From contig NZ_JAQNDL010000003.1 in the NCBI RefSeq assembly GCF_028368995.1, positions 1,504,001 to 1,568,000 on the forward strand: a stretch of DNA of 64,000 nucleotides, in the 5' to 3' direction. The notes beneath the pieces are model-generated. The model made no database searches and had not been told where the DNA came from. It worked only from the letters and a program-made list of their open reading frames with translations. Of the stretch, positions 1 to 64,000 are shown piece after piece (position 1 is the stretch's first letter; each line of letters begins with the position of its first letter). The position numbers were made by a program, and so were the translations under genes. The DNA comes from Nannocystis bainbridge (GTDB lineage Bacteria; Myxococcota_A; Polyangia; Nannocystales; Nannocystaceae).

Positions 1-464
1 TCGCGATGGACCACCCCCGCCGCGTGCGCCGCCGTCAGCGCCTCGCACACCGACAGCGCGATGCGGGCCGCGCGGGCCGGCGCCAGCCCGCCGGCCGACG
101 CCGGGTCGTGAAGCAGATCCTGCAGCGTCGAGCCCTCGACGAACTCCATGATCAGGAACGGCACCCCGCGGTGCTCGCCCATGTCGTGCGTGCGGGCCAC
201 GTTCGGGTGGCTGATCCGGCGCGCCAGCCGGACCTCGCGGCGGAACCCCTCGAGCTGCTTCGGCGTCACCGAGTTGCCGAGCAGCTTGAGCGCGACCACG
301 TCGCCCACCAGCACATCGACCGCGCGGTACACCGCCCCCATCCCCCCGCGCCCGGCCAGCGCCTCGATCTGGTAGCGATTGGCGTAGAGCTCCCCGCGCG
401 GCGTCTCGTGCGGGACCTCGTCGCCCCGCAGGGTCGCATCGACCTCGTGAAGCGGCCTCGACAC
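1..464 (-). CDS. Ser/Thr protein kinase, N-terminal part (runs off left edge)
   Basis: Hand translation of the minus strand from GTG at 464: ...RYQIEALAGRGGMGAVYRA...VALKLL...FRREVRLARRISHPNV...FLIMEFVEG...GVVHR(D). Not in the ORF track because it is truncated. Confidence 0.9.
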   Translation of the reverse strand, partial: MSRPLHEVDATLRGDEVPHETPRGELYANRYQIEALAGRGGMGAVYRAVDVLVGDVVALKLLGNSVTPKQLEGFRREVRLARRISHPNVARTHDMGEHRGVPFLIMEFVEGSTLQDLLHDPASAGGLAPARAARIALSVCEALTAAHAAGVVHR

Positions 465-751
465 GGTCGCCAGCTTAGCAGGTGCCCCCCGGCCCGCGCC
501 CCGCCCCACCCCTCAATCGCGGCCGCAGCGCACCCGGAGCTTCCGCACCTCACCGCGCCCCCACGCGCGCGCCGTCCCCCCTGCGCCCGCGAACCCTCCC
601 CCCGGCGGCGCGGCAGGCTCATGCGGCGCCCGGGATCTACGACCCCTCGACGCAACCCCGGAAGCGAGCGCGCCCGACACGGAGCCGACCGCACGCCGCG
701 CCATGAAAGCAAACCACCGGTCCCGCTCCCCGACCCCACGCCCCGCGTCAC

Positions 752-769
752 GACATGACCCAAGAGACA
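752..769. repeat. TGTC-N6-GACA family site, variant (GACA TGAC CCAAGA GACA)
   Basis: One mismatch to consensus, preceded by GACA as in the arrays. Confidence 0.5.
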
Positions 770-995
770 GACGGTATCTCCTCACCGCGACGCATCGTCC
801 TGCCGCGAACATCCGATCGTCTCTGCGCCGAAGACAATCGTGCCACAGGCAGATCCGTCCGGCCGCGAGTCCGAGCTCGCGGCGCTGTCGTTGCTTTGGC
901 GTCTCCGATGGGACCTCCCGGTCGCGCAATGCTCTGGCCCGCTTCAATCTCTTGCTGCTGCAAGGATCGTTCATCCAAGCATTTCTACCGACCTG

Positions 996-1027
996 CCTGA
1001 ACGTACATGATGATGTGTTCAGGTCGC
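996..1027. promoter_or_regulatory. Palindromic operator-like site CTGAAC-N14-GTTCAG(GTCGC), copy 1
   Basis: CCTGAAC GTACATGATGATGT GTTCAGG TCGC just upstream of the double kinase; near-identical copy at 12448-12478. Confidence 0.55.
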
Positions 1028-1052
1028 AAGGACACCCGATGCTCGGGCGCGT

Positions 1053-3524
1053 ATGGCAACCTGGGCTGCGATGGACAGCTCCCCGACGCCGGCTCCGCGG
1101 ACCTATCCCGCGTGGCCCATCCATATCGAGGCCGGCTCCGACTACCTCGGCGAGGTGATCGACGGCCGCTACCGGATCCTCGAGCGCCTCGCCGTGGGCG
1201 GCATGGCCCACGTGTTCCTCGCCAAGGACTTGACCCGTCGCTGCCACGTGGCGCTCAAGCTCCTGCACCGGACCGGCCCGGAGTCGCGGCGGCGCTTCGA
1301 GGACGAGGCCGAGGTCCTCAGCAACATCCGCCACCCGCACATCGTCCGGACGCTCGCGTTCGGCCACACCCTCGACGCCCGGCCGTACATGGCGCTCGAG
1401 CACCTCGAGGGCGAATCACTGTCGCAGCGGCTCGCTCGCGGCCCTCTGCCGTGGCGCGAGGTCGCCGAGTTCGGCGCCCAGATCGCCGGAGCCCTGCACG
1501 CATTGCACCGCGCGGGCGTGGTGCATCGCGACGTCAAGCCCGACAACATCATGATCGCCCACGACGCCGGTCGGCCCGTCGCCAAGGTCATCGATCTCGG
1601 CCTCGCAAGCGTCGGCACTCCGTTCCACGAGGTCCAGGACGCCCGCTTCGCCTCACAGGTGCCCGAGCGCCACAAGACCGAGCTCGGTCGCGCGATCGGT
1701 ACCCCCGCATACCTCCCACCCGAAGCCGGTCTGCGCCCCGCCGAGCCGCGCCTCGACGTCTACTCGCTCGGCGCCACGCTCTATCTGCTGTGCACGGGGA
1801 TCTTGCCCGATCCGTCCGACCTCTCGCCGATCGCCGAGGTCTGTCCCGACAGCGACGCCCCTGACGACCTCTCGCGCTTGCTGCTCGCCGCGCTCGATCG
1901 CGAAGTCACCGAGCGCCTCCCTTCCGCCGATCACCTGCGGCGCGGGCTCGACGCGATCCTCGCCGCGCACCCCCAGACCTCGCGGCCGCTGTTCGGCGGT
2001 TGTTACGATCGCCTCGAGGTCATCGGCATCGGCGCCAGCGCCGTCGTCTACCGCGCCTCCGATCGTGCGCTGTCGCGGGAGGTCGCGCTCAAGGTCCTGC
2101 GCGCCGCCAGCCCGAGCGAGGACGATGCGCTCCGCTTTCGCCGCGCCGCCAAGATCCTGTCCGCGCTGCGCCACCCGAACATCCCGCAGATCCACCATTT
2201 CGGCGTCCATCCCGGCGATCCCGCCCGGGACGAAGGTCAGCGCTTCGCGGTGATGGAGCTGTGCCCCGGCTCGCCCGCGTCGCAATTCACCCGGCCTGAC
2301 CGGCACCTGCGACCCGACGAGGTGATCGCGGTGGGCCACCAGCTCGCGAGCGCCCTCGAAACCGTGCACGCGGCCGGCCTCGTCTACCGCGACCTCCACG
2401 TCGGCAACGTCCTGATCGCGCGCGGCGATCCGCCGCAAGCCTGGATCTTCGACTTCGATCAGGCGCAGGTGTCGCCCGAGTTCTACGCCCGCGTGACGGA
2501 GCGCTGGGCCACGCCCCCCGAAGATCGCATCGAACCAGCCCGCGAAAAGCCCTTGCAGCGCATGGACTACGCGCCGCCCGAGGTGCGCGCCGGGGCAGCC
2601 TTCACCACCGCGAGCGACGTGTTCGCGCTGGGCCTCCTGCTCTACCGCCTGCTCACCGGGCTGCGCCCGTTCCCACCCGCAGCCAGCGAGGCGACACCCG
2701 CCCGCAAGGTCTGCCGCGGCTGCCCCCCCGGCCTCGAGCATCTTCTGAAAAAGATGCTGCACGCGGACCCACGAGAGCGCCCGACGCTCGCGTGGGTGCA
2801 GACCAGCCTCGAGGACGAGCAGGCCGAGCTCGACGCCGAGCGCGAAGCGGAGCGCGAGGAGGCGGCCGCCAGCGCGTCCCCTCCCGCGACCGCGAGCCCG
2901 CCCGAGCCCGCAGCGGAGCCCGCTCCCCCGCGCGTCGCCGCGACGAACGCCCTCGGCCCAGCCCCGGCATCCGTCACCGCCCCACCGCGAAGGCTCGCCC
3001 GCCTCGCGCTCGTCCTGTTCGCAACGCTCGGCCTCGCCGCCGCCGGGTGGTGGTTCCGACCCGCCTCGCCCGCGCGCGAGCAGGTCCCCGCGACGCCAGT
3101 CACTCCCCCCGCCGTTCACGCCCATGACAATGTCCCCACGGACATGTCTCATAGAACACATGATTCCGCGCTCGACCCCCTACCCGTTCCACCGCCCATG
3201 CTCGCCCCGACCGCCGCGCCTATTGTCGAGACCCCGCACGAAACCGCCGCCACGACGCGCCCCACGCGTCCGCGCAAGCAGGACCCCGTGGCCGCCTGGG
3301 AGGCCCGCATGCGTAAAGTGGAGGCCCGCGCGCGCCGCTGCCTCGCCGCAGCCCGCACCGAGCCTCGCCGCGTCGTCGTGACCTGGACGCCCGGCGCGCC
3401 CGCCGAGTTCGGCGGCGTCTCGTCCGGCTCGGTCCACGCGCAATGTCTCCGCGACGCGCTCGCCGGCCTCGACCTCCACGACCTCCGCCGCCGCCACACC
3501 TTCTTCGAAGAGAAGCAGCCTTGA
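1053..3524 (+). CDS. Ser/Thr protein kinase with two tandem kinase domains, Pro/Ala linker and a TM helix
   Basis: Domain 1: GGMAHVF, VALK, HRDVKPDN, DLG, GTPAYLPPE. Domain 2: GIGASAVVY, VALK, YRDLHVGN, DFD, DYAPPE. TM LALVLFATLGLAAAGWWF. Start may be ATG 1071. Confidence 0.92.
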   Translation: MATWAAMDSSPTPAPRTYPAWPIHIEAGSDYLGEVIDGRYRILERLAVGGMAHVFLAKDLTRRCHVALKLLHRTGPESRRRFEDEAEVLSNIRHPHIVRTLAFGHTLDARPYMALEHLEGESLSQRLARGPLPWREVAEFGAQIAGALHALHRAGVVHRDVKPDNIMIAHDAGRPVAKVIDLGLASVGTPFHEVQDARFASQVPERHKTELGRAIGTPAYLPPEAGLRPAEPRLDVYSLGATLYLLCTGILPDPSDLSPIAEVCPDSDAPDDLSRLLLAALDREVTERLPSADHLRRGLDAILAAHPQTSRPLFGGCYDRLEVIGIGASAVVYRASDRALSREVALKVLRAASPSEDDALRFRRAAKILSALRHPNIPQIHHFGVHPGDPARDEGQRFAVMELCPGSPASQFTRPDRHLRPDEVIAVGHQLASALETVHAAGLVYRDLHVGNVLIARGDPPQAWIFDFDQAQVSPEFYARVTERWATPPEDRIEPAREKPLQRMDYAPPEVRAGAAFTTASDVFALGLLLYRLLTGLRPFPPAASEATPARKVCRGCPPGLEHLLKKMLHADPRERPTLAWVQTSLEDEQAELDAEREAEREEAAASASPPATASPPEPAAEPAPPRVAATNALGPAPASVTAPPRRLARLALVLFATLGLAAAGWWFRPASPAREQVPATPVTPPAVHAHDNVPTDMSHRTHDSALDPLPVPPPMLAPTAAPIVETPHETAATTRPTRPRKQDPVAAWEARMRKVEARARRCLAAARTEPRRVVVTWTPGAPAEFGGVSSGSVHAQCLRDALAGLDLHDLRRRHTFFEEKQP
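3131..3158. repeat. TGTC-N6-GACA tandem array (2 units) inside kinase C-terminal linker
   Basis: TGTC CCCACG GACA TGTC TCATAG AACA. Confidence 0.75.
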
Positions 3525-3537
3525 CCGAGAGACCGCC

Positions 3538-4353
3538 ATGCTGATGCGCATCACCCTCGCCCTCACGATGCTCGCACCTCCCGCGCAGAAGGACGCCGAC
3601 GCGGCCTACAACGCGGGTGATTATTCGCGGGCGCTCGAGCTGTACCTCGAGCGCGCCGAAGCTCCCGACGTGCACCGCCCCGAAGCCCTCCACGGCGCGC
3701 ACGACAGCCTGCTCGCCCTGCACGACGACACCACCGACGCCGCCTATCTCTGCCGCGCGCTCGCGCTGGCCCGCGAGCTGCTCCTCAGCGGTCCCTTCAC
3801 CGACGCAGACGAGCGCGCGGCATGGCTCGAGATCGAAGCCCGGGACATCGCAAAGGGCGAGCGCGCTGGCATCACCTGCGCGGCCGCCCCCCCGAAGGAC
3901 CCACTCGCATCGCCACCCGCAAAGGTCGATGCGCCCGCGGAGCCCGCCGAGAACACTCCACGCGCCGAAGGACCCGAGCCGCTGCCCGAAGGCGGCAAGG
4001 CGCCAGTTCGCCCGCGAGGCCGCGTCATCGCCGGTGCGAGCATCCTCGCGGCCGCGGCCGGACTGGCCGGAGGGATGGCCGCCAGCCTCGTCGGGCGACG
4101 ACAGGCCAATGCGACGATCCTCGCCATCGACGCCCAGGCCACCGCGGAGCAGCGCGACCTCTCCGCTCCCGAGTTCGCGGAGGCGAACGCCGCCGATCGC
4201 AAATATCAGGGCCTCACGATCACCGCCGGGCTCCTCGGAGCTGCCATGGTTGTAAGCGTCGTTACAGGTTTGGCACTGCTCATCGCGCCGCCGTCCCGTC
4301 GCCCTCACGCACGGCTGCGCGTGCAGCCAGGTACACTCCTCCTCTCGTTCTAG
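3538..4353 (+). CDS. Exported TPR-like protein with two C-terminal TM helices
   Basis: Signal-like N-terminus, TPR-like ADAAYNAGDYSRALELY, Pro-rich linker, two hydrophobic segments; starts 13 bp after the kinase. Confidence 0.8.
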   Translation: MLMRITLALTMLAPPAQKDADAAYNAGDYSRALELYLERAEAPDVHRPEALHGAHDSLLALHDDTTDAAYLCRALALARELLLSGPFTDADERAAWLEIEARDIAKGERAGITCAAAPPKDPLASPPAKVDAPAEPAENTPRAEGPEPLPEGGKAPVRPRGRVIAGASILAAAAGLAGGMAASLVGRRQANATILAIDAQATAEQRDLSAPEFAEANAADRKYQGLTITAGLLGAAMVVSVVTGLALLIAPPSRRPHARLRVQPGTLLLSF

Positions 4354-4372
4354 GCCCTTGCGAAGATTCGTC

Positions 4373-6046
4373 ATGCTGAATCGCCACGCCCTCGAGATCT
4401 CGAGCGCCTTGCTGGTGCTCGCCGCGTGCTCCCTCCACGCCCCGGCCTGGTACGGCCTCACCGACGAAGCCCCGCTCGGCCCGGACCCCACGAGCAGCTC
4501 GACGAGCGCCACTACCACTGACGCGCCACCCGACCCCGACCTCGGCGAGACCGCCTTAGGCAGCACCACCGAGGACGGGAGCGCGAGCGATGGCTCGAGC
4601 TCAGGAGAAGCCGGCGACGACGACGACGGCAAGGCGATCCCCATCGAGGTCAAGCTCTCCCTGTCTCCGTCACCGATGGTCGACGTCGGCGAGGTGCAGG
4701 TGACGGTCTGGACATCACGGCCGGTCGCGTCGATCGACATCTTCGACGGCGACGTGCCGCTGGTGCTCGGCGCTGCGCCGGTGAACCCCGTCCACGTGTT
4801 CGAGGTGACCTCGGACGATGTCCCCGGCGACGGCTCGCACACGCTCCGCGCCGTCGCCCACGCAGCCGACGGTGTCCGCGGCCAGGGCCAGGCGGAGCTG
4901 ACGATCGACGTCCAGCCCGGCGGCACCGACGTCTGGCCGCCCTACGTCAAGGCCGGACCGGTCAACGGCTTCACCAGCGCGGCGATGCTCGGCAACGGGA
5001 TCGCCACCGCGGGCTTCTTCGAGACGAACAAGGGCCTCGAGGCGGTCGCGGTGCGCATCGACGGCACGAAGGGCCAGCCCGAAGGCGATCCCGTATTGCT
5101 CGGCGCGGTCGCCGTGACGGGCGGCGGCCGCGGACCGGCGATCGCAGTCGGCGAGGACGACACCGCGTTCGTGGCCTGGACCATGCCGGAGAACGGTTCG
5201 ACGCGGTGGGCCATGTCCCGCGTGAAGTTCGGCGAGCCGAAAGAACCGACGACGATCGGGCCGCTCGGGACGAAGGTCCACGCGATCGCCGTCGCCGACG
5301 ACGAGACGCTGATCCTCGTCGGCGCCGACGAGGTCCATCCCGGCACGCACGACCTCAAAATCTGGTGGGTCTCTTCGACGGGCGGCGGCCAGGTCCTGGA
5401 TGAGCAAACATTCGCGGCGCCAAAGGAAGACGACTTCGCAAACGCGTGGGACGAGGTCGGCCGCGGCGTGGCGATCGTCGACAACGAGGTGATCGTGGTC
5501 GGTGAACGCCAGCTCATGGACCAGAACAATTTCCTCGCCCGGCGGACCGTCGTACTGCACTACGCCCTGGATGCTGAAGCTCTCACTGAATGGACCTCAC
5601 CGGGCGAACTCCTGGATGAAGACGCAGGAATGGCGATCTCGCCTCTGCGTGCGGGCGGGTTCGTCGTGACTGGATGGGGCCGCGAAAAAGGATCGGTCCG
5701 TCAGGTGCTGACGCGCTGGTTCTCGGCTGACGGCGAACCGAGTGCCCTGAGGATCGAGCCCACTCCTTCGAGCGATGCGCTTGGGTTCGCGGTGGGTGAA
5801 GACCGCGAAGGCAAAATCATCATCGCCGGAGCGCGCGAACAATCGCAGACCGATGCGAACGCCTGGATCTTCGCCGTCTCCGGATCGATCGGCCCGCATG
5901 CCTGGGGGGTGCTCCGCAACGGACCCGGCCAGGGTCCAGACGAGGCTGCAGGGTTGGCTATCGATGCGTGGGGCTACAGCTACATCGTCGGCAGCGAGTT
6001 CGACGGCTTGCAGCCACGAGCGTTCGCGCTGCGCCTCTACCCGTAG
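4373..6046 (+). CDS. Lipoprotein with Ser/Thr/Asp stalk, Ig-like domain and beta-propeller repeats
   Basis: Lipobox LAAC; Ig-like GDGSHTLRAVAHAADG; propeller-type repeats (DEVGRGVAIVDNEVIVVG, DEAAGLAIDAWGYSYIVG). Confidence 0.8.
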   Translation: MLNRHALEISSALLVLAACSLHAPAWYGLTDEAPLGPDPTSSSTSATTTDAPPDPDLGETALGSTTEDGSASDGSSSGEAGDDDDGKAIPIEVKLSLSPSPMVDVGEVQVTVWTSRPVASIDIFDGDVPLVLGAAPVNPVHVFEVTSDDVPGDGSHTLRAVAHAADGVRGQGQAELTIDVQPGGTDVWPPYVKAGPVNGFTSAAMLGNGIATAGFFETNKGLEAVAVRIDGTKGQPEGDPVLLGAVAVTGGGRGPAIAVGEDDTAFVAWTMPENGSTRWAMSRVKFGEPKEPTTIGPLGTKVHAIAVADDETLILVGADEVHPGTHDLKIWWVSSTGGGQVLDEQTFAAPKEDDFANAWDEVGRGVAIVDNEVIVVGERQLMDQNNFLARRTVVLHYALDAEALTEWTSPGELLDEDAGMAISPLRAGGFVVTGWGREKGSVRQVLTRWFSADGEPSALRIEPTPSSDALGFAVGEDREGKIIIAGAREQSQTDANAWIFAVSGSIGPHAWGVLRNGPGQGPDEAAGLAIDAWGYSYIVGSEFDGLQPRAFALRLYP

Positions 6047-6049
6047 CGA

Positions 6050-7144
6050 TCACTGCGGAACGAACACCTCGCACTGCGACTTGATCATCTTGGCGACCGC
6101 CTCGAAGTAGTCCGTGTAAGATCCCGCGCAGATCGAGCCGAACCGGGCGTTCGGCTGCATGAGCTCTGTCCAGGTGCGGAGCTTGTGTTCGACGCCGGGG
6201 GGATCGTAGCCGCAGAGGCCCGCAGGATCATCGACGTCGGTCGAGATCACCAGCAACACCACCGCATCCGCCTCGCCGCCCTTCGCGTCGATCAGCGCGT
6301 CCCTCCAGTCCTTTGCCGTACCATCGCTGAATTGATCCCCGGTATCCTGGATGGCGACGACGACGAGGAGCGCGTCCGGTCGCAGAAACCCCTCGTTGCA
6401 GCCGCCCGGCGCGTTGATGGCGTCGGCGACCGCCTTCACGGTCGCCTCCGCGACCTGGTCCGCACCATTCGTCCCGAGCGACGCGACGCAAGTGAACGCA
6501 TGCTCGAGATCCGATGACTGACCGGTGTCGATGTAGCGACGGCCGCTGGTGAGGTCGCAGCGCTGGTTCGTCGCGTTGTCGCCGCGTGGGAACGTGACGC
6601 CAGCGCCCTGGACGGAGTCGCATGGCTCCAGCGTCGCGGTACATGGATACTCGGGCGTCTGGGCGCAGACATCCCCGCAGCCCTCGCACCACGGCAAAAC
6701 CCACGAGCCGAAGGTGTTGGTAGACAGGATGTGATAGTCGAAGTCCGCGAACTCGTTCTCGAGCGTGGCGACGAACCCTGGAAAGCTCGCCTTCAGCTTG
6801 GCTTGCTGGCCCTCCATGGTCTTCGCCGAGCTGATCGTGAACAGGAGATCGACCTTGCCCTTGCACCCCGGCGGCGGACCATCCCCACCGTCCGGGACCA
6901 TGCCGACATCGCGGATCCCGCCCGAAGAGGTGGAGCTGGAGGACGTGCTCGAAGCCGTCGAAACGCCTGCGGTCGAGTCTTCGCCCGAAGCGCTGGAGGT
7001 CGTCGTCGAACCCGCAGTCTCGCCGCTGGTGCTCGCAGTGCTCTCCGGAGGCGCAGTGGTGATGCTCGTACTGAACACTGTCATGCCACTGCCGCCCCCG
7101 TTACAGGCGGCGAACATGAACGAAGCGAGCGCGAGACGACGCAC
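6050..7144 (-). CDS. Lipoprotein with Ser/Thr stalk and vWA-like domain
   Basis: Probable GTG start 7144, lipobox FAAC; KVDLLFTISSAKTM (degenerate MIDAS) and GFLRPDALLVVVAIQD, typical of myxobacterial vWA lipoproteins. Confidence 0.8.
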   Translation of the reverse strand: MRRLALASFMFAACNGGGSGMTVFSTSITTAPPESTASTSGETAGSTTTSSASGEDSTAGVSTASSTSSSSTSSGGIRDVGMVPDGGDGPPPGCKGKVDLLFTISSAKTMEGQQAKLKASFPGFVATLENEFADFDYHILSTNTFGSWVLPWCEGCGDVCAQTPEYPCTATLEPCDSVQGAGVTFPRGDNATNQRCDLTSGRRYIDTGQSSDLEHAFTCVASLGTNGADQVAEATVKAVADAINAPGGCNEGFLRPDALLVVVAIQDTGDQFSDGTAKDWRDALIDAKGGEADAVVLLVISTDVDDPAGLCGYDPPGVEHKLRTWTELMQPNARFGSICAGSYTDYFEAVAKMIKSQCEVFVPQ

Positions 7145-7200
7145 ACCCGAAGCGTAGCGCTGGCCGCCAAAAACTTCACGCTGGCAACGCCGCTCCGGCT

Positions 7201-7236
7201 GGAGTTCGCGCCAACTTGGTCGGAGTTCGCGCCAAC
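7201..7236. repeat. 15-bp direct repeat GGAGTTCGCGCCAAC x2 (21-bp period), possible regulator site
   Basis: Exact copies at 7201-7215 and 7222-7236, about 60 bp upstream of the vWA lipoprotein. Confidence 0.6.
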
Positions 7237-7455
7237 CACACGGGAAGGCAAGAAAAAAGAATCTATGCCGCGTCAGCGGCGACACGGAGATTATCATCGC
7301 GGGCAAGTCCTCAAGAACTCTACGCAACCCATCGCGCTAGGTTAGCCTGACAGCGCCTTCGGACTGCATGAGCGCTGAGCTGACATACATGGCCAGCGGC
7401 GCTCATCGAGTACCTGAATTTTTGATGAGCGATACCGTCCCCGGCTGGCATTTAG

Positions 7456-8904
7456 CTATCGCTCAGGCAGGTGCGACGGGTACCTCATGCTGGATGTCGC
7501 GGCTTCAGCGAGCCATTTCTTCCAACGACCGATGAACCACTCCTCACCTTCACCATCGATGGGCCGCGGCGGGCGTGGCGTTACATCCATTGAATGCATC
7601 GATTTTGACAGCGCCAGGTCTGCATCACGCAACTGGCTGTTATGGACAAGCGCAAAGGGCTGACTATGAACAGGCCCGTGGCCAAGCCTCCAATGCCCCG
7701 CCTCGAACCATCGATAAGAGCCGGATCTACTCGGATCTGCGTACCATAGATTCGCCGAACGCTCGCGATAACTTTTATTGCTCGATTGAGTCACCTTTAC
7801 GACCCACCCTGCAACCACATCCCAGGCTGAACTCTCGAACTTCCCAGCAGGGATGAGTTGGAACCGACTTTCGATCGACAACACCCCTTCCCCCAGCGCG
7901 ATACTTGCGTCATCCTCACGATGAGCCATTGGGCTCGCACCGATGATTTCGCTAAAGATGCGCTCCCGGAGTTCCTCGAGGATAGAGTCGCCGGCATGAG
8001 CCAATTCTACTCGTGCTTCTTCTGCAGCACGTTGGCGAGCGGCGTGCGCGTCGCTTGCTAAGGCTCGTTCCGCCACGATCGCCCCCGCAGCAATGATGGG
8101 GTCGTGCAGAAGGACCTTCGCTTGAGCACGCTCCAACTGCTCGATCAAGCTGGACAAGGATGGCCTCGCACCGGTCGGCTTCCGAAGACATGCGGCGAGC
8201 ATCTGACGGAGCGCAGGGCTAGCAGACACGCTCGGGGGCGTTTGCTGGAGATGGCAGCGCTGAAGATCATCTTGCCCCGCGAATGGAGGCAGACCCGTCA
8301 ACAACGCAATCCCGATGCATCCCAACGCATATATATCGGTTGCCTTGGTGGGAGCTTCGAGGCGCCATTGCTCCGGTGCTGCGTAATGCCCAGATAAAAA
8401 ATCCCGAAGGGTTCGGAGCGACGTGCTGTCTTCAACGAATTTTGCAATACCGAAATCTGCAACCACCCATTTGCCTTCATATCGAAGGACGTTATCGGGC
8501 TTCAAGTCTCGGTGTACGATGTCGTGGACCTCGCTCAATCCACGCGCGATATCCATGAGCACCGCAACTGCCTCGCTCTCTGGCAAAGCTCCCCCATTAA
8601 GGCGGCCTTGCAATGAGCCCTCCGCACGAGGCATCACGAGGAAATATCCGCCGCCGTCAGCGTCGGATCCCCAATCCAGTATCGGCATGACGTTTCGAAG
8701 GGTACGCGTCGCCAGAACGGCGGCCATCTCCATCTCCCGATGCCCAGCGGCCTCGTTGTTGATATGGAGTTTCTTCACCGCCACCGCACCACCAGCGGCA
8801 TCATGTCCTGCATAGACTGCCCCGAAGCCCCCCCGCCTCCCCAGCGGTGCGTTCGGATCAAACCGCCACTCCGACCGCTGTAACCGAATGACTTGCTCTT
8901 CCAC
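7456..8904 (-). CDS. Cytoplasmic Ser/Thr protein kinase with unknown C-terminal domain; atypical (AT-richer) composition
   Basis: GRRGGFGAVY, VAVKK, HRDLKPDN, DFGIAK, YAAPEQW, DIYALG; no TM segment; many A/T-ending codons compared with neighbours. Confidence 0.92.
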   Translation of the reverse strand: MEEQVIRLQRSEWRFDPNAPLGRRGGFGAVYAGHDAAGGAVAVKKLHINNEAAGHREMEMAAVLATRTLRNVMPILDWGSDADGGGYFLVMPRAEGSLQGRLNGGALPESEAVAVLMDIARGLSEVHDIVHRDLKPDNVLRYEGKWVVADFGIAKFVEDSTSLRTLRDFLSGHYAAPEQWRLEAPTKATDIYALGCIGIALLTGLPPFAGQDDLQRCHLQQTPPSVSASPALRQMLAACLRKPTGARPSLSSLIEQLERAQAKVLLHDPIIAAGAIVAERALASDAHAARQRAAEEARVELAHAGDSILEELRERIFSEIIGASPMAHREDDASIALGEGVLSIESRFQLIPAGKFESSAWDVVAGWVVKVTQSSNKSYRERSANLWYADPSRSGSYRWFEAGHWRLGHGPVHSQPFALVHNSQLRDADLALSKSMHSMDVTPRPPRPIDGEGEEWFIGRWKKWLAEAATSSMRYPSHLPER

Positions 8905-9031
8905 AGTGACCTCGCCTTGCCGTAACGCCGTTCAACTCTGCAGTTCCCACGAGGGGAGCCAGAGGCTGCCGTTGATCATGCCCAATCCGGGTTTGAAAAG
9001 CAATACCGCCAGCAGCATGTTTACCCACCTC

Positions 9032-10564
9032 TCACCGCACGAAGATCTGCCCTGGCTTCCCGTTGAGGTCGCCGCCCACGCACGAATCGTAGCACGTGCG
9101 CCACCCGCTCGCCGTCAGCCCGAACCCGTTACCGTCGACATCGCGCATGTGGAACGAATCCACGTTGCTCGTGTAACCCAGCCACGCCAGCATCGACGCG
9201 CCGTTCGGGCACGCCCCCTGGATCGCCGTCGGCTCGCCGACATAGTAGTGCGTGTTTTGATGCAGCTCGACGAAGTTCGCCACCACCGTATGGCGATAGA
9301 TCGTGCCTGCGAACGCCTTGCTGCCGGCGTGGTCGCCGAGCAGCACCTGCGTGAACTGGACCGCCTTGCCTGCCACGTCGAGCGCGTACGCGTTGCCGTC
9401 GTCGGCCAGCGAGCCCTGGGCGGCGCGCCAGCCGAAGCTGCCGCCGTTGTCGGTGTCGGCGCAGCCGGGGGCTGACGGCGTGTTGCGGGAGCGGCCGACC
9501 AGCGTCCAGCCGCCGCCGTCGATCGTCATCTCGCAGTACACGTCGAACGGCGCGCGCGGCCCGTCGCCGTCGACATCGATCTGGTACACCCCGTTCGGCG
9601 TGCTCGGCAGCCCGCTCTTCAGCTGCTTGCAATTCGTCGGCAGGTTGCACGAGCCGTTGACGCACGCTCCGGTCACGCAGTCCGTGTCGGCCGCGCAGTT
9701 CTTGCCCTTGTTGCAGGCCTTGCAGCTGCCGCCGCAGTCGATGTCGGTCTCCGGGCCGCTCTGGATCGCGTCGCTGCAGCTCGACACCTTGCATTCGATC
9801 GTGCACGCGTCGAGGTTGCTGAGGTTGGCGTCGTCGCACTCCTCGACGCCCGCCTGCACCTTCCCGTCGCCGCACTCCGCGTTCAAGCACGTGCTGAGGC
9901 ACGCGTCGGTGTCGTCCTGATTGCCGTCGTCGCACTCCTCGTTCGGCTGCAGCGCCCCGTCGCCGCACGTGGCGCTCTTGCACGTCGCCGTGCACGCGTC
10001 GGCGTCGTCGTCGTTGCCGTCGTCGCACGCCTCGCCCGGCCCCACGATCCCGTCGCCGCACACCGCCAGCGCGCACGCGTTGGTGCAGTCGTCGGTGTCC
10101 GTCTCGTTGCCGTCGTCGCACGCCTCGCCCGGCCCCACGATCCCGTCGCCGCAGCCGGCCGCCTCGCACGTGCTCGTGCAGTCGTCGCCGTCGTCGGGGT
10201 TGCCGTCGTCGCACGCCTCGACCCCGTCCAGCACCAGCCCGTCGCCGCACACCGCCAGCTTGCAGCCGGCCGTGCATTCGCCGGTGTCGTCGTTGTCGCC
10301 GCCGAGGTCGCACTCCTCCTCGCCCTCGATCTTGCCGTCCCCGCACACCGGCACCGGCGGCTCCATCCCGCCGCTGCCCATGTCGTCGCCCGGACCGCCG
10401 CTGGTCGGTGCGCTCGTCGACACGTCGGTCGCCGAGCCCATCGTCGACGGCGCCGTCATCGTCGCCGGCATGGTGGCAAATCCCGTCGATGGATCCTCGC
10501 CGGTGGCGCAGGCGACGAGGAAGGACGCGGCGACGACGAGGCACGGGGCGGCGATTCGGCTCAC
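9032..10564 (-). CDS. Lipoprotein with Myxococcus Cys-rich repeats (DUF4215-like) and fibrinogen-like YCDxxxxGGGW C-terminal domain
   Basis: Lipobox LVAC; six CGDG...E.CD repeats; ETDIDCGG; GVYQIDVDG...VYCEMTIDGGGWTLV. Probable GTG start 10564 (ORF track starts 10645). Confidence 0.88.
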   Translation of the reverse strand: MSRIAAPCLVVAASFLVACATGEDPSTGFATMPATMTAPSTMGSATDVSTSAPTSGGPGDDMGSGGMEPPVPVCGDGKIEGEEECDLGGDNDDTGECTAGCKLAVCGDGLVLDGVEACDDGNPDDGDDCTSTCEAAGCGDGIVGPGEACDDGNETDTDDCTNACALAVCGDGIVGPGEACDDGNDDDADACTATCKSATCGDGALQPNEECDDGNQDDTDACLSTCLNAECGDGKVQAGVEECDDANLSNLDACTIECKVSSCSDAIQSGPETDIDCGGSCKACNKGKNCAADTDCVTGACVNGSCNLPTNCKQLKSGLPSTPNGVYQIDVDGDGPRAPFDVYCEMTIDGGGWTLVGRSRNTPSAPGCADTDNGGSFGWRAAQGSLADDGNAYALDVAGKAVQFTQVLLGDHAGSKAFAGTIYRHTVVANFVELHQNTHYYVGEPTAIQGACPNGASMLAWLGYTSNVDSFHMRDVDGNGFGLTASGWRTCYDSCVGGDLNGKPGQIFVR

Positions 10565-10739
10565 GGCGAGCCACGCTAGCAGACGCGGTCGCACCTCCTC
10601 AAGCCGCGCGAATTCGCCGCTGCGCACCCGACGATACGCCTGCAAGCGCCGGAGGCCCGGGCACGCCCCCGCAGTCCCGCGGCGTCGCCGACGCCACCCG
10701 CATCACCGCCGCGCCACGCACCGGCAGCGCCAGCAAAAT

Positions 10740-10757
10740 CACATGTCCGAAGAGACA
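10740..10757. repeat. TGTC-N6-GACA site between divergent genes
   Basis: CACA TGTC CGAAGA GACA. Confidence 0.7.
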
Positions 10758-10850
10758 TCCGCTCGACATCGCCGCCGGCACCGGGCCGTGACATCGAAGT
10801 CGTGGAGACACGCACTGGCAGCGCCCGCGGCTGTCGTGCATCCTGCGAGC

Positions 10851-12128
10851 ATGGCCTCGATGACGCCGCGTCACGTATCGATCTGGGGCGCATTGACGTG
10901 CTTGCTGGCAGCATGCGGGCCCGGGGCGCCCGGTCATACCGCCTCCGCATCGAGCTCGGGGTCCGGCTCCGCCGCGAGCTCCGACGCCACCGCCCCGCCG
11001 AGCACCGGCGGCCCCGGCCCCACCGCCGCCAGCGCGAGCGAACCCGCCGTCACCGACACCGACCCCGGCCCCGACACGGCGCCCACCACCACGGCGACCT
11101 CGAGCGCCGACACCGGGCCCTCGCACGACGATACCTCCGACACCGACATCCCCCCGCAGCCGGGCGTGCCGCTGGACCAGTTCACCTGCGCCGACGCCCG
11201 CTGGCGCTTCGTCGAGCCGACGCTGAGCTCACCGGCCAACGCCCGCGTCGATTCGCGCGGCCACCTGCGGCTCACGAGCCATTGGGCGCTGCTGGAATTC
11301 GACGAGACCGGCGCGCTCGTGGGCCAGATCGAAGTCCCGCCGCCGTGGGGCTGGGGCGGTATCGACGCGGCCGACAATTTCTACGTGTCGTTCCTCGACG
11401 AGGGGGCCGCGCGCAAGGGCCTGCGCAAGCTCGCGGTCACCGGCGAGTCATTGTGGCAGACCGATCGCGGCCCCGCACAGGCCAACGATTTCTCCGGCCG
11501 CGTGACGGTCGCGCCCGACGGCACGACGCTCATCGCCGGCCGCAACGATACGCGCGCCGAGCGTTACGACCCCGCCGGCGCGCTCGTGTGGGACAAGACG
11601 CTGGCCGACAAGCGCTTCGACGATCCATTCGCCATGAACACCGCCGGGGTCGCCGCGGCGATCCGCTACGGCGTCGACGGAGCCGTCCTCGCCCTCGCGC
11701 CCGACGCCTCCGTGCTGTGGGAGCGGCCCTTCGGATCGCGGGGTCGAGCGTTCGCCGACATCGACGAGGGCGGCGTGGTGGTCGCGGCGTCGCTGAGCTG
11801 GCCGCCCCACGTGATCCGCCTGGCGAGCGACGGCGCGGTGCTGTGGGACAAGACGATCGAGCTGCCGATGCTCGCCGACGGCCACGTCTCCGCGGTCGCC
11901 ACCAACGAGGTCGGCGCGATCGCCCTGGCGATCGGCGCGACCCTCCACGACACGCAGGTGGCCCTGGCGCTGCGGCTCGGCCCCGACGGCGAGGTGACCG
12001 CGCTGCACGCCTGCGATCCCACCAGCGATGGCCAGGGCATCGCGCTCGACGAGGCCGGCACGATCTACCTGGCCGGCGTCGTCTGGGCCGAGGACGGCGA
12101 GCACCTGTTCGCGGTCGCGCTCGAATGA
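10851..12128 (+). CDS. Lipoprotein with Ser/Thr/Pro stalk and PQQ-like beta-propeller
   Basis: Lipobox LAAC; repeats such as YDPAGALVWDK, LAPDASVLWER, LASDGAVLWDK. Upstream part of ORF 9921..12128 is the antisense shadow of the previous gene. Confidence 0.82.
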   Translation: MASMTPRHVSIWGALTCLLAACGPGAPGHTASASSSGSGSAASSDATAPPSTGGPGPTAASASEPAVTDTDPGPDTAPTTTATSSADTGPSHDDTSDTDIPPQPGVPLDQFTCADARWRFVEPTLSSPANARVDSRGHLRLTSHWALLEFDETGALVGQIEVPPPWGWGGIDAADNFYVSFLDEGAARKGLRKLAVTGESLWQTDRGPAQANDFSGRVTVAPDGTTLIAGRNDTRAERYDPAGALVWDKTLADKRFDDPFAMNTAGVAAAIRYGVDGAVLALAPDASVLWERPFGSRGRAFADIDEGGVVVAASLSWPPHVIRLASDGAVLWDKTIELPMLADGHVSAVATNEVGAIALAIGATLHDTQVALALRLGPDGEVTALHACDPTSDGQGIALDEAGTIYLAGVVWAEDGEHLFAVALE

Positions 12129-12447
12129 TCGCAGCGCCGACGTGCGCCTCGCTCCCCGAAAGCGATGCCATCACCCGGCCCTGGAGCATAATCGGCGATC
12201 TCCCGCGGAAGCGATCTGCGATCGCATCGGCCGCGCGGCGGACTTCGACGCGATGACAGCGGCTCGCCGCATACGACGCTGAAGTGGCGACTCTCGCGGC
12301 ATCGATCGCACTCGGCCATTAAGTAGTTTGCGACGACGTCATTGGCCTCGCCGCGCCGCCCTGACGCGACGATCGGTCCGCCGAAATTTCGCGCCCGGCA
12401 GCGCCGGGCCGCGCGACTCCGACCGCTCATTGGCGCGGCGCTGCGGT

Positions 12448-12478
12448 CTGAACTCACATGGCTCGAAGTTCAGGTCGC
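12448..12478. promoter_or_regulatory. Palindromic operator-like site CTGAAC-N14-GTTCAG(GTCGC), copy 2
   Basis: CTGAAC TCACATGGCTCGAA GTTCAG GTCGC; shares arms, inner ACATG and 3' GTCGC with the copy at 997-1027. Confidence 0.55.
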
Positions 12479-12809
12479 CGATCCCAAAGGCCCGAGCCTC
12501 GGCGAATATGCGCCGGCGAAAAATCGTGGACGACCGGGGCTCACCGCCCCGGCCGATACGATCTCGTCGCCCCACGCTCGCGTCGCCCCTGGCGATCGCG
12601 GCTTTGGGTCGTCTTTGTCCAATCGATCGCTCGGAGGCGCGCATCGAGGAACGTGGCCAGGGTGCCCACCCCGCCCTCGCGCTGTTTCAGACCCTGCGAC
12701 AGGGCCGCATTCCTGAGGCTGCTCAAGCATTCAGTATGCTCCGGGCGTGGTGTCTCCCGCACTAAAACCGCACGAGGTCGCCAGCGCGGAGCAACTCGGC
12801 CGGTTGGTG

Positions 12810-13030
12810 TCGCCGGGCAGGGTTGCCGAAATCTCCAGAGGCGGGCGCAGCTCGGCTCGCCGCCGCGGTCGCCCTCGTGCGACAGGCCCAAGTCGAAGGC
12901 GAGACGGTGGCGTGGATCCAGCCCGAAGGGGGCGGCCTCCTTCCGAGCGACCTCGCGGACAACGGTGTCGACACCGACGCCCTGGAGCGCGGCCACGCCG
13001 GCCTCGCGCGCGCGGCCGAAATGTCGCTGC
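12810..13030 (+). pseudogene. imuA: Decayed RecA-like ImuA fragment
   Basis: PGRVAEIS in one frame, then AAAVALVRQAQVEGETVAWIQPEGGGLLPSDLADNGVDTDAL...LARAAE in another; resembles ImuA-type RecA-fold proteins; frameshifted and truncated; no imuB/dnaE2 follows. Confidence 0.6.
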
Positions 13031-13284
13031 ATGTTGCTCAATGCAGCGCGCTGCATCCACGGGTTTTCGTGTCGAAGTTGGCGCGAATGCGGCGTGGGGT
13101 CCAAAGACCATCGGGGCGCAAACGAACGTTACAGCGTGCTCTCCCTAAACCAAAATGGGCGCTTTGTGGACGTCGCATTTCGCTTGCGTACCGTCTGTCG
13201 CAAGGGTAGAGGAGCCATGGTCGGTGCTCTCCATTCCGGAGAACGCCGCCGTCTGCAGCGAGACGATACGAGGAGCGCATTTCC

Positions 13285-14493
13285 ATGGCCATCGCGAGCA
13301 ACACCGTTGTCCTCTACAAAGACGCCAACTTCAGCGGTACGCAATACGTCATCGACGTCTATCGATACACCCCGAAGATGGTTCAATCTATCTCCGGAAC
13401 GAGCATGCAGGACCAGGCCACGAGCCTGCGCTACAACCTCCAGCGGGGGTGTGTTGTCACGTTGTTCCAGAACAACGTGGCCTCGCTGAACTTCCCGAGC
13501 CTCAAGGGGGCGGGCAAGGTCCTCGACCTCATAGGGGACGGTGCGGAGCACGAGGTCAGGCTGTCGGATTACGGCATGAACGACTGCGTGTCCGCGTTCT
13601 GGTGGCGGCAGGTTGACCTGTCTCAAGGGTACATGGAATTGTACGACGATGCCGATTGCCGCGGGCAACACACTACGATCTTCATCGCGGAGTTTCCCGT
13701 CAACAGCGAGCCCTACAACGTGGACGGCTGGCAGGTCGACGATAAACTCAGCTCCGTCCGATGGATGGGCATGGCCGATACCATCGTCGTCATACTCTAC
13801 GACCACGCCGACGGAACCGGGTCGTCCTTCTCGAACATCAACAACGGGGACGGGGAGTGCCTCAAGCTGAGCGCCTACAGCTTCAACGACAAGACCTCCT
13901 CGTTCAAGGTCACCCGCCTCAAAGCGGTCAAGGAGGAGATCAAGCAGGTCGTCATCCACAACGTCGAGCCATATAACACTTCACAGACGCAGTTAAAATC
14001 GGACGGCAAGGTGAACGGGGAGAATACCACCGCGAAGGTCGATTGCACCTACACCGCGACCGTCACGGAGACGACCTCGGTCACGGTGACCGAGTCGCAC
14101 ACCATTGGCGCCGCCCTCCAGTACACCTACCAGTGGCGGAGGACGCCGGGGTCGGACCAGGGATGGGATCTGACGCTTGGCATGACGTACGATTACACGA
14201 AAGAGCAGAGCAACACGAACTCCACCAGCAAGACCATCGGGCTGTCCTTCAGCCAGGAGTACGAGGTCCCGCCGAAATCCACGTGGCACTTCTTGTGGAT
14301 CGCCAGCATCGGTAGCGTCGACGAGAAGTTCACCGCGACCGCGATCCGCTGGTACGACATGCCGCTCAAGGGCACGGTCCTCGACGGCGGATTATTCATG
14401 CGGGAGGAGACGCTGACCGGCATGTTCACCGGCGTGATGTACCTCGACAATTACAGCGATTTCTCTACGAAGCCCATCGAGAGCGCCGAGTGA
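13285..14493 (+). CDS. Beta/gamma-crystallin domains fused to an aerolysin/ETX-MTX2-like pore-forming domain
   Basis: Four Greek-key motifs (VVLYKDANFSG..DQATSLR; ..NDCVSAF; ELYDDADCRG..DDKLSSVR; ILYDHADGTG..NDKTSSFK); Ser/Thr-rich C-terminal beta region (TVTETTSVTVTESHTIGAALQY...YDYTKEQSNTNSTSKT...EVPPKS); RBS GAGGAG; no signal peptide. Confidence 0.8.
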   Translation: MAIASNTVVLYKDANFSGTQYVIDVYRYTPKMVQSISGTSMQDQATSLRYNLQRGCVVTLFQNNVASLNFPSLKGAGKVLDLIGDGAEHEVRLSDYGMNDCVSAFWWRQVDLSQGYMELYDDADCRGQHTTIFIAEFPVNSEPYNVDGWQVDDKLSSVRWMGMADTIVVILYDHADGTGSSFSNINNGDGECLKLSAYSFNDKTSSFKVTRLKAVKEEIKQVVIHNVEPYNTSQTQLKSDGKVNGENTTAKVDCTYTATVTETTSVTVTESHTIGAALQYTYQWRRTPGSDQGWDLTLGMTYDYTKEQSNTNSTSKTIGLSFSQEYEVPPKSTWHFLWIASIGSVDEKFTATAIRWYDMPLKGTVLDGGLFMREETLTGMFTGVMYLDNYSDFSTKPIESAE

Positions 14494-14646
14494 CGCCGAG
14501 TAGTAAACTCGGCCCGTCGCAAGCGTCGACCCGCTCGACGCCCCGAAGCGGGCCGTCGCATCGTCAGTTCAGATGCCGGCGGCCGTGCCGCCGACGCATC
14601 GCTGCGAGCGCGTCTCCCCGGCGCGGCGGCGACGGGAGCGCGGATC

Positions 14647-14781
14647 TGTCCGAATGGACATATCCGAGCGCAGAGGGAGTGAACTCGCCGGTGAAGTCGA
14701 GGGAGCCCTCGTCGTAGCCGCTGAATCGCAGGTCGACGACAAAGACCGCGCGCGAACGATTGATGCATGTCCATCAAGTCA
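14647..14781. repeat. Two TGTC-N6-GACA family sites between convergent genes
   Basis: 14647 TGTC CGAATG GACA TATC; 14768 TGTC CATCAA GTCA (variant). Confidence 0.65.
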
Positions 14782-14795
14782 TCCACGCATTCGCA

Positions 14796-15689
14796 TCACC
14801 CCAGCGCCCCGCGCAGGTGCTCGACGAACGCTCGCACCCGCGGCGTCCCGCGCAGCTCCACCCGGTACAGCGCCGCCACCGAAGCCCCTGCCGTCGTCCA
14901 CTGCGGCAGGATCGCCCGCAGCTGCCCCGCCGCCAGCTCTTGCGCTACCAGCCAGTCGGGCAGCAGCGCCACCCCCAGGCCCGCCACCGCCGCGTCGCGC
15001 AGCACCGCCAGCACGTTGCAGGCCAGCACCTCGCGCACTGGAACCACCTCCTCGCGCGGCCCCTTCGTGAAGCGCCAGCGGATCGCCGGCGCCCCCGAGC
15101 CGAACACCTGGACCAGCGCGTCGTGGCGGGCCAGCGCCGCCGGCTCTTTCGGCTCGCCGCGACGGCGCAGGTAGCTCGGCGCTGCCACGGCCACGCGCGG
15201 CACCGTCGCCAGCGGCACGCCGATCAGCCCGTCCGCGGCTGACGGCACCAGCGTCGTCGCCCGGATCGCCACATCGACGCCGTCGCCGACCAGGTCGGTG
15301 ATGCGGTCCTCGAGGCGCAGATCGATGCGCAGGCGCGGGTGCTTGGCGAACAGCGCTGGCAGCGTCGGCGCCACCCGCAGCCCGCCGAACGTCACCGACG
15401 CCGCCACCACCAGGCGGCCCTCGACCGCATCGCTTCGGCGCGCCCCCGCTTGCGCCTCCTCCACCTCGCGCAAGATCTGGACGCAGCGCTCGTAGTACGT
15501 CCGACCCACCTCCGTCACCGTCAGTCGCCGCGTCGTGCGCAGCACCAGCGTCGCCCCCAGCTCCTCCTCGAGCGCGCGCAGCTGTCGGCTGATCGCCGGC
15601 GTCGACAGTCGGAGCCGGCGCGCCGCCGCCGACAGGCTCCCGCCCTCCACGATCCGCACGAACGTCGCCATCTGGGCCAGCAGGTCCAT
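14796..15689 (-). CDS. LysR family transcriptional regulator (CrgA-like)
   Basis: MDLLAQMATFVRIVEGGSLSAAARRL...LEEELGATLVLRTTRRLTVTE; divergent from an SDR. Confidence 0.95.
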   Translation of the reverse strand: MDLLAQMATFVRIVEGGSLSAAARRLRLSTPAISRQLRALEEELGATLVLRTTRRLTVTEVGRTYYERCVQILREVEEAQAGARRSDAVEGRLVVAASVTFGGLRVAPTLPALFAKHPRLRIDLRLEDRITDLVGDGVDVAIRATTLVPSAADGLIGVPLATVPRVAVAAPSYLRRRGEPKEPAALARHDALVQVFGSGAPAIRWRFTKGPREEVVPVREVLACNVLAVLRDAAVAGLGVALLPDWLVAQELAAGQLRAILPQWTTAGASVAALYRVELRGTPRVRAFVEHLRGALG

Positions 15690-15790
15690 CCTTCGAGGAT
15701 TTCCGATTGTTGCGCCGCACGCAAGGGTGACTTGCGGCCGGCGGGTCTACTGCGCGCCGCCGCCTGCCCTCATCTTCGGCCGCACCCACC

Positions 15791-16537
15791 ATGACAACTT
15801 TCACCGACAAGATCGTGCTCGTCACCGGCATCTCTTCTGGCATCGGCCTCGCCACTGCGCGGGCCTTCGCGGCCGCCGGGGCCCGGCTCGTGCTCGGCAG
15901 CCGCGACGTCGCCGCCGGCGAGGCCCTGGTCGAAGAGCTGCGCGGGCGCGGCGGCGAGGCCCTGTTCGTCGCCACCGACGTCACCGCGCCGACCGGCCTC
16001 GAGGCGCTGGTGGCCGCTGGTCTGCGCCGCTTCGACCGCCTCGACGTCGCCGTCAACAACGCCGGTATCGAGGTCACCGGCACCCTCGAGGGCGGCGACG
16101 AGGACGCCTTCGACCGCGCCTTCGCCACCAACGTGAAGGGCCTGTGGCGGGCGCTGCGGGCCCAGATCCCGGCGCTCCGGCGCGGCACCGGCGGCGCCAT
16201 CGTCAACCTCGGCTCGGTCGCCGGCATGCGCGGCATGCCGGGCGCCAGCGTCTACGCCACCAGCAAGCTCGCCGTCGAAGGCTTCACCCGCTCCGCCGCG
16301 CTCGAGCTCGCCCCGCACGGCATTCGCGTCAACGCCGTCGCCCCTGGCCCCGTCGCCACGCCGATGCTCGATCGCTTCACCGGCGGCCACCCCGAGATGA
16401 TGGCCGCGCACGTCCCTCTCGGCCGCCTGGCCCGGCCCGAGGAGATCGCCCGCGCCGTGCTGTGGCTGGCCTCCGACGACGCCTCCTACGTCACCGGCAC
16501 GACCCTCGCCGTCGACGGCGGCTTCCTGGCCCGCTGA
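15791..16537 (+). CDS. Short-chain dehydrogenase/reductase
   Basis: TGISSGIG, NNAG, YATSK, RVNAVAPG, VDGG. Confidence 0.95.
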   Translation: MTTFTDKIVLVTGISSGIGLATARAFAAAGARLVLGSRDVAAGEALVEELRGRGGEALFVATDVTAPTGLEALVAAGLRRFDRLDVAVNNAGIEVTGTLEGGDEDAFDRAFATNVKGLWRALRAQIPALRRGTGGAIVNLGSVAGMRGMPGASVYATSKLAVEGFTRSAALELAPHGIRVNAVAPGPVATPMLDRFTGGHPEMMAAHVPLGRLARPEEIARAVLWLASDDASYVTGTTLAVDGGFLAR

Positions 16538-16612
16538 CCGGCGACCCATCGCCGGCGCGACGCGTAGCGCGGCTGCTTGCGGCGGCCGCCACCGACGCGG
16601 TACTCCTGCGCC

Positions 16613-17428
16613 ATGCGCGTGTTTCGCTCGTTCGGTCCGCTCGTGTGGACTGTCGTGTCGGTGGTCGCTTGCGGGTCCGATTCGAACGCGACGGACACCG
16701 CGACCGGCGTCGAAGCCGAAAATCCGCGCGAGGTCTGCGACCGTTACCTCGTATGCATCGCAGCGGTCGCGCCCGCGGGGCTGCCGGCCGCGCAGATGGG
16801 CTTCGGCGACGACGGCTCGTGCTGGAAGGGCAGCGACAAGGACGCCCGGCTGTGCATCGACGCCTGCGGCGCCGGCCTGAAGCAGTACCACGAGCTGTTC
16901 CCCGGCAGAGGCGAATGCGACCTGTGCCAGGACCATGACGATTGCGATCGAGCCGCCGGCGAATTGTGTTACCAGGGCGAATGCACCGTGACGACCTGCG
17001 GCAACGGCGTGGTCGAGGACGATGAGATCTGCGATTCAGCACAGTCTGCCTGCGACGCCGACTGTCAGGGGCCCTCGGCGTGCAACCCGCTCTCGGGGTA
17101 CGGCTGCGAGTCCGACGCCTGCGCCCTCTATGCCGTCGGCGGCAGCGACCCCGGCATCATCGCCCAGTGCGCCCAGTTCACGGTGATCCCCGCGGGCGAG
17201 GCCTGCCAGATGACGAGCCTCGGGCTGTGCGAGCCCGGGTTCGCCTGCACCTCCCCGTCCCAGCTCCCGACCTGCGACCCCGGCGGTCAGGACGGCTGCT
17301 GCGCGCGGCTGTGCATGGTGAACGCGGCGACCGAATGCGCCGAGGGTGAGGACTGCGTCGCGTATGCGCCGCCCCTCCATACATTGCCCGCCGACCTCGA
17401 TTACGTCGGCGTGTGCGTCCCTGGGTGA
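16613..17428 (+). CDS. Cys-rich lipoprotein
   Basis: Lipobox VVAC; CGNGVVEDDEICD repeat; C-terminal GCCARLC...VGVCVP typical of myxobacterial Cys-rich proteins. Confidence 0.8.
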   Translation: MRVFRSFGPLVWTVVSVVACGSDSNATDTATGVEAENPREVCDRYLVCIAAVAPAGLPAAQMGFGDDGSCWKGSDKDARLCIDACGAGLKQYHELFPGRGECDLCQDHDDCDRAAGELCYQGECTVTTCGNGVVEDDEICDSAQSACDADCQGPSACNPLSGYGCESDACALYAVGGSDPGIIAQCAQFTVIPAGEACQMTSLGLCEPGFACTSPSQLPTCDPGGQDGCCARLCMVNAATECAEGEDCVAYAPPLHTLPADLDYVGVCVPG

Positions 17429-17490
17429 AGGCGCTCGGCGATCGCGCCATTCGCTCGGACCGCCGAGAATCGCGGGATCGTTCGCGCGGC

Positions 17491-17512
17491 GACATGTCCT
17501 CTCGAACATGTC
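17491..17512. repeat. TGTC-N6-GACA family array
   Basis: GACA TGTC CTCTCG AACA TGTC. Confidence 0.7.
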
Positions 17513-17582
17513 CTTTAAACCGGCATCGACGACGCGCTCGCGCCTGTTCCCAGCAGGCCGCCTCGCGTTGTAGACTGCGGCC

Positions 17583-18368
17583 GTGCGCCTCGCTCTCCCG
17601 CTGCTCCTGCTGTGCGCCTGCGCCGCTCCTGTCGCCCGTGGCGGCGCCTCGGCGCCCACCCAGGCGCCGGAGCCCGTCGCCGCGGCGCCCACCGATCTCG
17701 CCGTCCCGGCCGCGTCACCGCCTCCGCCCGAGGTCAACGTCAACCCGGGCATCAACGACTCCTGGCGCGGCAGCGACACCCGGCGGTTGACCCGGCGGCT
17801 CGAGTCCGAGTCGCGGGAGATCTGGGTCCAGCGCCAGCGCCTCGTCGACGCCGTCGCCGCCCGGCCCGGCGCCGTGATCGCCGACGTCGGCGCTGGCTCG
17901 GGGTTCCTCACCTTGCTGCTCGCGCGCGCCGTCGGCCCCGGCGGCAAGGTCTACGCCCTCGACATCAACCACGGCCTGCTCGCCAGCATCGCCGCCGACG
18001 CGCGCGCGGCCGGGCTGCACAATGTCGAGACCCTCGTGACGCCCGAGGATCGCACCCCGCTCGCCCCCGACTCCGTCGACCTCGTGTTCATGTGCGACGC
18101 CTATCATCACTTCGAGTATCCGCGCAGCATGATGCGATCGCTGCGCGCCGCCCTGCGGCCTGGCGGCGAGCTCGTGCTCGTCGAGCTCGAGCGGATCCCC
18201 GGCAAGACCAGCCAGGCGATGCTCGATCACGTGCGCGCCGGCAAGGATGTCTTCCTCGCCGAGCTGCTGGCTGACGGCTTCGAACTCGTGCGCGAGGAGC
18301 CCGTCCCCGAGCTCGTCGAGAATTACGTCCTGCGCCTGCGCCGCTCCGCGGACCCGGCTGCGCCCTGA
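17583..18368 (+). CDS. Class I SAM-dependent methyltransferase with lipoprotein signal
   Basis: VIADVGAGSG, KVYALDI, DLVFMCDAYHH, LRPGG; N-terminal LLLCAC. Confidence 0.9.
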   Translation: MRLALPLLLLCACAAPVARGGASAPTQAPEPVAAAPTDLAVPAASPPPPEVNVNPGINDSWRGSDTRRLTRRLESESREIWVQRQRLVDAVAARPGAVIADVGAGSGFLTLLLARAVGPGGKVYALDINHGLLASIAADARAAGLHNVETLVTPEDRTPLAPDSVDLVFMCDAYHHFEYPRSMMRSLRAALRPGGELVLVELERIPGKTSQAMLDHVRAGKDVFLAELLADGFELVREEPVPELVENYVLRLRRSADPAAP

Positions 18369-18484
18369 GCCTGCGCTCGCGGTCGCATCGCGCGTCGAGC
18401 GAGCGCGAGGTCCACGTCCGGCGGACGGCGCCGCTGCCGCGCGAATCTGCCCCGCGGCCTCGTGTTACAAGCGAGCAAGCAAGC

Positions 18485-19363
18485 ATGAGCGCCGCGCCGA
18501 ACGACGACCCGGGGGCCCTGCGCGCGAGCGATCGCCGGCGGTCGCCCGCGGTCGGTCAATCGTTGCAGGAGTACGGGCGCGGCATCGCCGGCGGCCTGCT
18601 CTTCAGCCTGCCGCTGCTCTACACCGGCGAGATCTGGCGGGCGGGCGAGCTGCTCTCGCCGGAGCGGCTGCTGCTCGGCCTCGGCGGCGTGTTCGTCCTG
18701 CTGCTCGGCTACAACCGCTACGCCGGCCTGCGGCAGGACGCCGGTCGGCTCGAGGTCGTGCTCGACTCGGTCGAGGAGCTCGGCCTCGGCCTGTTGCTCT
18801 CGGCCGCGCTGCTCGCCTTGCTCGGGCGCATCGACCTCGCCATGGCCGGGCCGGAGCTGCTCGGCAAGGTGCTCGTGGGCGGGCTCGCGGTGGCGATCGG
18901 CGTCTCGGTCGGCACCGCCCAGCTCGGCGGCGGCGACGACGACGACTGCGGCATGACCGGCGAACGCGACGACCTGAGCTTCTTCGGTCAGATGGCGCTG
19001 TCGCTGTGCGGCGCCGTGCTGGTGGCCGCCAACATCGCCCCGACCGAGGAGATCCCCGAGATCGCGGGCACCCTGCACGAATGGGCCCTGCTCGGCCTCA
19101 CCGTCGTCACTCTGGCCGTCGGCGCGCTCGTCCTCCACTTCAGCGATTTCCTCAACACCCGCCCCGCCGATCGCGCCCACGCCGTGCTGATCGGCTCGCT
19201 CGCCAGCTACGTCGCCGCCATCGTCGCCTCGGTCGCGCTGCTGTGGTTCTTCGGCCGCTTCGATCGCTGCGACCTGCCCGCCTGCCTCGCGCAGACCCTC
19301 GTCCTCGGCCTCCCCACCGCCATCGGCGCGTCCGCCGGGCGCCTGCTCCTGCAAGCACGATGA
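18485..19363 (+). CDS. TIGR02587/DUF2391-type integral membrane protein
   Basis: SLQEYGRGIAGGLLFSLPLLYTGEIW, NIAPTEE, LGLPTAIGASAGRLL. Confidence 0.85.
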   Translation: MSAAPNDDPGALRASDRRRSPAVGQSLQEYGRGIAGGLLFSLPLLYTGEIWRAGELLSPERLLLGLGGVFVLLLGYNRYAGLRQDAGRLEVVLDSVEELGLGLLLSAALLALLGRIDLAMAGPELLGKVLVGGLAVAIGVSVGTAQLGGGDDDDCGMTGERDDLSFFGQMALSLCGAVLVAANIAPTEEIPEIAGTLHEWALLGLTVVTLAVGALVLHFSDFLNTRPADRAHAVLIGSLASYVAAIVASVALLWFFGRFDRCDLPACLAQTLVLGLPTAIGASAGRLLLQAR

Positions 19364-19752
19364 CCATCCGCAAAAATTGGCTCGAATGGAGCGTGTTCGG
19401 CGTCGGCCTCGCGCTGGTGCTCGGGATCGTCGGCTACCTGATCTTCCACGCCGTGTATCACGAGGACCTGCCGCCGCGGCTCGGGCTCACGCTCGGTCAG
19501 AGCTGGCGCTCCGACGACGTCGAGCCGCCGCACTTCGTGGTCCCGGTGACGATCACCAACCACGGCGACCGCACCGTCGCCGACGTGCTGATCGAGGTCA
19601 CGCTGGTCCAGGGCGACACCGTGCTCGAGCGCAACGAGCTGCGCCTGCCCGAGGTCCCGCGCCGCGGGAGCCGCGAAGGCGCCGCGACGCTGCTGCACGA
19701 GCCGGCGCCGAACCAGCTGCGCGCCCGCGTCCTCGGCTACGGCGAGCCGTGA
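19360..19752 (+). CDS. TIGR02588-type small membrane-anchored protein
   Basis: ATGA overlap with the previous gene; KNWLEWSVFGVGLALVLGIVGYL, VPVTITNHGDRT, GYGEP. Confidence 0.8.
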   Translation: MTIRKNWLEWSVFGVGLALVLGIVGYLIFHAVYHEDLPPRLGLTLGQSWRSDDVEPPHFVVPVTITNHGDRTVADVLIEVTLVQGDTVLERNELRLPEVPRRGSREGAATLLHEPAPNQLRARVLGYGEP

Positions 19753-19954
19753 CAGCGCGCGAACGAACGAGCGCGTAGCGGCGTGACATCGAACGGATGA
19801 CCGAGCGCGTCCCGGCTCGTCGGCGTCCGCGAGCTCGGTTCCCGCTCCGACCTCGAATGATTGTCGCATCGACGCGGCAGCGCGCTCGAAATTCCGCCCA
19901 TAGTCGGGCCCCACGGGCCCCACAGCCCTGCGACAATCCTCGAGACTATCGCGA

Positions 19955-22663
19955 TCACCCCGCGCGGGCCTGCGGCCGGAGCTGCGACAGCTGCTGCTCG
20001 ACCTCCGCGAATTCCTGCGCGCGATCCGGGTCGCGCTTCAGCAGCGCCCGCGCCTGCTCGAGCGCCACCCTCGCGGCTCCTACCTCGCCGGTGCCCTGCA
20101 GCGCCAGCGCCTTGTTGCGCAGCACCAGCAGCAGCAATTCTTCGCCGGGCTCTCCGGCCGCGCGCGCCACCGGCTCCGCCGCCGCGAACCGCTGCAGCGC
20201 CTCCGGATGGCGCTGCAGCGCCACCAAGCTCTCGCCGAGGTTGCTCTCGGTGATCGCGCGGTGCAGATGTCCCTCGGGCAACACGCGCTCTTGCAGCCGC
20301 AGCGCCTCCGCGTAGGCCGGCACCGCCCCGCTGAAGTCCCCGCGCCAGTGCAGCACCGCCCCCAGGTTGACCAGCGCCGCTGCCAGATCGGGGTGCTCCG
20401 CCGGCAGCACCTGGCGGTAGATCGCCAGCGCCTGGCGGGCGTGGTGCTCGGCCCGACCGAGCTCCCCCGTCGCGCTCGCCTGGCCCATCAGCGACGCGTG
20501 GGCCCGCCCGCACTCGACGCAGCTCGCCCCGTACGTCTCGCTCCAGATCGCCAGCGCCTCCTCGAGCAGCGCCCGCGCCCGCGCCTGCTCGCCGCCCTCG
20601 AGCAGCAGCACCGCGAGGTCGTGAGACACCCGCGCGCGCTGGGGATGACGCGGGCCGAGCTGCTCCGCGCACAGCCCCTGCGCCTCGACCAGCCGCGCCT
20701 CGGCCTCGTCGCGGCGGCCCAGCAGCGCCAGCGCGTTACCCAGGCTCTGCAGCGAGCGGATCAGCTCGAGCGTCGGCCCCTCGCTGAAGCGCAGCCGCGC
20801 GTACGCCTCGCGGTGCAGGCCGACCGCCTCGGCGAAGCGACCCTCGGCCGCGGCCGCCACCCCGAGCGCGTTGAGCAGCGTGGCTCGCCGCGGCCCCTCG
20901 TCGCCCAGCCGATCGAGCAGCGCCTGGGCCCGGCGCGCGCGCTCGTGCATGCGCTCGGGGCTCACGCGCAGGCGCGCGGCCACTGTCGCCAGCGCGACCC
21001 ATCCGCTCGCCGTGATGTCGTCGAGCCCGTGCGCCTCGGCGACATCGATCGCCGCCAGCAGGCGCGTCTCGGCCGCCACGATCTCGCCGTCCTCCGCGCG
21101 CAGGCGGCCCGCCGTCAGCAACGCGTCGGCCGCGAGCGCCGGCTCGTCGAGCCCCTGCGCCCGCGCCCCCACCTGCTCCGCCAGCCGCAGGCCCTCGCGC
21201 CGGTCACCCGCCGCCGCCTGCGCCCGCGCGGCGATCAACGCCCGCCGCAGCTCGTCGCGGACGCCTGACTTTTCGGACATGTCCCTTGCGACATTGGCGG
21301 CTTGCGCCTTGCAGCCGGCGATCGGCGGCAGCGCCTGGACCACCGCCATCGCCTGCTCCGCGTCCGCCCCGCCCGCGAACGCCAGCACCTCGGCCGCGCG
21401 CCCCAGCCCCTCCGCCGCCTGCCCGAGGCAATCGAGCTGCGCGTGCAGCTGCGCCGCCGCGCTCGCCGACAGCGCCGTCGTCGCCTCGCAGGCCCGCAGG
21501 CGCGCCTGCTGCCATTCGTCGGCGTACGCGTCGAGCGCGAGCGCGACGCGCCGCCCAGCCGCGCGCGCGTACTCGCCGGGCCCCGCGAAGCTGGCCTCCA
21601 GGGCCGCGCGCTGCGGATCGCCCCACGCGCGATCGATGCGCTGGATCGCCGCCTCGCACGAGGCCGCCCGCGGCTTGCCGCCGTCCGACGCCATCAGCCC
21701 CGCGAAGCCCCCGATCACCACCAGCGCCGCCGCCAGGCCGACCCGACGCCACCACCGCCCCGGGTCGCGCCCCAGCGCGGCGATCAGCGGCTCGAGCGAC
21801 GCGTAGCGCTGGCTCGCCGCCGGCGCCAGCCCGCGCGCCAGCGCTCGATCGATGCGCCGCGGCACCTCGCGTCTGCGCGTCGCCGTCGCCTCCGGCTTCG
21901 ACCCCGGGCGCTGCCCGTGCAGCGCCTCGTGGAGCGACACGCAGAAGCTGTAGATGTCGCTGCGCACGTCCGGCGGCCGGCCGGCGCGCTGCTCCGGCGC
22001 CATGTAGGCCGGCGTCCCGACCACCGCCCCGGTCCGCGTCAGCGGTGAATCGGACGACAGCGACAGCGCCGGCGAAGCCCCCTCGACGCCGCCCTCCAGC
22101 GCCACGCCGGTCGGCCGCGCCAGCCCGAAGTCGACCACGTACACGCGCTCGTCGTCGCCGACCAGCACGTTCTCGGCCTTGAAGTCGCGGTGCACCAGGC
22201 CGGCCGCGTGGGCCGCTTGCAGCCCGCGCGCCGCCGCCACGTACTTGGCGACCGTGGCCCGCCACGTCCGCGGCCGCTCGCGCTGCCAGGCCCGCAGCGT
22301 CTGCCCGTGGATCCGCGCCATCACGATGTAGATCTGGCCGCGGAACTGCCCGATCTCGTGGATCTCCACCACGTTCGGGTGACGCACCTGCGCCAGCAGC
22401 CGGGCCTCGCGCAGCAGCCGGCTCTCGAGCGAGCCGGGGCCGTCCACCCGCGCCAGCTTGATCGCCACCTCGCGCCCGAGCATCGGGTCGTGCGCCGCCC
22501 ACACCGTCCCCATGCCGCCGGCGCCGATGCGTCCGAGCACGCGATAGCGGCCGATCGCCAGCAGCTCCGACGAGTCGGAGCACGGCTCGCTCGGCGGTCG
22601 CCCCGACGCGTCGATCGTGTCGAGCTCGACGAGCGGCTTGCTCTCGCGGGTGGTCGTCTCCAC
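19955..22663 (-). CDS. Membrane Ser/Thr kinase with C-terminal TPR repeats
   Basis: [36 protein letters not shown] helix, TPR repeats ([22 protein letters not shown]). Confidence 0.93.
21266..21293. repeat. TGTC-N6-GACA array (2 units) inside kinase-TPR linker
   Basis: TGAC TTTTCG GACA TGTC CCTTGC GACA. Confidence 0.75.
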
Positions 22664-22827
22664 GGCCTCGTGGCGCCTCGAAGCGCGCGGATCTCCTCGA
22701 AAATCGCGGTAACACGAGGATCGCGGCCTGACAAGGTCTCAGGGTGCGCGCGCACCGAAGATCTTGCGTCCGCGTCAGCCCCTGCAGGCGTCACGACCGC
22801 GCGCTCTTGATATAGAGTTCGCCCCCG

Positions 22828-23217
22828 ATGGCCAACTACACATCGACGATTCCAGTCCAGATCAGCGAGGTCACCAGCGGCGCCAGCTATGTGCTGGTGC
22901 TCGACACCGACGCTGCGGCCGCGTCACCCCAGCTCAATCCGCGCGACCAGGTCACGGCGAGCACCACCGGCACCTCGGTCCTGGTCACCGTCGATTCGAC
23001 CGGTGGCGCGCCCACGATCACCGACGTGGTCGCCATCCCGATCGACGGCGCCCCGTCGGTCTCGTTCACCGGCAGCGCCGGCGTGTACACGGCCAACTTC
23101 CCGGCCACCCTGACCACCTACTACTCGTGGCGCATCGAGGTCACGGTCGACGCCGAGGCGCGCCTCGGCAAGGCGCTCGTGCTCGACCCGATCCTCATCA
23201 TCCGCCGCACCAACTGA
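22828..23217 (+). CDS. Small all-beta hypothetical protein (C-terminal DP motif)
   Basis: Strong GC3 codon bias; beta-rich 129 aa ending VLDPILIIRRTN; followed by a hairpin. Confidence 0.75.
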   Translation: MANYTSTIPVQISEVTSGASYVLVLDTDAAAASPQLNPRDQVTASTTGTSVLVTVDSTGGAPTITDVVAIPIDGAPSVSFTGSAGVYTANFPATLTTYYSWRIEVTVDAEARLGKALVLDPILIIRRTN

Positions 23218-23232
23218 TCGCGGACCTGCGAT

Positions 23233-23268
23233 GATTCCGCGGATCGCACTGCGGCGATTCGCGGAATC
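23233..23268 (+). terminator. 15-bp stem-loop downstream of 22828..23217
   Basis: GATTCCGCGGATCGC-ACTGCG-GCGATTCGCGGAATC (one G-U pair); short U tract. Confidence 0.55.
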
Positions 23269-23270
23269 TT

Positions 23271-23302
23271 CACATGGCCTTTTGAACATGTCTACGAAGA
23301 CA
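23271..23302. repeat. TGTC-N6-GACA array (2 units)
   Basis: CACA TGGC CTTTTG AACA TGTC TACGAA GACA. Confidence 0.7.
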
Positions 23303-23352
23303 GCCTGCGTCATGCAATAGAACGTCGCGCCGCGGGGTTCTCTCGCTCCCGC

Positions 23353-24168
23353 ATGTCGCTCTCGCCTCGCCTCGCCCTCGCCTGCGCCCTGCTCACGCCC
23401 GCCTGCGCCGGCCGTCGCGCGCCGGCTCCGCTCACCCAGGCAGCACTGCGGTCCGAGCTCGACCGACACACCTGCGCGCGCTGGGAGCCCTCGGTCAAGC
23501 AGTGGAGCCTGCTCCTGTTCGACCCCGACTGCGAGCCTGCGCCGCCGTCCGGTGACCCTGCGAAGCTCGTGCACGCCGCCGTCGCTCGCCTGCGGCCGCT
23601 CGTGTTCCTCTCGACCGCGGTCTACGACCGCTTCTACGACGCCCCCGGGGCCGCGGCGCTGCCCCCCGCGACGGCCCAGCGCCGCGCCGACGCCGTCGTG
23701 TGGTCCGACCCCGACCTCACCGCGGCGATCTGGCGCGCCCTCGCCGTCGAGCTCGGCGCGCGCGGCCTCGCGTGCAGCGACTGCCCGCCCGGCCCCGCGC
23801 CCGCGCCCGTCACGATCGCCTGGGCCGACCTCTTCCCGTACCTCGCCGCCTACGTCTGGCCGGCGCAGGCCAGCCCGGACGCCCCGGTGCAGATCTTCAC
23901 CTGCAGCGGCATCCACGGCGCCGCTGCCCTGCCCGAAGCGCCCGCGCTCACGCAGGCCGGCAAGCTCGTCGCCCTCGCCTTCGCCGACGACCCGGCCCAC
24001 GGACGCGAGATCCACGACCTCGCTGGCGCCGGCTCGTTGGCCGACGTCACGCGAGCCGTGCGCGACTACCTCGATTCGCCGCCGAGCCGGCGCTTCGCCT
24101 GCGCCGCCCTGGCCGACGTCGCCTGGTACACCGGCCTGCGGATCACCGACTGCGACGCCGCCGGATGA
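23353..24168 (+). CDS. Hypothetical lipoprotein
   Basis: Signal MSLSPRLALACALLTPAC; normal codon bias; several Cys. Confidence 0.75.
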   Translation: MSLSPRLALACALLTPACAGRRAPAPLTQAALRSELDRHTCARWEPSVKQWSLLLFDPDCEPAPPSGDPAKLVHAAVARLRPLVFLSTAVYDRFYDAPGAAALPPATAQRRADAVVWSDPDLTAAIWRALAVELGARGLACSDCPPGPAPAPVTIAWADLFPYLAAYVWPAQASPDAPVQIFTCSGIHGAAALPEAPALTQAGKLVALAFADDPAHGREIHDLAGAGSLADVTRAVRDYLDSPPSRRFACAALADVAWYTGLRITDCDAAG

Positions 24169-24184
24169 TGCGGTCGTCATCAAA

Positions 24185-24226
24185 TGTCTTCAAGGACATG
24201 CCCTTCACGACATGTCCTTGGCGACA
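24185..24226. repeat. TGTC-N6-GACA array (3 units) between convergent genes
   Basis: TGTC TTCAAG GACA TGCC CTTCAC GACA TGTC CTTGGC GACA. Confidence 0.85.
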
Positions 24227-24281
24227 TCTGCCAGTGATGCCCGCGACGCCCCGATGACGCGAGGCGTCGCGGCTCATTCGC

Positions 24282-25916
24282 TCAGCGGATCCAGATGTGA
24301 CCGGCCGTGTTGTAGATCATCGGGCCTGCCGCGAAGCCGGACGGCGTCCGCCACGGCGCGTCGACGCCCGGGGCCACGTCGCAGCCCGACGTGTAGTACG
24401 ACTGCGCGCCGAAGCCGGCCGCGTCGTTGAGGGTGTTGATGTTGTTCTCGTTGTTGAGCACCAGCCCGAAGCGCACGCGCGCGTCGTAGCACGATTGGTC
24501 GTCGTCGATGTTGATGCCGGTGGCGATGTACATCGGGGCGATCGACGCCTCGGCCAGCGTGCGGCCCTGGATCGTCAGCCACTTGACCTTCTCCGCCTGG
24601 GCCTCGTTGAAGTAGAGCCCCTTCATGGCGATGTCCGAGCCGACCGGCGTATTTTTAAACAGGTCGAGCAGCGTCGTCGTGCCCGGCAGCGCGTAGGACT
24701 TGCAGGCGTAGGCCTTGGTCACCGGGTGCTGCATGCAGCCGCGGATCTCGCCGCCCGGCAGCACGTTGTAGGCCTGGAACTTGCCGTCGAGCGTGTCGGT
24801 CGGCGACTTCAACGCCTCGTTGACGACCGTCACCGTCGTCCAGTGCGGCGAATAGAAATCGAACGTGCCCTGCGCCGGCGCGAAGCGGATCGCCAGCGCC
24901 CAGCCGCCGCCGTCGGTCGTCATGTCGCACCACACCTCGAACGACGCGCCCGGGCCGGCGCCGTCGGCGTCGATCGTGTAGAGCCCGTTGGCCGCGTTCG
25001 GCTGGGCCTGCTTGATCGCCTTGCAGCTGGCCGAGACCACGCACTGATTCTGGTCGCAGCTGCCGCTCCCGCAGTCGCTGCCCTGCTCGCAGCCCTCGGC
25101 CAGCTCGCACGGCGCGCAGTCGGGCCCGCCGCAGTCGACATCGGACTCCGCGCCGCTCTCGATCCCGTCCTGACAGCTCGGCGGGGCGCACAGGGTCGTG
25201 CACGCGTCGGTGTCGTCGGCGTTGCCGTCGTCGCAGGTCTCGACCCCCGCGTGCACGAACCCGTCGCCGCAGCTGGCCGCCGCGCAGGTGCTGAGGCACG
25301 CGTCGGTGTCGATCGCGTTGCCGTCGTCGCACGCCTCGCCGACCTGGATCGCCCCGTCGCCGCACGACGCCGGCGCGCAGTCGTTGTTGCAGTCGTCGGC
25401 GTCGACCTCGTTGCCGTCGTCGCACGCCTCGCCGGGCCCGACGAAGCCGTCGCCGCAGCTGGCGTTCTGGCAGCCCTCGACGCACGTGTCCGTGTTGTCG
25501 TCGTTGCCGTCGTCGCACGCCTCGTCGCCCTCGACCTGGCCGTCGCCGCACACCGGCGGCGGCCCGTCGGTCGTCGAGGTCGAGGTCGTCTCGCCGTCGG
25601 TCGTGCTCGTCGTGCCCGTCGTCGTCGTCGTGTCAGTCGTGCTCGTCGTCGTCGTCGTCTCGGCGTCGGTCGTCGTCGAAAGCGAGCTCGAGCTGGTCGC
25701 GTCACCCGAGGCGCTGCCGTCGGTCGGCACCGTGGAGGTGCTGGTAGTCGGCGCCGTGGTCGCCTCGGTGGGCGTGCCCGTCGTCGTCTCCACCGTCGTC
25801 GTCTCGGTCCCGGTGCCCGTCTCGGTCGCGCTGGTCACGGTCGCCACGCCGTCCCCGTTGCACGCGATCAGCGAACACATCCCCCACGCCGCGGCCCTCA
25901 CAAGCTGTCTTTTCAT
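24282..25916 (-). CDS. Lipoprotein with Thr stalk, Cys-rich repeats (DUF4215-like) and fibrinogen-like C-terminal domain
   Basis: RBS + ATG 25916, lipobox LIAC, four CGDG..CDDGN repeats, ESDVDCGG, VWCDMTTDGGGWAL. Confidence 0.88.
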   Translation of the reverse strand: MKRQLVRAAAWGMCSLIACNGDGVATVTSATETGTGTETTTVETTTGTPTEATTAPTTSTSTVPTDGSASGDATSSSSLSTTTDAETTTTTSTTDTTTTTGTTSTTDGETTSTSTTDGPPPVCGDGQVEGDEACDDGNDDNTDTCVEGCQNASCGDGFVGPGEACDDGNEVDADDCNNDCAPASCGDGAIQVGEACDDGNAIDTDACLSTCAAASCGDGFVHAGVETCDDGNADDTDACTTLCAPPSCQDGIESGAESDVDCGGPDCAPCELAEGCEQGSDCGSGSCDQNQCVVSASCKAIKQAQPNAANGLYTIDADGAGPGASFEVWCDMTTDGGGWALAIRFAPAQGTFDFYSPHWTTVTVVNEALKSPTDTLDGKFQAYNVLPGGEIRGCMQHPVTKAYACKSYALPGTTTLLDLFKNTPVGSDIAMKGLYFNEAQAEKVKWLTIQGRTLAEASIAPMYIATGINIDDDQSCYDARVRFGLVLNNENNINTLNDAAGFGAQSYYTSGCDVAPGVDAPWRTPSGFAAGPMIYNTAGHIWIR

Positions 25917-26207
25917 CGATCCTCGCCTCCCTACAATCCGCACGACGGGTAGTCCGAGGCGCCCTTCCCTGTCAAGGACGGGGCCCCCGGCGACGCACGC
26001 GCCGTGACGCAGCGCAGAGCATCATCCATGAGCTCGCCGAGTGCGCGCCCGGTCGTCCGCATGGAGCCGCCCCGGAGCGTGCTTTCGAGCCTGCGCGAAC
26101 GAGGGCCTCCTTTGCGACAGCAGGGCGCGAGCCGCAGGAGCTCATGCGACGGTTCGCCCCGAGGCCCCGGCCGAGCTGGCTTCGACCGACGACGCGCCCG
26201 GCGTCAC

Positions 26208-26229
26208 AACATGTCCCAAGAGACATGTC
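26208..26229. repeat. TGTC-N6-GACA array
   Basis: AACA TGTC CCAAGA GACA TGTC. Confidence 0.8.
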
Positions 26230-26245
26230 GAAGCGCCGGCTCGCC

Positions 26246-26581
26246 TCACGCGAACGAGCGCACGGCCTCGTCCTCGCTCTCGTGGACCTCGAACACCGAC
26301 AGCAGCCGCGTGATCAGGAGGACGTCGTGCACCCTGGGCGGCACGGCCGCGAGCTTGAGCCTGGCGTTCTGGTTGTTGGCGGTCGTGTAGGCGCTGACCA
26401 GCTCGCCGATGCCGGACGAATCCACCGTCGTCACCTCGGACAGGTTGAGCACGAGCTTGCGCGCGCCGTTGTCGAGGGCGGCCCGCACGGCGTCCCGTAG
26501 GGTGGAGCCGGTCTCGATGGTGAGCTTGCCGCGCGGCGCGAGCACCGTGACGTCTTCGAGCTGTCGGGTCGTGATGGTCAT
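26246..26581 (-). CDS. STAS-domain anti-sigma factor antagonist (RsbV/SpoIIAA-like)
   Basis: LVLNLSEVTTVDSSGIGELV, ITRLLSVFEVHESEDEAV. Confidence 0.92.
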   Translation of the reverse strand: MTITTRQLEDVTVLAPRGKLTIETGSTLRDAVRAALDNGARKLVLNLSEVTTVDSSGIGELVSAYTTANNQNARLKLAAVPPRVHDVLLITRLLSVFEVHESEDEAVRSFA

Positions 26582-27045
26582 ACCTTGTCTCCTTGTTGTT
26601 CGCGGATCGGGACGAAAGGACGCGGGGCCGCGAATCGCGAGCGCAGGACCACCGAAGTCCCGCCGCCCGCCCGCGGCACGAAGCGAGCATCGTCGACGAG
26701 GTGGCGGATCAGGAACACGCCGCGTCCGTCGGGCCGCAGCCGCCGCGCCGGCTCGCGTGGGTCCGCGAGCCGGGCGGCGTCGAAGCCCTCGCCGCGGTCC
26801 TCGACCCGCACGACGAGCTGACCGTCGCGCGCCTCCGCGGTGAGCGTCACCGATTTATCGGGGTCTTCGCGGTTGCCGTGCACGATCGCGTTGGCCACCG
26901 CCTCGCGCACCGCGAGGTCGATGCTCCACTGCGTCTCGGCGTCGACGCCCGCGCTCCGCATGAACTCGCCCAGCGGCTGCTGGACGGCCTCCACGCTGCG
27001 CCTGCGGCTGGCGAGGGTCAGCTGAATGGAAGGACCTGCTGCCAC
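26578..27045 (-). CDS. Anti-sigma factor Ser kinase (RsbW-like HATPase)
   Basis: LAVREAVANAIVHGN, VEDRGEGFD, GRGVFLIRHLVD; overlaps the STAS gene by 4 bp. Confidence 0.9.
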   Translation of the reverse strand: MAAGPSIQLTLASRRRSVEAVQQPLGEFMRSAGVDAETQWSIDLAVREAVANAIVHGNREDPDKSVTLTAEARDGQLVVRVEDRGEGFDAARLADPREPARRLRPDGRGVFLIRHLVDDARFVPRAGGGTSVVLRSRFAAPRPFVPIREQQGDKV

Positions 27046-27541
27046 GGGCCGCCAACCCTAGCATGGCCCACCACGCCCGCCACGCGCATGAATGCGCCGC
27101 CGCTCTCTTCCTTTCATGATGGTCGCGGCTCGGGCAATCGTCCGCTCGCCCACCGCTGATTCGCTGACATCGCGCGCGACATGGCCTTTGCGAGCGAAGG
27201 TCCGCTTCGCCCTCGCTCGAAATCATGAGAGCACGGCCGAGCCCGGTAGCACCCAACCCTGCCACACGAGTTCGCAGGGTTCAGATCCGTCGCGCGAAGC
27301 GGGTTCGTGCGCATCGAGCCTCACGGGCGAGCGGCGCACCGATGGCGACGCGAGGGTAGATCTCGCAGCACAGGGCCGAGGCCCCGGCGAGCGCCCACCA
27401 CGCCGCCCGCCCGCGCACGGCCGACGACCCCACGCACTCGCTCGCGAGGACGCCGAGGCGCTTCGACTCGCGCGGTCATCGCGGGCCGCGGCTGGCCGAT
27501 CGGTCGCACAGCCCCACCGTCCTCGACTATTCTGTTCGCGC

Positions 27542-29341
27542 ATGCCGAAGGCGCAGCGGCTCGCGGGGCTCGTGTCGTCGACCCTGCTGGCGTGCGCGCC
27601 GGAGCTGCCGCGAAGCGTGCAGCCGAGCGGTCGCAGCGGCGCCGAGCCCTGGCCCGACATCGCCGCTCCGATGCCGGCCCGGCGAGACAGTCGGGGCGAC
27701 GCCGCCCTGATCGTCAGCATCGAGGACTACAGCCAGCTGCCCGACCGCCCCGGCGCCCACGCCGTCGCCGGCGCGTGGTACCGCTATTTGTGGCAGACCC
27801 GCGGCCTGCGGCCCGCGCGGATCTCCTGGCTGCGCGACCGCCAGGCCGGCGGCGACTCGCTGCGCAAGGCCCTCCAGCAGGCCCACGGGAGGGTCGGCAA
27901 GGACGCCACGTTATGGGTCGTGTTCGTCGGCCACGCCGCGACGGCCGCGGGCGACGCTCACGGGATCTTGCTGGACCCGGACGCCAGCGCCGGTCGCTGG
28001 CGCGGCACGCCGGTGCGCGGCTTGCTCGCGCTCGCGGGCCACGGCCTGCACCGGCGCCTGATCGCCGTGCTCGATGGCTGCCTGCCCGAAGGGACAGGTG
28101 ACGCCGCGCGCTCCGGGCTGACCGCCTCGGGCCTGCCCGCGCTCGCGCCGTGGGCCGGGCTGGCCCCGCGTTCGCACGACCCCATGCGCGGGTCGGGCCT
28201 CGGAGCCATGCTCGCCGAGACCAGGGACCGGGTCGCGCTCGACATGGCCCGCCGCGGCCGCGAGCCGGCCGACGCGGTCGTGTTCACCGCCGGGGCCGGG
28301 CCCGCCTGCCGCGAGGACCTGCCCGGCGCCGACACCCCCGCGCTGTCGTACCTGCTGCTCGGCGGCCTGCGCGGGTGGGCCGACATCAGCGGCGACGGTC
28401 GGGTCAGCGCGAGCGAGGCGCACCGCCACGTCGACCTGCTCCTTCGGACAGGTTATCACGGCAGCCCGGCCACACCGCGGCCGCAGGCGCGCGGCGTCGA
28501 GTTCACCCTCGCTCACGACGCGCGCGAGCGCGGCCCCACGATCGCCGGCGTGTTGCCGCTCGACGAGACCATCGACGAGCGCGCCCTGGCGGCCGAAGCC
28601 GGGGCCCTGTTCGTCGCCGAGCCGATGCTGAAGATCGATCGCGGGCGCTTCACCCTCGGCTGCCGCAGCCGACGCGACCGCGCCTGCGAGGCCGACGAAC
28701 GGCCGGCCTCGCGGGTCTTCCTCGACAGCTTCGCCATCGACGAGCACGAGGTCACGTGGCGCGACTACGCCGCCTGCGTCGCCGCGGGCGGTTGCGAGAA
28801 GATCGCCGTGCATCGCTGCGAGGTGTGGACCGGCGACGCGTTCGTGCGCGGCGCCCCGCTGGCCGACGCATTCATGCGCGAGGATCACCCGGTCGTGTGC
28901 GCGACCTGGGCCCAGGCCGCGGCGTTCTGCGCCTGGCGCGACAAGCGGCTGCCGACCGAGGCCGAGTGGGAACGCGCCGCCCGCGGCCCCGACGACCGCC
29001 ACGAATACCCGTGGGGCGACGCGCCGCCGACCTGCCAGCGGGCCCAGACGCACGAATGCGGCCCCACCACCGCGCCGGTCGGCAGCCACCCCGCCGGCCG
29101 CAGCCCCGACGGCGTGCACGACCTCGCTGGCAACGCCTCGGAGTGGGTCGCCGATTGGTACCACCCCCGGGCCTACGCCCGCAGTCACGGCCACAACCCC
29201 GCCGGCCCCGACCGCGGCGAGGTCCGGGTCGTGCGCGGCGGCAGCTTCTACGACGGCCCCGGCTACCTGCGCGTGTCCTATCGCTACGGCCTCAGCCCGC
29301 AATGGGGCTACGGCACCGTCGGCTTCCGCTGCGCGCGCTGA
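27542..29341 (+). CDS. Caspase-like (peptidase C14-type) domain fused to FGE/sulfatase-modifying-factor domain, probable lipoprotein
   Basis: ALIVSIEDY, WVVFVGH, AVLDGC, GWADISGDGRVS; C-terminal RLPTEAEWERAAR, DLAGNASEWV, VVRGGSF, GFRCAR; LLAC near the N-terminus. Confidence 0.85.
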   Translation: MPKAQRLAGLVSSTLLACAPELPRSVQPSGRSGAEPWPDIAAPMPARRDSRGDAALIVSIEDYSQLPDRPGAHAVAGAWYRYLWQTRGLRPARISWLRDRQAGGDSLRKALQQAHGRVGKDATLWVVFVGHAATAAGDAHGILLDPDASAGRWRGTPVRGLLALAGHGLHRRLIAVLDGCLPEGTGDAARSGLTASGLPALAPWAGLAPRSHDPMRGSGLGAMLAETRDRVALDMARRGREPADAVVFTAGAGPACREDLPGADTPALSYLLLGGLRGWADISGDGRVSASEAHRHVDLLLRTGYHGSPATPRPQARGVEFTLAHDARERGPTIAGVLPLDETIDERALAAEAGALFVAEPMLKIDRGRFTLGCRSRRDRACEADERPASRVFLDSFAIDEHEVTWRDYAACVAAGGCEKIAVHRCEVWTGDAFVRGAPLADAFMREDHPVVCATWAQAAAFCAWRDKRLPTEAEWERAARGPDDRHEYPWGDAPPTCQRAQTHECGPTTAPVGSHPAGRSPDGVHDLAGNASEWVADWYHPRAYARSHGHNPAGPDRGEVRVVRGGSFYDGPGYLRVSYRYGLSPQWGYGTVGFRCAR

Positions 29342-29344
29342 TAT

Positions 29345-29366
29345 CACATGTCCCACGGGACATGTC
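29345..29366. repeat. TGTC-N6-GACA array between convergent genes
   Basis: CACA TGTC CCACGG GACA TGTC, starting 3 bp after a stop codon. Confidence 0.8.
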
Positions 29367-29636
29367 GCCCGCGCAGTGATACGCTCCCGACGCTCTTTTT
29401 AGCGGTTATCGAGCATCGGGAGAACCTTCGAGTTCGCGGCGCCTCGCCGGGACATAGGGACCTCGCGCGGAGCGCCTGCCATCGTCCGTGAAGCACCGGC
29501 CCGGCGCGGCATACCCCGCGCCCGAAAAATGGCCAGTCACGCAATTTCGGTGGTCGTGGCCCCGCTGCGGGTTCGCTCGTCACCGGGGTCCAGGCCGGGG
29601 AGCGGGCCCGCAGCGGGGCGAGGGGAATCACGGCAG

Positions 29637-30362
29637 TTACAGGCAGCTGCTCGGGCCGACGTAGATGTCGCCGTCGCAGAACAGCGCCCCGCCGGTCACG
29701 CAGGCCTCGAGGCAATCGGACATCAGCTCCGCCGCGCAGAAGGCGAACAGGTGCAGGTCGTCGTTGAAGTCGAGCTGGACGCTGCAGGCCGGCTCGACCG
29801 CGATCGGGTCGCACTGGGCCAGACAATCGAGGCCCTCCTGCACTTCACAATCGGTCTCGAGGTCGAAGCCGAGGTCGGTGCACTCGTCGAACTCGAGGTC
29901 CGGGACGAGGTCGACGTCCGGGAAGAGGTCGATGTCGATGTCGATATCGAGGTCGATGAGACCGAGCAGACAGGCGTCGGCGCCGACGAACAGGCCGTCG
30001 CAGAACAGCGCCCCGCCGTCCTCGATCTCGGCCTCGCACAGCGCGACCATGTCGCCGAGGCAGTCCGCGAAGTCATGGATGTCCGGGCCGGGCCCGAGCT
30101 GGACGAGGCAGGCCTCCGCGACGCTCACCGGGTCGCAGACGAGCTCGTCGAGGTCGTCGATCACGATACAGTCGGCGCCGAGGTCGAGGTCGATATCGAA
30201 GCACTCGCCGAGGCCGAGATCGATGTCGTCGTCGCCGTCATCCTCTCCGCAGCCGATGCCGAGCAGAGGGCACAGGTCGATCAGGGCGTGGGCCGGCGTC
30301 GCCATGCTGGCCGCGGCGGAGAATGCGAAGACCGTGAAGAGGTGGGAAATGGTGCGTGACAT
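29637..30362 (-). CDS. Secreted, highly acidic Cys-rich protein with internal duplication
   Basis: RBS AAGGAG + ATG 30362; signal peptide ending AHA; two units ending GGALFCDG..VG...CL. Confidence 0.8.
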   Translation of the reverse strand: MSRTISHLFTVFAFSAAASMATPAHALIDLCPLLGIGCGEDDGDDDIDLGLGECFDIDLDLGADCIVIDDLDELVCDPVSVAEACLVQLGPGPDIHDFADCLGDMVALCEAEIEDGGALFCDGLFVGADACLLGLIDLDIDIDIDLFPDVDLVPDLEFDECTDLGFDLETDCEVQEGLDCLAQCDPIAVEPACSVQLDFNDDLHLFAFCAAELMSDCLEACVTGGALFCDGDIYVGPSSCL

Positions 30363-31133
30363 TGGGAATACTCCTTGGTAGGTCCATCGAACCCGTCGAT
30401 AGCGATCACGGACGGGCTCGGCGAATCCCCTGCTATGAATCCCGCAGGGTCGTTTCGGGCTAACCATGGAGCCCCGGCAGGTGCGGGCAAACGACAAAAA
30501 CATGCGCTCGCCCGCCCTTCACCCTGGAAAACGGCGTCTAGCGGCGTTCTTCGGCCACTTTACGCGGTTTTCCGGCGGCCTCTCCGCCCCCCTGGGGGCA
30601 TGCGTCGGGGGAATACACCCCCGGCGCTTCGCCCCGCCCGGTCCATCAGGCGAGCTCACCATTAAAAGGCCTCGACGCGCCCATTTCGCCGGCTCCATGC
30701 GATGTCTCCATGCCGTCATTGGCAGGACCCGATCTGGAATGCGGGTTCGACCGCGATGGCGTACGACCGGTCCATGGCGCTCGCCGACGCGCAGGACAGG
30801 CCGGTCCGTCGCGCCGCTTCGATCGGCCTGAATCGGGCCAATTCCGCCGCTAATCGGCGAATTCGCGAGAGGCAGACCCTCGAGTCCCGGAGCGGGAATT
30901 GCGCGTTCGGTCTACCCCGTTATGATTCGCAGCGACCTCGTCCTCGGCCCTGCAGACAGCGCTGGGCTCGCTGGCACGATCGGGCCGAATCACCTCACTC
31001 GACCCCGGCCGAGGCCGCCTGTCACCGGACCGAGCCCGCAGGCGCCCGCCGTGAATCAAGGCTCACGACCCGCGCCCTGCCACCATTCACCCGGCGCCCC
31101 GCGACCTGTCGCGGAGCGCCTCGCCTCGGCGCC

Positions 31134-31928
31134 TCAGCGGCGCGGGAACCACGGCACCAGCCGCGACGTCGTCCGCTGATAGTCCGCGTAGTTCGGGTAC
31201 TTCGTGCGCGTCAGCTGCTCGGTGAACTTCGTCGAGCCGTGGAACAGCAGCGTCAGCAGCACCGGGCCGACGATCGCCACGTTGACGAGGCCCGCCCCGG
31301 ACGCCACCGCGAACGCGTAGAACGTCCACCACATCGACACCTCGCAGAAGAAGTTCGGGTGGCGGGAGTAGCGGAACAGCCCCTGCGTCAGGAACTTGGG
31401 CCCGTACGCGCTGCCGCGGGCGCGCTTGGCCTCATGGAACCGCCACTGTTGTTGGTCCGCGATCGTCTCGCCCGCCAGCAGCATCAGGAACACCAGCGTC
31501 GCCAGCGTATCGAGCGCGCCCCACGGTGCGGCCGTCGGCGACGCTGCCACGTAAGCCGGCAGCGCCAGCAGCAGCAGCAGCCCGTTCTGGATGAACGCGA
31601 TGAACACCAGGGCGAACACCGCGAACAGCGGCGGCGGCAGCCGGCGGCGCAGCTCGACCCACCGATAATCCTCGCCGCCGGGCGCATAGCCGCCCTTGCG
31701 CGCGAAGTTGAAGGTCAACCGCGCGCCCCACAGCGCGGCCAGGATCGTCATCACAGTCAGGCGCGCGTCGCAGGCGGGCGCCTGCGCGGCGAACCACGCC
31801 ACATACGCGGGCGGGAGGATCGACCACACGCGGTCGACCCAAGAGTATTCGCGGGTGGCCGCGCCGAGCAGCCAGCACAGGGAAGCAGCGCCGAGGCACG
31901 CGAAGAACGCGGCGTGGAGAGGGTCCAT
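31134..31928 (-). CDS. DUF1295 / steroid 5-alpha-reductase-like membrane protein
   Basis: YSWVDRVWS, GEDYRW, ETIADQQQWRF, GLFRYSRHPNFFCE. Confidence 0.9.
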   Translation of the reverse strand: MDPLHAAFFACLGAASLCWLLGAATREYSWVDRVWSILPPAYVAWFAAQAPACDARLTVMTILAALWGARLTFNFARKGGYAPGGEDYRWVELRRRLPPPLFAVFALVFIAFIQNGLLLLLALPAYVAASPTAAPWGALDTLATLVFLMLLAGETIADQQQWRFHEAKRARGSAYGPKFLTQGLFRYSRHPNFFCEVSMWWTFYAFAVASGAGLVNVAIVGPVLLTLLFHGSTKFTEQLTRTKYPNYADYQRTTSRLVPWFPRR

Positions 31929-32072
31929 GCGCGGCATCCTATGTCGAAACGCGGCCACGTGCGACGAGCGCGGCGCGCGGACGGCCGTCCGTACATGGCC
32001 ACGCCGGGCTCACGCGGCCTCCGCGGGCGTGGACGCTGCGAGATCTCTCCGCTATCGTCGCCGCGGTTCTTC

Positions 32073-33398
32073 ATGCTCGACCTCTCGCTCCGCCGTCGAC
32101 TGCAGGCCCCTGGCAACATGCTGCAGTTCGCCTGGCGGCCGCAGCAGTTCATCGCGCGTCACACCACGGCCGCGCCGATCCACCAGGTAGCGATGCCGGG
32201 CGCCTCGCCCTTCTTCGTCGCCGACCCCGAGCTCATCGACGAGGTCCTGGTCGGCCGCAGCAAGCTGTTCATCAAGGACCGCTTCACCCGCGAGCTGTCG
32301 CTCGTCGTCGGCAACGGCCTGCTCGTCAGCGACGGCGACTTCTGGCGGCGCCAGCGGCGGCTGGCCCAGCCGGCCTTCCACCGCGAGCGCATCGCCGCTT
32401 ACGGCGCGATCATGGTCGACCACGCCGAGCGCCTCGCGTCGACCTGGCGCGAAGGACAGGTGCTCGACATCCACGCGGCGATGATGCGCCTCACCCTCGA
32501 CATCGTCGCCGACACCCTGTTCTCCACCGGCGTCGACCGGGCCATCGCCGAGACCATCGGCGACGCGCTCGACGTCATCATGGCCCGCTTCTCCGACCCG
32601 ACCTTCGCCTTCTTGCCGTGGCTCGCCGACCTGCCGCTGGCCAAGAACCGCCGCTTCCGCGAGGCACGCACGCGCATCGACGGCGCCATCCGCGGCATCG
32701 TCACCGCCCGCCGCGCGAGCGGCCGCGACGAGGGCGACCTGCTGTCGATGCTGCTGCGCGCGCGCGACGACGAGGGCGGGCAGATGAGCGACGAGCAGCT
32801 GCGCGACGAGGCGTTCATCCTGTTCGTCGCCGGCCACGAGACCACCGCGCTGGCGCTGACCTGGACGTGGATGCTGCTGTCGCAGCACCCGGAGGCGTGG
32901 GCCAAGCTGCGCGCCGAGCTCGATCACGTGCTCGGCGACCGGCCGCCGACGCTCGCCGACGTCCCGGCGCTGCGCTACACCGATTGGGTCGTGCACGAGA
33001 GCATGCGGCTGTACCCGCCGGCGTGGAGCATCGGCCGCGAGGCGCTCGAAGACCTCGAGCTCGGCGGCGTCGCCGTCCCGCGCGGCGCCCAGCTGTGGAT
33101 GTTCCAGTGGGCCGCCCACCGCGATCCGCGGCACTTCCCGCGGCCCGAGGCGTTCGAGCCCGAGCGGTGGGACGGCGACCTCGCGCGACGGATCCCCCGC
33201 TTCGCCTACTTCCCGTTCGGCGGCGGCCCGCGCCTGTGCATCGGCAACAACTTCGCCTCGCTCGAGCTCGTGCTGGTGCTCGCCAGCCTGGCCCGTCGCT
33301 GGCGCCCGGTCGTCCGCGCCGCCGATCGCCCGCGCCCGCAGTTCTCGATCACGCTGCGGCCTGTCGGCGGCATGCGGGCGACGTTGCAGCGGCGCTGA
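32073..33398 (+). CDS. Cytochrome P450
   Basis: AGHETT, ESMRLYPP, FEPERW, heme motif FGGGPRLCIG. Confidence 0.95.
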   Translation: MLDLSLRRRLQAPGNMLQFAWRPQQFIARHTTAAPIHQVAMPGASPFFVADPELIDEVLVGRSKLFIKDRFTRELSLVVGNGLLVSDGDFWRRQRRLAQPAFHRERIAAYGAIMVDHAERLASTWREGQVLDIHAAMMRLTLDIVADTLFSTGVDRAIAETIGDALDVIMARFSDPTFAFLPWLADLPLAKNRRFREARTRIDGAIRGIVTARRASGRDEGDLLSMLLRARDDEGGQMSDEQLRDEAFILFVAGHETTALALTWTWMLLSQHPEAWAKLRAELDHVLGDRPPTLADVPALRYTDWVVHESMRLYPPAWSIGREALEDLELGGVAVPRGAQLWMFQWAAHRDPRHFPRPEAFEPERWDGDLARRIPRFAYFPFGGGPRLCIGNNFASLELVLVLASLARRWRPVVRAADRPRPQFSITLRPVGGMRATLQRR

Positions 33399-33634
33399 GG
33401 GCCGCGGGGCGCGGCGGCGGGCTCGCAACGCGGCGATCGTCGGGCGGAGGCCGCGCCCGCGATCGATCGCCGCAGCCTCGCGTCGCTACCCCTACATCCG
33501 CCGCGAAGATCCTCCGCGCTCGCACCAGGCGGCTTCTTCGCCTGGCTCGATGTGGTTGAACGCCCGGGGGCCTGCCCCATGGTTCTACCGTGCGTCACCA
33601 GTCCCCGGGGACAGGCGACCGGAGGGGAGGTGTC

Positions 33635-35059
33635 ATGGCCGCAGTCCGCGTATTTCACGTCCGTCGGCCGCGCTGGCGCCGACCCTTGACGATCGCCGCG
33701 ATCGCGCTCGCCGCCGTGATCGCCATCGTCGGCCTGGTCCCGTGGTCATGCGCCTCGCGCCCGGGCGATCGCGCCTCGCTCAATCGCGAGGTCACCGCCG
33801 CCGCCGCCGTCGACGCCGACGACCTCGCCCGCGGCCGCCGCGACTTCTACGCCGAGGACTTCGGCAACGAGGTGTTCTTCAGCGACGTCATGGGCGTGCT
33901 GCGCGGCCCGCTGCGGGCCTGGCCGGCCGCGCGGGCGCTGTTCAAGCTGCGCGGCGCCGGCACCACCGACCTCGAGATCGAGCTCGCCGAGGACCTCACG
34001 ATCGGCGGCCAGACCTTCGCGCGCGGCAGCAAGCTCGGCACCGGCCTCGACGTCGCCGCCGGCTCGTTCTTGCCGCTCGGCGTGGTCGTGCACATGTCGC
34101 GCTACGAGCTCCGCGTCGGCATCACCTGCGCCCTGTGTCACTCGACCGTCGACCCCGAGACGAAGCAGGTGATCCACGGCGCCGCCAACAGCGACCTGCA
34201 GGCCGGCCTGCTGGTCGCGCTCGCGCCCAACAGCGCGGCCTTCCGCGCCCACACCGACATCGCGCCGCTCCCCGATCTCGCAGCCGTCGAGGCCGCCGTC
34301 GATCGCACGCTCGCGGCGTGGCCTCCGGGCAGCTTCGACGCCACCCTCGACGGTGCCGCCAATCCGACGCGGATCCCCGATGTCTTCGTCCACGAAGAGG
34401 CCCCCTATGGTTGGACCGGCTCCTCGCGCGCCGGGCCGCTGTCGGGCCTCGCCCTCTACATCAACGGACCGACCGCGCTGCACGCCGTCAGCGCGCCCTA
34501 CGTCGAGCCGCCGGAGTGGCAGCGGATCGTCGCCATGGCCGCGTGGCAGGACGCGTTGCGTCCGCCCGAGGTCGTCGTCGACGCCGCGGCCGCGGCTCGC
34601 GGGCGCCAGGTGTTCACCCGCGCCGGCTGCGAGCGCTGCCACGCGGGTCCTGCCTACACCACCCAATCGGTGCTCCCGCACGCCCGCGTCGGCACCGACC
34701 CCGCCCGCGCCAATGGCCAGAGTGGCTACAAGATTCCCGGCCTCGTCGGCCTGTGGTGGAGCGCCCCGTACCTGCACGACGGCGGCGTCGCCGTCGCCCC
34801 CGGCGAGAGCGTCGTCGGCGTCGGCAACATCCGCGCCCGCGGCTTCCCGCTCGACCCGCGCGCCAGCCTGCGCGCGCTCCTCGACCGCGAGCTGCGGGCC
34901 CGCGTGATCGCGGCCAACCACGCCGACACCGCGCGCTGGGAGCTGCACGTGCGCGGCGTCGGCCACGAGTTTTGGGTCGACCCCGGCGCCGGCTTCACCC
35001 CGGCCGAACAGGGCGCCCTCGTCGAGCATTTGTTGTCGCTGCGGATCCCCGGCGGCTGA
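33635..35059 (+). CDS. Membrane-anchored di-heme c-type cytochrome (RoxA/CCP-like superfamily)
   Basis: RBS GGAGG, N-terminal TM, CALCH and CERCH, GYKIPGLVGLWWSAPYLHDG, GHEF. Confidence 0.8.
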   Translation: MAAVRVFHVRRPRWRRPLTIAAIALAAVIAIVGLVPWSCASRPGDRASLNREVTAAAAVDADDLARGRRDFYAEDFGNEVFFSDVMGVLRGPLRAWPAARALFKLRGAGTTDLEIELAEDLTIGGQTFARGSKLGTGLDVAAGSFLPLGVVVHMSRYELRVGITCALCHSTVDPETKQVIHGAANSDLQAGLLVALAPNSAAFRAHTDIAPLPDLAAVEAAVDRTLAAWPPGSFDATLDGAANPTRIPDVFVHEEAPYGWTGSSRAGPLSGLALYINGPTALHAVSAPYVEPPEWQRIVAMAAWQDALRPPEVVVDAAAAARGRQVFTRAGCERCHAGPAYTTQSVLPHARVGTDPARANGQSGYKIPGLVGLWWSAPYLHDGGVAVAPGESVVGVGNIRARGFPLDPRASLRALLDRELRARVIAANHADTARWELHVRGVGHEFWVDPGAGFTPAEQGALVEHLLSLRIPGG

Positions 35060-35249
35060 GCGCCGACGAATTCCGGGTCCATCGTCCCACGAGGATCGTC
35101 CAGACTCCGCGAATTCGCGGCCCGCGAATCATCCGACCGCGATGACCTGCGCCTCCGCCTCGCTGCGCGCCCGCCAATCGACGGAGTCGCCATTCGCATC
35201 GGCGCTGCTCCGCCCGTGCGGTCCCCGCGCCCGCGGTCTTCGGGCGCCA

Positions 35250-35263
35250 TGTCTCGAAGGACA
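35250..35263. repeat. TGTC-N6-GACA site
   Basis: TGTC TCGAAG GACA. Confidence 0.65.
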
Positions 35264-35618
35264 GCTGAACGGCGGCGATCACGCTTGTCGGAGCGCCGAC
35301 CGAGTCGCCTCGCGATCGCGTGTGCGGAATGACCAATGTCTGGCGCCCGCAGGGCCTGCGTTCGCCCCGGTGATTGCCGCGCATGTATGCTCGTTCACAA
35401 GATTTGCTCGCCGACGCGATCGCCGACGCGGCCCCGCGAAAACGCGCAGCGGTGGGCCCAGGGCCCGTGATGCGGCTGCGGACTGAACATTCGCTCCTGG
35501 TCGTTGCATCGGCAAGTTCACCCCAGCGGCAGGCCCCATCTGGGGCTCTTGCGGCGTGTTCTGCCTCATGCGCGATTGCGCGCCCCACGCGGTTTTGCCG
35601 GCGTATCCTCGCGTCCGG

Positions 35619-37028
35619 ATGCTTCCCCGTGTGCGCCGCGACGACACCACTCTCGAGCGCCAGCTGTGGCTCGCGGCCAACAAGCTCCGGCATCACCTCG
35701 ATGCGGCGGCTTACAAGCACATCGTGCTCGGGCTCGTATTTTTGCGCTGGGCCTCGAGCAGCTGGCCGGCGATCACCGCCGCGAGCAGCAGCCCCGACCT
35801 GGGCAAGCGCCTCGACGACGCGCTGCTGGCCCTCGAGCGCAGCGACGTCGCGCTGCACGGCGTGCTCACCCCTCGCTACGAGCGCTCGGGCCTCGACCCC
35901 GCCTGTCTCAAGGAGCTGGTCGGTCTGGTCGGCAGCGTCGACATCGCCGGCGACCGCGACCTGCTCGGGCGGATCTACGAATATTTCCTCGCCGAGTTCG
36001 CCAGCGCCGAGGGCCGCAAGGGCGGGCAGTTTTACACCCCGCGCGGCGTCGTCCAGCTGCTCGTCGCCATGCTCGCCCCGCGGTCCGGGCGCGTCTACGA
36101 CCCCTGCTGCGGCAGCGGCGGCATGTTCGTGCACAGCGCTCACGCCGGCATCAATCTGTTCGGACAGGAGTCGAATCCGACCACCTGGCGGCTGGCGAAG
36201 ATGAACCTCGCGCTGCGCGGCTTGCAGGGCGACCTCGGCCCCGGGCCCGGCGACACCTTGCGCCGCGACCTCCACCCCGACTTGCGGGCCGAGTACATCC
36301 TCGCCAACCCGCCGTTCAACGCCAGCGCGTGGGGCGAGCCGGACTCTGGCGATACCCGCTGGCGCTACGGCCAGCCGCCGTCGCGCTGCGCCAACTTCGC
36401 GTGGGTCCAGCACGTCCTGCATCACCTCGCCCCGCGCGGCGTCGCCGGGGTCGTGCTCGCGTGCGGCAGCCTGAGCTCGCGCCGCTCGGGCGAGGGCGAC
36501 ATTCGCCGCGCCATCGTCGAGGCCGACAAGCTCGACTGCGTGGTCGCCCTGCCGTCGCAGCTGTTCTACGCCACCTCGATCCCCGCCTGCCTGTGGATCT
36601 TCGCCGACGACAGGCGCGGCGGCGACGGCCGCTCGCGCCAGGGCGAGGTCCTCTTCGTCGACGCGCGCCACCTCGGCACCATGGTCACTCGCACCATGCG
36701 CGAGCTGTCGCGCGCCGACATCGAAGCGATCGCCGGCACCTATCGCGCCTGGCGCGGCGACTCCGAGGTCGCCGCGACCGAAGGCGAGCCGCCGCGACCG
36801 GTCGAGGTCGCCGGCTTCTCGCGCGCCGTCGACCTCGCCGAGATCGCGCGTCAGGAGTTCGTGCTCACGCCCGGGCGTTACGTCGGCGCTGCCGCCGAAC
36901 CGGCGCCCTCCGAGCCCTACGCCGAGCGCATGCGACGGCTCGCCGGGACGCTCGACGCCCAGCTCGTCACCGCCGCCGAGCTCGATCGCAAGCTCCGCGA
37001 CCTCGTGCGGGAGCTCGACCATGAGTGA
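35619..37028 (+). CDS. hsdM: Type I restriction-modification methyltransferase subunit
   Basis: LWLAANKLR, GRIYEYFL, GQFYTPR, YDPCCGSGGMF, NPPF, LTPGRYVG. Confidence 0.93.
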   Translation: MLPRVRRDDTTLERQLWLAANKLRHHLDAAAYKHIVLGLVFLRWASSSWPAITAASSSPDLGKRLDDALLALERSDVALHGVLTPRYERSGLDPACLKELVGLVGSVDIAGDRDLLGRIYEYFLAEFASAEGRKGGQFYTPRGVVQLLVAMLAPRSGRVYDPCCGSGGMFVHSAHAGINLFGQESNPTTWRLAKMNLALRGLQGDLGPGPGDTLRRDLHPDLRAEYILANPPFNASAWGEPDSGDTRWRYGQPPSRCANFAWVQHVLHHLAPRGVAGVVLACGSLSSRRSGEGDIRRAIVEADKLDCVVALPSQLFYATSIPACLWIFADDRRGGDGRSRQGEVLFVDARHLGTMVTRTMRELSRADIEAIAGTYRAWRGDSEVAATEGEPPRPVEVAGFSRAVDLAEIARQEFVLTPGRYVGAAAEPAPSEPYAERMRRLAGTLDAQLVTAAELDRKLRDLVRELDHE

Positions 37029-38280
37029 GCGGCGCCTGAGCACCCTCGGCGCGCTCGGGCGCATCGTCATCGGCGGCACCCCGCCGGCCGACGACCCGGC
37101 GCATTTCGGCGGCCCGATCCCCTTCATCACCCCGACCGACCTCGACGGCCGGCGCAACATCGACGGGGCCACGCGCACGCTCACCGAGCTCGGCGCGCGC
37201 ATGATCGGCGCCTCGCGGGTGCCCAAGGGCAGCGTCCTCTTGACCTGCATCGGCGCCGACCTCGGCAAGACCGCCTGCACCGGCGTCGACGCTGCCATCA
37301 ATCAGCAATTGGCCGCCCTCGTCGTCGATCCGCCCAATTGCCCGCGCTACGTCTATTACGACCTGCGCGCTCGCCAGCGCGAGCTGCGGGCCGCCGCCGG
37401 CGGCTCGGCCCAGCCGATCCTCACCAAATCGGGGCTCGTGCGGATCCCCATCGTCTTGCCGCCGCCGCGCCGTCAGCAGGCGATCGTCGAGGCGCTCGGG
37501 GCCCTCGACGACAAGGTCGAGCTCAACCACCGCCTGTGCGTCACTCTGGCCGAGATCGCGGGCGCCCGCTTCCGGGCCCAGTTCGTCGACCTCGAAGCCC
37601 CGCCCGACTGGAAGCACGTCCGCCTCGGCGAGCTGTTCGACCTCGACAAGGGCCTGTCGTACCGCGGCGAACTGCTCGGCGACACCGGCATGCGCTTGCT
37701 CGGCCTCGGGGACTTCGGCGCCCGCCCCGAGCTCGACGCCGAGGACGTCCCGCGGCGCTACGGCGGCCGGCATCAATCACGGCACATGGTCGTCCCCGGC
37801 GACATCCTGATCGCCAACACCGACCTCACCCAGCGCCGCGAGCTGCTCGGCGCCCCGCTGCGGGTCCCTCACCTCGGCGAGAGTCCGGTGCTTTTCTCGC
37901 ACCACGCCTTCGCCGTGCGGTTTTTGCCTGGCCGCGAGGGCTGGCGCGAGTTCGTCTACTTCGCCCTCCAGCAGCCCGAGTTCCGCGCCCGCGCGGCCGG
38001 TTTCGCCTCGGGCACCACCGTGCTCGCGTTGCCGCGCGACGCCGTCCTCGATCACACCATCGCCCTGCCGCCCGAGCGGCTGCGCCAGGCCTTCAGCGAC
38101 GTCACGCGGCCGTTGCTCGCGCGCATCGACCACGCCAAGCAGGAGTCGCGCGCGCTCGTCGAATTGCGCGAGCACCTGCTCCCCGCGCTGGTCTCCGGCG
38201 CCCTCGCCCCGCCGCAATTCGGCGACTCGCGGCCCGTCTCTGAGCTCGCCCTCGACGCGATCGCCGACAGCCGACAATGA
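37021..38280 (+). CDS. hsdS: Type I restriction-modification specificity subunit
   Basis: Two TRDs (GGTP..., AINQQ, GSAQP, IVLPPPRRQQAI; LGELF..., GTTV, IALPP) and conserved LRxxLLPxLxSG; overlaps hsdM by 8 bp. Confidence 0.92.
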   Translation: MSERRLSTLGALGRIVIGGTPPADDPAHFGGPIPFITPTDLDGRRNIDGATRTLTELGARMIGASRVPKGSVLLTCIGADLGKTACTGVDAAINQQLAALVVDPPNCPRYVYYDLRARQRELRAAAGGSAQPILTKSGLVRIPIVLPPPRRQQAIVEALGALDDKVELNHRLCVTLAEIAGARFRAQFVDLEAPPDWKHVRLGELFDLDKGLSYRGELLGDTGMRLLGLGDFGARPELDAEDVPRRYGGRHQSRHMVVPGDILIANTDLTQRRELLGAPLRVPHLGESPVLFSHHAFAVRFLPGREGWREFVYFALQQPEFRARAAGFASGTTVLALPRDAVLDHTIALPPERLRQAFSDVTRPLLARIDHAKQESRALVELREHLLPALVSGALAPPQFGDSRPVSELALDAIADSRQ

Positions 38281-38334
38281 CGGTGGCAGGCGACCTGCCC
38301 GCAGTGTCCATGGCACGACGCGCGCAGGACGTAA

Positions 38335-39459
38335 TCAGTACGTCACCCCGAGGTGCTTCTCGGCGCACCCCGAGCACACGTCGGGCTTGAATCGCCACTC
38401 CGGCGACGTGGTCTCGCGGCAGTAGGAGCACACGGTGAACTTCGCCCGCCGCGCCGCTGCCGCCGCTTCGATGGCGGGGCGCACGGCTTCCAGCCGCGCG
38501 ACCGGATCGGCGGGCAGCTCGTGCCAGCGCCAGCGCGCGCGCAACCCGTGGGCCCGCTCGGGCGTGTGAGGCCCGGGCCAGCGAATCGCGAAGTCCCGCA
38601 CTTCCAGGGCCTCCGCGTCGGCCCGCACCACCACCTCGACCGGCGCACCGGCCTCGAGCAACGAAGCGCCCTCGGCCAGCATCGCCGGTTCGCAAGGTTT
38701 GTCCTCGCCCCGTACCGCCGCCTGGCCGCCCGCAGCAGCGACGCGTTCGATCACCACGCGCGCCTCGTCGCCGTCGAGCGTCTCGAGCAGCACACACGGC
38801 AACGCTTCCAGCATGTCCCTCGCGCTCCGCAGGTTGCATCCGACGATATCGCGGATCAGGCGGATCGCGGCCGGTCGGCCGGGCGGAGGTACGCGCAATT
38901 CGACGACGCGTTCGCGGCACTCCGGATTGCGCTGATGATTCGTACACCAGTAGAAGGGCGACACCCACGCGTTGAGTTCGTCGTCGCCGTCGTGCACCGC
39001 GATCTCCAGCACCGGCCCGGGCAGCGCCCAGCGCAGCGACTGCAGCAGCGTCGCCGCGACGTTGTCGAGCTCCAGGCCCGCGGGCAGCGGCTGCAGGTCG
39101 GCCTCCCGGAGCCCGCCTGCGAGCAGCGTGGGCGGCTCACCCGGGCGCCTCGCCGGCCGCCACGGGTACAATCGCCGGTGGCTGAGGGCCCCCACGCGGG
39201 CCACCCAGGCCGGATCGAGGCCTCGCGCGAGCTCGTCCAGCGCCGCCTGCCGGTCGCGGAACTCCGCTTCGCGGCCCGGGACGACCGGGTGGCCGAGGCG
39301 CGAGCGCGGCGCGCGAATCCGGGTCTCGGCCAGCGCCGCGTCGAGGGCCAGGAATTTCCCGCGAGGATCTCCGTGATCGATCAGCGCGACCGAGCAGGCT
39401 GCTCGCACCCGCCGGTCGAGGGGCGCACCCGCCAGCGCGATCATCAGTGCCTCGTGCAT
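38335..39459 (-). CDS. Hypothetical: TIGR02996-like N-terminus, L7/L12-CTD-like domain, C-terminal CxxC..CxxC
   Basis: HGDPRGKFLALD; AAIRLIRDIVGCNLRSARDMLEALP...AAAGGQAAV; CSYC...CSGC. Confidence 0.7.
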   Translation of the reverse strand: MHEALMIALAGAPLDRRVRAACSVALIDHGDPRGKFLALDAALAETRIRAPRSRLGHPVVPGREAEFRDRQAALDELARGLDPAWVARVGALSHRRLYPWRPARRPGEPPTLLAGGLREADLQPLPAGLELDNVAATLLQSLRWALPGPVLEIAVHDGDDELNAWVSPFYWCTNHQRNPECRERVVELRVPPPGRPAAIRLIRDIVGCNLRSARDMLEALPCVLLETLDGDEARVVIERVAAAGGQAAVRGEDKPCEPAMLAEGASLLEAGAPVEVVVRADAEALEVRDFAIRWPGPHTPERAHGLRARWRWHELPADPVARLEAVRPAIEAAAAARRAKFTVCSYCRETTSPEWRFKPDVCSGCAEKHLGVTY

Positions 39460-39757
39460 CTCGCGACCTTACTCGAGCGGCTCGAACCCGAGAAGTCGCG
39501 GCCGCCGTGAAGTGCCGCCCAGGACCCGCGATTCGTGCGTCGCCTCGCCCGTGCGATCCGCATCACCCGGATGGCGAGAGCGCCGATCTGCCGCCGACGC
39601 CACCCGCGCGCCCCCCGCAGGCGCGCGCTCGCGGCCGCGAGGATTTGGACGAATCGGTCGCCGGTGCCTCGTGGCGGCGAGCGCTCGCCGCCGACCTCGT
39701 CACCTCTCGGGCGCCGCCTGCGACTCGGCGTACCTTCAGCGATGGAGCCTGATTGTC

Positions 39758-41473
39758 ATGTCTCGAGCGACAACGATCGCCGTCATGGCCCTCTGCGCCT
39801 GCGGTCGGCGCGGCGGCGACGGCGTCACCGATCCGGAGGCCGGCGCGACGAGCAGCCATCTCGCCGCCATCGGCGACCCGGGCAGCGGCGAATCGTGGAG
39901 CTTGAAGTCGCTGGCGCGCGGGGCCGTGTTGTTCGACGACCTCGGCGACCACCGCCGGCCCGTCACCACCCAATCACCCCAGGCGCAGGCCTTCTTCGAT
40001 CAGGGCCTCAACCTCCTCTATGGATTCAACCACGACGAGGCCGCGCGCTCGTTCGCCCGCGCCGTCGAGCTCGACCCGGGCTGCGCCATGTGTCTGTGGG
40101 GAGTCGCCTACGCGCTCGGCCCCAATTACAACATCCCGATGCTGCCCGACCGCGCCCACGCCGCCTGGGACGCCGTCACGCGGGCGCAGCAGCACGCGCA
40201 ATACGGGCGGCCGGTGGAGCTCGCGCTGGTGGCCGCGCTGGCGCGCCGGTTCAAGGGCTCCGACTACGCCCCGCCGGCCGAGATGCAGGTCTACAACCGG
40301 ATCTACGCCGACGAGATGCGCGACGTCGCCAGGCGATTCCCCGACGACCTCGACGTCCAGGTGCTGTTCGCGGAAGCGTTGATGAACGTCGAACCGTGGC
40401 GGCTTTGGAGCAACGAGGGCGTCGCGGCGCCGGGCACGCCGGAGATCGTCGAGACCCTCGAATCGGTGCTCGCGCGCGACGAATCGCACCCTGGCGCCAA
40501 TCATTTCTACATCCACGCCCTCGAGGCCTCGGCCCGGCCCGAGCGGGCGATCGGCGCCGCCGACCGCTTGCCCGCCTTGATGCCCGGGGCCGGACACATG
40601 GTTCACATGCCGGCCCACATCTATCAACGGGTCGGCCGCTACGGCGACGCCGCCGAGGCCAACCGGCGCGCGGTCCAGGTCGATCAGCGCTACCTCGCCC
40701 GCGTCGAGCCGATCGGCTATTACACGTTCTACCTGGCCCACAATTACGGCTTCCTCGCCTACGCCGCCGCCATGCTGGGGCGCAGCGCCGAATCGCTCGA
40801 GGCCGCGCGCAAGTCGGCCGAGCACATGCCGCGCGACATCGTGTGCGGCATGCCTGGCATGGACTTCTTCCTGGCCGAGCCGTTCTTCGTGATGGTCCGC
40901 TTCGGCCGCTGGGACGAGGTCTTCGGGGCCTCCAAGCCCGACCCGAAGCACCGCACCCTGGTCGCCCTGTGGCACCACGCGCGGGGCATGGCGCTGGCGG
41001 CGAACGACGAGATCGAGGGCGCCTACGCCGAGGCCATGCAGATCCGCGACATCTTGCGCGAGCTGCCCGACGATCAGCTCGCCGGCCTCAATCAGGGCAG
41101 GCGGGTGCTGCAGCTCGCGGCCGACGTGGTCGAGGCGCGCGCCGCCGAGGCCGAGCGTTCGCCCGAGGCGATCGCCCGGTGGGAGCGGGCCGTCGCGCTG
41201 GCCGACACCCTCGCCTACAACGAGCCCCCCGATTGGTTCTATCCGTTGCGTCACTACCTCGGCGCCGCCCTCCTCGACGCCGGGCGCGCGCGCGAAGCCG
41301 AGGCCGTCTATCGGGCCGACCTGGCGCGCCACCCCAACAACGGGTGGGCCTACTTCGGCCTGTGGAAGTCGCTGGCGGCGCAAAAGAAGAGGGCCGCCGC
41401 CAGGCGGGCCGAGCGCGACTACCACGACGCGTGGGCGTCCGCCGACTTCGAGCTCGAGCGGACCGCCTTCTGA
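39758..41473 (+). CDS. TPR-containing lipoprotein
   Basis: ALCAC; AQAFFDQGLNLLYGFNHDEA, HPGANHFYIHALE, HMPAHIY, YNEPPDW, PNNGWAYFGL. Confidence 0.88.
   Translation: MSRATTIAVMALCACGRRGGDGVTDPEAGATSSHLAAIGDPGSGESWSLKSLARGAVLFDDLGDHRRPVTTQSPQAQAFFDQGLNLLYGFNHDEAARSFARAVELDPGCAMCLWGVAYALGPNYNIPMLPDRAHAAWDAVTRAQQHAQYGRPVELALVAALARRFKGSDYAPPAEMQVYNRIYADEMRDVARRFPDDLDVQVLFAEALMNVEPWRLWSNEGVAAPGTPEIVETLESVLARDESHPGANHFYIHALEASARPERAIGAADRLPALMPGAGHMVHMPAHIYQRVGRYGDAAEANRRAVQVDQRYLARVEPIGYYTFYLAHNYGFLAYAAAMLGRSAESLEAARKSAEHMPRDIVCGMPGMDFFLAEPFFVMVRFGRWDEVFGASKPDPKHRTLVALWHHARGMALAANDEIEGAYAEAMQIRDILRELPDDQLAGLNQGRRVLQLAADVVEARAAEAERSPEAIARWERAVALADTLAYNEPPDWFYPLRHYLGAALLDAGRAREAEAVYRADLARHPNNGWAYFGLWKSLAAQKKRAAARRAERDYHDAWASADFELERTAF
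39759..39772. repeat. TGTC-N6-GACA site overlapping the probable start codon
   Basis: (A)TGTC TCGAGC GACA. Confidence 0.55.
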
Positions 41474-41742
41474 TCGCAGGTCGGCAATCGTCATACCTCG
41501 CCCCGGGCGGAACCGCGCCGGCAATGCGGCGCGGCAATGGACGAATGGCTCGCTGACCACAATCGAGTCATGCGTGGACCTGGGGCCTCCGGGCGATTCG
41601 CTGCAGCGTGCGGACGGCCTCGCCGGGCCGATCGGGCGCCAGCGGACACATGCACGCAGCAACTGTCCGCGTGCCGGCATCGGCATCACTGTCTCGTGCG
41701 ATTGCGATGGATGTTTCTACATGGATCGTGTAACCTCGGAGT

Positions 41743-42555
41743 GTGACCACGTTCGAGCAGATTCAACGCCAGCTCTGGGACTCCCTGATGGATCACGAGC
41801 GTCGGGTGTTCCTGCAGCTCATTCAGGACGAACTACCGACGCTCACCCTGCGCGAGCTCGGCGAGATCCTCACCAGCCCCGCCGCGCGCAGCGTCGGCGC
41901 CCTGCCGGTGACATCTCTGCTCAGCAACCCCACGGCCCAGGAGGTCGCTCCGCCGTCGGTGTCGAAGGTTCCGCGGCGGCCCGCCGCGCGTGTCGTCGAC
42001 AAGTCCGTCGATTCATCGGCGGCACCCCGCCCGCGATTGCGGCCGGTGTCGGCTCCGCAATCGCCGGTGTCGGCTCGCGTCCTCGCTGACGCCGAGGCCG
42101 CCGCCGCCGACGCCGCCCGGGCCATCGAGGCCGAGCTGGGCGCCCGCCCCGAGGCTCCCGCCTCCAATCAGGCGCCCAGGGCCGTGCGCGTCGAGGCCTC
42201 GGCAGCGCCGCGACGTCCGCGTCCGGAGCCCGCCCAGCTCGAGATCGCGCCGATCGCCGATCGCAGCAATGTCGACGTCGTGCGCAGCGCCATGTCTCGC
42301 ACGCTCGCCCAGCACAATCGCTTCGATCCCGACACCCTGGTCATGAACGCCCTGCGCACCACGGTCGAGCCGATCCGGGCCAAGGACCTGCGGCCGCGCG
42401 TCGGATTGCAGCCTGACGACCTGCGGGCCGTGCTCAATCGCCTGGTCAAGACCGGCGCCATCCGCCGCGAGGGCGAGGGCCCCGACACCGTCTATCAGGT
42501 CTTCACCGTCGCCGCTGCCAGCGCCGCCGCCGAGGCCGCCGCGCCGCTGGCCTGA
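41743..42555 (+). CDS. Hypothetical DNA-binding protein (N-terminal helical domain, low-complexity linker, C-terminal winged HTH)
   Basis: RBS GGAG + GTG; C-terminus VMNALRTTVEPIRAKDLRPRVGLQPDDLRAVLNRLVKTGAIRREGEGPDTVY looks like a wHTH. Confidence 0.75.
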   Translation: MTTFEQIQRQLWDSLMDHERRVFLQLIQDELPTLTLRELGEILTSPAARSVGALPVTSLLSNPTAQEVAPPSVSKVPRRPAARVVDKSVDSSAAPRPRLRPVSAPQSPVSARVLADAEAAAADAARAIEAELGARPEAPASNQAPRAVRVEASAAPRRPRPEPAQLEIAPIADRSNVDVVRSAMSRTLAQHNRFDPDTLVMNALRTTVEPIRAKDLRPRVGLQPDDLRAVLNRLVKTGAIRREGEGPDTVYQVFTVAAASAAAEAAAPLA

Positions 42556-42710
42556 GCGTCGCTCCCCGCACCCAGGCGCGGCCCTCGTGCCTCGCGTGAT
42601 TCGCCCTCGGTAGATTCCCAGCACCTGCCTCTCACCTGTCTCTCGGGTCATCTCCGCAGTCGCGGCCCCTGCGCGCTGTCCGGCCCTCGCGCCGCCTGTT
42701 ACGCTGAGAC

Positions 42711-44474
42711 ATGCGCCTGCGCCCCCAGGTCCTCCGCGGCGGTACCGTGTTCGATGGCCTCGGCGGCCCGGCCCGCGCGCTCGACGTATTGGTCGACGAC
42801 GGCGCGATCTCAGCCCTTCTGCCACCGGGCACGGCCGTGGGGGACGACGTGGAGCGAGTCGACGCGCACGGCTGCTGGGTCACGCCTGGCTTCATCGACA
42901 TCCACACCCATTACGACGCCGAGCTCGAGCTATGGCCAGCGCTCGGCGAATCCGTGCGTCACGGCGTCACCACCGTGTTCCTCGGCAGCTGCGGATTGAG
43001 CCTGGCGGTCGGCGAGCCGGATGAATTGGCCGACATGTTCTGCCGGGTCGAGGGCATCCCGCGCGCCTGCGTCGCGCCGATGCTGGCCCGCGTCAAGGAC
43101 TGGGACGGGCCGGCCAACTATTTACAGCACCTGGAGCGGCTCCCGCTCGGTCCGCACGTGGCGGCATTGCTGGGGCATTCGGCGATCCGCGCCGCCGCCA
43201 TGGGCCTCGGCCGCAGCCTCGACGCGCGCGCCGCCGCCCGCCCCGACGAGCTCGCGCGCATGAAGGCGCTGCTGCACGAGGCCCTCGACGCCGGCTTCCT
43301 CGGCCTGTCGATCAACACCCTGCCGTGGGACAAGATGGACGGCCAGCAATTCCGCAGTCGCCCGACCCCTTCGGTGTTCGCCTCGTGGTCGGAGTATCGC
43401 GCCCTCGCCGGGGTCCTGCGCGCCCGCGGCCGCGTGCTCCAGGGCGTGCCCGACGTCTCGACCAAGTTCAACGTCCTGCTGTTCGCCGCTCTCAGCACCG
43501 GCCTCGGCCGCGCCGCGCTCAAGACCACCCTGATCGCCATGATGGACGCCCCGCCGGCCCGCGGCGTCCACCGCGTCGCCGGCGTATTGACGCGACTCGT
43601 CAATCACCTCTGCGGCGGCGACCTGCGGTTTCAGGCCCTGCCCAATCCTTTCGACATGTGGGTCGACGGCATCGAGGTCCCGGTGTTCGAGGAGTTCGCC
43701 GCCGGCACCGAGGCGCTCCACCTCGAGCACCCGGGCGATCGCGCCGCGCTCCTGCGCGATCCCGCCTACCGCCGGCGGTTCCGCCGGCAATGGCGCGATC
43801 GCCTGCGCGGCCGCGCCTACCACCGCGACCTCGGCCGCACCCGGATCCTCGCCTGTCCCGAAGACCAGCTGGTCGGCAAGTCGTTCGCCGAGGTCGCCGA
43901 ATCGCGCGGCCGCGACCCGATCGACACCCTCCTCGACCTGGTCGCCGAGCACGGCACTGCCCTGCGCTGGCAGACGAGCGTCGCCAACGACCGCCCCGAC
44001 CGGCTCGAGTGGATCGTCCGCCACCCGTTCGCCCAGATCGGCTTCTCCGACGCCGGCGCGCACCTGCGCAACATGGCCTATTACAACTTCCCGCTGCGCC
44101 TGCTGCGAATGGTCCGTGCCGCCGCCGCGCGCGGGCGCCCGATCATGAGCGTCGAGCGGGCCGTGCACCGCGTCACCGGCGAGCTCGCGGCATGGTTCGG
44201 CGTCGACGCCGGCCGGCTCGCCCCGGGCGCCCGCGCCGACCTCGTCGTCGTCGACCCCGAGGCCCTGGACGACCGCCTCGACGCCCTCCACGAGCAGCCC
44301 GTCGCCCCGCCCGCCGCCGGCGGCCCGTTCAGCGAGCTGCGGCGCCTGGTCCGCCGCAACGACGCCGCCGTGCGCCGCGTCCTCGTCGCCGGCCGCACGG
44401 CCTGGCAGGACGGCGCGCTCGCGCCCGAGCTCGGCCGCGAGCGCTTCGGCGCCGTGCTCCGCGCCGGCGCATGA
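42711..44474 (+). CDS. N-acyl-D-amino-acid deacylase family amidohydrolase
   Basis: GGTVFDG, PGFIDIHTHYD, GVTTV, FSDAGAH, ADLVVVDP. Confidence 0.92.
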   Translation: MRLRPQVLRGGTVFDGLGGPARALDVLVDDGAISALLPPGTAVGDDVERVDAHGCWVTPGFIDIHTHYDAELELWPALGESVRHGVTTVFLGSCGLSLAVGEPDELADMFCRVEGIPRACVAPMLARVKDWDGPANYLQHLERLPLGPHVAALLGHSAIRAAAMGLGRSLDARAAARPDELARMKALLHEALDAGFLGLSINTLPWDKMDGQQFRSRPTPSVFASWSEYRALAGVLRARGRVLQGVPDVSTKFNVLLFAALSTGLGRAALKTTLIAMMDAPPARGVHRVAGVLTRLVNHLCGGDLRFQALPNPFDMWVDGIEVPVFEEFAAGTEALHLEHPGDRAALLRDPAYRRRFRRQWRDRLRGRAYHRDLGRTRILACPEDQLVGKSFAEVAESRGRDPIDTLLDLVAEHGTALRWQTSVANDRPDRLEWIVRHPFAQIGFSDAGAHLRNMAYYNFPLRLLRMVRAAAARGRPIMSVERAVHRVTGELAAWFGVDAGRLAPGARADLVVVDPEALDDRLDALHEQPVAPPAAGGPFSELRRLVRRNDAAVRRVLVAGRTAWQDGALAPELGRERFGAVLRAGA

Positions 44475-44482
44475 ATCATCGC

Positions 44483-44668
44483 TGTCCCCGAGGACATTTT
44501 TTACAAAGGACATTCCCGAATCGCCGGATTCGGCACCGCGCTGGCGAACCGTCGACACCCGACGATGACGCGCCGATCGGTGAACCCCTCGAGGCGCCGT
44601 CACCGGCGCACACGGACATGTCCCCGCGGACATGTCCGTGAATCACCACTGACATGTCCCTACGGACA
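44483..44668. repeat. Cluster of TGTC-N6-GACA sites between convergent genes
   Basis: 44483 TGTC CCCGAG GACA; 44615 GACA TGTC CCCGCG GACA TGTC; 44651 GACA TGTC CCTACG GACA. Confidence 0.85.
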
Positions 44669-44670
44669 GC

Positions 44671-45651
44671 TCACTTCTTCTCGCACTCGCCCGGGGCGGC
44701 GAGCCCGACCCCCGCGCTCAGGCGGGCGCAATCGTTGCCGTAGGTCTTGCCGTCGCAGCCGCACACCGGGGTGTAATCGAACGTGCACGCCTCGGGCTTG
44801 GCCCGGCAGGTCCCGCCGATGTCCGCGCCGCCGCACTGGCTCGGGTCGCAGAACTGGCCCTCGCCGCACGAGAGCCCGCGGCTCCCCCCGCACTCCGGGT
44901 TATCCGCCGCCGGCGCCGCCGCGCCCGCGCGCGTGTAGATCTCGCTGGTCACCAGCGCCGGCTTGGTCCCGTTCGGGCCCGTCACCTCCGACGGCGAGGC
45001 CGCGACGAGGATCCCCTCGACCGTCTCGTACATCACCTGGCGGACGGCGTCCTGAATCGCCTGCGACGCCCCGCTGGCCGCAAAATCGACGCCCGAGACC
45101 AGCGAGTCCCAGCCGGTGTTGAGGCGGAACGCGTGCGCCATCGGGCACGGCATCGCCGAGCACTTGGCATGGATCCCGCGCAGCCGATAAAACAGCCCCG
45201 TCGGCTCCGAGCCCACGCGCCCGACCCAGCCTTCGCTGACCTGCAGCACCCCGACGTCGGCGAAGTTCGGATCGGCCTCGCGCCCGATCGTCCCGCGGAC
45301 CAGCGCGTGCTTGTCGGCGAACGCCCCGAGGAACGTGTTCTGGTTGTCCGCGTCGAGCTTCAGCGCCGCCAGGTCGACGGTGCCGACGTAGCACTCCTTG
45401 GCGACCTTGCCGTCGGCGCAGGTCGTCTCGTCCTGATTGACGCGCTGGACGAAGAACCCGCCGCAGGCCGGCGCCGCGCACTTGCGGACATCGCGGCGCG
45501 TCACCACGTAGAACGTCTCCTGCTCGGCCGCGGCGGGCCCACTCCCATCGTGGTCCTCGTCAGGAGCCTTCGTCGCGGCGGGGCTACCGCACGCGGAAGA
45601 GAGCGACAAAACAGAGGCAAAGGCCAACAAGACAGACGATGAATTGTGCAT
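44671..45651 (-). CDS. Lipoprotein with DUF6748-like domain and C-terminal Kazal-type inhibitor domain
   Basis: SSAC lipobox; RRDVRKCAAPACGGFFVQRVN...C.DG...ECYV; Kazal ACTFDYTPVCGCDGKTYGNDC. Confidence 0.85.
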   Translation of the reverse strand: MHNSSSVLLAFASVLSLSSACGSPAATKAPDEDHDGSGPAAAEQETFYVVTRRDVRKCAAPACGGFFVQRVNQDETTCADGKVAKECYVGTVDLAALKLDADNQNTFLGAFADKHALVRGTIGREADPNFADVGVLQVSEGWVGRVGSEPTGLFYRLRGIHAKCSAMPCPMAHAFRLNTGWDSLVSGVDFAASGASQAIQDAVRQVMYETVEGILVAASPSEVTGPNGTKPALVTSEIYTRAGAAAPAADNPECGGSRGLSCGEGQFCDPSQCGGADIGGTCRAKPEACTFDYTPVCGCDGKTYGNDCARLSAGVGLAAPGECEKK

Positions 45652-45926
45652 GGCGATGAATGACCCCGCTGAGAGGCGCGGGAGTTCTATGCCATGAGAC
45701 GCACGGTGCAACGGCCCCGGCCTCGCGCTCGCTCGTGACATAACGATGCATCGCCCCCGCGATCCGCCGCCCGACGTACGCCGCTGGCCGCACCGCCGCG
45801 TACATCGGCGCCCTCGCCCGCGCCGCGATGAAAGGATGTCCTCGCAACAATGTCACGCGGATGTGACCGACCCCGCGCCGGTGATGCCGGCAAAAGCCGG
45901 CACCATGCCCGTTTACCGGAAGAACC

Positions 45927-46111
45927 TGTCCTTCGGGACATCTCCGTTCGACGCCCTTACACCTGCCCGGCCAAGTTCGCCGTCGACATGACGTCGCAAT
46001 CCTCACGGGACGAGGCCGCTCCGGCGACGGGCGAATGAACCCCGGCCTGGGCAAGCGACATGTCCCAAAAGACATGCACGCGCCGCGCGCCGATCGAGTG
46101 TCTATTTGACA
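45927..46111. repeat. TGTC-N6-GACA sites in a long divergent intergenic region
   Basis: 45927 TGTC CTTCGG GACA; 46057 GACA TGTC CCAAAA GACA TGCA; N5 variant TGTC TATTT GACA at 46099. Confidence 0.75.
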
Positions 46112-46607
46112 TCCACCTCGCTGCGAGCTCCGAGGAGCGGGAGCCCCCCCGGCTCTTCACATTAATATTCCCCCATGTTCGACCGCTCGCCCGCGGCGGC
46201 CAGCGAGACACCGTACCCGCGAGGTCCATGTCCCGGCTGGCTTGGGCTCATACACGACGCGCTCGGCCCGGGTGCGCCCGAGCCGACTTTTCGCTGACGA
46301 TCCGCGCGCCCGGTCGCGCGAGCGTGCGCGGATCGGGGCCTTCCCGCCGCTGCTGTTCATCGCCACGATCGAGCGCGAGCGCCGACAGATCGGTCACGCC
46401 GACGGGGCACTCCCATGGCCGCGATCCATCACCACATACAGTGGTGTCATGGTCGACTCGCCCGGCCGAGCCGCCGCACGCAAGGCGCTCACGCTCGCCG
46501 CGTCGGCTCCGGTGCTCGAAGGACTCGGGGCTCGTCCGCGAGCCCGCCCTCGGAACACCCGCTCTCTCCTACCGAGCCGCGCGAAACCGTCCTGGCGCTC
46601 CCCCCGC

Positions 46608-46649
46608 TTGACAACTCGGATGACGGCCATCATATTACGGGCGTCATCC
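46608..46649 (+). promoter_or_regulatory. Sigma70-type promoter with overlapping TetR-type operators
   Basis: TTGACA (46608) -17 bp- CATATT (46631); palindromes ATGACGGCCATCAT and ATTACGGGCGTCAT; RBS GGAGG before GTG 46674. Confidence 0.7.
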
Positions 46650-46673
46650 CAACCCGCCCGCGTGGAGGCTGTC

Positions 46674-47255
46674 GTGACCGTCCGAACCGAACAGAAAGAG
46701 CGCACCCGGCAAGACATCCTCGCCTCGGCGACTCGCCTGCTGCGCGAGCGCGGCATCGCCGGCGCCAGCGTGGCCGAGGTGATGAAGGGCGCCGGCCTCA
46801 CCGTCGGCGGCTTCTACGCTCACTTCGAATCCAAGGAGGCGCTGGTCTCCGCCTCGTTGCGGCAATCGCTGCACGAGCTGTGGAGCGGCCTGGTCGCCGG
46901 CGCCGGCAAGCTGCGCGGCGTCGAGGCGGTCTCCTACGTGGTCCGCCGCTACCTCTCGCGCGCCCACCGGGACAACCCCGGCGAGGGCTGCCCGCTGCCG
47001 GCCGTGGTCGCCGACGTGGCGCAGGCCGGCGAGGCCGTGCGCGAGGGCCTGGCCCACGAGCTCGGCGATTACGCCGACGCGCTCGCCGCTTGCATCACCG
47101 ACGACACCGCCGCCAGTCGTCAGCGCGCGCTCGCCCTGTTGTCCCTCATGTACGGCGGCCTCAGCCTCGCGCGCGCCCTCAAGGGCACCCCCGTCTCCGA
47201 CGAGATCCTCAAGTCCTGCCGCGATTTCGCGCGACAGGCGTTCACCAACGAATAG
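46674..47255 (+). CDS. TetR family transcriptional regulator
   Basis: ILASATRLLRERGIAGASVAEVMKGAGLTVGGFYAHFESKEAL, GCPL. Confidence 0.93.
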   Translation: MTVRTEQKERTRQDILASATRLLRERGIAGASVAEVMKGAGLTVGGFYAHFESKEALVSASLRQSLHELWSGLVAGAGKLRGVEAVSYVVRRYLSRAHRDNPGEGCPLPAVVADVAQAGEAVREGLAHELGDYADALAACITDDTAASRQRALALLSLMYGGLSLARALKGTPVSDEILKSCRDFARQAFTNE

Positions 47256-47273
47256 TCCCGGAGGACATGTATC

Positions 47274-48509
<1,236 letters not shown>

Positions 48510-48529
48510 ACCCCGAGGAGCTCCACGTC

Positions 48530-49009
48530 ATGTCTGCCAGCGATCCACCCCCGAAGAGCGAGACCCCGGTCATTCACCCGCGCGACTGGTTCGCGCGGGT
48601 GATGGCCGGGGAGCTCCCGCATCCGCCCATCGCCCGCCTCCTCGGCATTCGCATGCTGCGCGCCGAGGACGGGGTCGCCGCCGCCGAATTGCAGGCCGAC
48701 CCCGAGCGCCACGCCAACCCCATGGGCACCCTCCACGGCGGCGTCCTCTGCGACCTCGCCGACCTCGCCATGGGCACCGCCGTCGGCTCGATCCTCGAGC
48801 GCGGCGAATCGTTCACCACCCTCGAGCTCAAGGCCAACTATTTCAAGCCGGTGTGGAACCAGCGGCTCACCGCCAACGCGCGGATCGTCAAGCGCACCCG
48901 CACGATCTGCTACGTCGAATGCGACGTCGTCGACGACAAGCAGAGCCTCGTCGCCCGCCTCGCCAGCACCTGCATGATCCTGCGCGGCGACATGGCCGCC
49001 GGCCGCTGA
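48530..49009 (+). CDS. PaaI family hotdog thioesterase
   Basis: RBS GAGGAG; [27 protein letters not shown]. Confidence 0.92.
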
Positions 49010-49019
49010 TCCGCCGCCT

Positions 49020-49715
49020 TCACGGGCAGCGCGGGTCGGCCATCTGGACCATCTCGATCTGCTCGGGCGTGAACGGCAGCGGGTCGCAGCCGTGGCCGGA
49101 CTCGCAGATCCGGTCCCACTGCGGCGCCGCCTTGGCGTGGCAGCCGAAGCAATTGCCGCCGAAGCCGTTGACGACGTCCTGGGTGCCGCGCGCCATGATC
49201 GTCGTGCCCTGCGCCGACACCTCGAGCGCGAAGAACTCCCAGTCCGAATTGTCCGGGGCCCAGCCCGTCGCCCGCTTGACCATCGCCTCGCCGGGGATCA
49301 GCTGAATCACGGTACCGACCGGATAGACCCCGCCGCTCGGGTCGTTGGCGACCTCGAGGGCCTCGTCCAAATGGCCGAGCATGTTCGTCAGGCGGAACTT
49401 GCGGACCTTCTCCCATTCGAGCAAGCACACGAAGTCCTCGGCCTGCATGTCGAGGTCCTCGCCGCTCGCCGTGGTGCTGCTCGACGCGTCATCGGTCGTG
49501 CTGCTGCTGCTCGACTCGCTGCCGGTCGTGCTGCCGGTCGTGCTCCCGGTCGTGCTCCCGCCCGTCGTCGGCGCCTCGCCGGGACCCGTCGTCGGCGCGC
49601 CGGTCGAGGTGCCCGCCGTCTCGGTTCCGGTCGCGGCCGCGGTCGTCGTGCCCCCGCTCTCCCCGCACGCGGACACGAAGAGGAGGACCAGAAGAGCAGA
49701 CAGGCGGCTGGGCAT
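49020..49715 (-). CDS. Lipoprotein with cytochrome P460-like c-heme domain
   Basis: VSAC lipobox, Thr/Ser stalk, YPVGTVI, AMVKR, DWEF, CFGCH. Confidence 0.75.
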
Positions 49716-49796
49716 GGCGCACCATCGCCAATCTCCCGCGCGCTTGGCAAGCGGGCCCGCGAGGCCCCCGGCGCGAAACCGCGAGCGCGGCGCGCC

Positions 49797-50753
49797 CTAT
49801 CTCCGGCGCATCACCGCGAACAGCTCCTGGCCGTGGCGGATCAGCGTCGACCCCTGCGCCACCGCCAGCTGCTCGATCGTGAAGCGCGGCGCGAACCGGC
49901 GCTCGACCTCGGCGCGGTCGGTCGTGAACGGCGGCCCGCCCGGGCGGCCGTGGGCGTAGAACAGCCCCACCAGCAAACCGCCGGGCTGCAGCGAATCCGC
50001 CACCGCCGTCACGTAGTCGTCGCGGCGGGCCGGATCGATCGCGCAGAAGCAGGTGTGCTCGACCACCAGGTCGAACGCCGGGGGCGAGCCCATGCGCGCG
50101 AACAGGTCCGCCACCGCGAACGCGATCGTCAGCTCCGGCGGCGTCATCGCCTGCGCCTGTGCGATCGCCGTCGGCGCCAGATCGATCGCCGTCACCGTCG
50201 CCCCGAGCCGCGCCAACAGCCGCGCCTCGTGCCCGCGGCCGCACCCGGGCACCAATGCTCGCATGCCCTCGGGGACATGTCCCGAGAACCATGTCACAAG
50301 CGGCGGCGCGGCCCGCCCGAGCTCCCAGCCGCCGGCGTTCGCCACGAACAGCGGGTCCCAGAACCTGGCCTCGCCCGGCCCGGCGCCAGCGACATCGGGC
50401 GCGCGCACCAGCAGCTCGCCGCGGATCGCCCGGGCCACCGGCGCGACCAGGTCGACCAGCGCCTCGAACTCCGCCGACGTCAGCCGCAGCCCCGGGTTCG
50501 CCGCGTCGGCCCGTGACAGCGTCGCCTGGCGGGCGAACGCATCGACCGCCAGCGCGCGCACCGGCGCCCCCGCCTGCCGCTCGAGCGCCGCCCACAGCGG
50601 CTCCGCGACCGCGTCGACCCGCGCGTAGGCCTCGCCCTCGAGGTCGCGGCCCTGCTCGCCGCGGGCGCCGACGACGACCGCGCGCACGTGATGGTCGGGT
50701 CGATGGAGCTTGAACGAACGGAGGTCCACGCGCGCGAACTTTGGCCGGTCCAC
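49797..50753 (-). CDS. Thiopurine/thiol S-methyltransferase (TPMT-like) with N-terminal extension
   Basis: FW...WELGRAAPPL, ALVPGCGRGHE, FDLVVEHTCFCAIDP, GGPPF; probable GTG start 50753. Confidence 0.85.
   Translation of the reverse strand: MDRPKFARVDLRSFKLHRPDHHVRAVVVGARGEQGRDLEGEAYARVDAVAEPLWAALERQAGAPVRALAVDAFARQATLSRADAANPGLRLTSAEFEALVDLVAPVARAIRGELLVRAPDVAGAGPGEARFWDPLFVANAGGWELGRAAPPLVTWFSGHVPEGMRALVPGCGRGHEARLLARLGATVTAIDLAPTAIAQAQAMTPPELTIAFAVADLFARMGSPPAFDLVVEHTCFCAIDPARRDDYVTAVADSLQPGGLLVGLFYAHGRPGGPPFTTDRAEVERRFAPRFTIEQLAVAQGSTLIRHGQELFAVMRRR
50264..50295. repeat. TGTC-N6-GACA family array inside the methyltransferase gene
   Basis: TGCC CTCGGG GACA TGTC CCGAGA ACCA TGTC. Confidence 0.65.
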
Positions 50754-50783
50754 CCCGTCGTCGCAAGCGTTATCCTCGCGGCC

Positions 50784-51587
50784 ATGGAGCTCCACGACCT
50801 CCTCGCTCGCCTGTGGCGCGACTACGCCGCCTTGAACCCGCAGGTCGAGCGGGTCGGCGCCCTCCTTGCCGGGGCCGGCGAGCGCGTCGTCCACGACCAC
50901 ATCGCCCTGCGCACCTGGGGCGACCCGCGCTGCGACATCGAAGCGCTGGCGCGCCCGTTCGTGCGCGCCGGCTACCGCGCCGCCGGGGCCTACCGCTTCG
51001 CCGAGAAGCGCCTGGTCGCCCGCCACTTCGCCCACGACGACCCCGCGCTCCCGCTCGTCTTCATCAGCGAGCTGATCCTCGCCGAGTTCTCGCCTGACCT
51101 TCAGGACAGGGTGAGATGTCTCCTCGAACAGGTCCCCGAGGACATGTTCCAGGCGCCAGACCTGTGCGCGCGCGGCCGCCCGTGGAGGGTCGCCCACGCC
51201 GAGGTCGAGGCCCTGCGGCGCGAGAGCGAGTACGCCGCCTGGCTGGCCGCGTTCGGCTGGCGGGCCAACCACTTCACCGTCGCCGTCCACGAGCTCGCAA
51301 ACCTGTCCGAATTGCCCGCTCTCGACGCCTTCCTCGTCGCCCACGGCCTGCGCCTCAACACGGCAGGCGGCGAGATCAAGGGCTCGCCGGCGCAGGGCCT
51401 CGAGCAGTCGTCGACCCTGGCCGACGTCGTCGAAGTCGAATTCAGCGACGGCACCTTCGCCGTGCCCGCCTGCTACTACGAGTTCGCGCGCCGCTGGCCC
51501 GGCCCCGACGGCCGCCAGTTCCGCGGCTTCATCGAGGGCTCGGCCGACAAGATCTTCGAGAGCACCGACCGGGACTCCGCGTCGTGA
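50784..51587 (+). CDS. DUF1338 domain protein (VOC-fold dioxygenase-like)
   Basis: HDHIALRT, VFISEL, ESEYAAW, NHFTV, LEQSS, YYEFARR, ADKIFEST. Confidence 0.9.
   Translation: MELHDLLARLWRDYAALNPQVERVGALLAGAGERVVHDHIALRTWGDPRCDIEALARPFVRAGYRAAGAYRFAEKRLVARHFAHDDPALPLVFISELILAEFSPDLQDRVRCLLEQVPEDMFQAPDLCARGRPWRVAHAEVEALRRESEYAAWLAAFGWRANHFTVAVHELANLSELPALDAFLVAHGLRLNTAGGEIKGSPAQGLEQSSTLADVVEVEFSDGTFAVPACYYEFARRWPGPDGRQFRGFIEGSADKIFESTDRDSAS
51095..51148. repeat. TGTC-N6-GACA family array inside the DUF1338 gene
   Basis: TGAC CTTCAG GACA ... TGTC TCCTCG AACA GGTC CCCGAG GACA TGTT. Confidence 0.65.
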
Positions 51588-51922
51588 GCCCGTGAGGGCG
51601 AAGCGACCGCCGCGCCCCGGGCCCGACGCGCCCCGCGAACCGCGAGTCCGCGGGGCACCCGATCGCCGGGCTCCGCCGTGGCAATGCCACGGCGTCGGCC
51701 TCGCGTGGACCCGCGACGCCGTCGTCGCCGTGGATCTCCCCGACCTCGAGCGACCGCCCTGCAAGGCCGACAGGTCCACGCACAGGCCCAAACTCGTCGA
51801 TGCGCCGCGCCAGGCGCCCGTGGGCGCGACTCGCGAGCCTGGTGAGCCGCCGCAGCGATGAGCCATCGCACGCCCGGCGGGCTTCTGCGCCGGCGCCGAG
51901 CGATGCCACCCTTTGCTCCGAC

Positions 51923-53083
<1,161 letters not shown>

Positions 53084-53086
53084 GGC

Positions 53087-53146
53087 TGTCCTGCGGGGCA
53101 TGTCCCCGAGGACCTGCGCCATCGGGCATGTCCTCACGGACATGCC
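53087..53146. repeat. TGTC-N6-GACA array (4 units, strict 14-bp period) filling a convergent intergenic gap
   Basis: TGTC CTGCGG GGCA TGTC CCCGAG GACC TGCG CCATCG GGCA TGTC CTCACG GACA TGCC. Confidence 0.85.
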
Positions 53147-53153
53147 CCTTCGT

Positions 53154-53915
53154 TCACGTCAGCACCCGCGACCCGTCGGCCGTCACGCAGAGGGTGTGCT
53201 CGAACTGGGCGCTCCACTTGCGGTCGGCGGTGACCACCGTCCAGCCGTCCTTCAGCACCTCGACCTCCGGGGTCCCGACGGTCAGCATCGGCTCGATCGT
53301 GAACACCATCCCCTCGCGCAGGCGCAGTCCCGTGCCGGCGCGGCCGACGTGGGCGATGTGCGGCGCCTCGTGCATGTGGCGGCCGATCCCGTGGCCGCCG
53401 AAGTCGCTGACCACCCCGTAGCCGCCGCGCCGCGCGACCTCGACGATCGCCGCGCCGATGTCGCCGAGCCGCGCCCCTGGCCGCACCGCCGCGATCCCGG
53501 CGTCGCGGGCCGCTCGCGTGGTCGTGACCAGCCGCTCCGCCTCCGCCGAGACCGCGCCGATGCAGAACGTCGCCGAGGTGTCGCCGTGGAACCCGTCGAG
53601 CTCGGTCGTCACGTCGACGTTGACGATGTCGCCGTCCTGCAGCACCACGTCGGCCCGCGGCACCCCGTGACACACCACCTCGTTGCGGCTCGTGCACACG
53701 CTCGCCGGAAACGGCCCCGGCCCCGCCCCGCGGTAGCCCAGCTGACTCGGCCGCCCGCCCCGCCGCGCGGTGTCCTCGCGCACCCACCCGTCGATCTGCC
53801 CCGTCGTCACCCCCGCGCGCAGCCGCTCCGCCACGTACGCCAGCGTACCTGCCGCCGCCGCCCCCGCGCGCTCGATCGCCGCGATCTCCCGCGGCCCGTA
53901 AATCGTCACCGACAT
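53154..53915 (-). CDS. map: Methionine aminopeptidase type I
   Basis: SVCTSRNEVVCHG, DIVNVD, FHGDTS, GHGIG..HE.P, FTIEPM, SAQFEHT. Confidence 0.95.
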   Translation of the reverse strand: MSVTIYGPREIAAIERAGAAAAGTLAYVAERLRAGVTTGQIDGWVREDTARRGGRPSQLGYRGAGPGPFPASVCTSRNEVVCHGVPRADVVLQDGDIVNVDVTTELDGFHGDTSATFCIGAVSAEAERLVTTTRAARDAGIAAVRPGARLGDIGAAIVEVARRGGYGVVSDFGGHGIGRHMHEAPHIAHVGRAGTGLRLREGMVFTIEPMLTVGTPEVEVLKDGWTVVTADRKWSAQFEHTLCVTADGSRVLT

Positions 53916-53952
53916 GCCCGCGAGCCTGCGCCGGACCGCCCGCGGCGGTCCA

Positions 53953-53967
53953 ATACCGTTTCGGTAT
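53953..53967. promoter_or_regulatory. LysR-type binding site ATAC-N7-GTAT upstream of map
   Basis: ATACC GTTTC GGTAT, a T-N11-A palindrome of the CatM/BenM type, between map and a divergent LysR-HTH gene. Confidence 0.7.
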
Positions 53968-54225
53968 GACGCGCCGCGAAAGCCCGGCAACGGCGACCCT
54001 TTCGCCTCGCCGGCCCCGGCGGTGTTCGTGATCGGATCGCCGACGCGCTCGCGGCCACGCGCGCCAGCATCTCGGCCGCGCCTGACACCCTCGCTCGTCC
54101 TCCGCCGACGCCATGCCCCGAGTCCGGGCGACCCGAATGGCAACCCCTGCCTCTGCCACCGGCGCGCAGTCTCCGGCGCTGACCCGGGCTTGCCTGGCGC
54201 CGGCGCTCGCGCGTAGCCTGGGCCC

Positions 54226-54549
54226 GTGAGCCTGACCCAGATCAGCTACTTCGTCGCCGTCGCCGAGGAGCAGCACGTCGGTCGCGCGGCGCAGCGGCTG
54301 CACGTCTCGCAGCCGCCCGTGACCCGGCAGATCCACCAGCTCGAGGACGAACTCGGCACTCGCCTGTTCGACCGCACCCCTCGCGGCGTCCGCCTCCTGC
54401 CCGCCGGCGAGCGCTTCCTCGCCCACGCCCGGGCGATCCTCGCCCAGGTCGACGCTGCCCGCCGGGCCGTCTCCGGACCTGCCTCGAACGACATGGACGA
54501 TGGGACATGTGCTTCGAGCCATGTCCCGAACGCTCTCGGCCGTGACTGA
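54226..54549 (+). CDS. Short LysR-type regulator (HTH only, no effector domain)
   Basis: YFVAVAEEQHVGRAAQRLHVSQPPVTRQIHQLEDELGTRLFDRTPRGV; ends after the linker helix. Confidence 0.8.
   Translation: MSLTQISYFVAVAEEQHVGRAAQRLHVSQPPVTRQIHQLEDELGTRLFDRTPRGVRLLPAGERFLAHARAILAQVDAARRAVSGPASNDMDDGTCASSHVPNALGRD
54490..54525. repeat. Degenerate TGTC-N6-GACA array in the tail of the short LysR
   Basis: GACA TGGA CGATGG GACA TGTG CTTCGA GCCA TGTC. Confidence 0.6.
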
Positions 54550-54566
54550 GAGCCGACGACGCGAAC

Positions 54567-54596
54567 AGCGCCGCCGCCCGTGAGGGCAGCGGCGCT
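54567..54596. terminator. GC-rich hairpin between convergent genes
   Basis: AGCGCCGCCGCCC-GTGA-GGGCAGCGGCGCT; no clear U tract. Confidence 0.5.
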
Positions 54597-54625
54597 CCGC
54601 GTTCCCGGCCTGCTTGAAGCTCGGC

Positions 54626-55396
54626 TCACTCGCCGCGCGGGCCCTTGTCGCCGTAGTCACCGCGCGGGCCGTGGCCCCGGTCGCCGTGGTCGCCGCGCGG
54701 GCCGTGGCCCCGGTCGCCGTGGTGGGCTTGCTTGAACGCCACCAGCTCCTCGCGGGACAGCTTGCCGTCGCTGTTGCTGTCGGCCTCGGCGAACTTCTCG
54801 GCCAGCTTCGGGTGCTGGGCCACCTCGTCGGCGGACAGCGCGTTGTCGCTGTTCGCGTCGAGCTTCGCCATCATCATCGCCGCGCGCTCGGCCGGGTCCT
54901 TGTGCGACCCGTCGCCGTGCTTGCCGCGGCCCTTGAGCGCCTTCAGCTCCTCGCGGGTCAGCTTGCCGTCGCTGTCCGCGTCGGCCTCGGCGAACTTGTG
55001 CGCCAGCGGCCCCTCGGTCACCTCCTCGCGGGACAGCGCGCCGTCGCTGTTGGCGTCGAACTTGGCCAGCAGCTTGATCGCCCGCTCCTCCGGGTCCTTC
55101 GGCCCGCCGTGACCACCGCGGCGGCCCTTCATCGCCTTCAGCTCCTCGCCGCTCAGCTTGCCGTCGCCGTCGACGTCGAGCTCGGCGAACTTGGCCTCGA
55201 AGCGGTGACCCTTGGCCTCTTCGCGGGAGATCGAGCCATCGCCGTCGGCGTCGAACTTGGCCATGAACCCGCCCTTGTGGTGCCCGCCCTCGACCTCCGC
55301 GAGCTCCTGCTCGGTCGGCTCCGCGGTCTCCTCCTTGTCGCAGGCGACGAACATGAGGGAAAGGGACAGGAAGGCGGCCTTGGTGATGCGTGTCAT
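54626..55396 (-). CDS. EF-hand calcium-binding lipoprotein
   Basis: FVAC lipobox; six DxDxDGxL/ISxxE-type loops; His/Gly-rich tail. Confidence 0.9.
   Translation of the reverse strand: MTRITKAAFLSLSLMFVACDKEETAEPTEQELAEVEGGHHKGGFMAKFDADGDGSISREEAKGHRFEAKFAELDVDGDGKLSGEELKAMKGRRGGHGGPKDPEERAIKLLAKFDANSDGALSREEVTEGPLAHKFAEADADSDGKLTREELKALKGRGKHGDGSHKDPAERAAMMMAKLDANSDNALSADEVAQHPKLAEKFAEADSNSDGKLSREELVAFKQAHHGDRGHGPRGDHGDRGHGPRGDYGDKGPRGE
54660..54725. repeat. 33-bp tandem repeat x2 encoding HGDRGHGPRGD
   Basis: CCGCGCGGGCCGTGGCCCCGGTCGCCGTGGT at 54660 and 54693. Confidence 0.75.
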
Positions 55397-55798
55397 GGTG
55401 TGTCTCCTCGAAACCGGTGGCGGCCATCGCCGCGCAGGTCATGTCCCCGGCTCGCATCCTGATATTGGTCGCCCCCGGGCTCCTTGCACGCCGGATTACC
55501 GTCGCTTTACAGAGGCCCCCGCCCGCCCCGGTCGCACGAGCCGCCAGACCCCCCTGCGCGGGCTTCGGAGGCCGTTGCGCGGCTTCGCTCCGAGCCCCCG
55601 GTTACGTCCCGCCAACAATCTTTCGGGGCACCTCCGCGCAGACACGACCTCGACTTCGTAACACGCACGCCGCCAGCAGCTCGCGCGCACGATCCCCACG
55701 TCCCACCGCGCGAAGTGGCCTCGAGCCTCGCGCATCTCGCTACCCCTGCCGGCGCGGCGGCCGGGACTCGCAGCGAGTCCCAGCAAAAGCCTCGAGGT

Positions 55799-56341
55799 TC
55801 AGGGACCGCAGCCGGTGTCCGCAAAGATGTCGCACTCGACGACGATGATGCCGTCCTCCGCCAGGTGGAAGCCATTCGTTCCGCCGTCGAAGCACACGTT
55901 CGCCGCGCACTTCTCGACCGTCGTCGTCGGGCACTGCGCCGGCGCGGCGAAGCATACCATGCACGTCGGGTCGTCCGTCTCGACGCACTCGGTCGACCCG
56001 CACGCCGGGATGTCCGAGTCGAACCAGCGGCAGAACTGCCCCGCCCGGCACGTCCCGCACGGGTTCACGCCGCCGGGCTCGGGCGGCTCGGTATCCGAGA
56101 CGGTCCCGGGCTCGCTCGTGCTGCCCGAGCTCGTGTCGGTCGTCGAGGTCGAAGTCGTGCTCGTGCTCGTCGTCGCGGTGGACGTCGAGGTCGGCTGGTC
56201 GGTCTCCGACGACCCGGACGACTCGGTCGCTCCCGTCGGGTCCGTCGCCGTCGCATCCGAATCCGTCTCCTTCGATTTGTCGTGACAGCCGAGCAGTAAG
56301 AGCCCGAACAACAAGCAAGGCAAGCGGTGCAAATAAAGCAT
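55799..56341 (-). CDS. Small Cys-rich lipoprotein with Ser/Thr stalk
   Basis: LLGC lipobox, S/T/D linker, Cys-rich C-terminus. Confidence 0.75.
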   Translation of the reverse strand: MLYLHRLPCLLFGLLLLGCHDKSKETDSDATATDPTGATESSGSSETDQPTSTSTATTSTSTTSTSTTDTSSGSTSEPGTVSDTEPPEPGGVNPCGTCRAGQFCRWFDSDIPACGSTECVETDDPTCMVCFAAPAQCPTTTVEKCAANVCFDGGTNGFHLAEDGIIVVECDIFADTGCGP

Positions 56342-56570
56342 GCACCCAGCTTACCACCGCCGCGGCGGCTCGAAAAGCTCCTGCGTGCCCCGGCCCGGTG
56401 CCCGCCGAGCCGGCCGCGCGTGCTCCCGCTCGGCTCGTCTCTCCTCCCGGGCGACCATGGGAACCCCGCCGATGCGCCCTCGGTCTCGCGCTCACGCCGA
56501 TGCTCCTGTACTCCCCCGCGCACCGACGCCGGCCATCTCACGCGATTGTCCATTCCCTACACAACTCATA

Positions 56571-56592
56571 GACATGTCTCAAAGGACATATC
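56571..56592. repeat. TGTC-N6-GACA array
   Basis: GACA TGTC TCAAAG GACA TATC. Confidence 0.8.
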
Positions 56593-57106
56593 ATCATTGC
56601 TTCAATCACGCGAGCAACCCAGCCGCGCCACGAAGCCCGCCCTCCGGCCAGCTCTCGGCTCGACCTCACGGCCCCGCGGCTCGACGAAGACGGCAGCGTG
56701 CACGGACCGGAAGCCCGTCGTCCGTAGCCCGATCTCCCAGGCCGCCGAGCATCCCGTCGTCATGGTTTCTGAGTCGCTCGTCGTCCGCCAGCTGCACCCC
56801 GGGGCGCGTCTTCATCCGGCCGAGCCAAAACACACGCCGAGCAGGCGAGCGTGGCGCTCGTGCCGACGCCGTTCGCGCGCACGCGGTCGTCCGCCGTTTC
56901 GACGCCATCTTCGCGCTGCGGCGGGCGCGTCGCCGTCACGTCACCTGCCTCAACCTCGCGTTTGCCGCTCTCCTCGCTCACGACCTCGCACCACCCCTTC
57001 ATCGGTCGACCGCGTTCGCAAGGGCTTCCTCTGGTAAAAGCACGCACCGAGCCCGGGCTCCGCATGCTCGTCCGTCCGGGCCTCGCCTTGCTCTCGACAG
57101 GTGCCC

Positions 57107-57865
57107 ATGTCCTTCCCAGCGCGGGTCATCCGCTACATCACCTCGATCCTCGTCTGGACTCTCGGGTTTGCATGGATGACCGTGACCATCCTCTTCCTCG
57201 TGGTCTTCGGGCTGGTCCGCGGCGGAGGTCCCGAGCTCAACCGCAGGGCAGCGCAGTGGATGTCGCACGTCACCCGCCTCGCGTACCCGCGCTTTCGCGT
57301 GATCTACGACCCTGATTTCGACCCGACGCGGCCGAGCGTGTTCTGTCAGAACCACGTCAACTTCATGGACGCCCACGTCGCCTGTCGCGTGATCCCGGGG
57401 CCGTTCTGCGGGTTGATGCTCGCCTCGCACTTCAAGATCCCCGCGTACGGCTGGATCATGCGGATCACCAGCGGGATCCCCGTGCCCTCCGCCAAGGGCG
57501 GACGCACGACCGCGCTCATGCTCGCCGCTCGCGATCGCATCGCTCGCGGGATCTCCATCCTCGTGTTTCCGGAGGCCCACCGGACCCTCGATGGCCACCT
57601 CCAGCCGTTCAAGCAAGGCGTCTTCTTCATGGCCCGCGACGCCGGCGCCCCGGTGGTCCCGATCGCCGTCCATGGCGCCTACGAGGTCAATCACAAGGGC
57701 ACCTGGCTGTTCAGGCGCGGGCCCGTGACCGTGTGGGTCGGGCCCCAGGTCGAGACCGAGGGCCTCGACGACGAAGCCCTCGCCGTCGTGATCGAGGAGA
57801 TGCGGGCGGACATCCACGAGTTCGTCGAGACCGGCTTCGTCCGCGAGCGACCCGCGGCGGCGTGA
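57107..57865 (+). CDS. Lysophospholipid acyltransferase (PlsC-like)
   Basis: NHVNFMD (HxxxxD), FPEAHRT, PFKQG, PVVPIA. Confidence 0.92.
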   Translation: MSFPARVIRYITSILVWTLGFAWMTVTILFLVVFGLVRGGGPELNRRAAQWMSHVTRLAYPRFRVIYDPDFDPTRPSVFCQNHVNFMDAHVACRVIPGPFCGLMLASHFKIPAYGWIMRITSGIPVPSAKGGRTTALMLAARDRIARGISILVFPEAHRTLDGHLQPFKQGVFFMARDAGAPVVPIAVHGAYEVNHKGTWLFRRGPVTVWVGPQVETEGLDDEALAVVIEEMRADIHEFVETGFVRERPAAA

Positions 57866-57905
57866 CGGCGGCCCTGCCGCTCGCGGAGCTCCCGCGCAAT
57901 CCACC

Positions 57906-57927
57906 GACATGTCCTCGCGGACATGTC
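57906..57927. repeat. TGTC-N6-GACA array between convergent genes
   Basis: GACA TGTC CTCGCG GACA TGTC. Confidence 0.85.
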
Positions 57928-57928
57928 C

Positions 57929-58819
57929 TCATGCATGCGGCGTCGCGGGCAGCACCAGCCCGCGCTCGCGCGCCAGCCGATCGGACAGCTCCCAGGTGCG
58001 CCGCGCCAGCTCGGCCTCGAGACATAGCGGCGTCGGCTCGAAGCGCCCGGGGTCGAAGCAGATCGCCCCGTTCGCCGGTCGGGCATCCGCCATCGTCAGC
58101 AGCCGCACCACGTTGGCCGCCGAGCGCTCCGTCGAGGCCCCGAACAGGCGATACAGCGCGCGGATGAACCACGGCCACTCGCGCGCCGTGTCGGTGCGGG
58201 TCATGCCGACGCAGGCGATGCTCGCGGTGACCGGCAGGTCGCGCCAGCGCTGCGCTGCCGCTTGCACGTGCAGGTAGCCCAGCACCTGCGACGACATCAG
58301 CGCCGCCAGCAGCCGCCAGCGGCGGCGCTCGAACTGCAGATCGTCGAGGTCGGGCACCAGCCCTGCCGGCGCCTTCGCCCCCACGTGCACGACGCGCCCG
58401 TCGCCCGAGCGGGCCAGCTGCGCCAGCGCTCCGCGGTTGAGCGCGTAGCGGGCCAGGTACTGCAAGGCGAACGCGCGCTCGAACCCGTCGGCCGTGTCGA
58501 CCCGCCGCATCGACGCCGTCATCGCCGTGTGCACCAGCCCGTGCAGCGCCGGTCGCCACCCCGCGATCGTCTCGATCGCCCGGCCCACTCCCGCCATCGT
58601 CGTGAGGTCGGCCGCGCGGTACTCCGCCACCGCAGCCCCCGCCGCGCGTACCGTCGCCGCCGCTCGCTCCCCGCGCTCGCCGTCGCGCCCGAGCAGCAAG
58701 ATCGCCGCGCCCCGGCGGGCCATCGCCGTGGCCGCCGTCAGCCCGATCCCCGCCGTCCCGCCGCTGAACACGAAGTTGAGGCCACGGACCCGTCGCTCGT
58801 CTTTCATCACGTCCATCAC
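57929..58819 (-). CDS. Atypical SDR oxidoreductase
   Basis: SGGTAGIG, ADLT, TADGFERAFALQYLARY; canonical YxxxK not evident. Confidence 0.85.
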   Translation of the reverse strand: MMDVMKDERRVRGLNFVFSGGTAGIGLTAATAMARRGAAILLLGRDGERGERAAATVRAAGAAVAEYRAADLTTMAGVGRAIETIAGWRPALHGLVHTAMTASMRRVDTADGFERAFALQYLARYALNRGALAQLARSGDGRVVHVGAKAPAGLVPDLDDLQFERRRWRLLAALMSSQVLGYLHVQAAAQRWRDLPVTASIACVGMTRTDTAREWPWFIRALYRLFGASTERSAANVVRLLTMADARPANGAICFDPGRFEPTPLCLEAELARRTWELSDRLARERGLVLPATPHA

Positions 58820-58878
58820 ATTTTCAAAAATATAAGCAATTGCTTGCCTCGTCAGCTTGCGTTCGCTAGCCCTCTCCG

Positions 58879-59520
58879 GTGGCCGTCAAGCGTCGCATCG
58901 AGCCCCGTCGCCGCCCCGTTCAGGACCGTTCGCAGGCCACCGTCGCCGCCGTCCTCCAAGCTGCAGCTTATATTTTGGTGCGCGAAGGCTACGCCCGCCT
59001 CACGACCAACCGGATCGCCGAGCGCGCCGGGGTCAACATCGCCTCGCTCTACCAGTTCTTCCCCAACAAGGAGGCCATCGTCGTCGAGCTCGAGCGGCGC
59101 CACGGCGAGCGCACCGACGCGGCGATGAAGGCCGCGCTCGCTCGCCCGCGCGGCGGCGATCTCGAGTCGACCCTGCGCGCGCTGGTCGAGGCCTACGTCG
59201 CCGCGCAGACGATCGAGCCGGCCCTGCAGCGGGCCTTCACCGAGGAGGTGCCGCGGCTCCGCGGCCGCCGCTCGGCCACCGGCGGCGAGCGCTGCGGCGC
59301 CGACGTCACCCAGCTCCTGGCCGCGTTCGGCGTCCGCTCGCAGCGGCTCGAGCTGGCCGGCTGGATGCTGGCGACGATCTGCCGCGAGGTCGTCTACCAC
59401 GGCGTGCTCGAGCGCGGCGCCGACACCCGCTCCGGCGCCCTCGTCGACGAGTTGGTCGGCATGCTCGCCGGGTGGCTGCGCGACGGCCGGGACGAAGCCC
59501 CGGGACGACCCAAAGCGTGA
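58879..59520 (+). CDS. TetR family transcriptional regulator
   Basis: PRRRPVQDRSQATV, TTNRIAERAGVNIASLYQFFPNKEAI; divergent from the SDR. Confidence 0.92.
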   Translation: MAVKRRIEPRRRPVQDRSQATVAAVLQAAAYILVREGYARLTTNRIAERAGVNIASLYQFFPNKEAIVVELERRHGERTDAAMKAALARPRGGDLESTLRALVEAYVAAQTIEPALQRAFTEEVPRLRGRRSATGGERCGADVTQLLAAFGVRSQRLELAGWMLATICREVVYHGVLERGADTRSGALVDELVGMLAGWLRDGRDEAPGRPKA

Positions 59521-59553
59521 CCTCGGGCGGACTGTCCCGCGACGCGCCTCGCT

Positions 59554-64000
<4,447 letters not shown>

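Follow-up and report, generated by a model that had tools for sequence, protein, structure and literature searches.

The REP/BIME (REPIN) elements of enterobacteria and pseudomonads, accompanied by RAYT, are built on a conserved hairpin of 20-40 nt, and in E. coli they also dock gyrase and IHF. Neisseria DUS and Pasteurellaceae USS are oriented words with a density of about one per kb. The sites matS (bound by MatP), NBS (Noc) and SBS (SlmA) are dimer-read palindromes that occur in tens of copies, either marking a single chromosome domain or keeping out of it. In MetJ met-boxes, palindromic units abut and are occupied side by side, and the phage 434 operator, ACAA-N6-TTGT, is a 14-bp site with 4-bp halves and an unread 6-bp centre. 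In Myxococcus xanthus, CdbA is a ribbon-helix-helix nucleoid protein of moderate sequence preference that is described as binding genes and spacers alike at hundreds of places (569 ChIP peaks), with little effect on transcription, its motif being a direct repeat 4 bp apart (PMC7156744). The canonical inverted motif of PadR regulators is given as ATGT-N8..10-ACAT (PMC3506622).

In the window, the whole 64,000-nucleotide stretch of Nannocystis bainbridge DNA analysed here (contig NZ_JAQNDL010000003.1, positions 1,504,001 to 1,568,000), an earlier note had listed 19 exact copies of the palindrome TGTC-N6-GACA. We recovered exactly 19, all at the positions listed, compared with a mean of 0.71 (sd 0.96, maximum 5) in 100 dinucleotide-preserving shuffles, none of which reached 19. 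The loci described there as holding variants only were also real: a weight matrix derived from the genome's own motif sites placed units at all but one of them, and the remaining one, at 47254, is a one-mismatch copy. The sites are as follows, with (-) marking genes on the reverse strand.

756..769: variant unit, matrix score 18.7
3131..3158: exact unit (3131-3144) and abutting phased unit (3145-3158), scores 20.0 and 20.1; within called ORF 1071-3524, a call made uncertain by the crude caller and AT-richer local sequence
10744..10757: one exact unit, divergent spacer 10565-10901
14647..14660: one exact unit, convergent spacer 14494-14795, with a variant unit at 14768-14781
17495..17508: variant unit, score 27.2, spacer 17429-17582
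21266..21293: two phased units, a variant at 21266 and an exact one at 21280, within a 903-aa gene, 19955-22663 (-)
23275..23302: two phased units (23289 exact), tandem spacer 23218-23352
24185..24226: three phased units, exact at 24185 and 24213 and variant at 24199 (scores in order of position 24.0, 23.9, 24.2), beginning 17 nt past the stop at 24168 in convergent spacer 24169-24281
26212..26225: one exact unit, 20 nt past the stop of a STAS-domain gene, 26246-26581 (-)
29349..29362: one exact unit; the stop of gene 27542-29341 lies 7 nt before
33600..33613: variant unit of at least 12 bits, spacer 33399-33685
35250..35263: one exact unit, tandem spacer 35060-35630
39759..39772: one exact unit; the predicted start of a TPR gene, 39785-41473, follows 12 nt later
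44483..44496: exact unit followed by TTTTTT, 8 nt past the stop of an amidohydrolase gene, 42711-44474; the sole unit in the window that also resembles a classical terminator
44614..44668: array GGACA/TGTCC-ccgc-GGACA/TGTCC ... GACA/TGTCC-ctac-GGACA (exact units 44619 and 44655), stopping 2 nt short of the stop of a DUF6748/Kazal gene, 44671-45609 (-)
45927..45940: one exact unit, long divergent spacer 45610-46661
46061..46074: one exact unit, also in spacer 45610-46661, ahead of a TetR-family gene, 46662-47255
47254..47267: one-mismatch unit AGTCC-cgga-GGACA, starting in the stop codon of the TetR gene (47253-47255) and ending 6 nt ahead of the following gene's start (47274)
50264..50291: two phased variant units (50264 and 50278), scores 22.1 and 22.6
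51095..51158: variant units at 51095, 51117, 51131 and 51145, within predicted gene 50784-51587
53087..53156: five phased units (53087, 53101, 53115, 53129, 53143; 53129 exact), occupying the entire 70-bp convergent spacer between an acyl-CoA dehydrogenase gene, 51923-53083, and an M24 peptidase gene, 53154-53915 (-)
54480..54521: three phased variant units (54480, 54494, 54508), overlapping the 3' end of a LysR-type HTH gene, 54226-54549
56575..56588: one exact unit, divergent spacer 56312-57100
57910..57928: exact unit and abutting TGTCC half in a 63-bp convergent spacer, running up to the stop of a short-chain dehydrogenase gene, 57929-58819 (-)

Across the Nannocystis genome (11.05 Mb) the exact palindrome occurs 3,663 times. 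An unbiased scan over all 4-mers ranked it first among gapped palindromes, and the spacing scan that the earlier note had proposed gave a single spike at k=6, with 29-175 copies for each other k from 0 to 19. The matrix detected 9,579 two-half sites, and counting such variants brings the density to about one per kb. The claimed site every 3 kb or so stands as an average for exact copies; it is not a regular interval, and placement tracks gene ends. Likewise, the spacers were said to vary freely, which 854 different centre hexamers bear out, but their edges are non-random (C/T at positions 4-5, G/A at 8-9). The unit is therefore better given as TGTCC-N4-GGACA with aCA/TGt flanks, in full form aCATGTCC-N4-GGACATGt; past about 3 bp the flanks show no family consensus. 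Within the core, G1/C12 is nearly invariant and T2/A11 accepts any base. The motif also fits the register ATGT-N8-ACAT (2,000 copies), in which it resembles PadR operators; it differs in that the centre-nearest T of ATGT is the least conserved core base. The PadR domain (PF03551) was not found in the Nannocystis genome, the control being positive in 14 of 14 genomes.

Adjacent units overlap by CATG, which gives the arrays their strict 14-bp period. That period, reported earlier from the window, is present there at 24185/24199/24213, 53087/53101/53115/53129/53143 and 54480/54494/54508, and it extends genome-wide, where we counted 2,237 copies of GACATGTC, 1,305 of GACA-N14-TGTC, 984 of TGTC-N20-GACA and 3,246 of TGTC-N10-TGTC with its reverse complement. 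Runs at exact 14-bp steps comprised 986 doubles, 360 triples, 169 of four, 119 of five, 38 of six and, as the longest, two of seven and two of eight units. In some cases an array fills a whole convergent spacer.

From these features, together with the placement, conservation and clade restriction described below, we infer a protein reader of duplex DNA: on balance, the motif probably provides sites for a putative clade-specific dimeric protein, acting on the nucleoid or at gene boundaries. The best fit is a symmetric protein that reads the sequence directly and lines up side by side. Each dimer half would contact T0, G1, C3 and C4 of a-C-A-TGTCC, the halves lying one helical turn apart with the four central bases unread. 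The outer flank ends in self-complementary CATG, which adjoining sites can share, so that dimers may sit head to tail at 14-bp intervals, up to eight units. MetJ and phage 434 sites amount to a handful at promoters, compared with thousands behind genes in Nannocystis. The Nannocystis repeat further differs from that of CdbA in being inverted and much more specific and numerous.

Placement was scored on a gene map from our own crude caller (85% coverage), which makes all coding and intergenic counts approximate. On this map, 62% of convergent spacers hold a site, compared with 32% of tandem and 21% of divergent ones. Density peaks in the first 0-20 nt past stop codons, and a unit (matrix match) is found in 2,441 of 6,171 gene 3' regions, about 40%. 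This stop-codon placement is as for terminators or REP elements, is not demanded of a nucleoid protein, and speaks against our favoured reading. Along the chromosome, density is about even over all five contigs and gaps between site clusters are near-Poisson (CV 0.97-1.19), which contradicts the earlier suggestion of a chromosome-domain mark of the matS kind. There are motif-poor stretches of 30-44 kb and one poor region of 200 kb. Like matS, NBS and SBS, the motif is a scattered palindrome in the 12-14 bp range and largely promoter-independent; unlike them, it occurs in thousands of copies on all contigs, is tied to gene ends and forms abutting arrays.

About 36% of the exact sites lie within genes. 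Predicted coding sequence holds 1,333 of them, whereas four synonymous-codon shuffles, a null that the earlier note had called for, gave 54-74 (21-fold enrichment), and spacings of k=3, 9 and 12 were at null level. Of these coding sites, 968 lie more than 200 nt inside genes, where flanking GC3 is 0.90. A rare codon is needed in every frame (ACA 2.2%, GGA 2.7%, TGT 9.9%), and the in-gene sites show frame preferences. Their orthologues align gap-free; they stem from point changes, not insertions. On the favoured reading, a duplex-binding protein, selection would maintain the sites and gather them where they are tolerated or useful, 0-20 nt past stops and chiefly between convergent genes, with a thinner in-gene layer paid for in rare codons.

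Comparison with close kin, which share part of the sampled region, showed that all eight core bases are kept at 27 of 53 intergenic sites versus 52 of 212 matched control windows (p=0.0003), and at 48 of 77 coding sites versus 137 of 308 controls (p=0.007). Intergenic identity between species is 0.894 in the core, 0.741 in the flanks and 0.599 in the centre, figures that may be somewhat inflated since the aligner favours pairing motif copies. Stop-adjacent units stay in place in four of five Nannocystis genomes with differing centres, as does the stop-proximal unit of 44614..44668, whose centre is different in each. Half-sites are thus kept while centre and flanks drift, in line with the claim that only half-sites and spacing are conserved. 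Enrichment is limited to three of the 17 genera sampled in Nannocystaceae (Nannocystis and two sister genera) and was seen in none of 160 other Myxococcota genomes. A full-text literature search returned no description of the motif; with its thousands of copies, this supports the view that it is undescribed and chromosome-wide.

The units could instead be REP-like selfish or structural hairpins, folding in single-stranded DNA and multiplied or maintained by a non-RAYT enzyme, with gene 3' ends as harmless insertion sites. REP/BIME elements likewise comprise hundreds to thousands of short, lineage-specific palindromic units, often clustered and typically biased to 3' ends and convergent spacers. 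Copy number varies about ten-fold within one genus (67-696), the number of units changes from one orthologous spacer to another, with blocks of 36-95 bp, one unit each, expanded in tandem, and in four relatives the spacers orthologous to 53087..53156 carry exact or degenerate units whose number and position differ. A perfect unit could also form a stem of 7-10 bp. However, Watson-Crick pairs across the unit match independence (2,165 versus 2,091 for positions 4/9, 1,209 versus 1,222 for 5/8, 987 versus 963 for 6/7). Uncompensated mid-stem mismatches occur in about half of the sites: single changes at T2/A11 number 1,889 against 1,987 perfect sites, and compensated doubles there are not consistently in excess (A-T 25 and G-C 78, as by chance). 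Only the C-G double is raised (146; TGCCC-N4-GGGCA), an excess that might be taken for pair compensation, against a protein site. The free centre argues that units were not copied from a master, and the flanks lack a consensus; REP units are longer than the 14-20 bp found here and are not strictly 14-bp phased, and about a third of the Nannocystis sites lie in frame within genes under DNA-level selection. The RAYT/Y1 transposase domain (PF01797) had no match in the Nannocystis genome, the control being positive in six of 14 genomes. The earlier view that the units are neither REP hairpins nor mobile copies thus held up, and we regard this explanation as unlikely, although it is the strongest of the alternatives.

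Somewhat less credible is an RNA element, in which transcribed units would fold into a 3' hairpin, terminating transcription or shielding the mRNA, possibly with a sequence-specific RNA-binding protein. The peak just past stops would suit it, a palindrome gives both strands of a convergent pair the same stem, and T6 follows the unit at 44483..44496. Because few protein genes are followed by a classical terminator-like hairpin (94 of 6,171), the motif could have a transcript-ending role. Against this, the motif logo has no U-tract, and stable tetraloops are not favoured in the sense orientation (CTTCGG 28 versus CCGAAG 37 among 1,189 oriented sites). G-U pairs have no advantage (320 on the sense strand versus 275 C-A, with the non-wobble pair skewed alike), the stem mismatches described above are uncompensated, and in-gene sites number thousands. 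The genome also has classical terminators, which serve its tRNA genes; the motif can sit behind one, and lies within 120 nt downstream of only eight of 102 tRNA genes.

Of comparably low probability is a self-DNA tag, a protein-read signal for uptake, recombination or defence that accumulates by biased uptake or conversion (molecular drive) and not through local function. Neisseria uptake sequences concentrate behind genes, and DUS and USS share with our motif the density of about one per kb, the presence in both genes and spacers, the conservation in related species and the genus or family specificity; the frame preferences, and poor stretches as expected for recently acquired DNA, also agree. 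To our knowledge, however, uptake sequences lack symmetry, and when two of them form an inverted pair the distance between them is not set, whereas this motif is palindromic around a centre of constant 4-bp length, and its exact spacing and phased arrays point to cooperative local binding. Its cluster gaps are no more even than chance. Finally, a readerless, functionless by-product of biased mutation or repair, which would account for no reader protein having been found and otherwise has no direct support, is very improbable given ten specified bases at one exact spacing, a 20- to 40-fold enrichment far above the word-frequency shifts of any repair bias we know of, and conserved half-sites around a drifting centre.

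As a role for the putative reader, an abundant nucleoid-associated or transcription-unit-boundary protein appears most likely; nucleoid organisation, domain marking, insulation and self-marking are guesses at function. Four features go beyond the earlier note: the stop-codon bias, the roughly 36% of sites in genes, the half-site conservation and the restriction to three genera.

All 19 exact TGTC-N6-GACA sites that an earlier note had picked out in the window were present at its coordinates, against a mean of 0.71 and a maximum of 5 in 100 dinucleotide-preserving shuffles. Across the assembly of Nannocystis bainbridge (G000; 11.05 Mb, 71.5% G+C, 5 contigs), whose contig C2 holds the window at 1504001-1568000, a scan of TGTC-Nk-GACA bore out the preference for one gap that the note had predicted: the sole spike lay at k=6, with 3,663 copies, while the other gaps from 0 to 19 gave 29-175. 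An echo of 984 copies appeared at k=20. Control palindromes of the same composition remained below 180 copies each. In an unbiased genome scan of all 4-mer palindromes with gaps of 0-14, TGTC-N6-GACA ranked first, and five of the eight next-ranked palindromes were other registers of the same motif. Its alternative registers include ATGT-N8-ACAT (2,000 copies), CATG-N10-CATG (3,736) and GTCC-N4-GGAC (2,651). The logo, a-C-(A/c)-TGTC-C-Y-N-N-R-G-GACA-(T/g)-G-t, is symmetric, spans approximately 20 bp and is alike for genic and spacer sites, and the 3,663 exact sites carry 854 distinct six-base centres.

Two flank classes were seen genome-wide: aCA-TGTCC, which is able to abut via CATG, and aCC-TGTCC...GGACA-GGt, which is not. 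The flank-class words GGACAGGT and ACCTGTCC occur 849 and 1,081 times in G000, where genic sites more often have C as the flanking base.

A symmetrised weight matrix matched 12,776 times at 12 bits genome-wide, compared with 95 matches for the reversed matrix. Because one strong junction alone can exceed 12 bits, we relied on two-half sites, in which each half scores at least 5 bits. There are 9,579 of these in the genome, 6,775 of them at 18 bits or more, and 38 in the window. Runs at an exact 14-bp step comprised 4,998 singles, 986 doubles and 360 triples; longer runs had four (169 cases), five (119), six (38), seven (2) or eight units (2). This exact period arises because the self-complementary CATG at unit ends can be common to two units; the junction word GACATGTC occurs 2,237 times and GACA-N14-TGTC 1,305 times in the genome. 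Half-site chains consisted of TGTC-N6-GACA alone in 2,477 cases and of abutting GACA and TGTC alone in 972, and mixed chains reached up to 8 half-sites. The matrix placed the following phased runs in the window.

Phased runs of two-half sites in the window
24185-24226, phased run
53087-53114, phased run; at the looser 12-bit level it continues via 53115, 53129 (exact) and 53143 to 53156
54480-54521, phased run

We then placed the sites relative to genes, using our own gene caller, which works from codon statistics (8,283 genes, 85% coverage), so that coding and spacer figures are approximate. Exact sites reach 3.2 per kb in convergent spacers, 1.3 in tandem and 0.47 in divergent ones; predicted genes contain 1,333 of the 3,663, a density of 0.14 per kb. 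For matrix sites the densities were 11.9 per kb in convergent spacers versus 0.53 in coding sequence, and 3,515 of the 9,579 two-half sites are genic by the gene predictions. At least one matrix match was found in 849 of the 1,380 convergent spacers, in 1,239 of the 3,904 tandem ones and in 318 of the 1,496 divergent ones. Site density in tandem spacers peaks 0-20 nt past the upstream stop codon and declines steadily thereafter, and several arrays span the entire gap between two convergent stop codons. Composition does not explain this placement, since the unit has a higher A+T content than the genome, yet the A+T-richer promoter spacers are the poorest in sites.

Sites within genes were examined separately. 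Those more than 200 nt from both gene ends number 968, and their flanking GC3 of 0.90 (0.93-0.94 at random positions in the same genes) indicates that they are truly coding. The codon-shuffled null that the note had called for, in which the synonymous codons of each amino acid were permuted over all its positions, left 54-74 sites where 1,333 are observed, a 21-fold genic enrichment; gaps of k=3, 9 and 12, in-frame controls, stayed at their own null. No frame of the unit can be encoded without a rare codon: ACA makes up 2.2% of Thr codons, GGA 2.7% of Gly codons and TGT 9.9% of Cys codons. This argues that genic sites are maintained against codon preference.

Conservation was assessed in syntenic regions of four other Nannocystis genomes, approximately 1.1 Mb in total. 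Of 13 site-bearing window spacers tried, two convergent ones could be anchored in the relatives. Both carry exact or degenerate units in all five genomes, while unit number, position and centres differ; in two of the genomes, blocks of roughly 45-95 bp with one unit apiece are tandemly expanded. A unit at the stop codon of a DUF6748/Kazal gene keeps its place in four of the five genomes, with the centres cctacg, cctcaa, ccttcg and cgttcg. Over all aligned blocks, the half-sites were conserved beyond matched control windows in both spacers and genes.

Conservation of the motif between Nannocystis species (the compared genomes are related to one another, all four relatives contribute the window region, and alignment in spacers may match units that are not orthologous)
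All 8 core bases kept, intergenic: 27 of 53 sites versus 52 of 212 matched control windows (Fisher p 0.0003)
All 8 core bases kept, coding: 48 of 77 sites versus 137 of 308 matched control windows (Fisher p 0.007)
Identity over all aligned blocks, intergenic: core 0.894, flanks 0.741, centre 0.599
Identity over all aligned blocks, coding: core 0.922, flanks 0.842, centre 0.812

We also observed minisatellite-like tandem expansions of blocks of approximately 36-95 bp, each holding one motif unit, which differ between species.

Tandem block expansions
G000: C2:1217471, C2:2323868 and C2:1484190
G001 and G010 (two other Nannocystis genomes): orthologues of window 44475-44670 and 53084-53153

A survey of TGTCC-N4-GGACA in 71 Nannocystaceae genomes, with 0-10 copies of the reversed-word control, found the motif enriched in three genera.

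Copies of TGTCC-N4-GGACA per genome
Genus g1, 11 of 11 genomes, G000 included: 114-2,090
Genus g2, 5 of 5 genomes: 87-169
Genus g4, 7 of 7 genomes: 67-696
Genus g28, 8 genomes: 5-20, weak
13 other genera, 40 genomes: at most 11

In 160 genomes from other families of the phylum there were at most 13 copies each, and the reversed-word control was similar in most. Beyond g1, the array word GACATGTC-N6-GACATGTC was found in g4 (90 and 22 copies) and g2 (4), with none for the control. A restriction to a single genus was an artefact of an over-strict 19-base junction pattern; counts of the 14-base word and of the array word both show three genera. No recurrent regulator gene was apparent beside 16 sites of a g28 genome (G054), where the GC3-based ORF filter performs poorly at 66% G+C, nor, with the same weak filter, beside 15 sites sampled in G013 and the g2 genome G011. 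The few g28 sites frequently take the form CTGTCC...GGACAG (G054 loci L143-L158). In 166 kb of G011 (L128-L136) we noticed an excess of TGTA-N2-TACA (15 versus a median of 0) and TGCA-N2-TGCA (31 versus 3), which may represent a separate dispersed palindrome of that genome.

Judged from sequence, the motif best fits a putative symmetric dimer that reads the bases of duplex DNA directly. This reading is favoured because there is a single spacing of one helical turn, the centre is unread and the half-sites alone are conserved, and because tolerance is position-specific regardless of pairing, selection acts inside genes and the arrays are phased. As the function of the putative binding, we rank first, by inference, a role in the nucleoid or at transcription-unit boundaries.

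A REP-like element lacking a RAYT was weighed as a rival. REP/RAYT (REPIN) systems have a RAYT gene (Y1 transposase, PF01797) with flanking REPs, are extragenic and lie mainly behind genes; the hairpin is copied as an entire sequence and its pairing is upheld by compensatory changes. A RAYT-based system was rejected, as PF01797 had no match in G000 (completeness 90.5%) in a search that was positive in 6 of 14 control genomes. The motif further differs from REPs in its free centre and in the lack of pairing covariation. Watson-Crick pairs at unit positions 4/9, 5/8 and 6/7 occur at the frequency expected from independence, which speaks against a maintained hairpin. G1/C12 is nearly invariant, while the mid-stem pair T2/A11 accepts any base: 1,889 sites are singly changed there, compared with 1,987 perfect ones. 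Double changes that restore pairing at T2/A11 show no excess (A-T 25, G-C 78), with the exception of C-G (146). Base tolerance follows position, not pairing, and no hairpin covariation was found, since changes on one arm come without matching changes on the other.

A hairpin in RNA 3' ends is the second rival. Among variants in 3,758 tandem spacers read in the direction of transcription, 320 were compatible with G-U pairing, only slightly more than the 275 of the C-A type, and a non-wobble pair gave the same skew. A sense-strand preference for the stable loop CUUCGG was sought and none was found (28 versus 37), nor was a T-run seen after the unit in transcript orientation. An intrinsic (Rho-independent) terminator is a G+C-rich stem-loop of variable stem sequence followed by a U-tract. 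Textbook examples with hairpin and T-tail stand behind many tRNA genes of G000, and a motif match lies within 120 nt downstream of 8 of 102 tRNA genes and upstream of 3 of 102. Having a fixed sequence, unfixed pairing and few copies behind tRNA genes, the motif is therefore not the ordinary terminator of G000. We also rejected the classical terminator as its alternative or partner: under a strict rule few protein genes are followed by such terminators (94 of 6,171), and they are not rarer at motif-bearing 3' regions (49 of 2,441) than at those without the motif (45 of 3,730). A window scan returned 7 terminator-like sites versus 4.9 expected. The motif may still act at mRNA ends in a protein-dependent or hairpin-dependent manner.

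A third rival is an uptake or self-recognition tag, which, if true, would be the first palindromic one. DUS/USS are oriented, non-palindromic words of 9-12 bases, whose inverted pairs have no fixed spacing, and DNA bearing the word is taken up preferentially through a dedicated receptor. The Nannocystis motif, in contrast, is symmetric, with a single exact spacing and phased arrays.

The sites of matS/MatP, NBS/Noc and SBS/SlmA number in the tens and mark or avoid one chromosome domain, and the known sites of MatP, Noc and SlmA are unlike the motif in sequence. The note's suggestion of a chromosome-domain mark did not hold: exact sites occur throughout all five contigs (196-1,494 each) without domain restriction, the gaps between site clusters are near Poisson (CV 0.97-1.19) and the largest gaps measure 30-44 kb. 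One 200-kb stretch, G000:C1:1100000-1300000, has 4 exact sites per 100 kb (approximately 20-55 in most other bins of the contig) and a GC skew near zero; a recent acquisition or a giant gene cluster may account for it.

The motif does satisfy, as ATGT-N8-ACAT, the register ATGT-N8..10-ACAT that a passage of PMC3506622 gives as the canonical PadR motif. A PadR reader was nonetheless rejected, because PF03551 had no match in G000 at E <= 0.001 in a search positive in 14 of 14 control genomes. CdbA, a Myxococcus nucleoid protein, prefers a direct repeat with 4-bp separation in the description consulted from PMC7156744, and on that description a CdbA-type site was set aside, the Nannocystis repeat being inverted. 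Window genes beside 5'-placed units are ordinary (TetR, TPR, BamB-like, LysR and others) and gave no lead to the motif reader. In the main texts of articles, drawn largely from open-access journals, no description of the motif was found, and GACATGTC retrieved p53 papers only.

Going beyond the first-ranked dimer reading, we consider it rather unlikely that Nannocystis and two sister genera possess a dedicated boundary system operated by a candidate abundant, clade-specific dimer. Such a dimer would polymerise in 14-bp register on arrays directly past stop codons, marking approximately 60% of convergent gene junctions, and, working as a road-block or insulator, would end transcription units or keep them apart and would also shape the nucleoid. 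If true, this would be a bacterial analogue of site-specific factors for boundaries and termination, such as CTCF, Reb1 or mTERF, in a genome where few protein genes are followed by classical terminators, and a road-block or boundary reader would introduce a principle new to bacteria.

Among over-represented words, REP, uptake sequences, Chi and matS have each opened up some part of chromosome biology. The motif belongs with such dispersed, over-represented words of a putatively protein-read kind, and its combination of properties is unusual. Those four lack its union of a free centre, a 14-bp register from overlapping CATG ends, 21-fold genic enrichment against codon preference, purifying selection on half-sites and occupancy of most convergent junctions. 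To our knowledge, nucleoid and transcription-unit organisation is almost uncharted in this large-genome myxobacterial clade. With so sharp a site, its reader should be open to affinity capture, and the three-genus distribution provides a clean phyletic profile by which to trace the gene.

Several further observations were made in G000. The T-rich terminator tail behind single tRNA genes often runs on as TTTGGTCGC or a close variant, which may be a conserved post-terminator word.

Examples of terminators with a TTTGGTCGC-type tail
C1:1004619
C1:2344487
C1:3087156
C3:1171397
C4:370202

Outside the window, aragorn placed approximately 27 tRNA genes within 2.6 kb (G000:C2:2556665-2559233) and a second array of 7 at G000:C2:2356727-2357509. 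Such dense tRNA arrays are unusual for a myxobacterium and recall those of phages and some other bacteria. Within the window, three genes drew attention.

9032-10564 (-) and 24282-25880 (-), paralogues with DUF4215 repeats and a fibrinogen C-terminal-like domain
38335-39459 (-), predicted protein of 374 aa whose middle part weakly matches the C-terminal domain of ribosomal L7/L12 (27.6 bits, cut-off 25.9)
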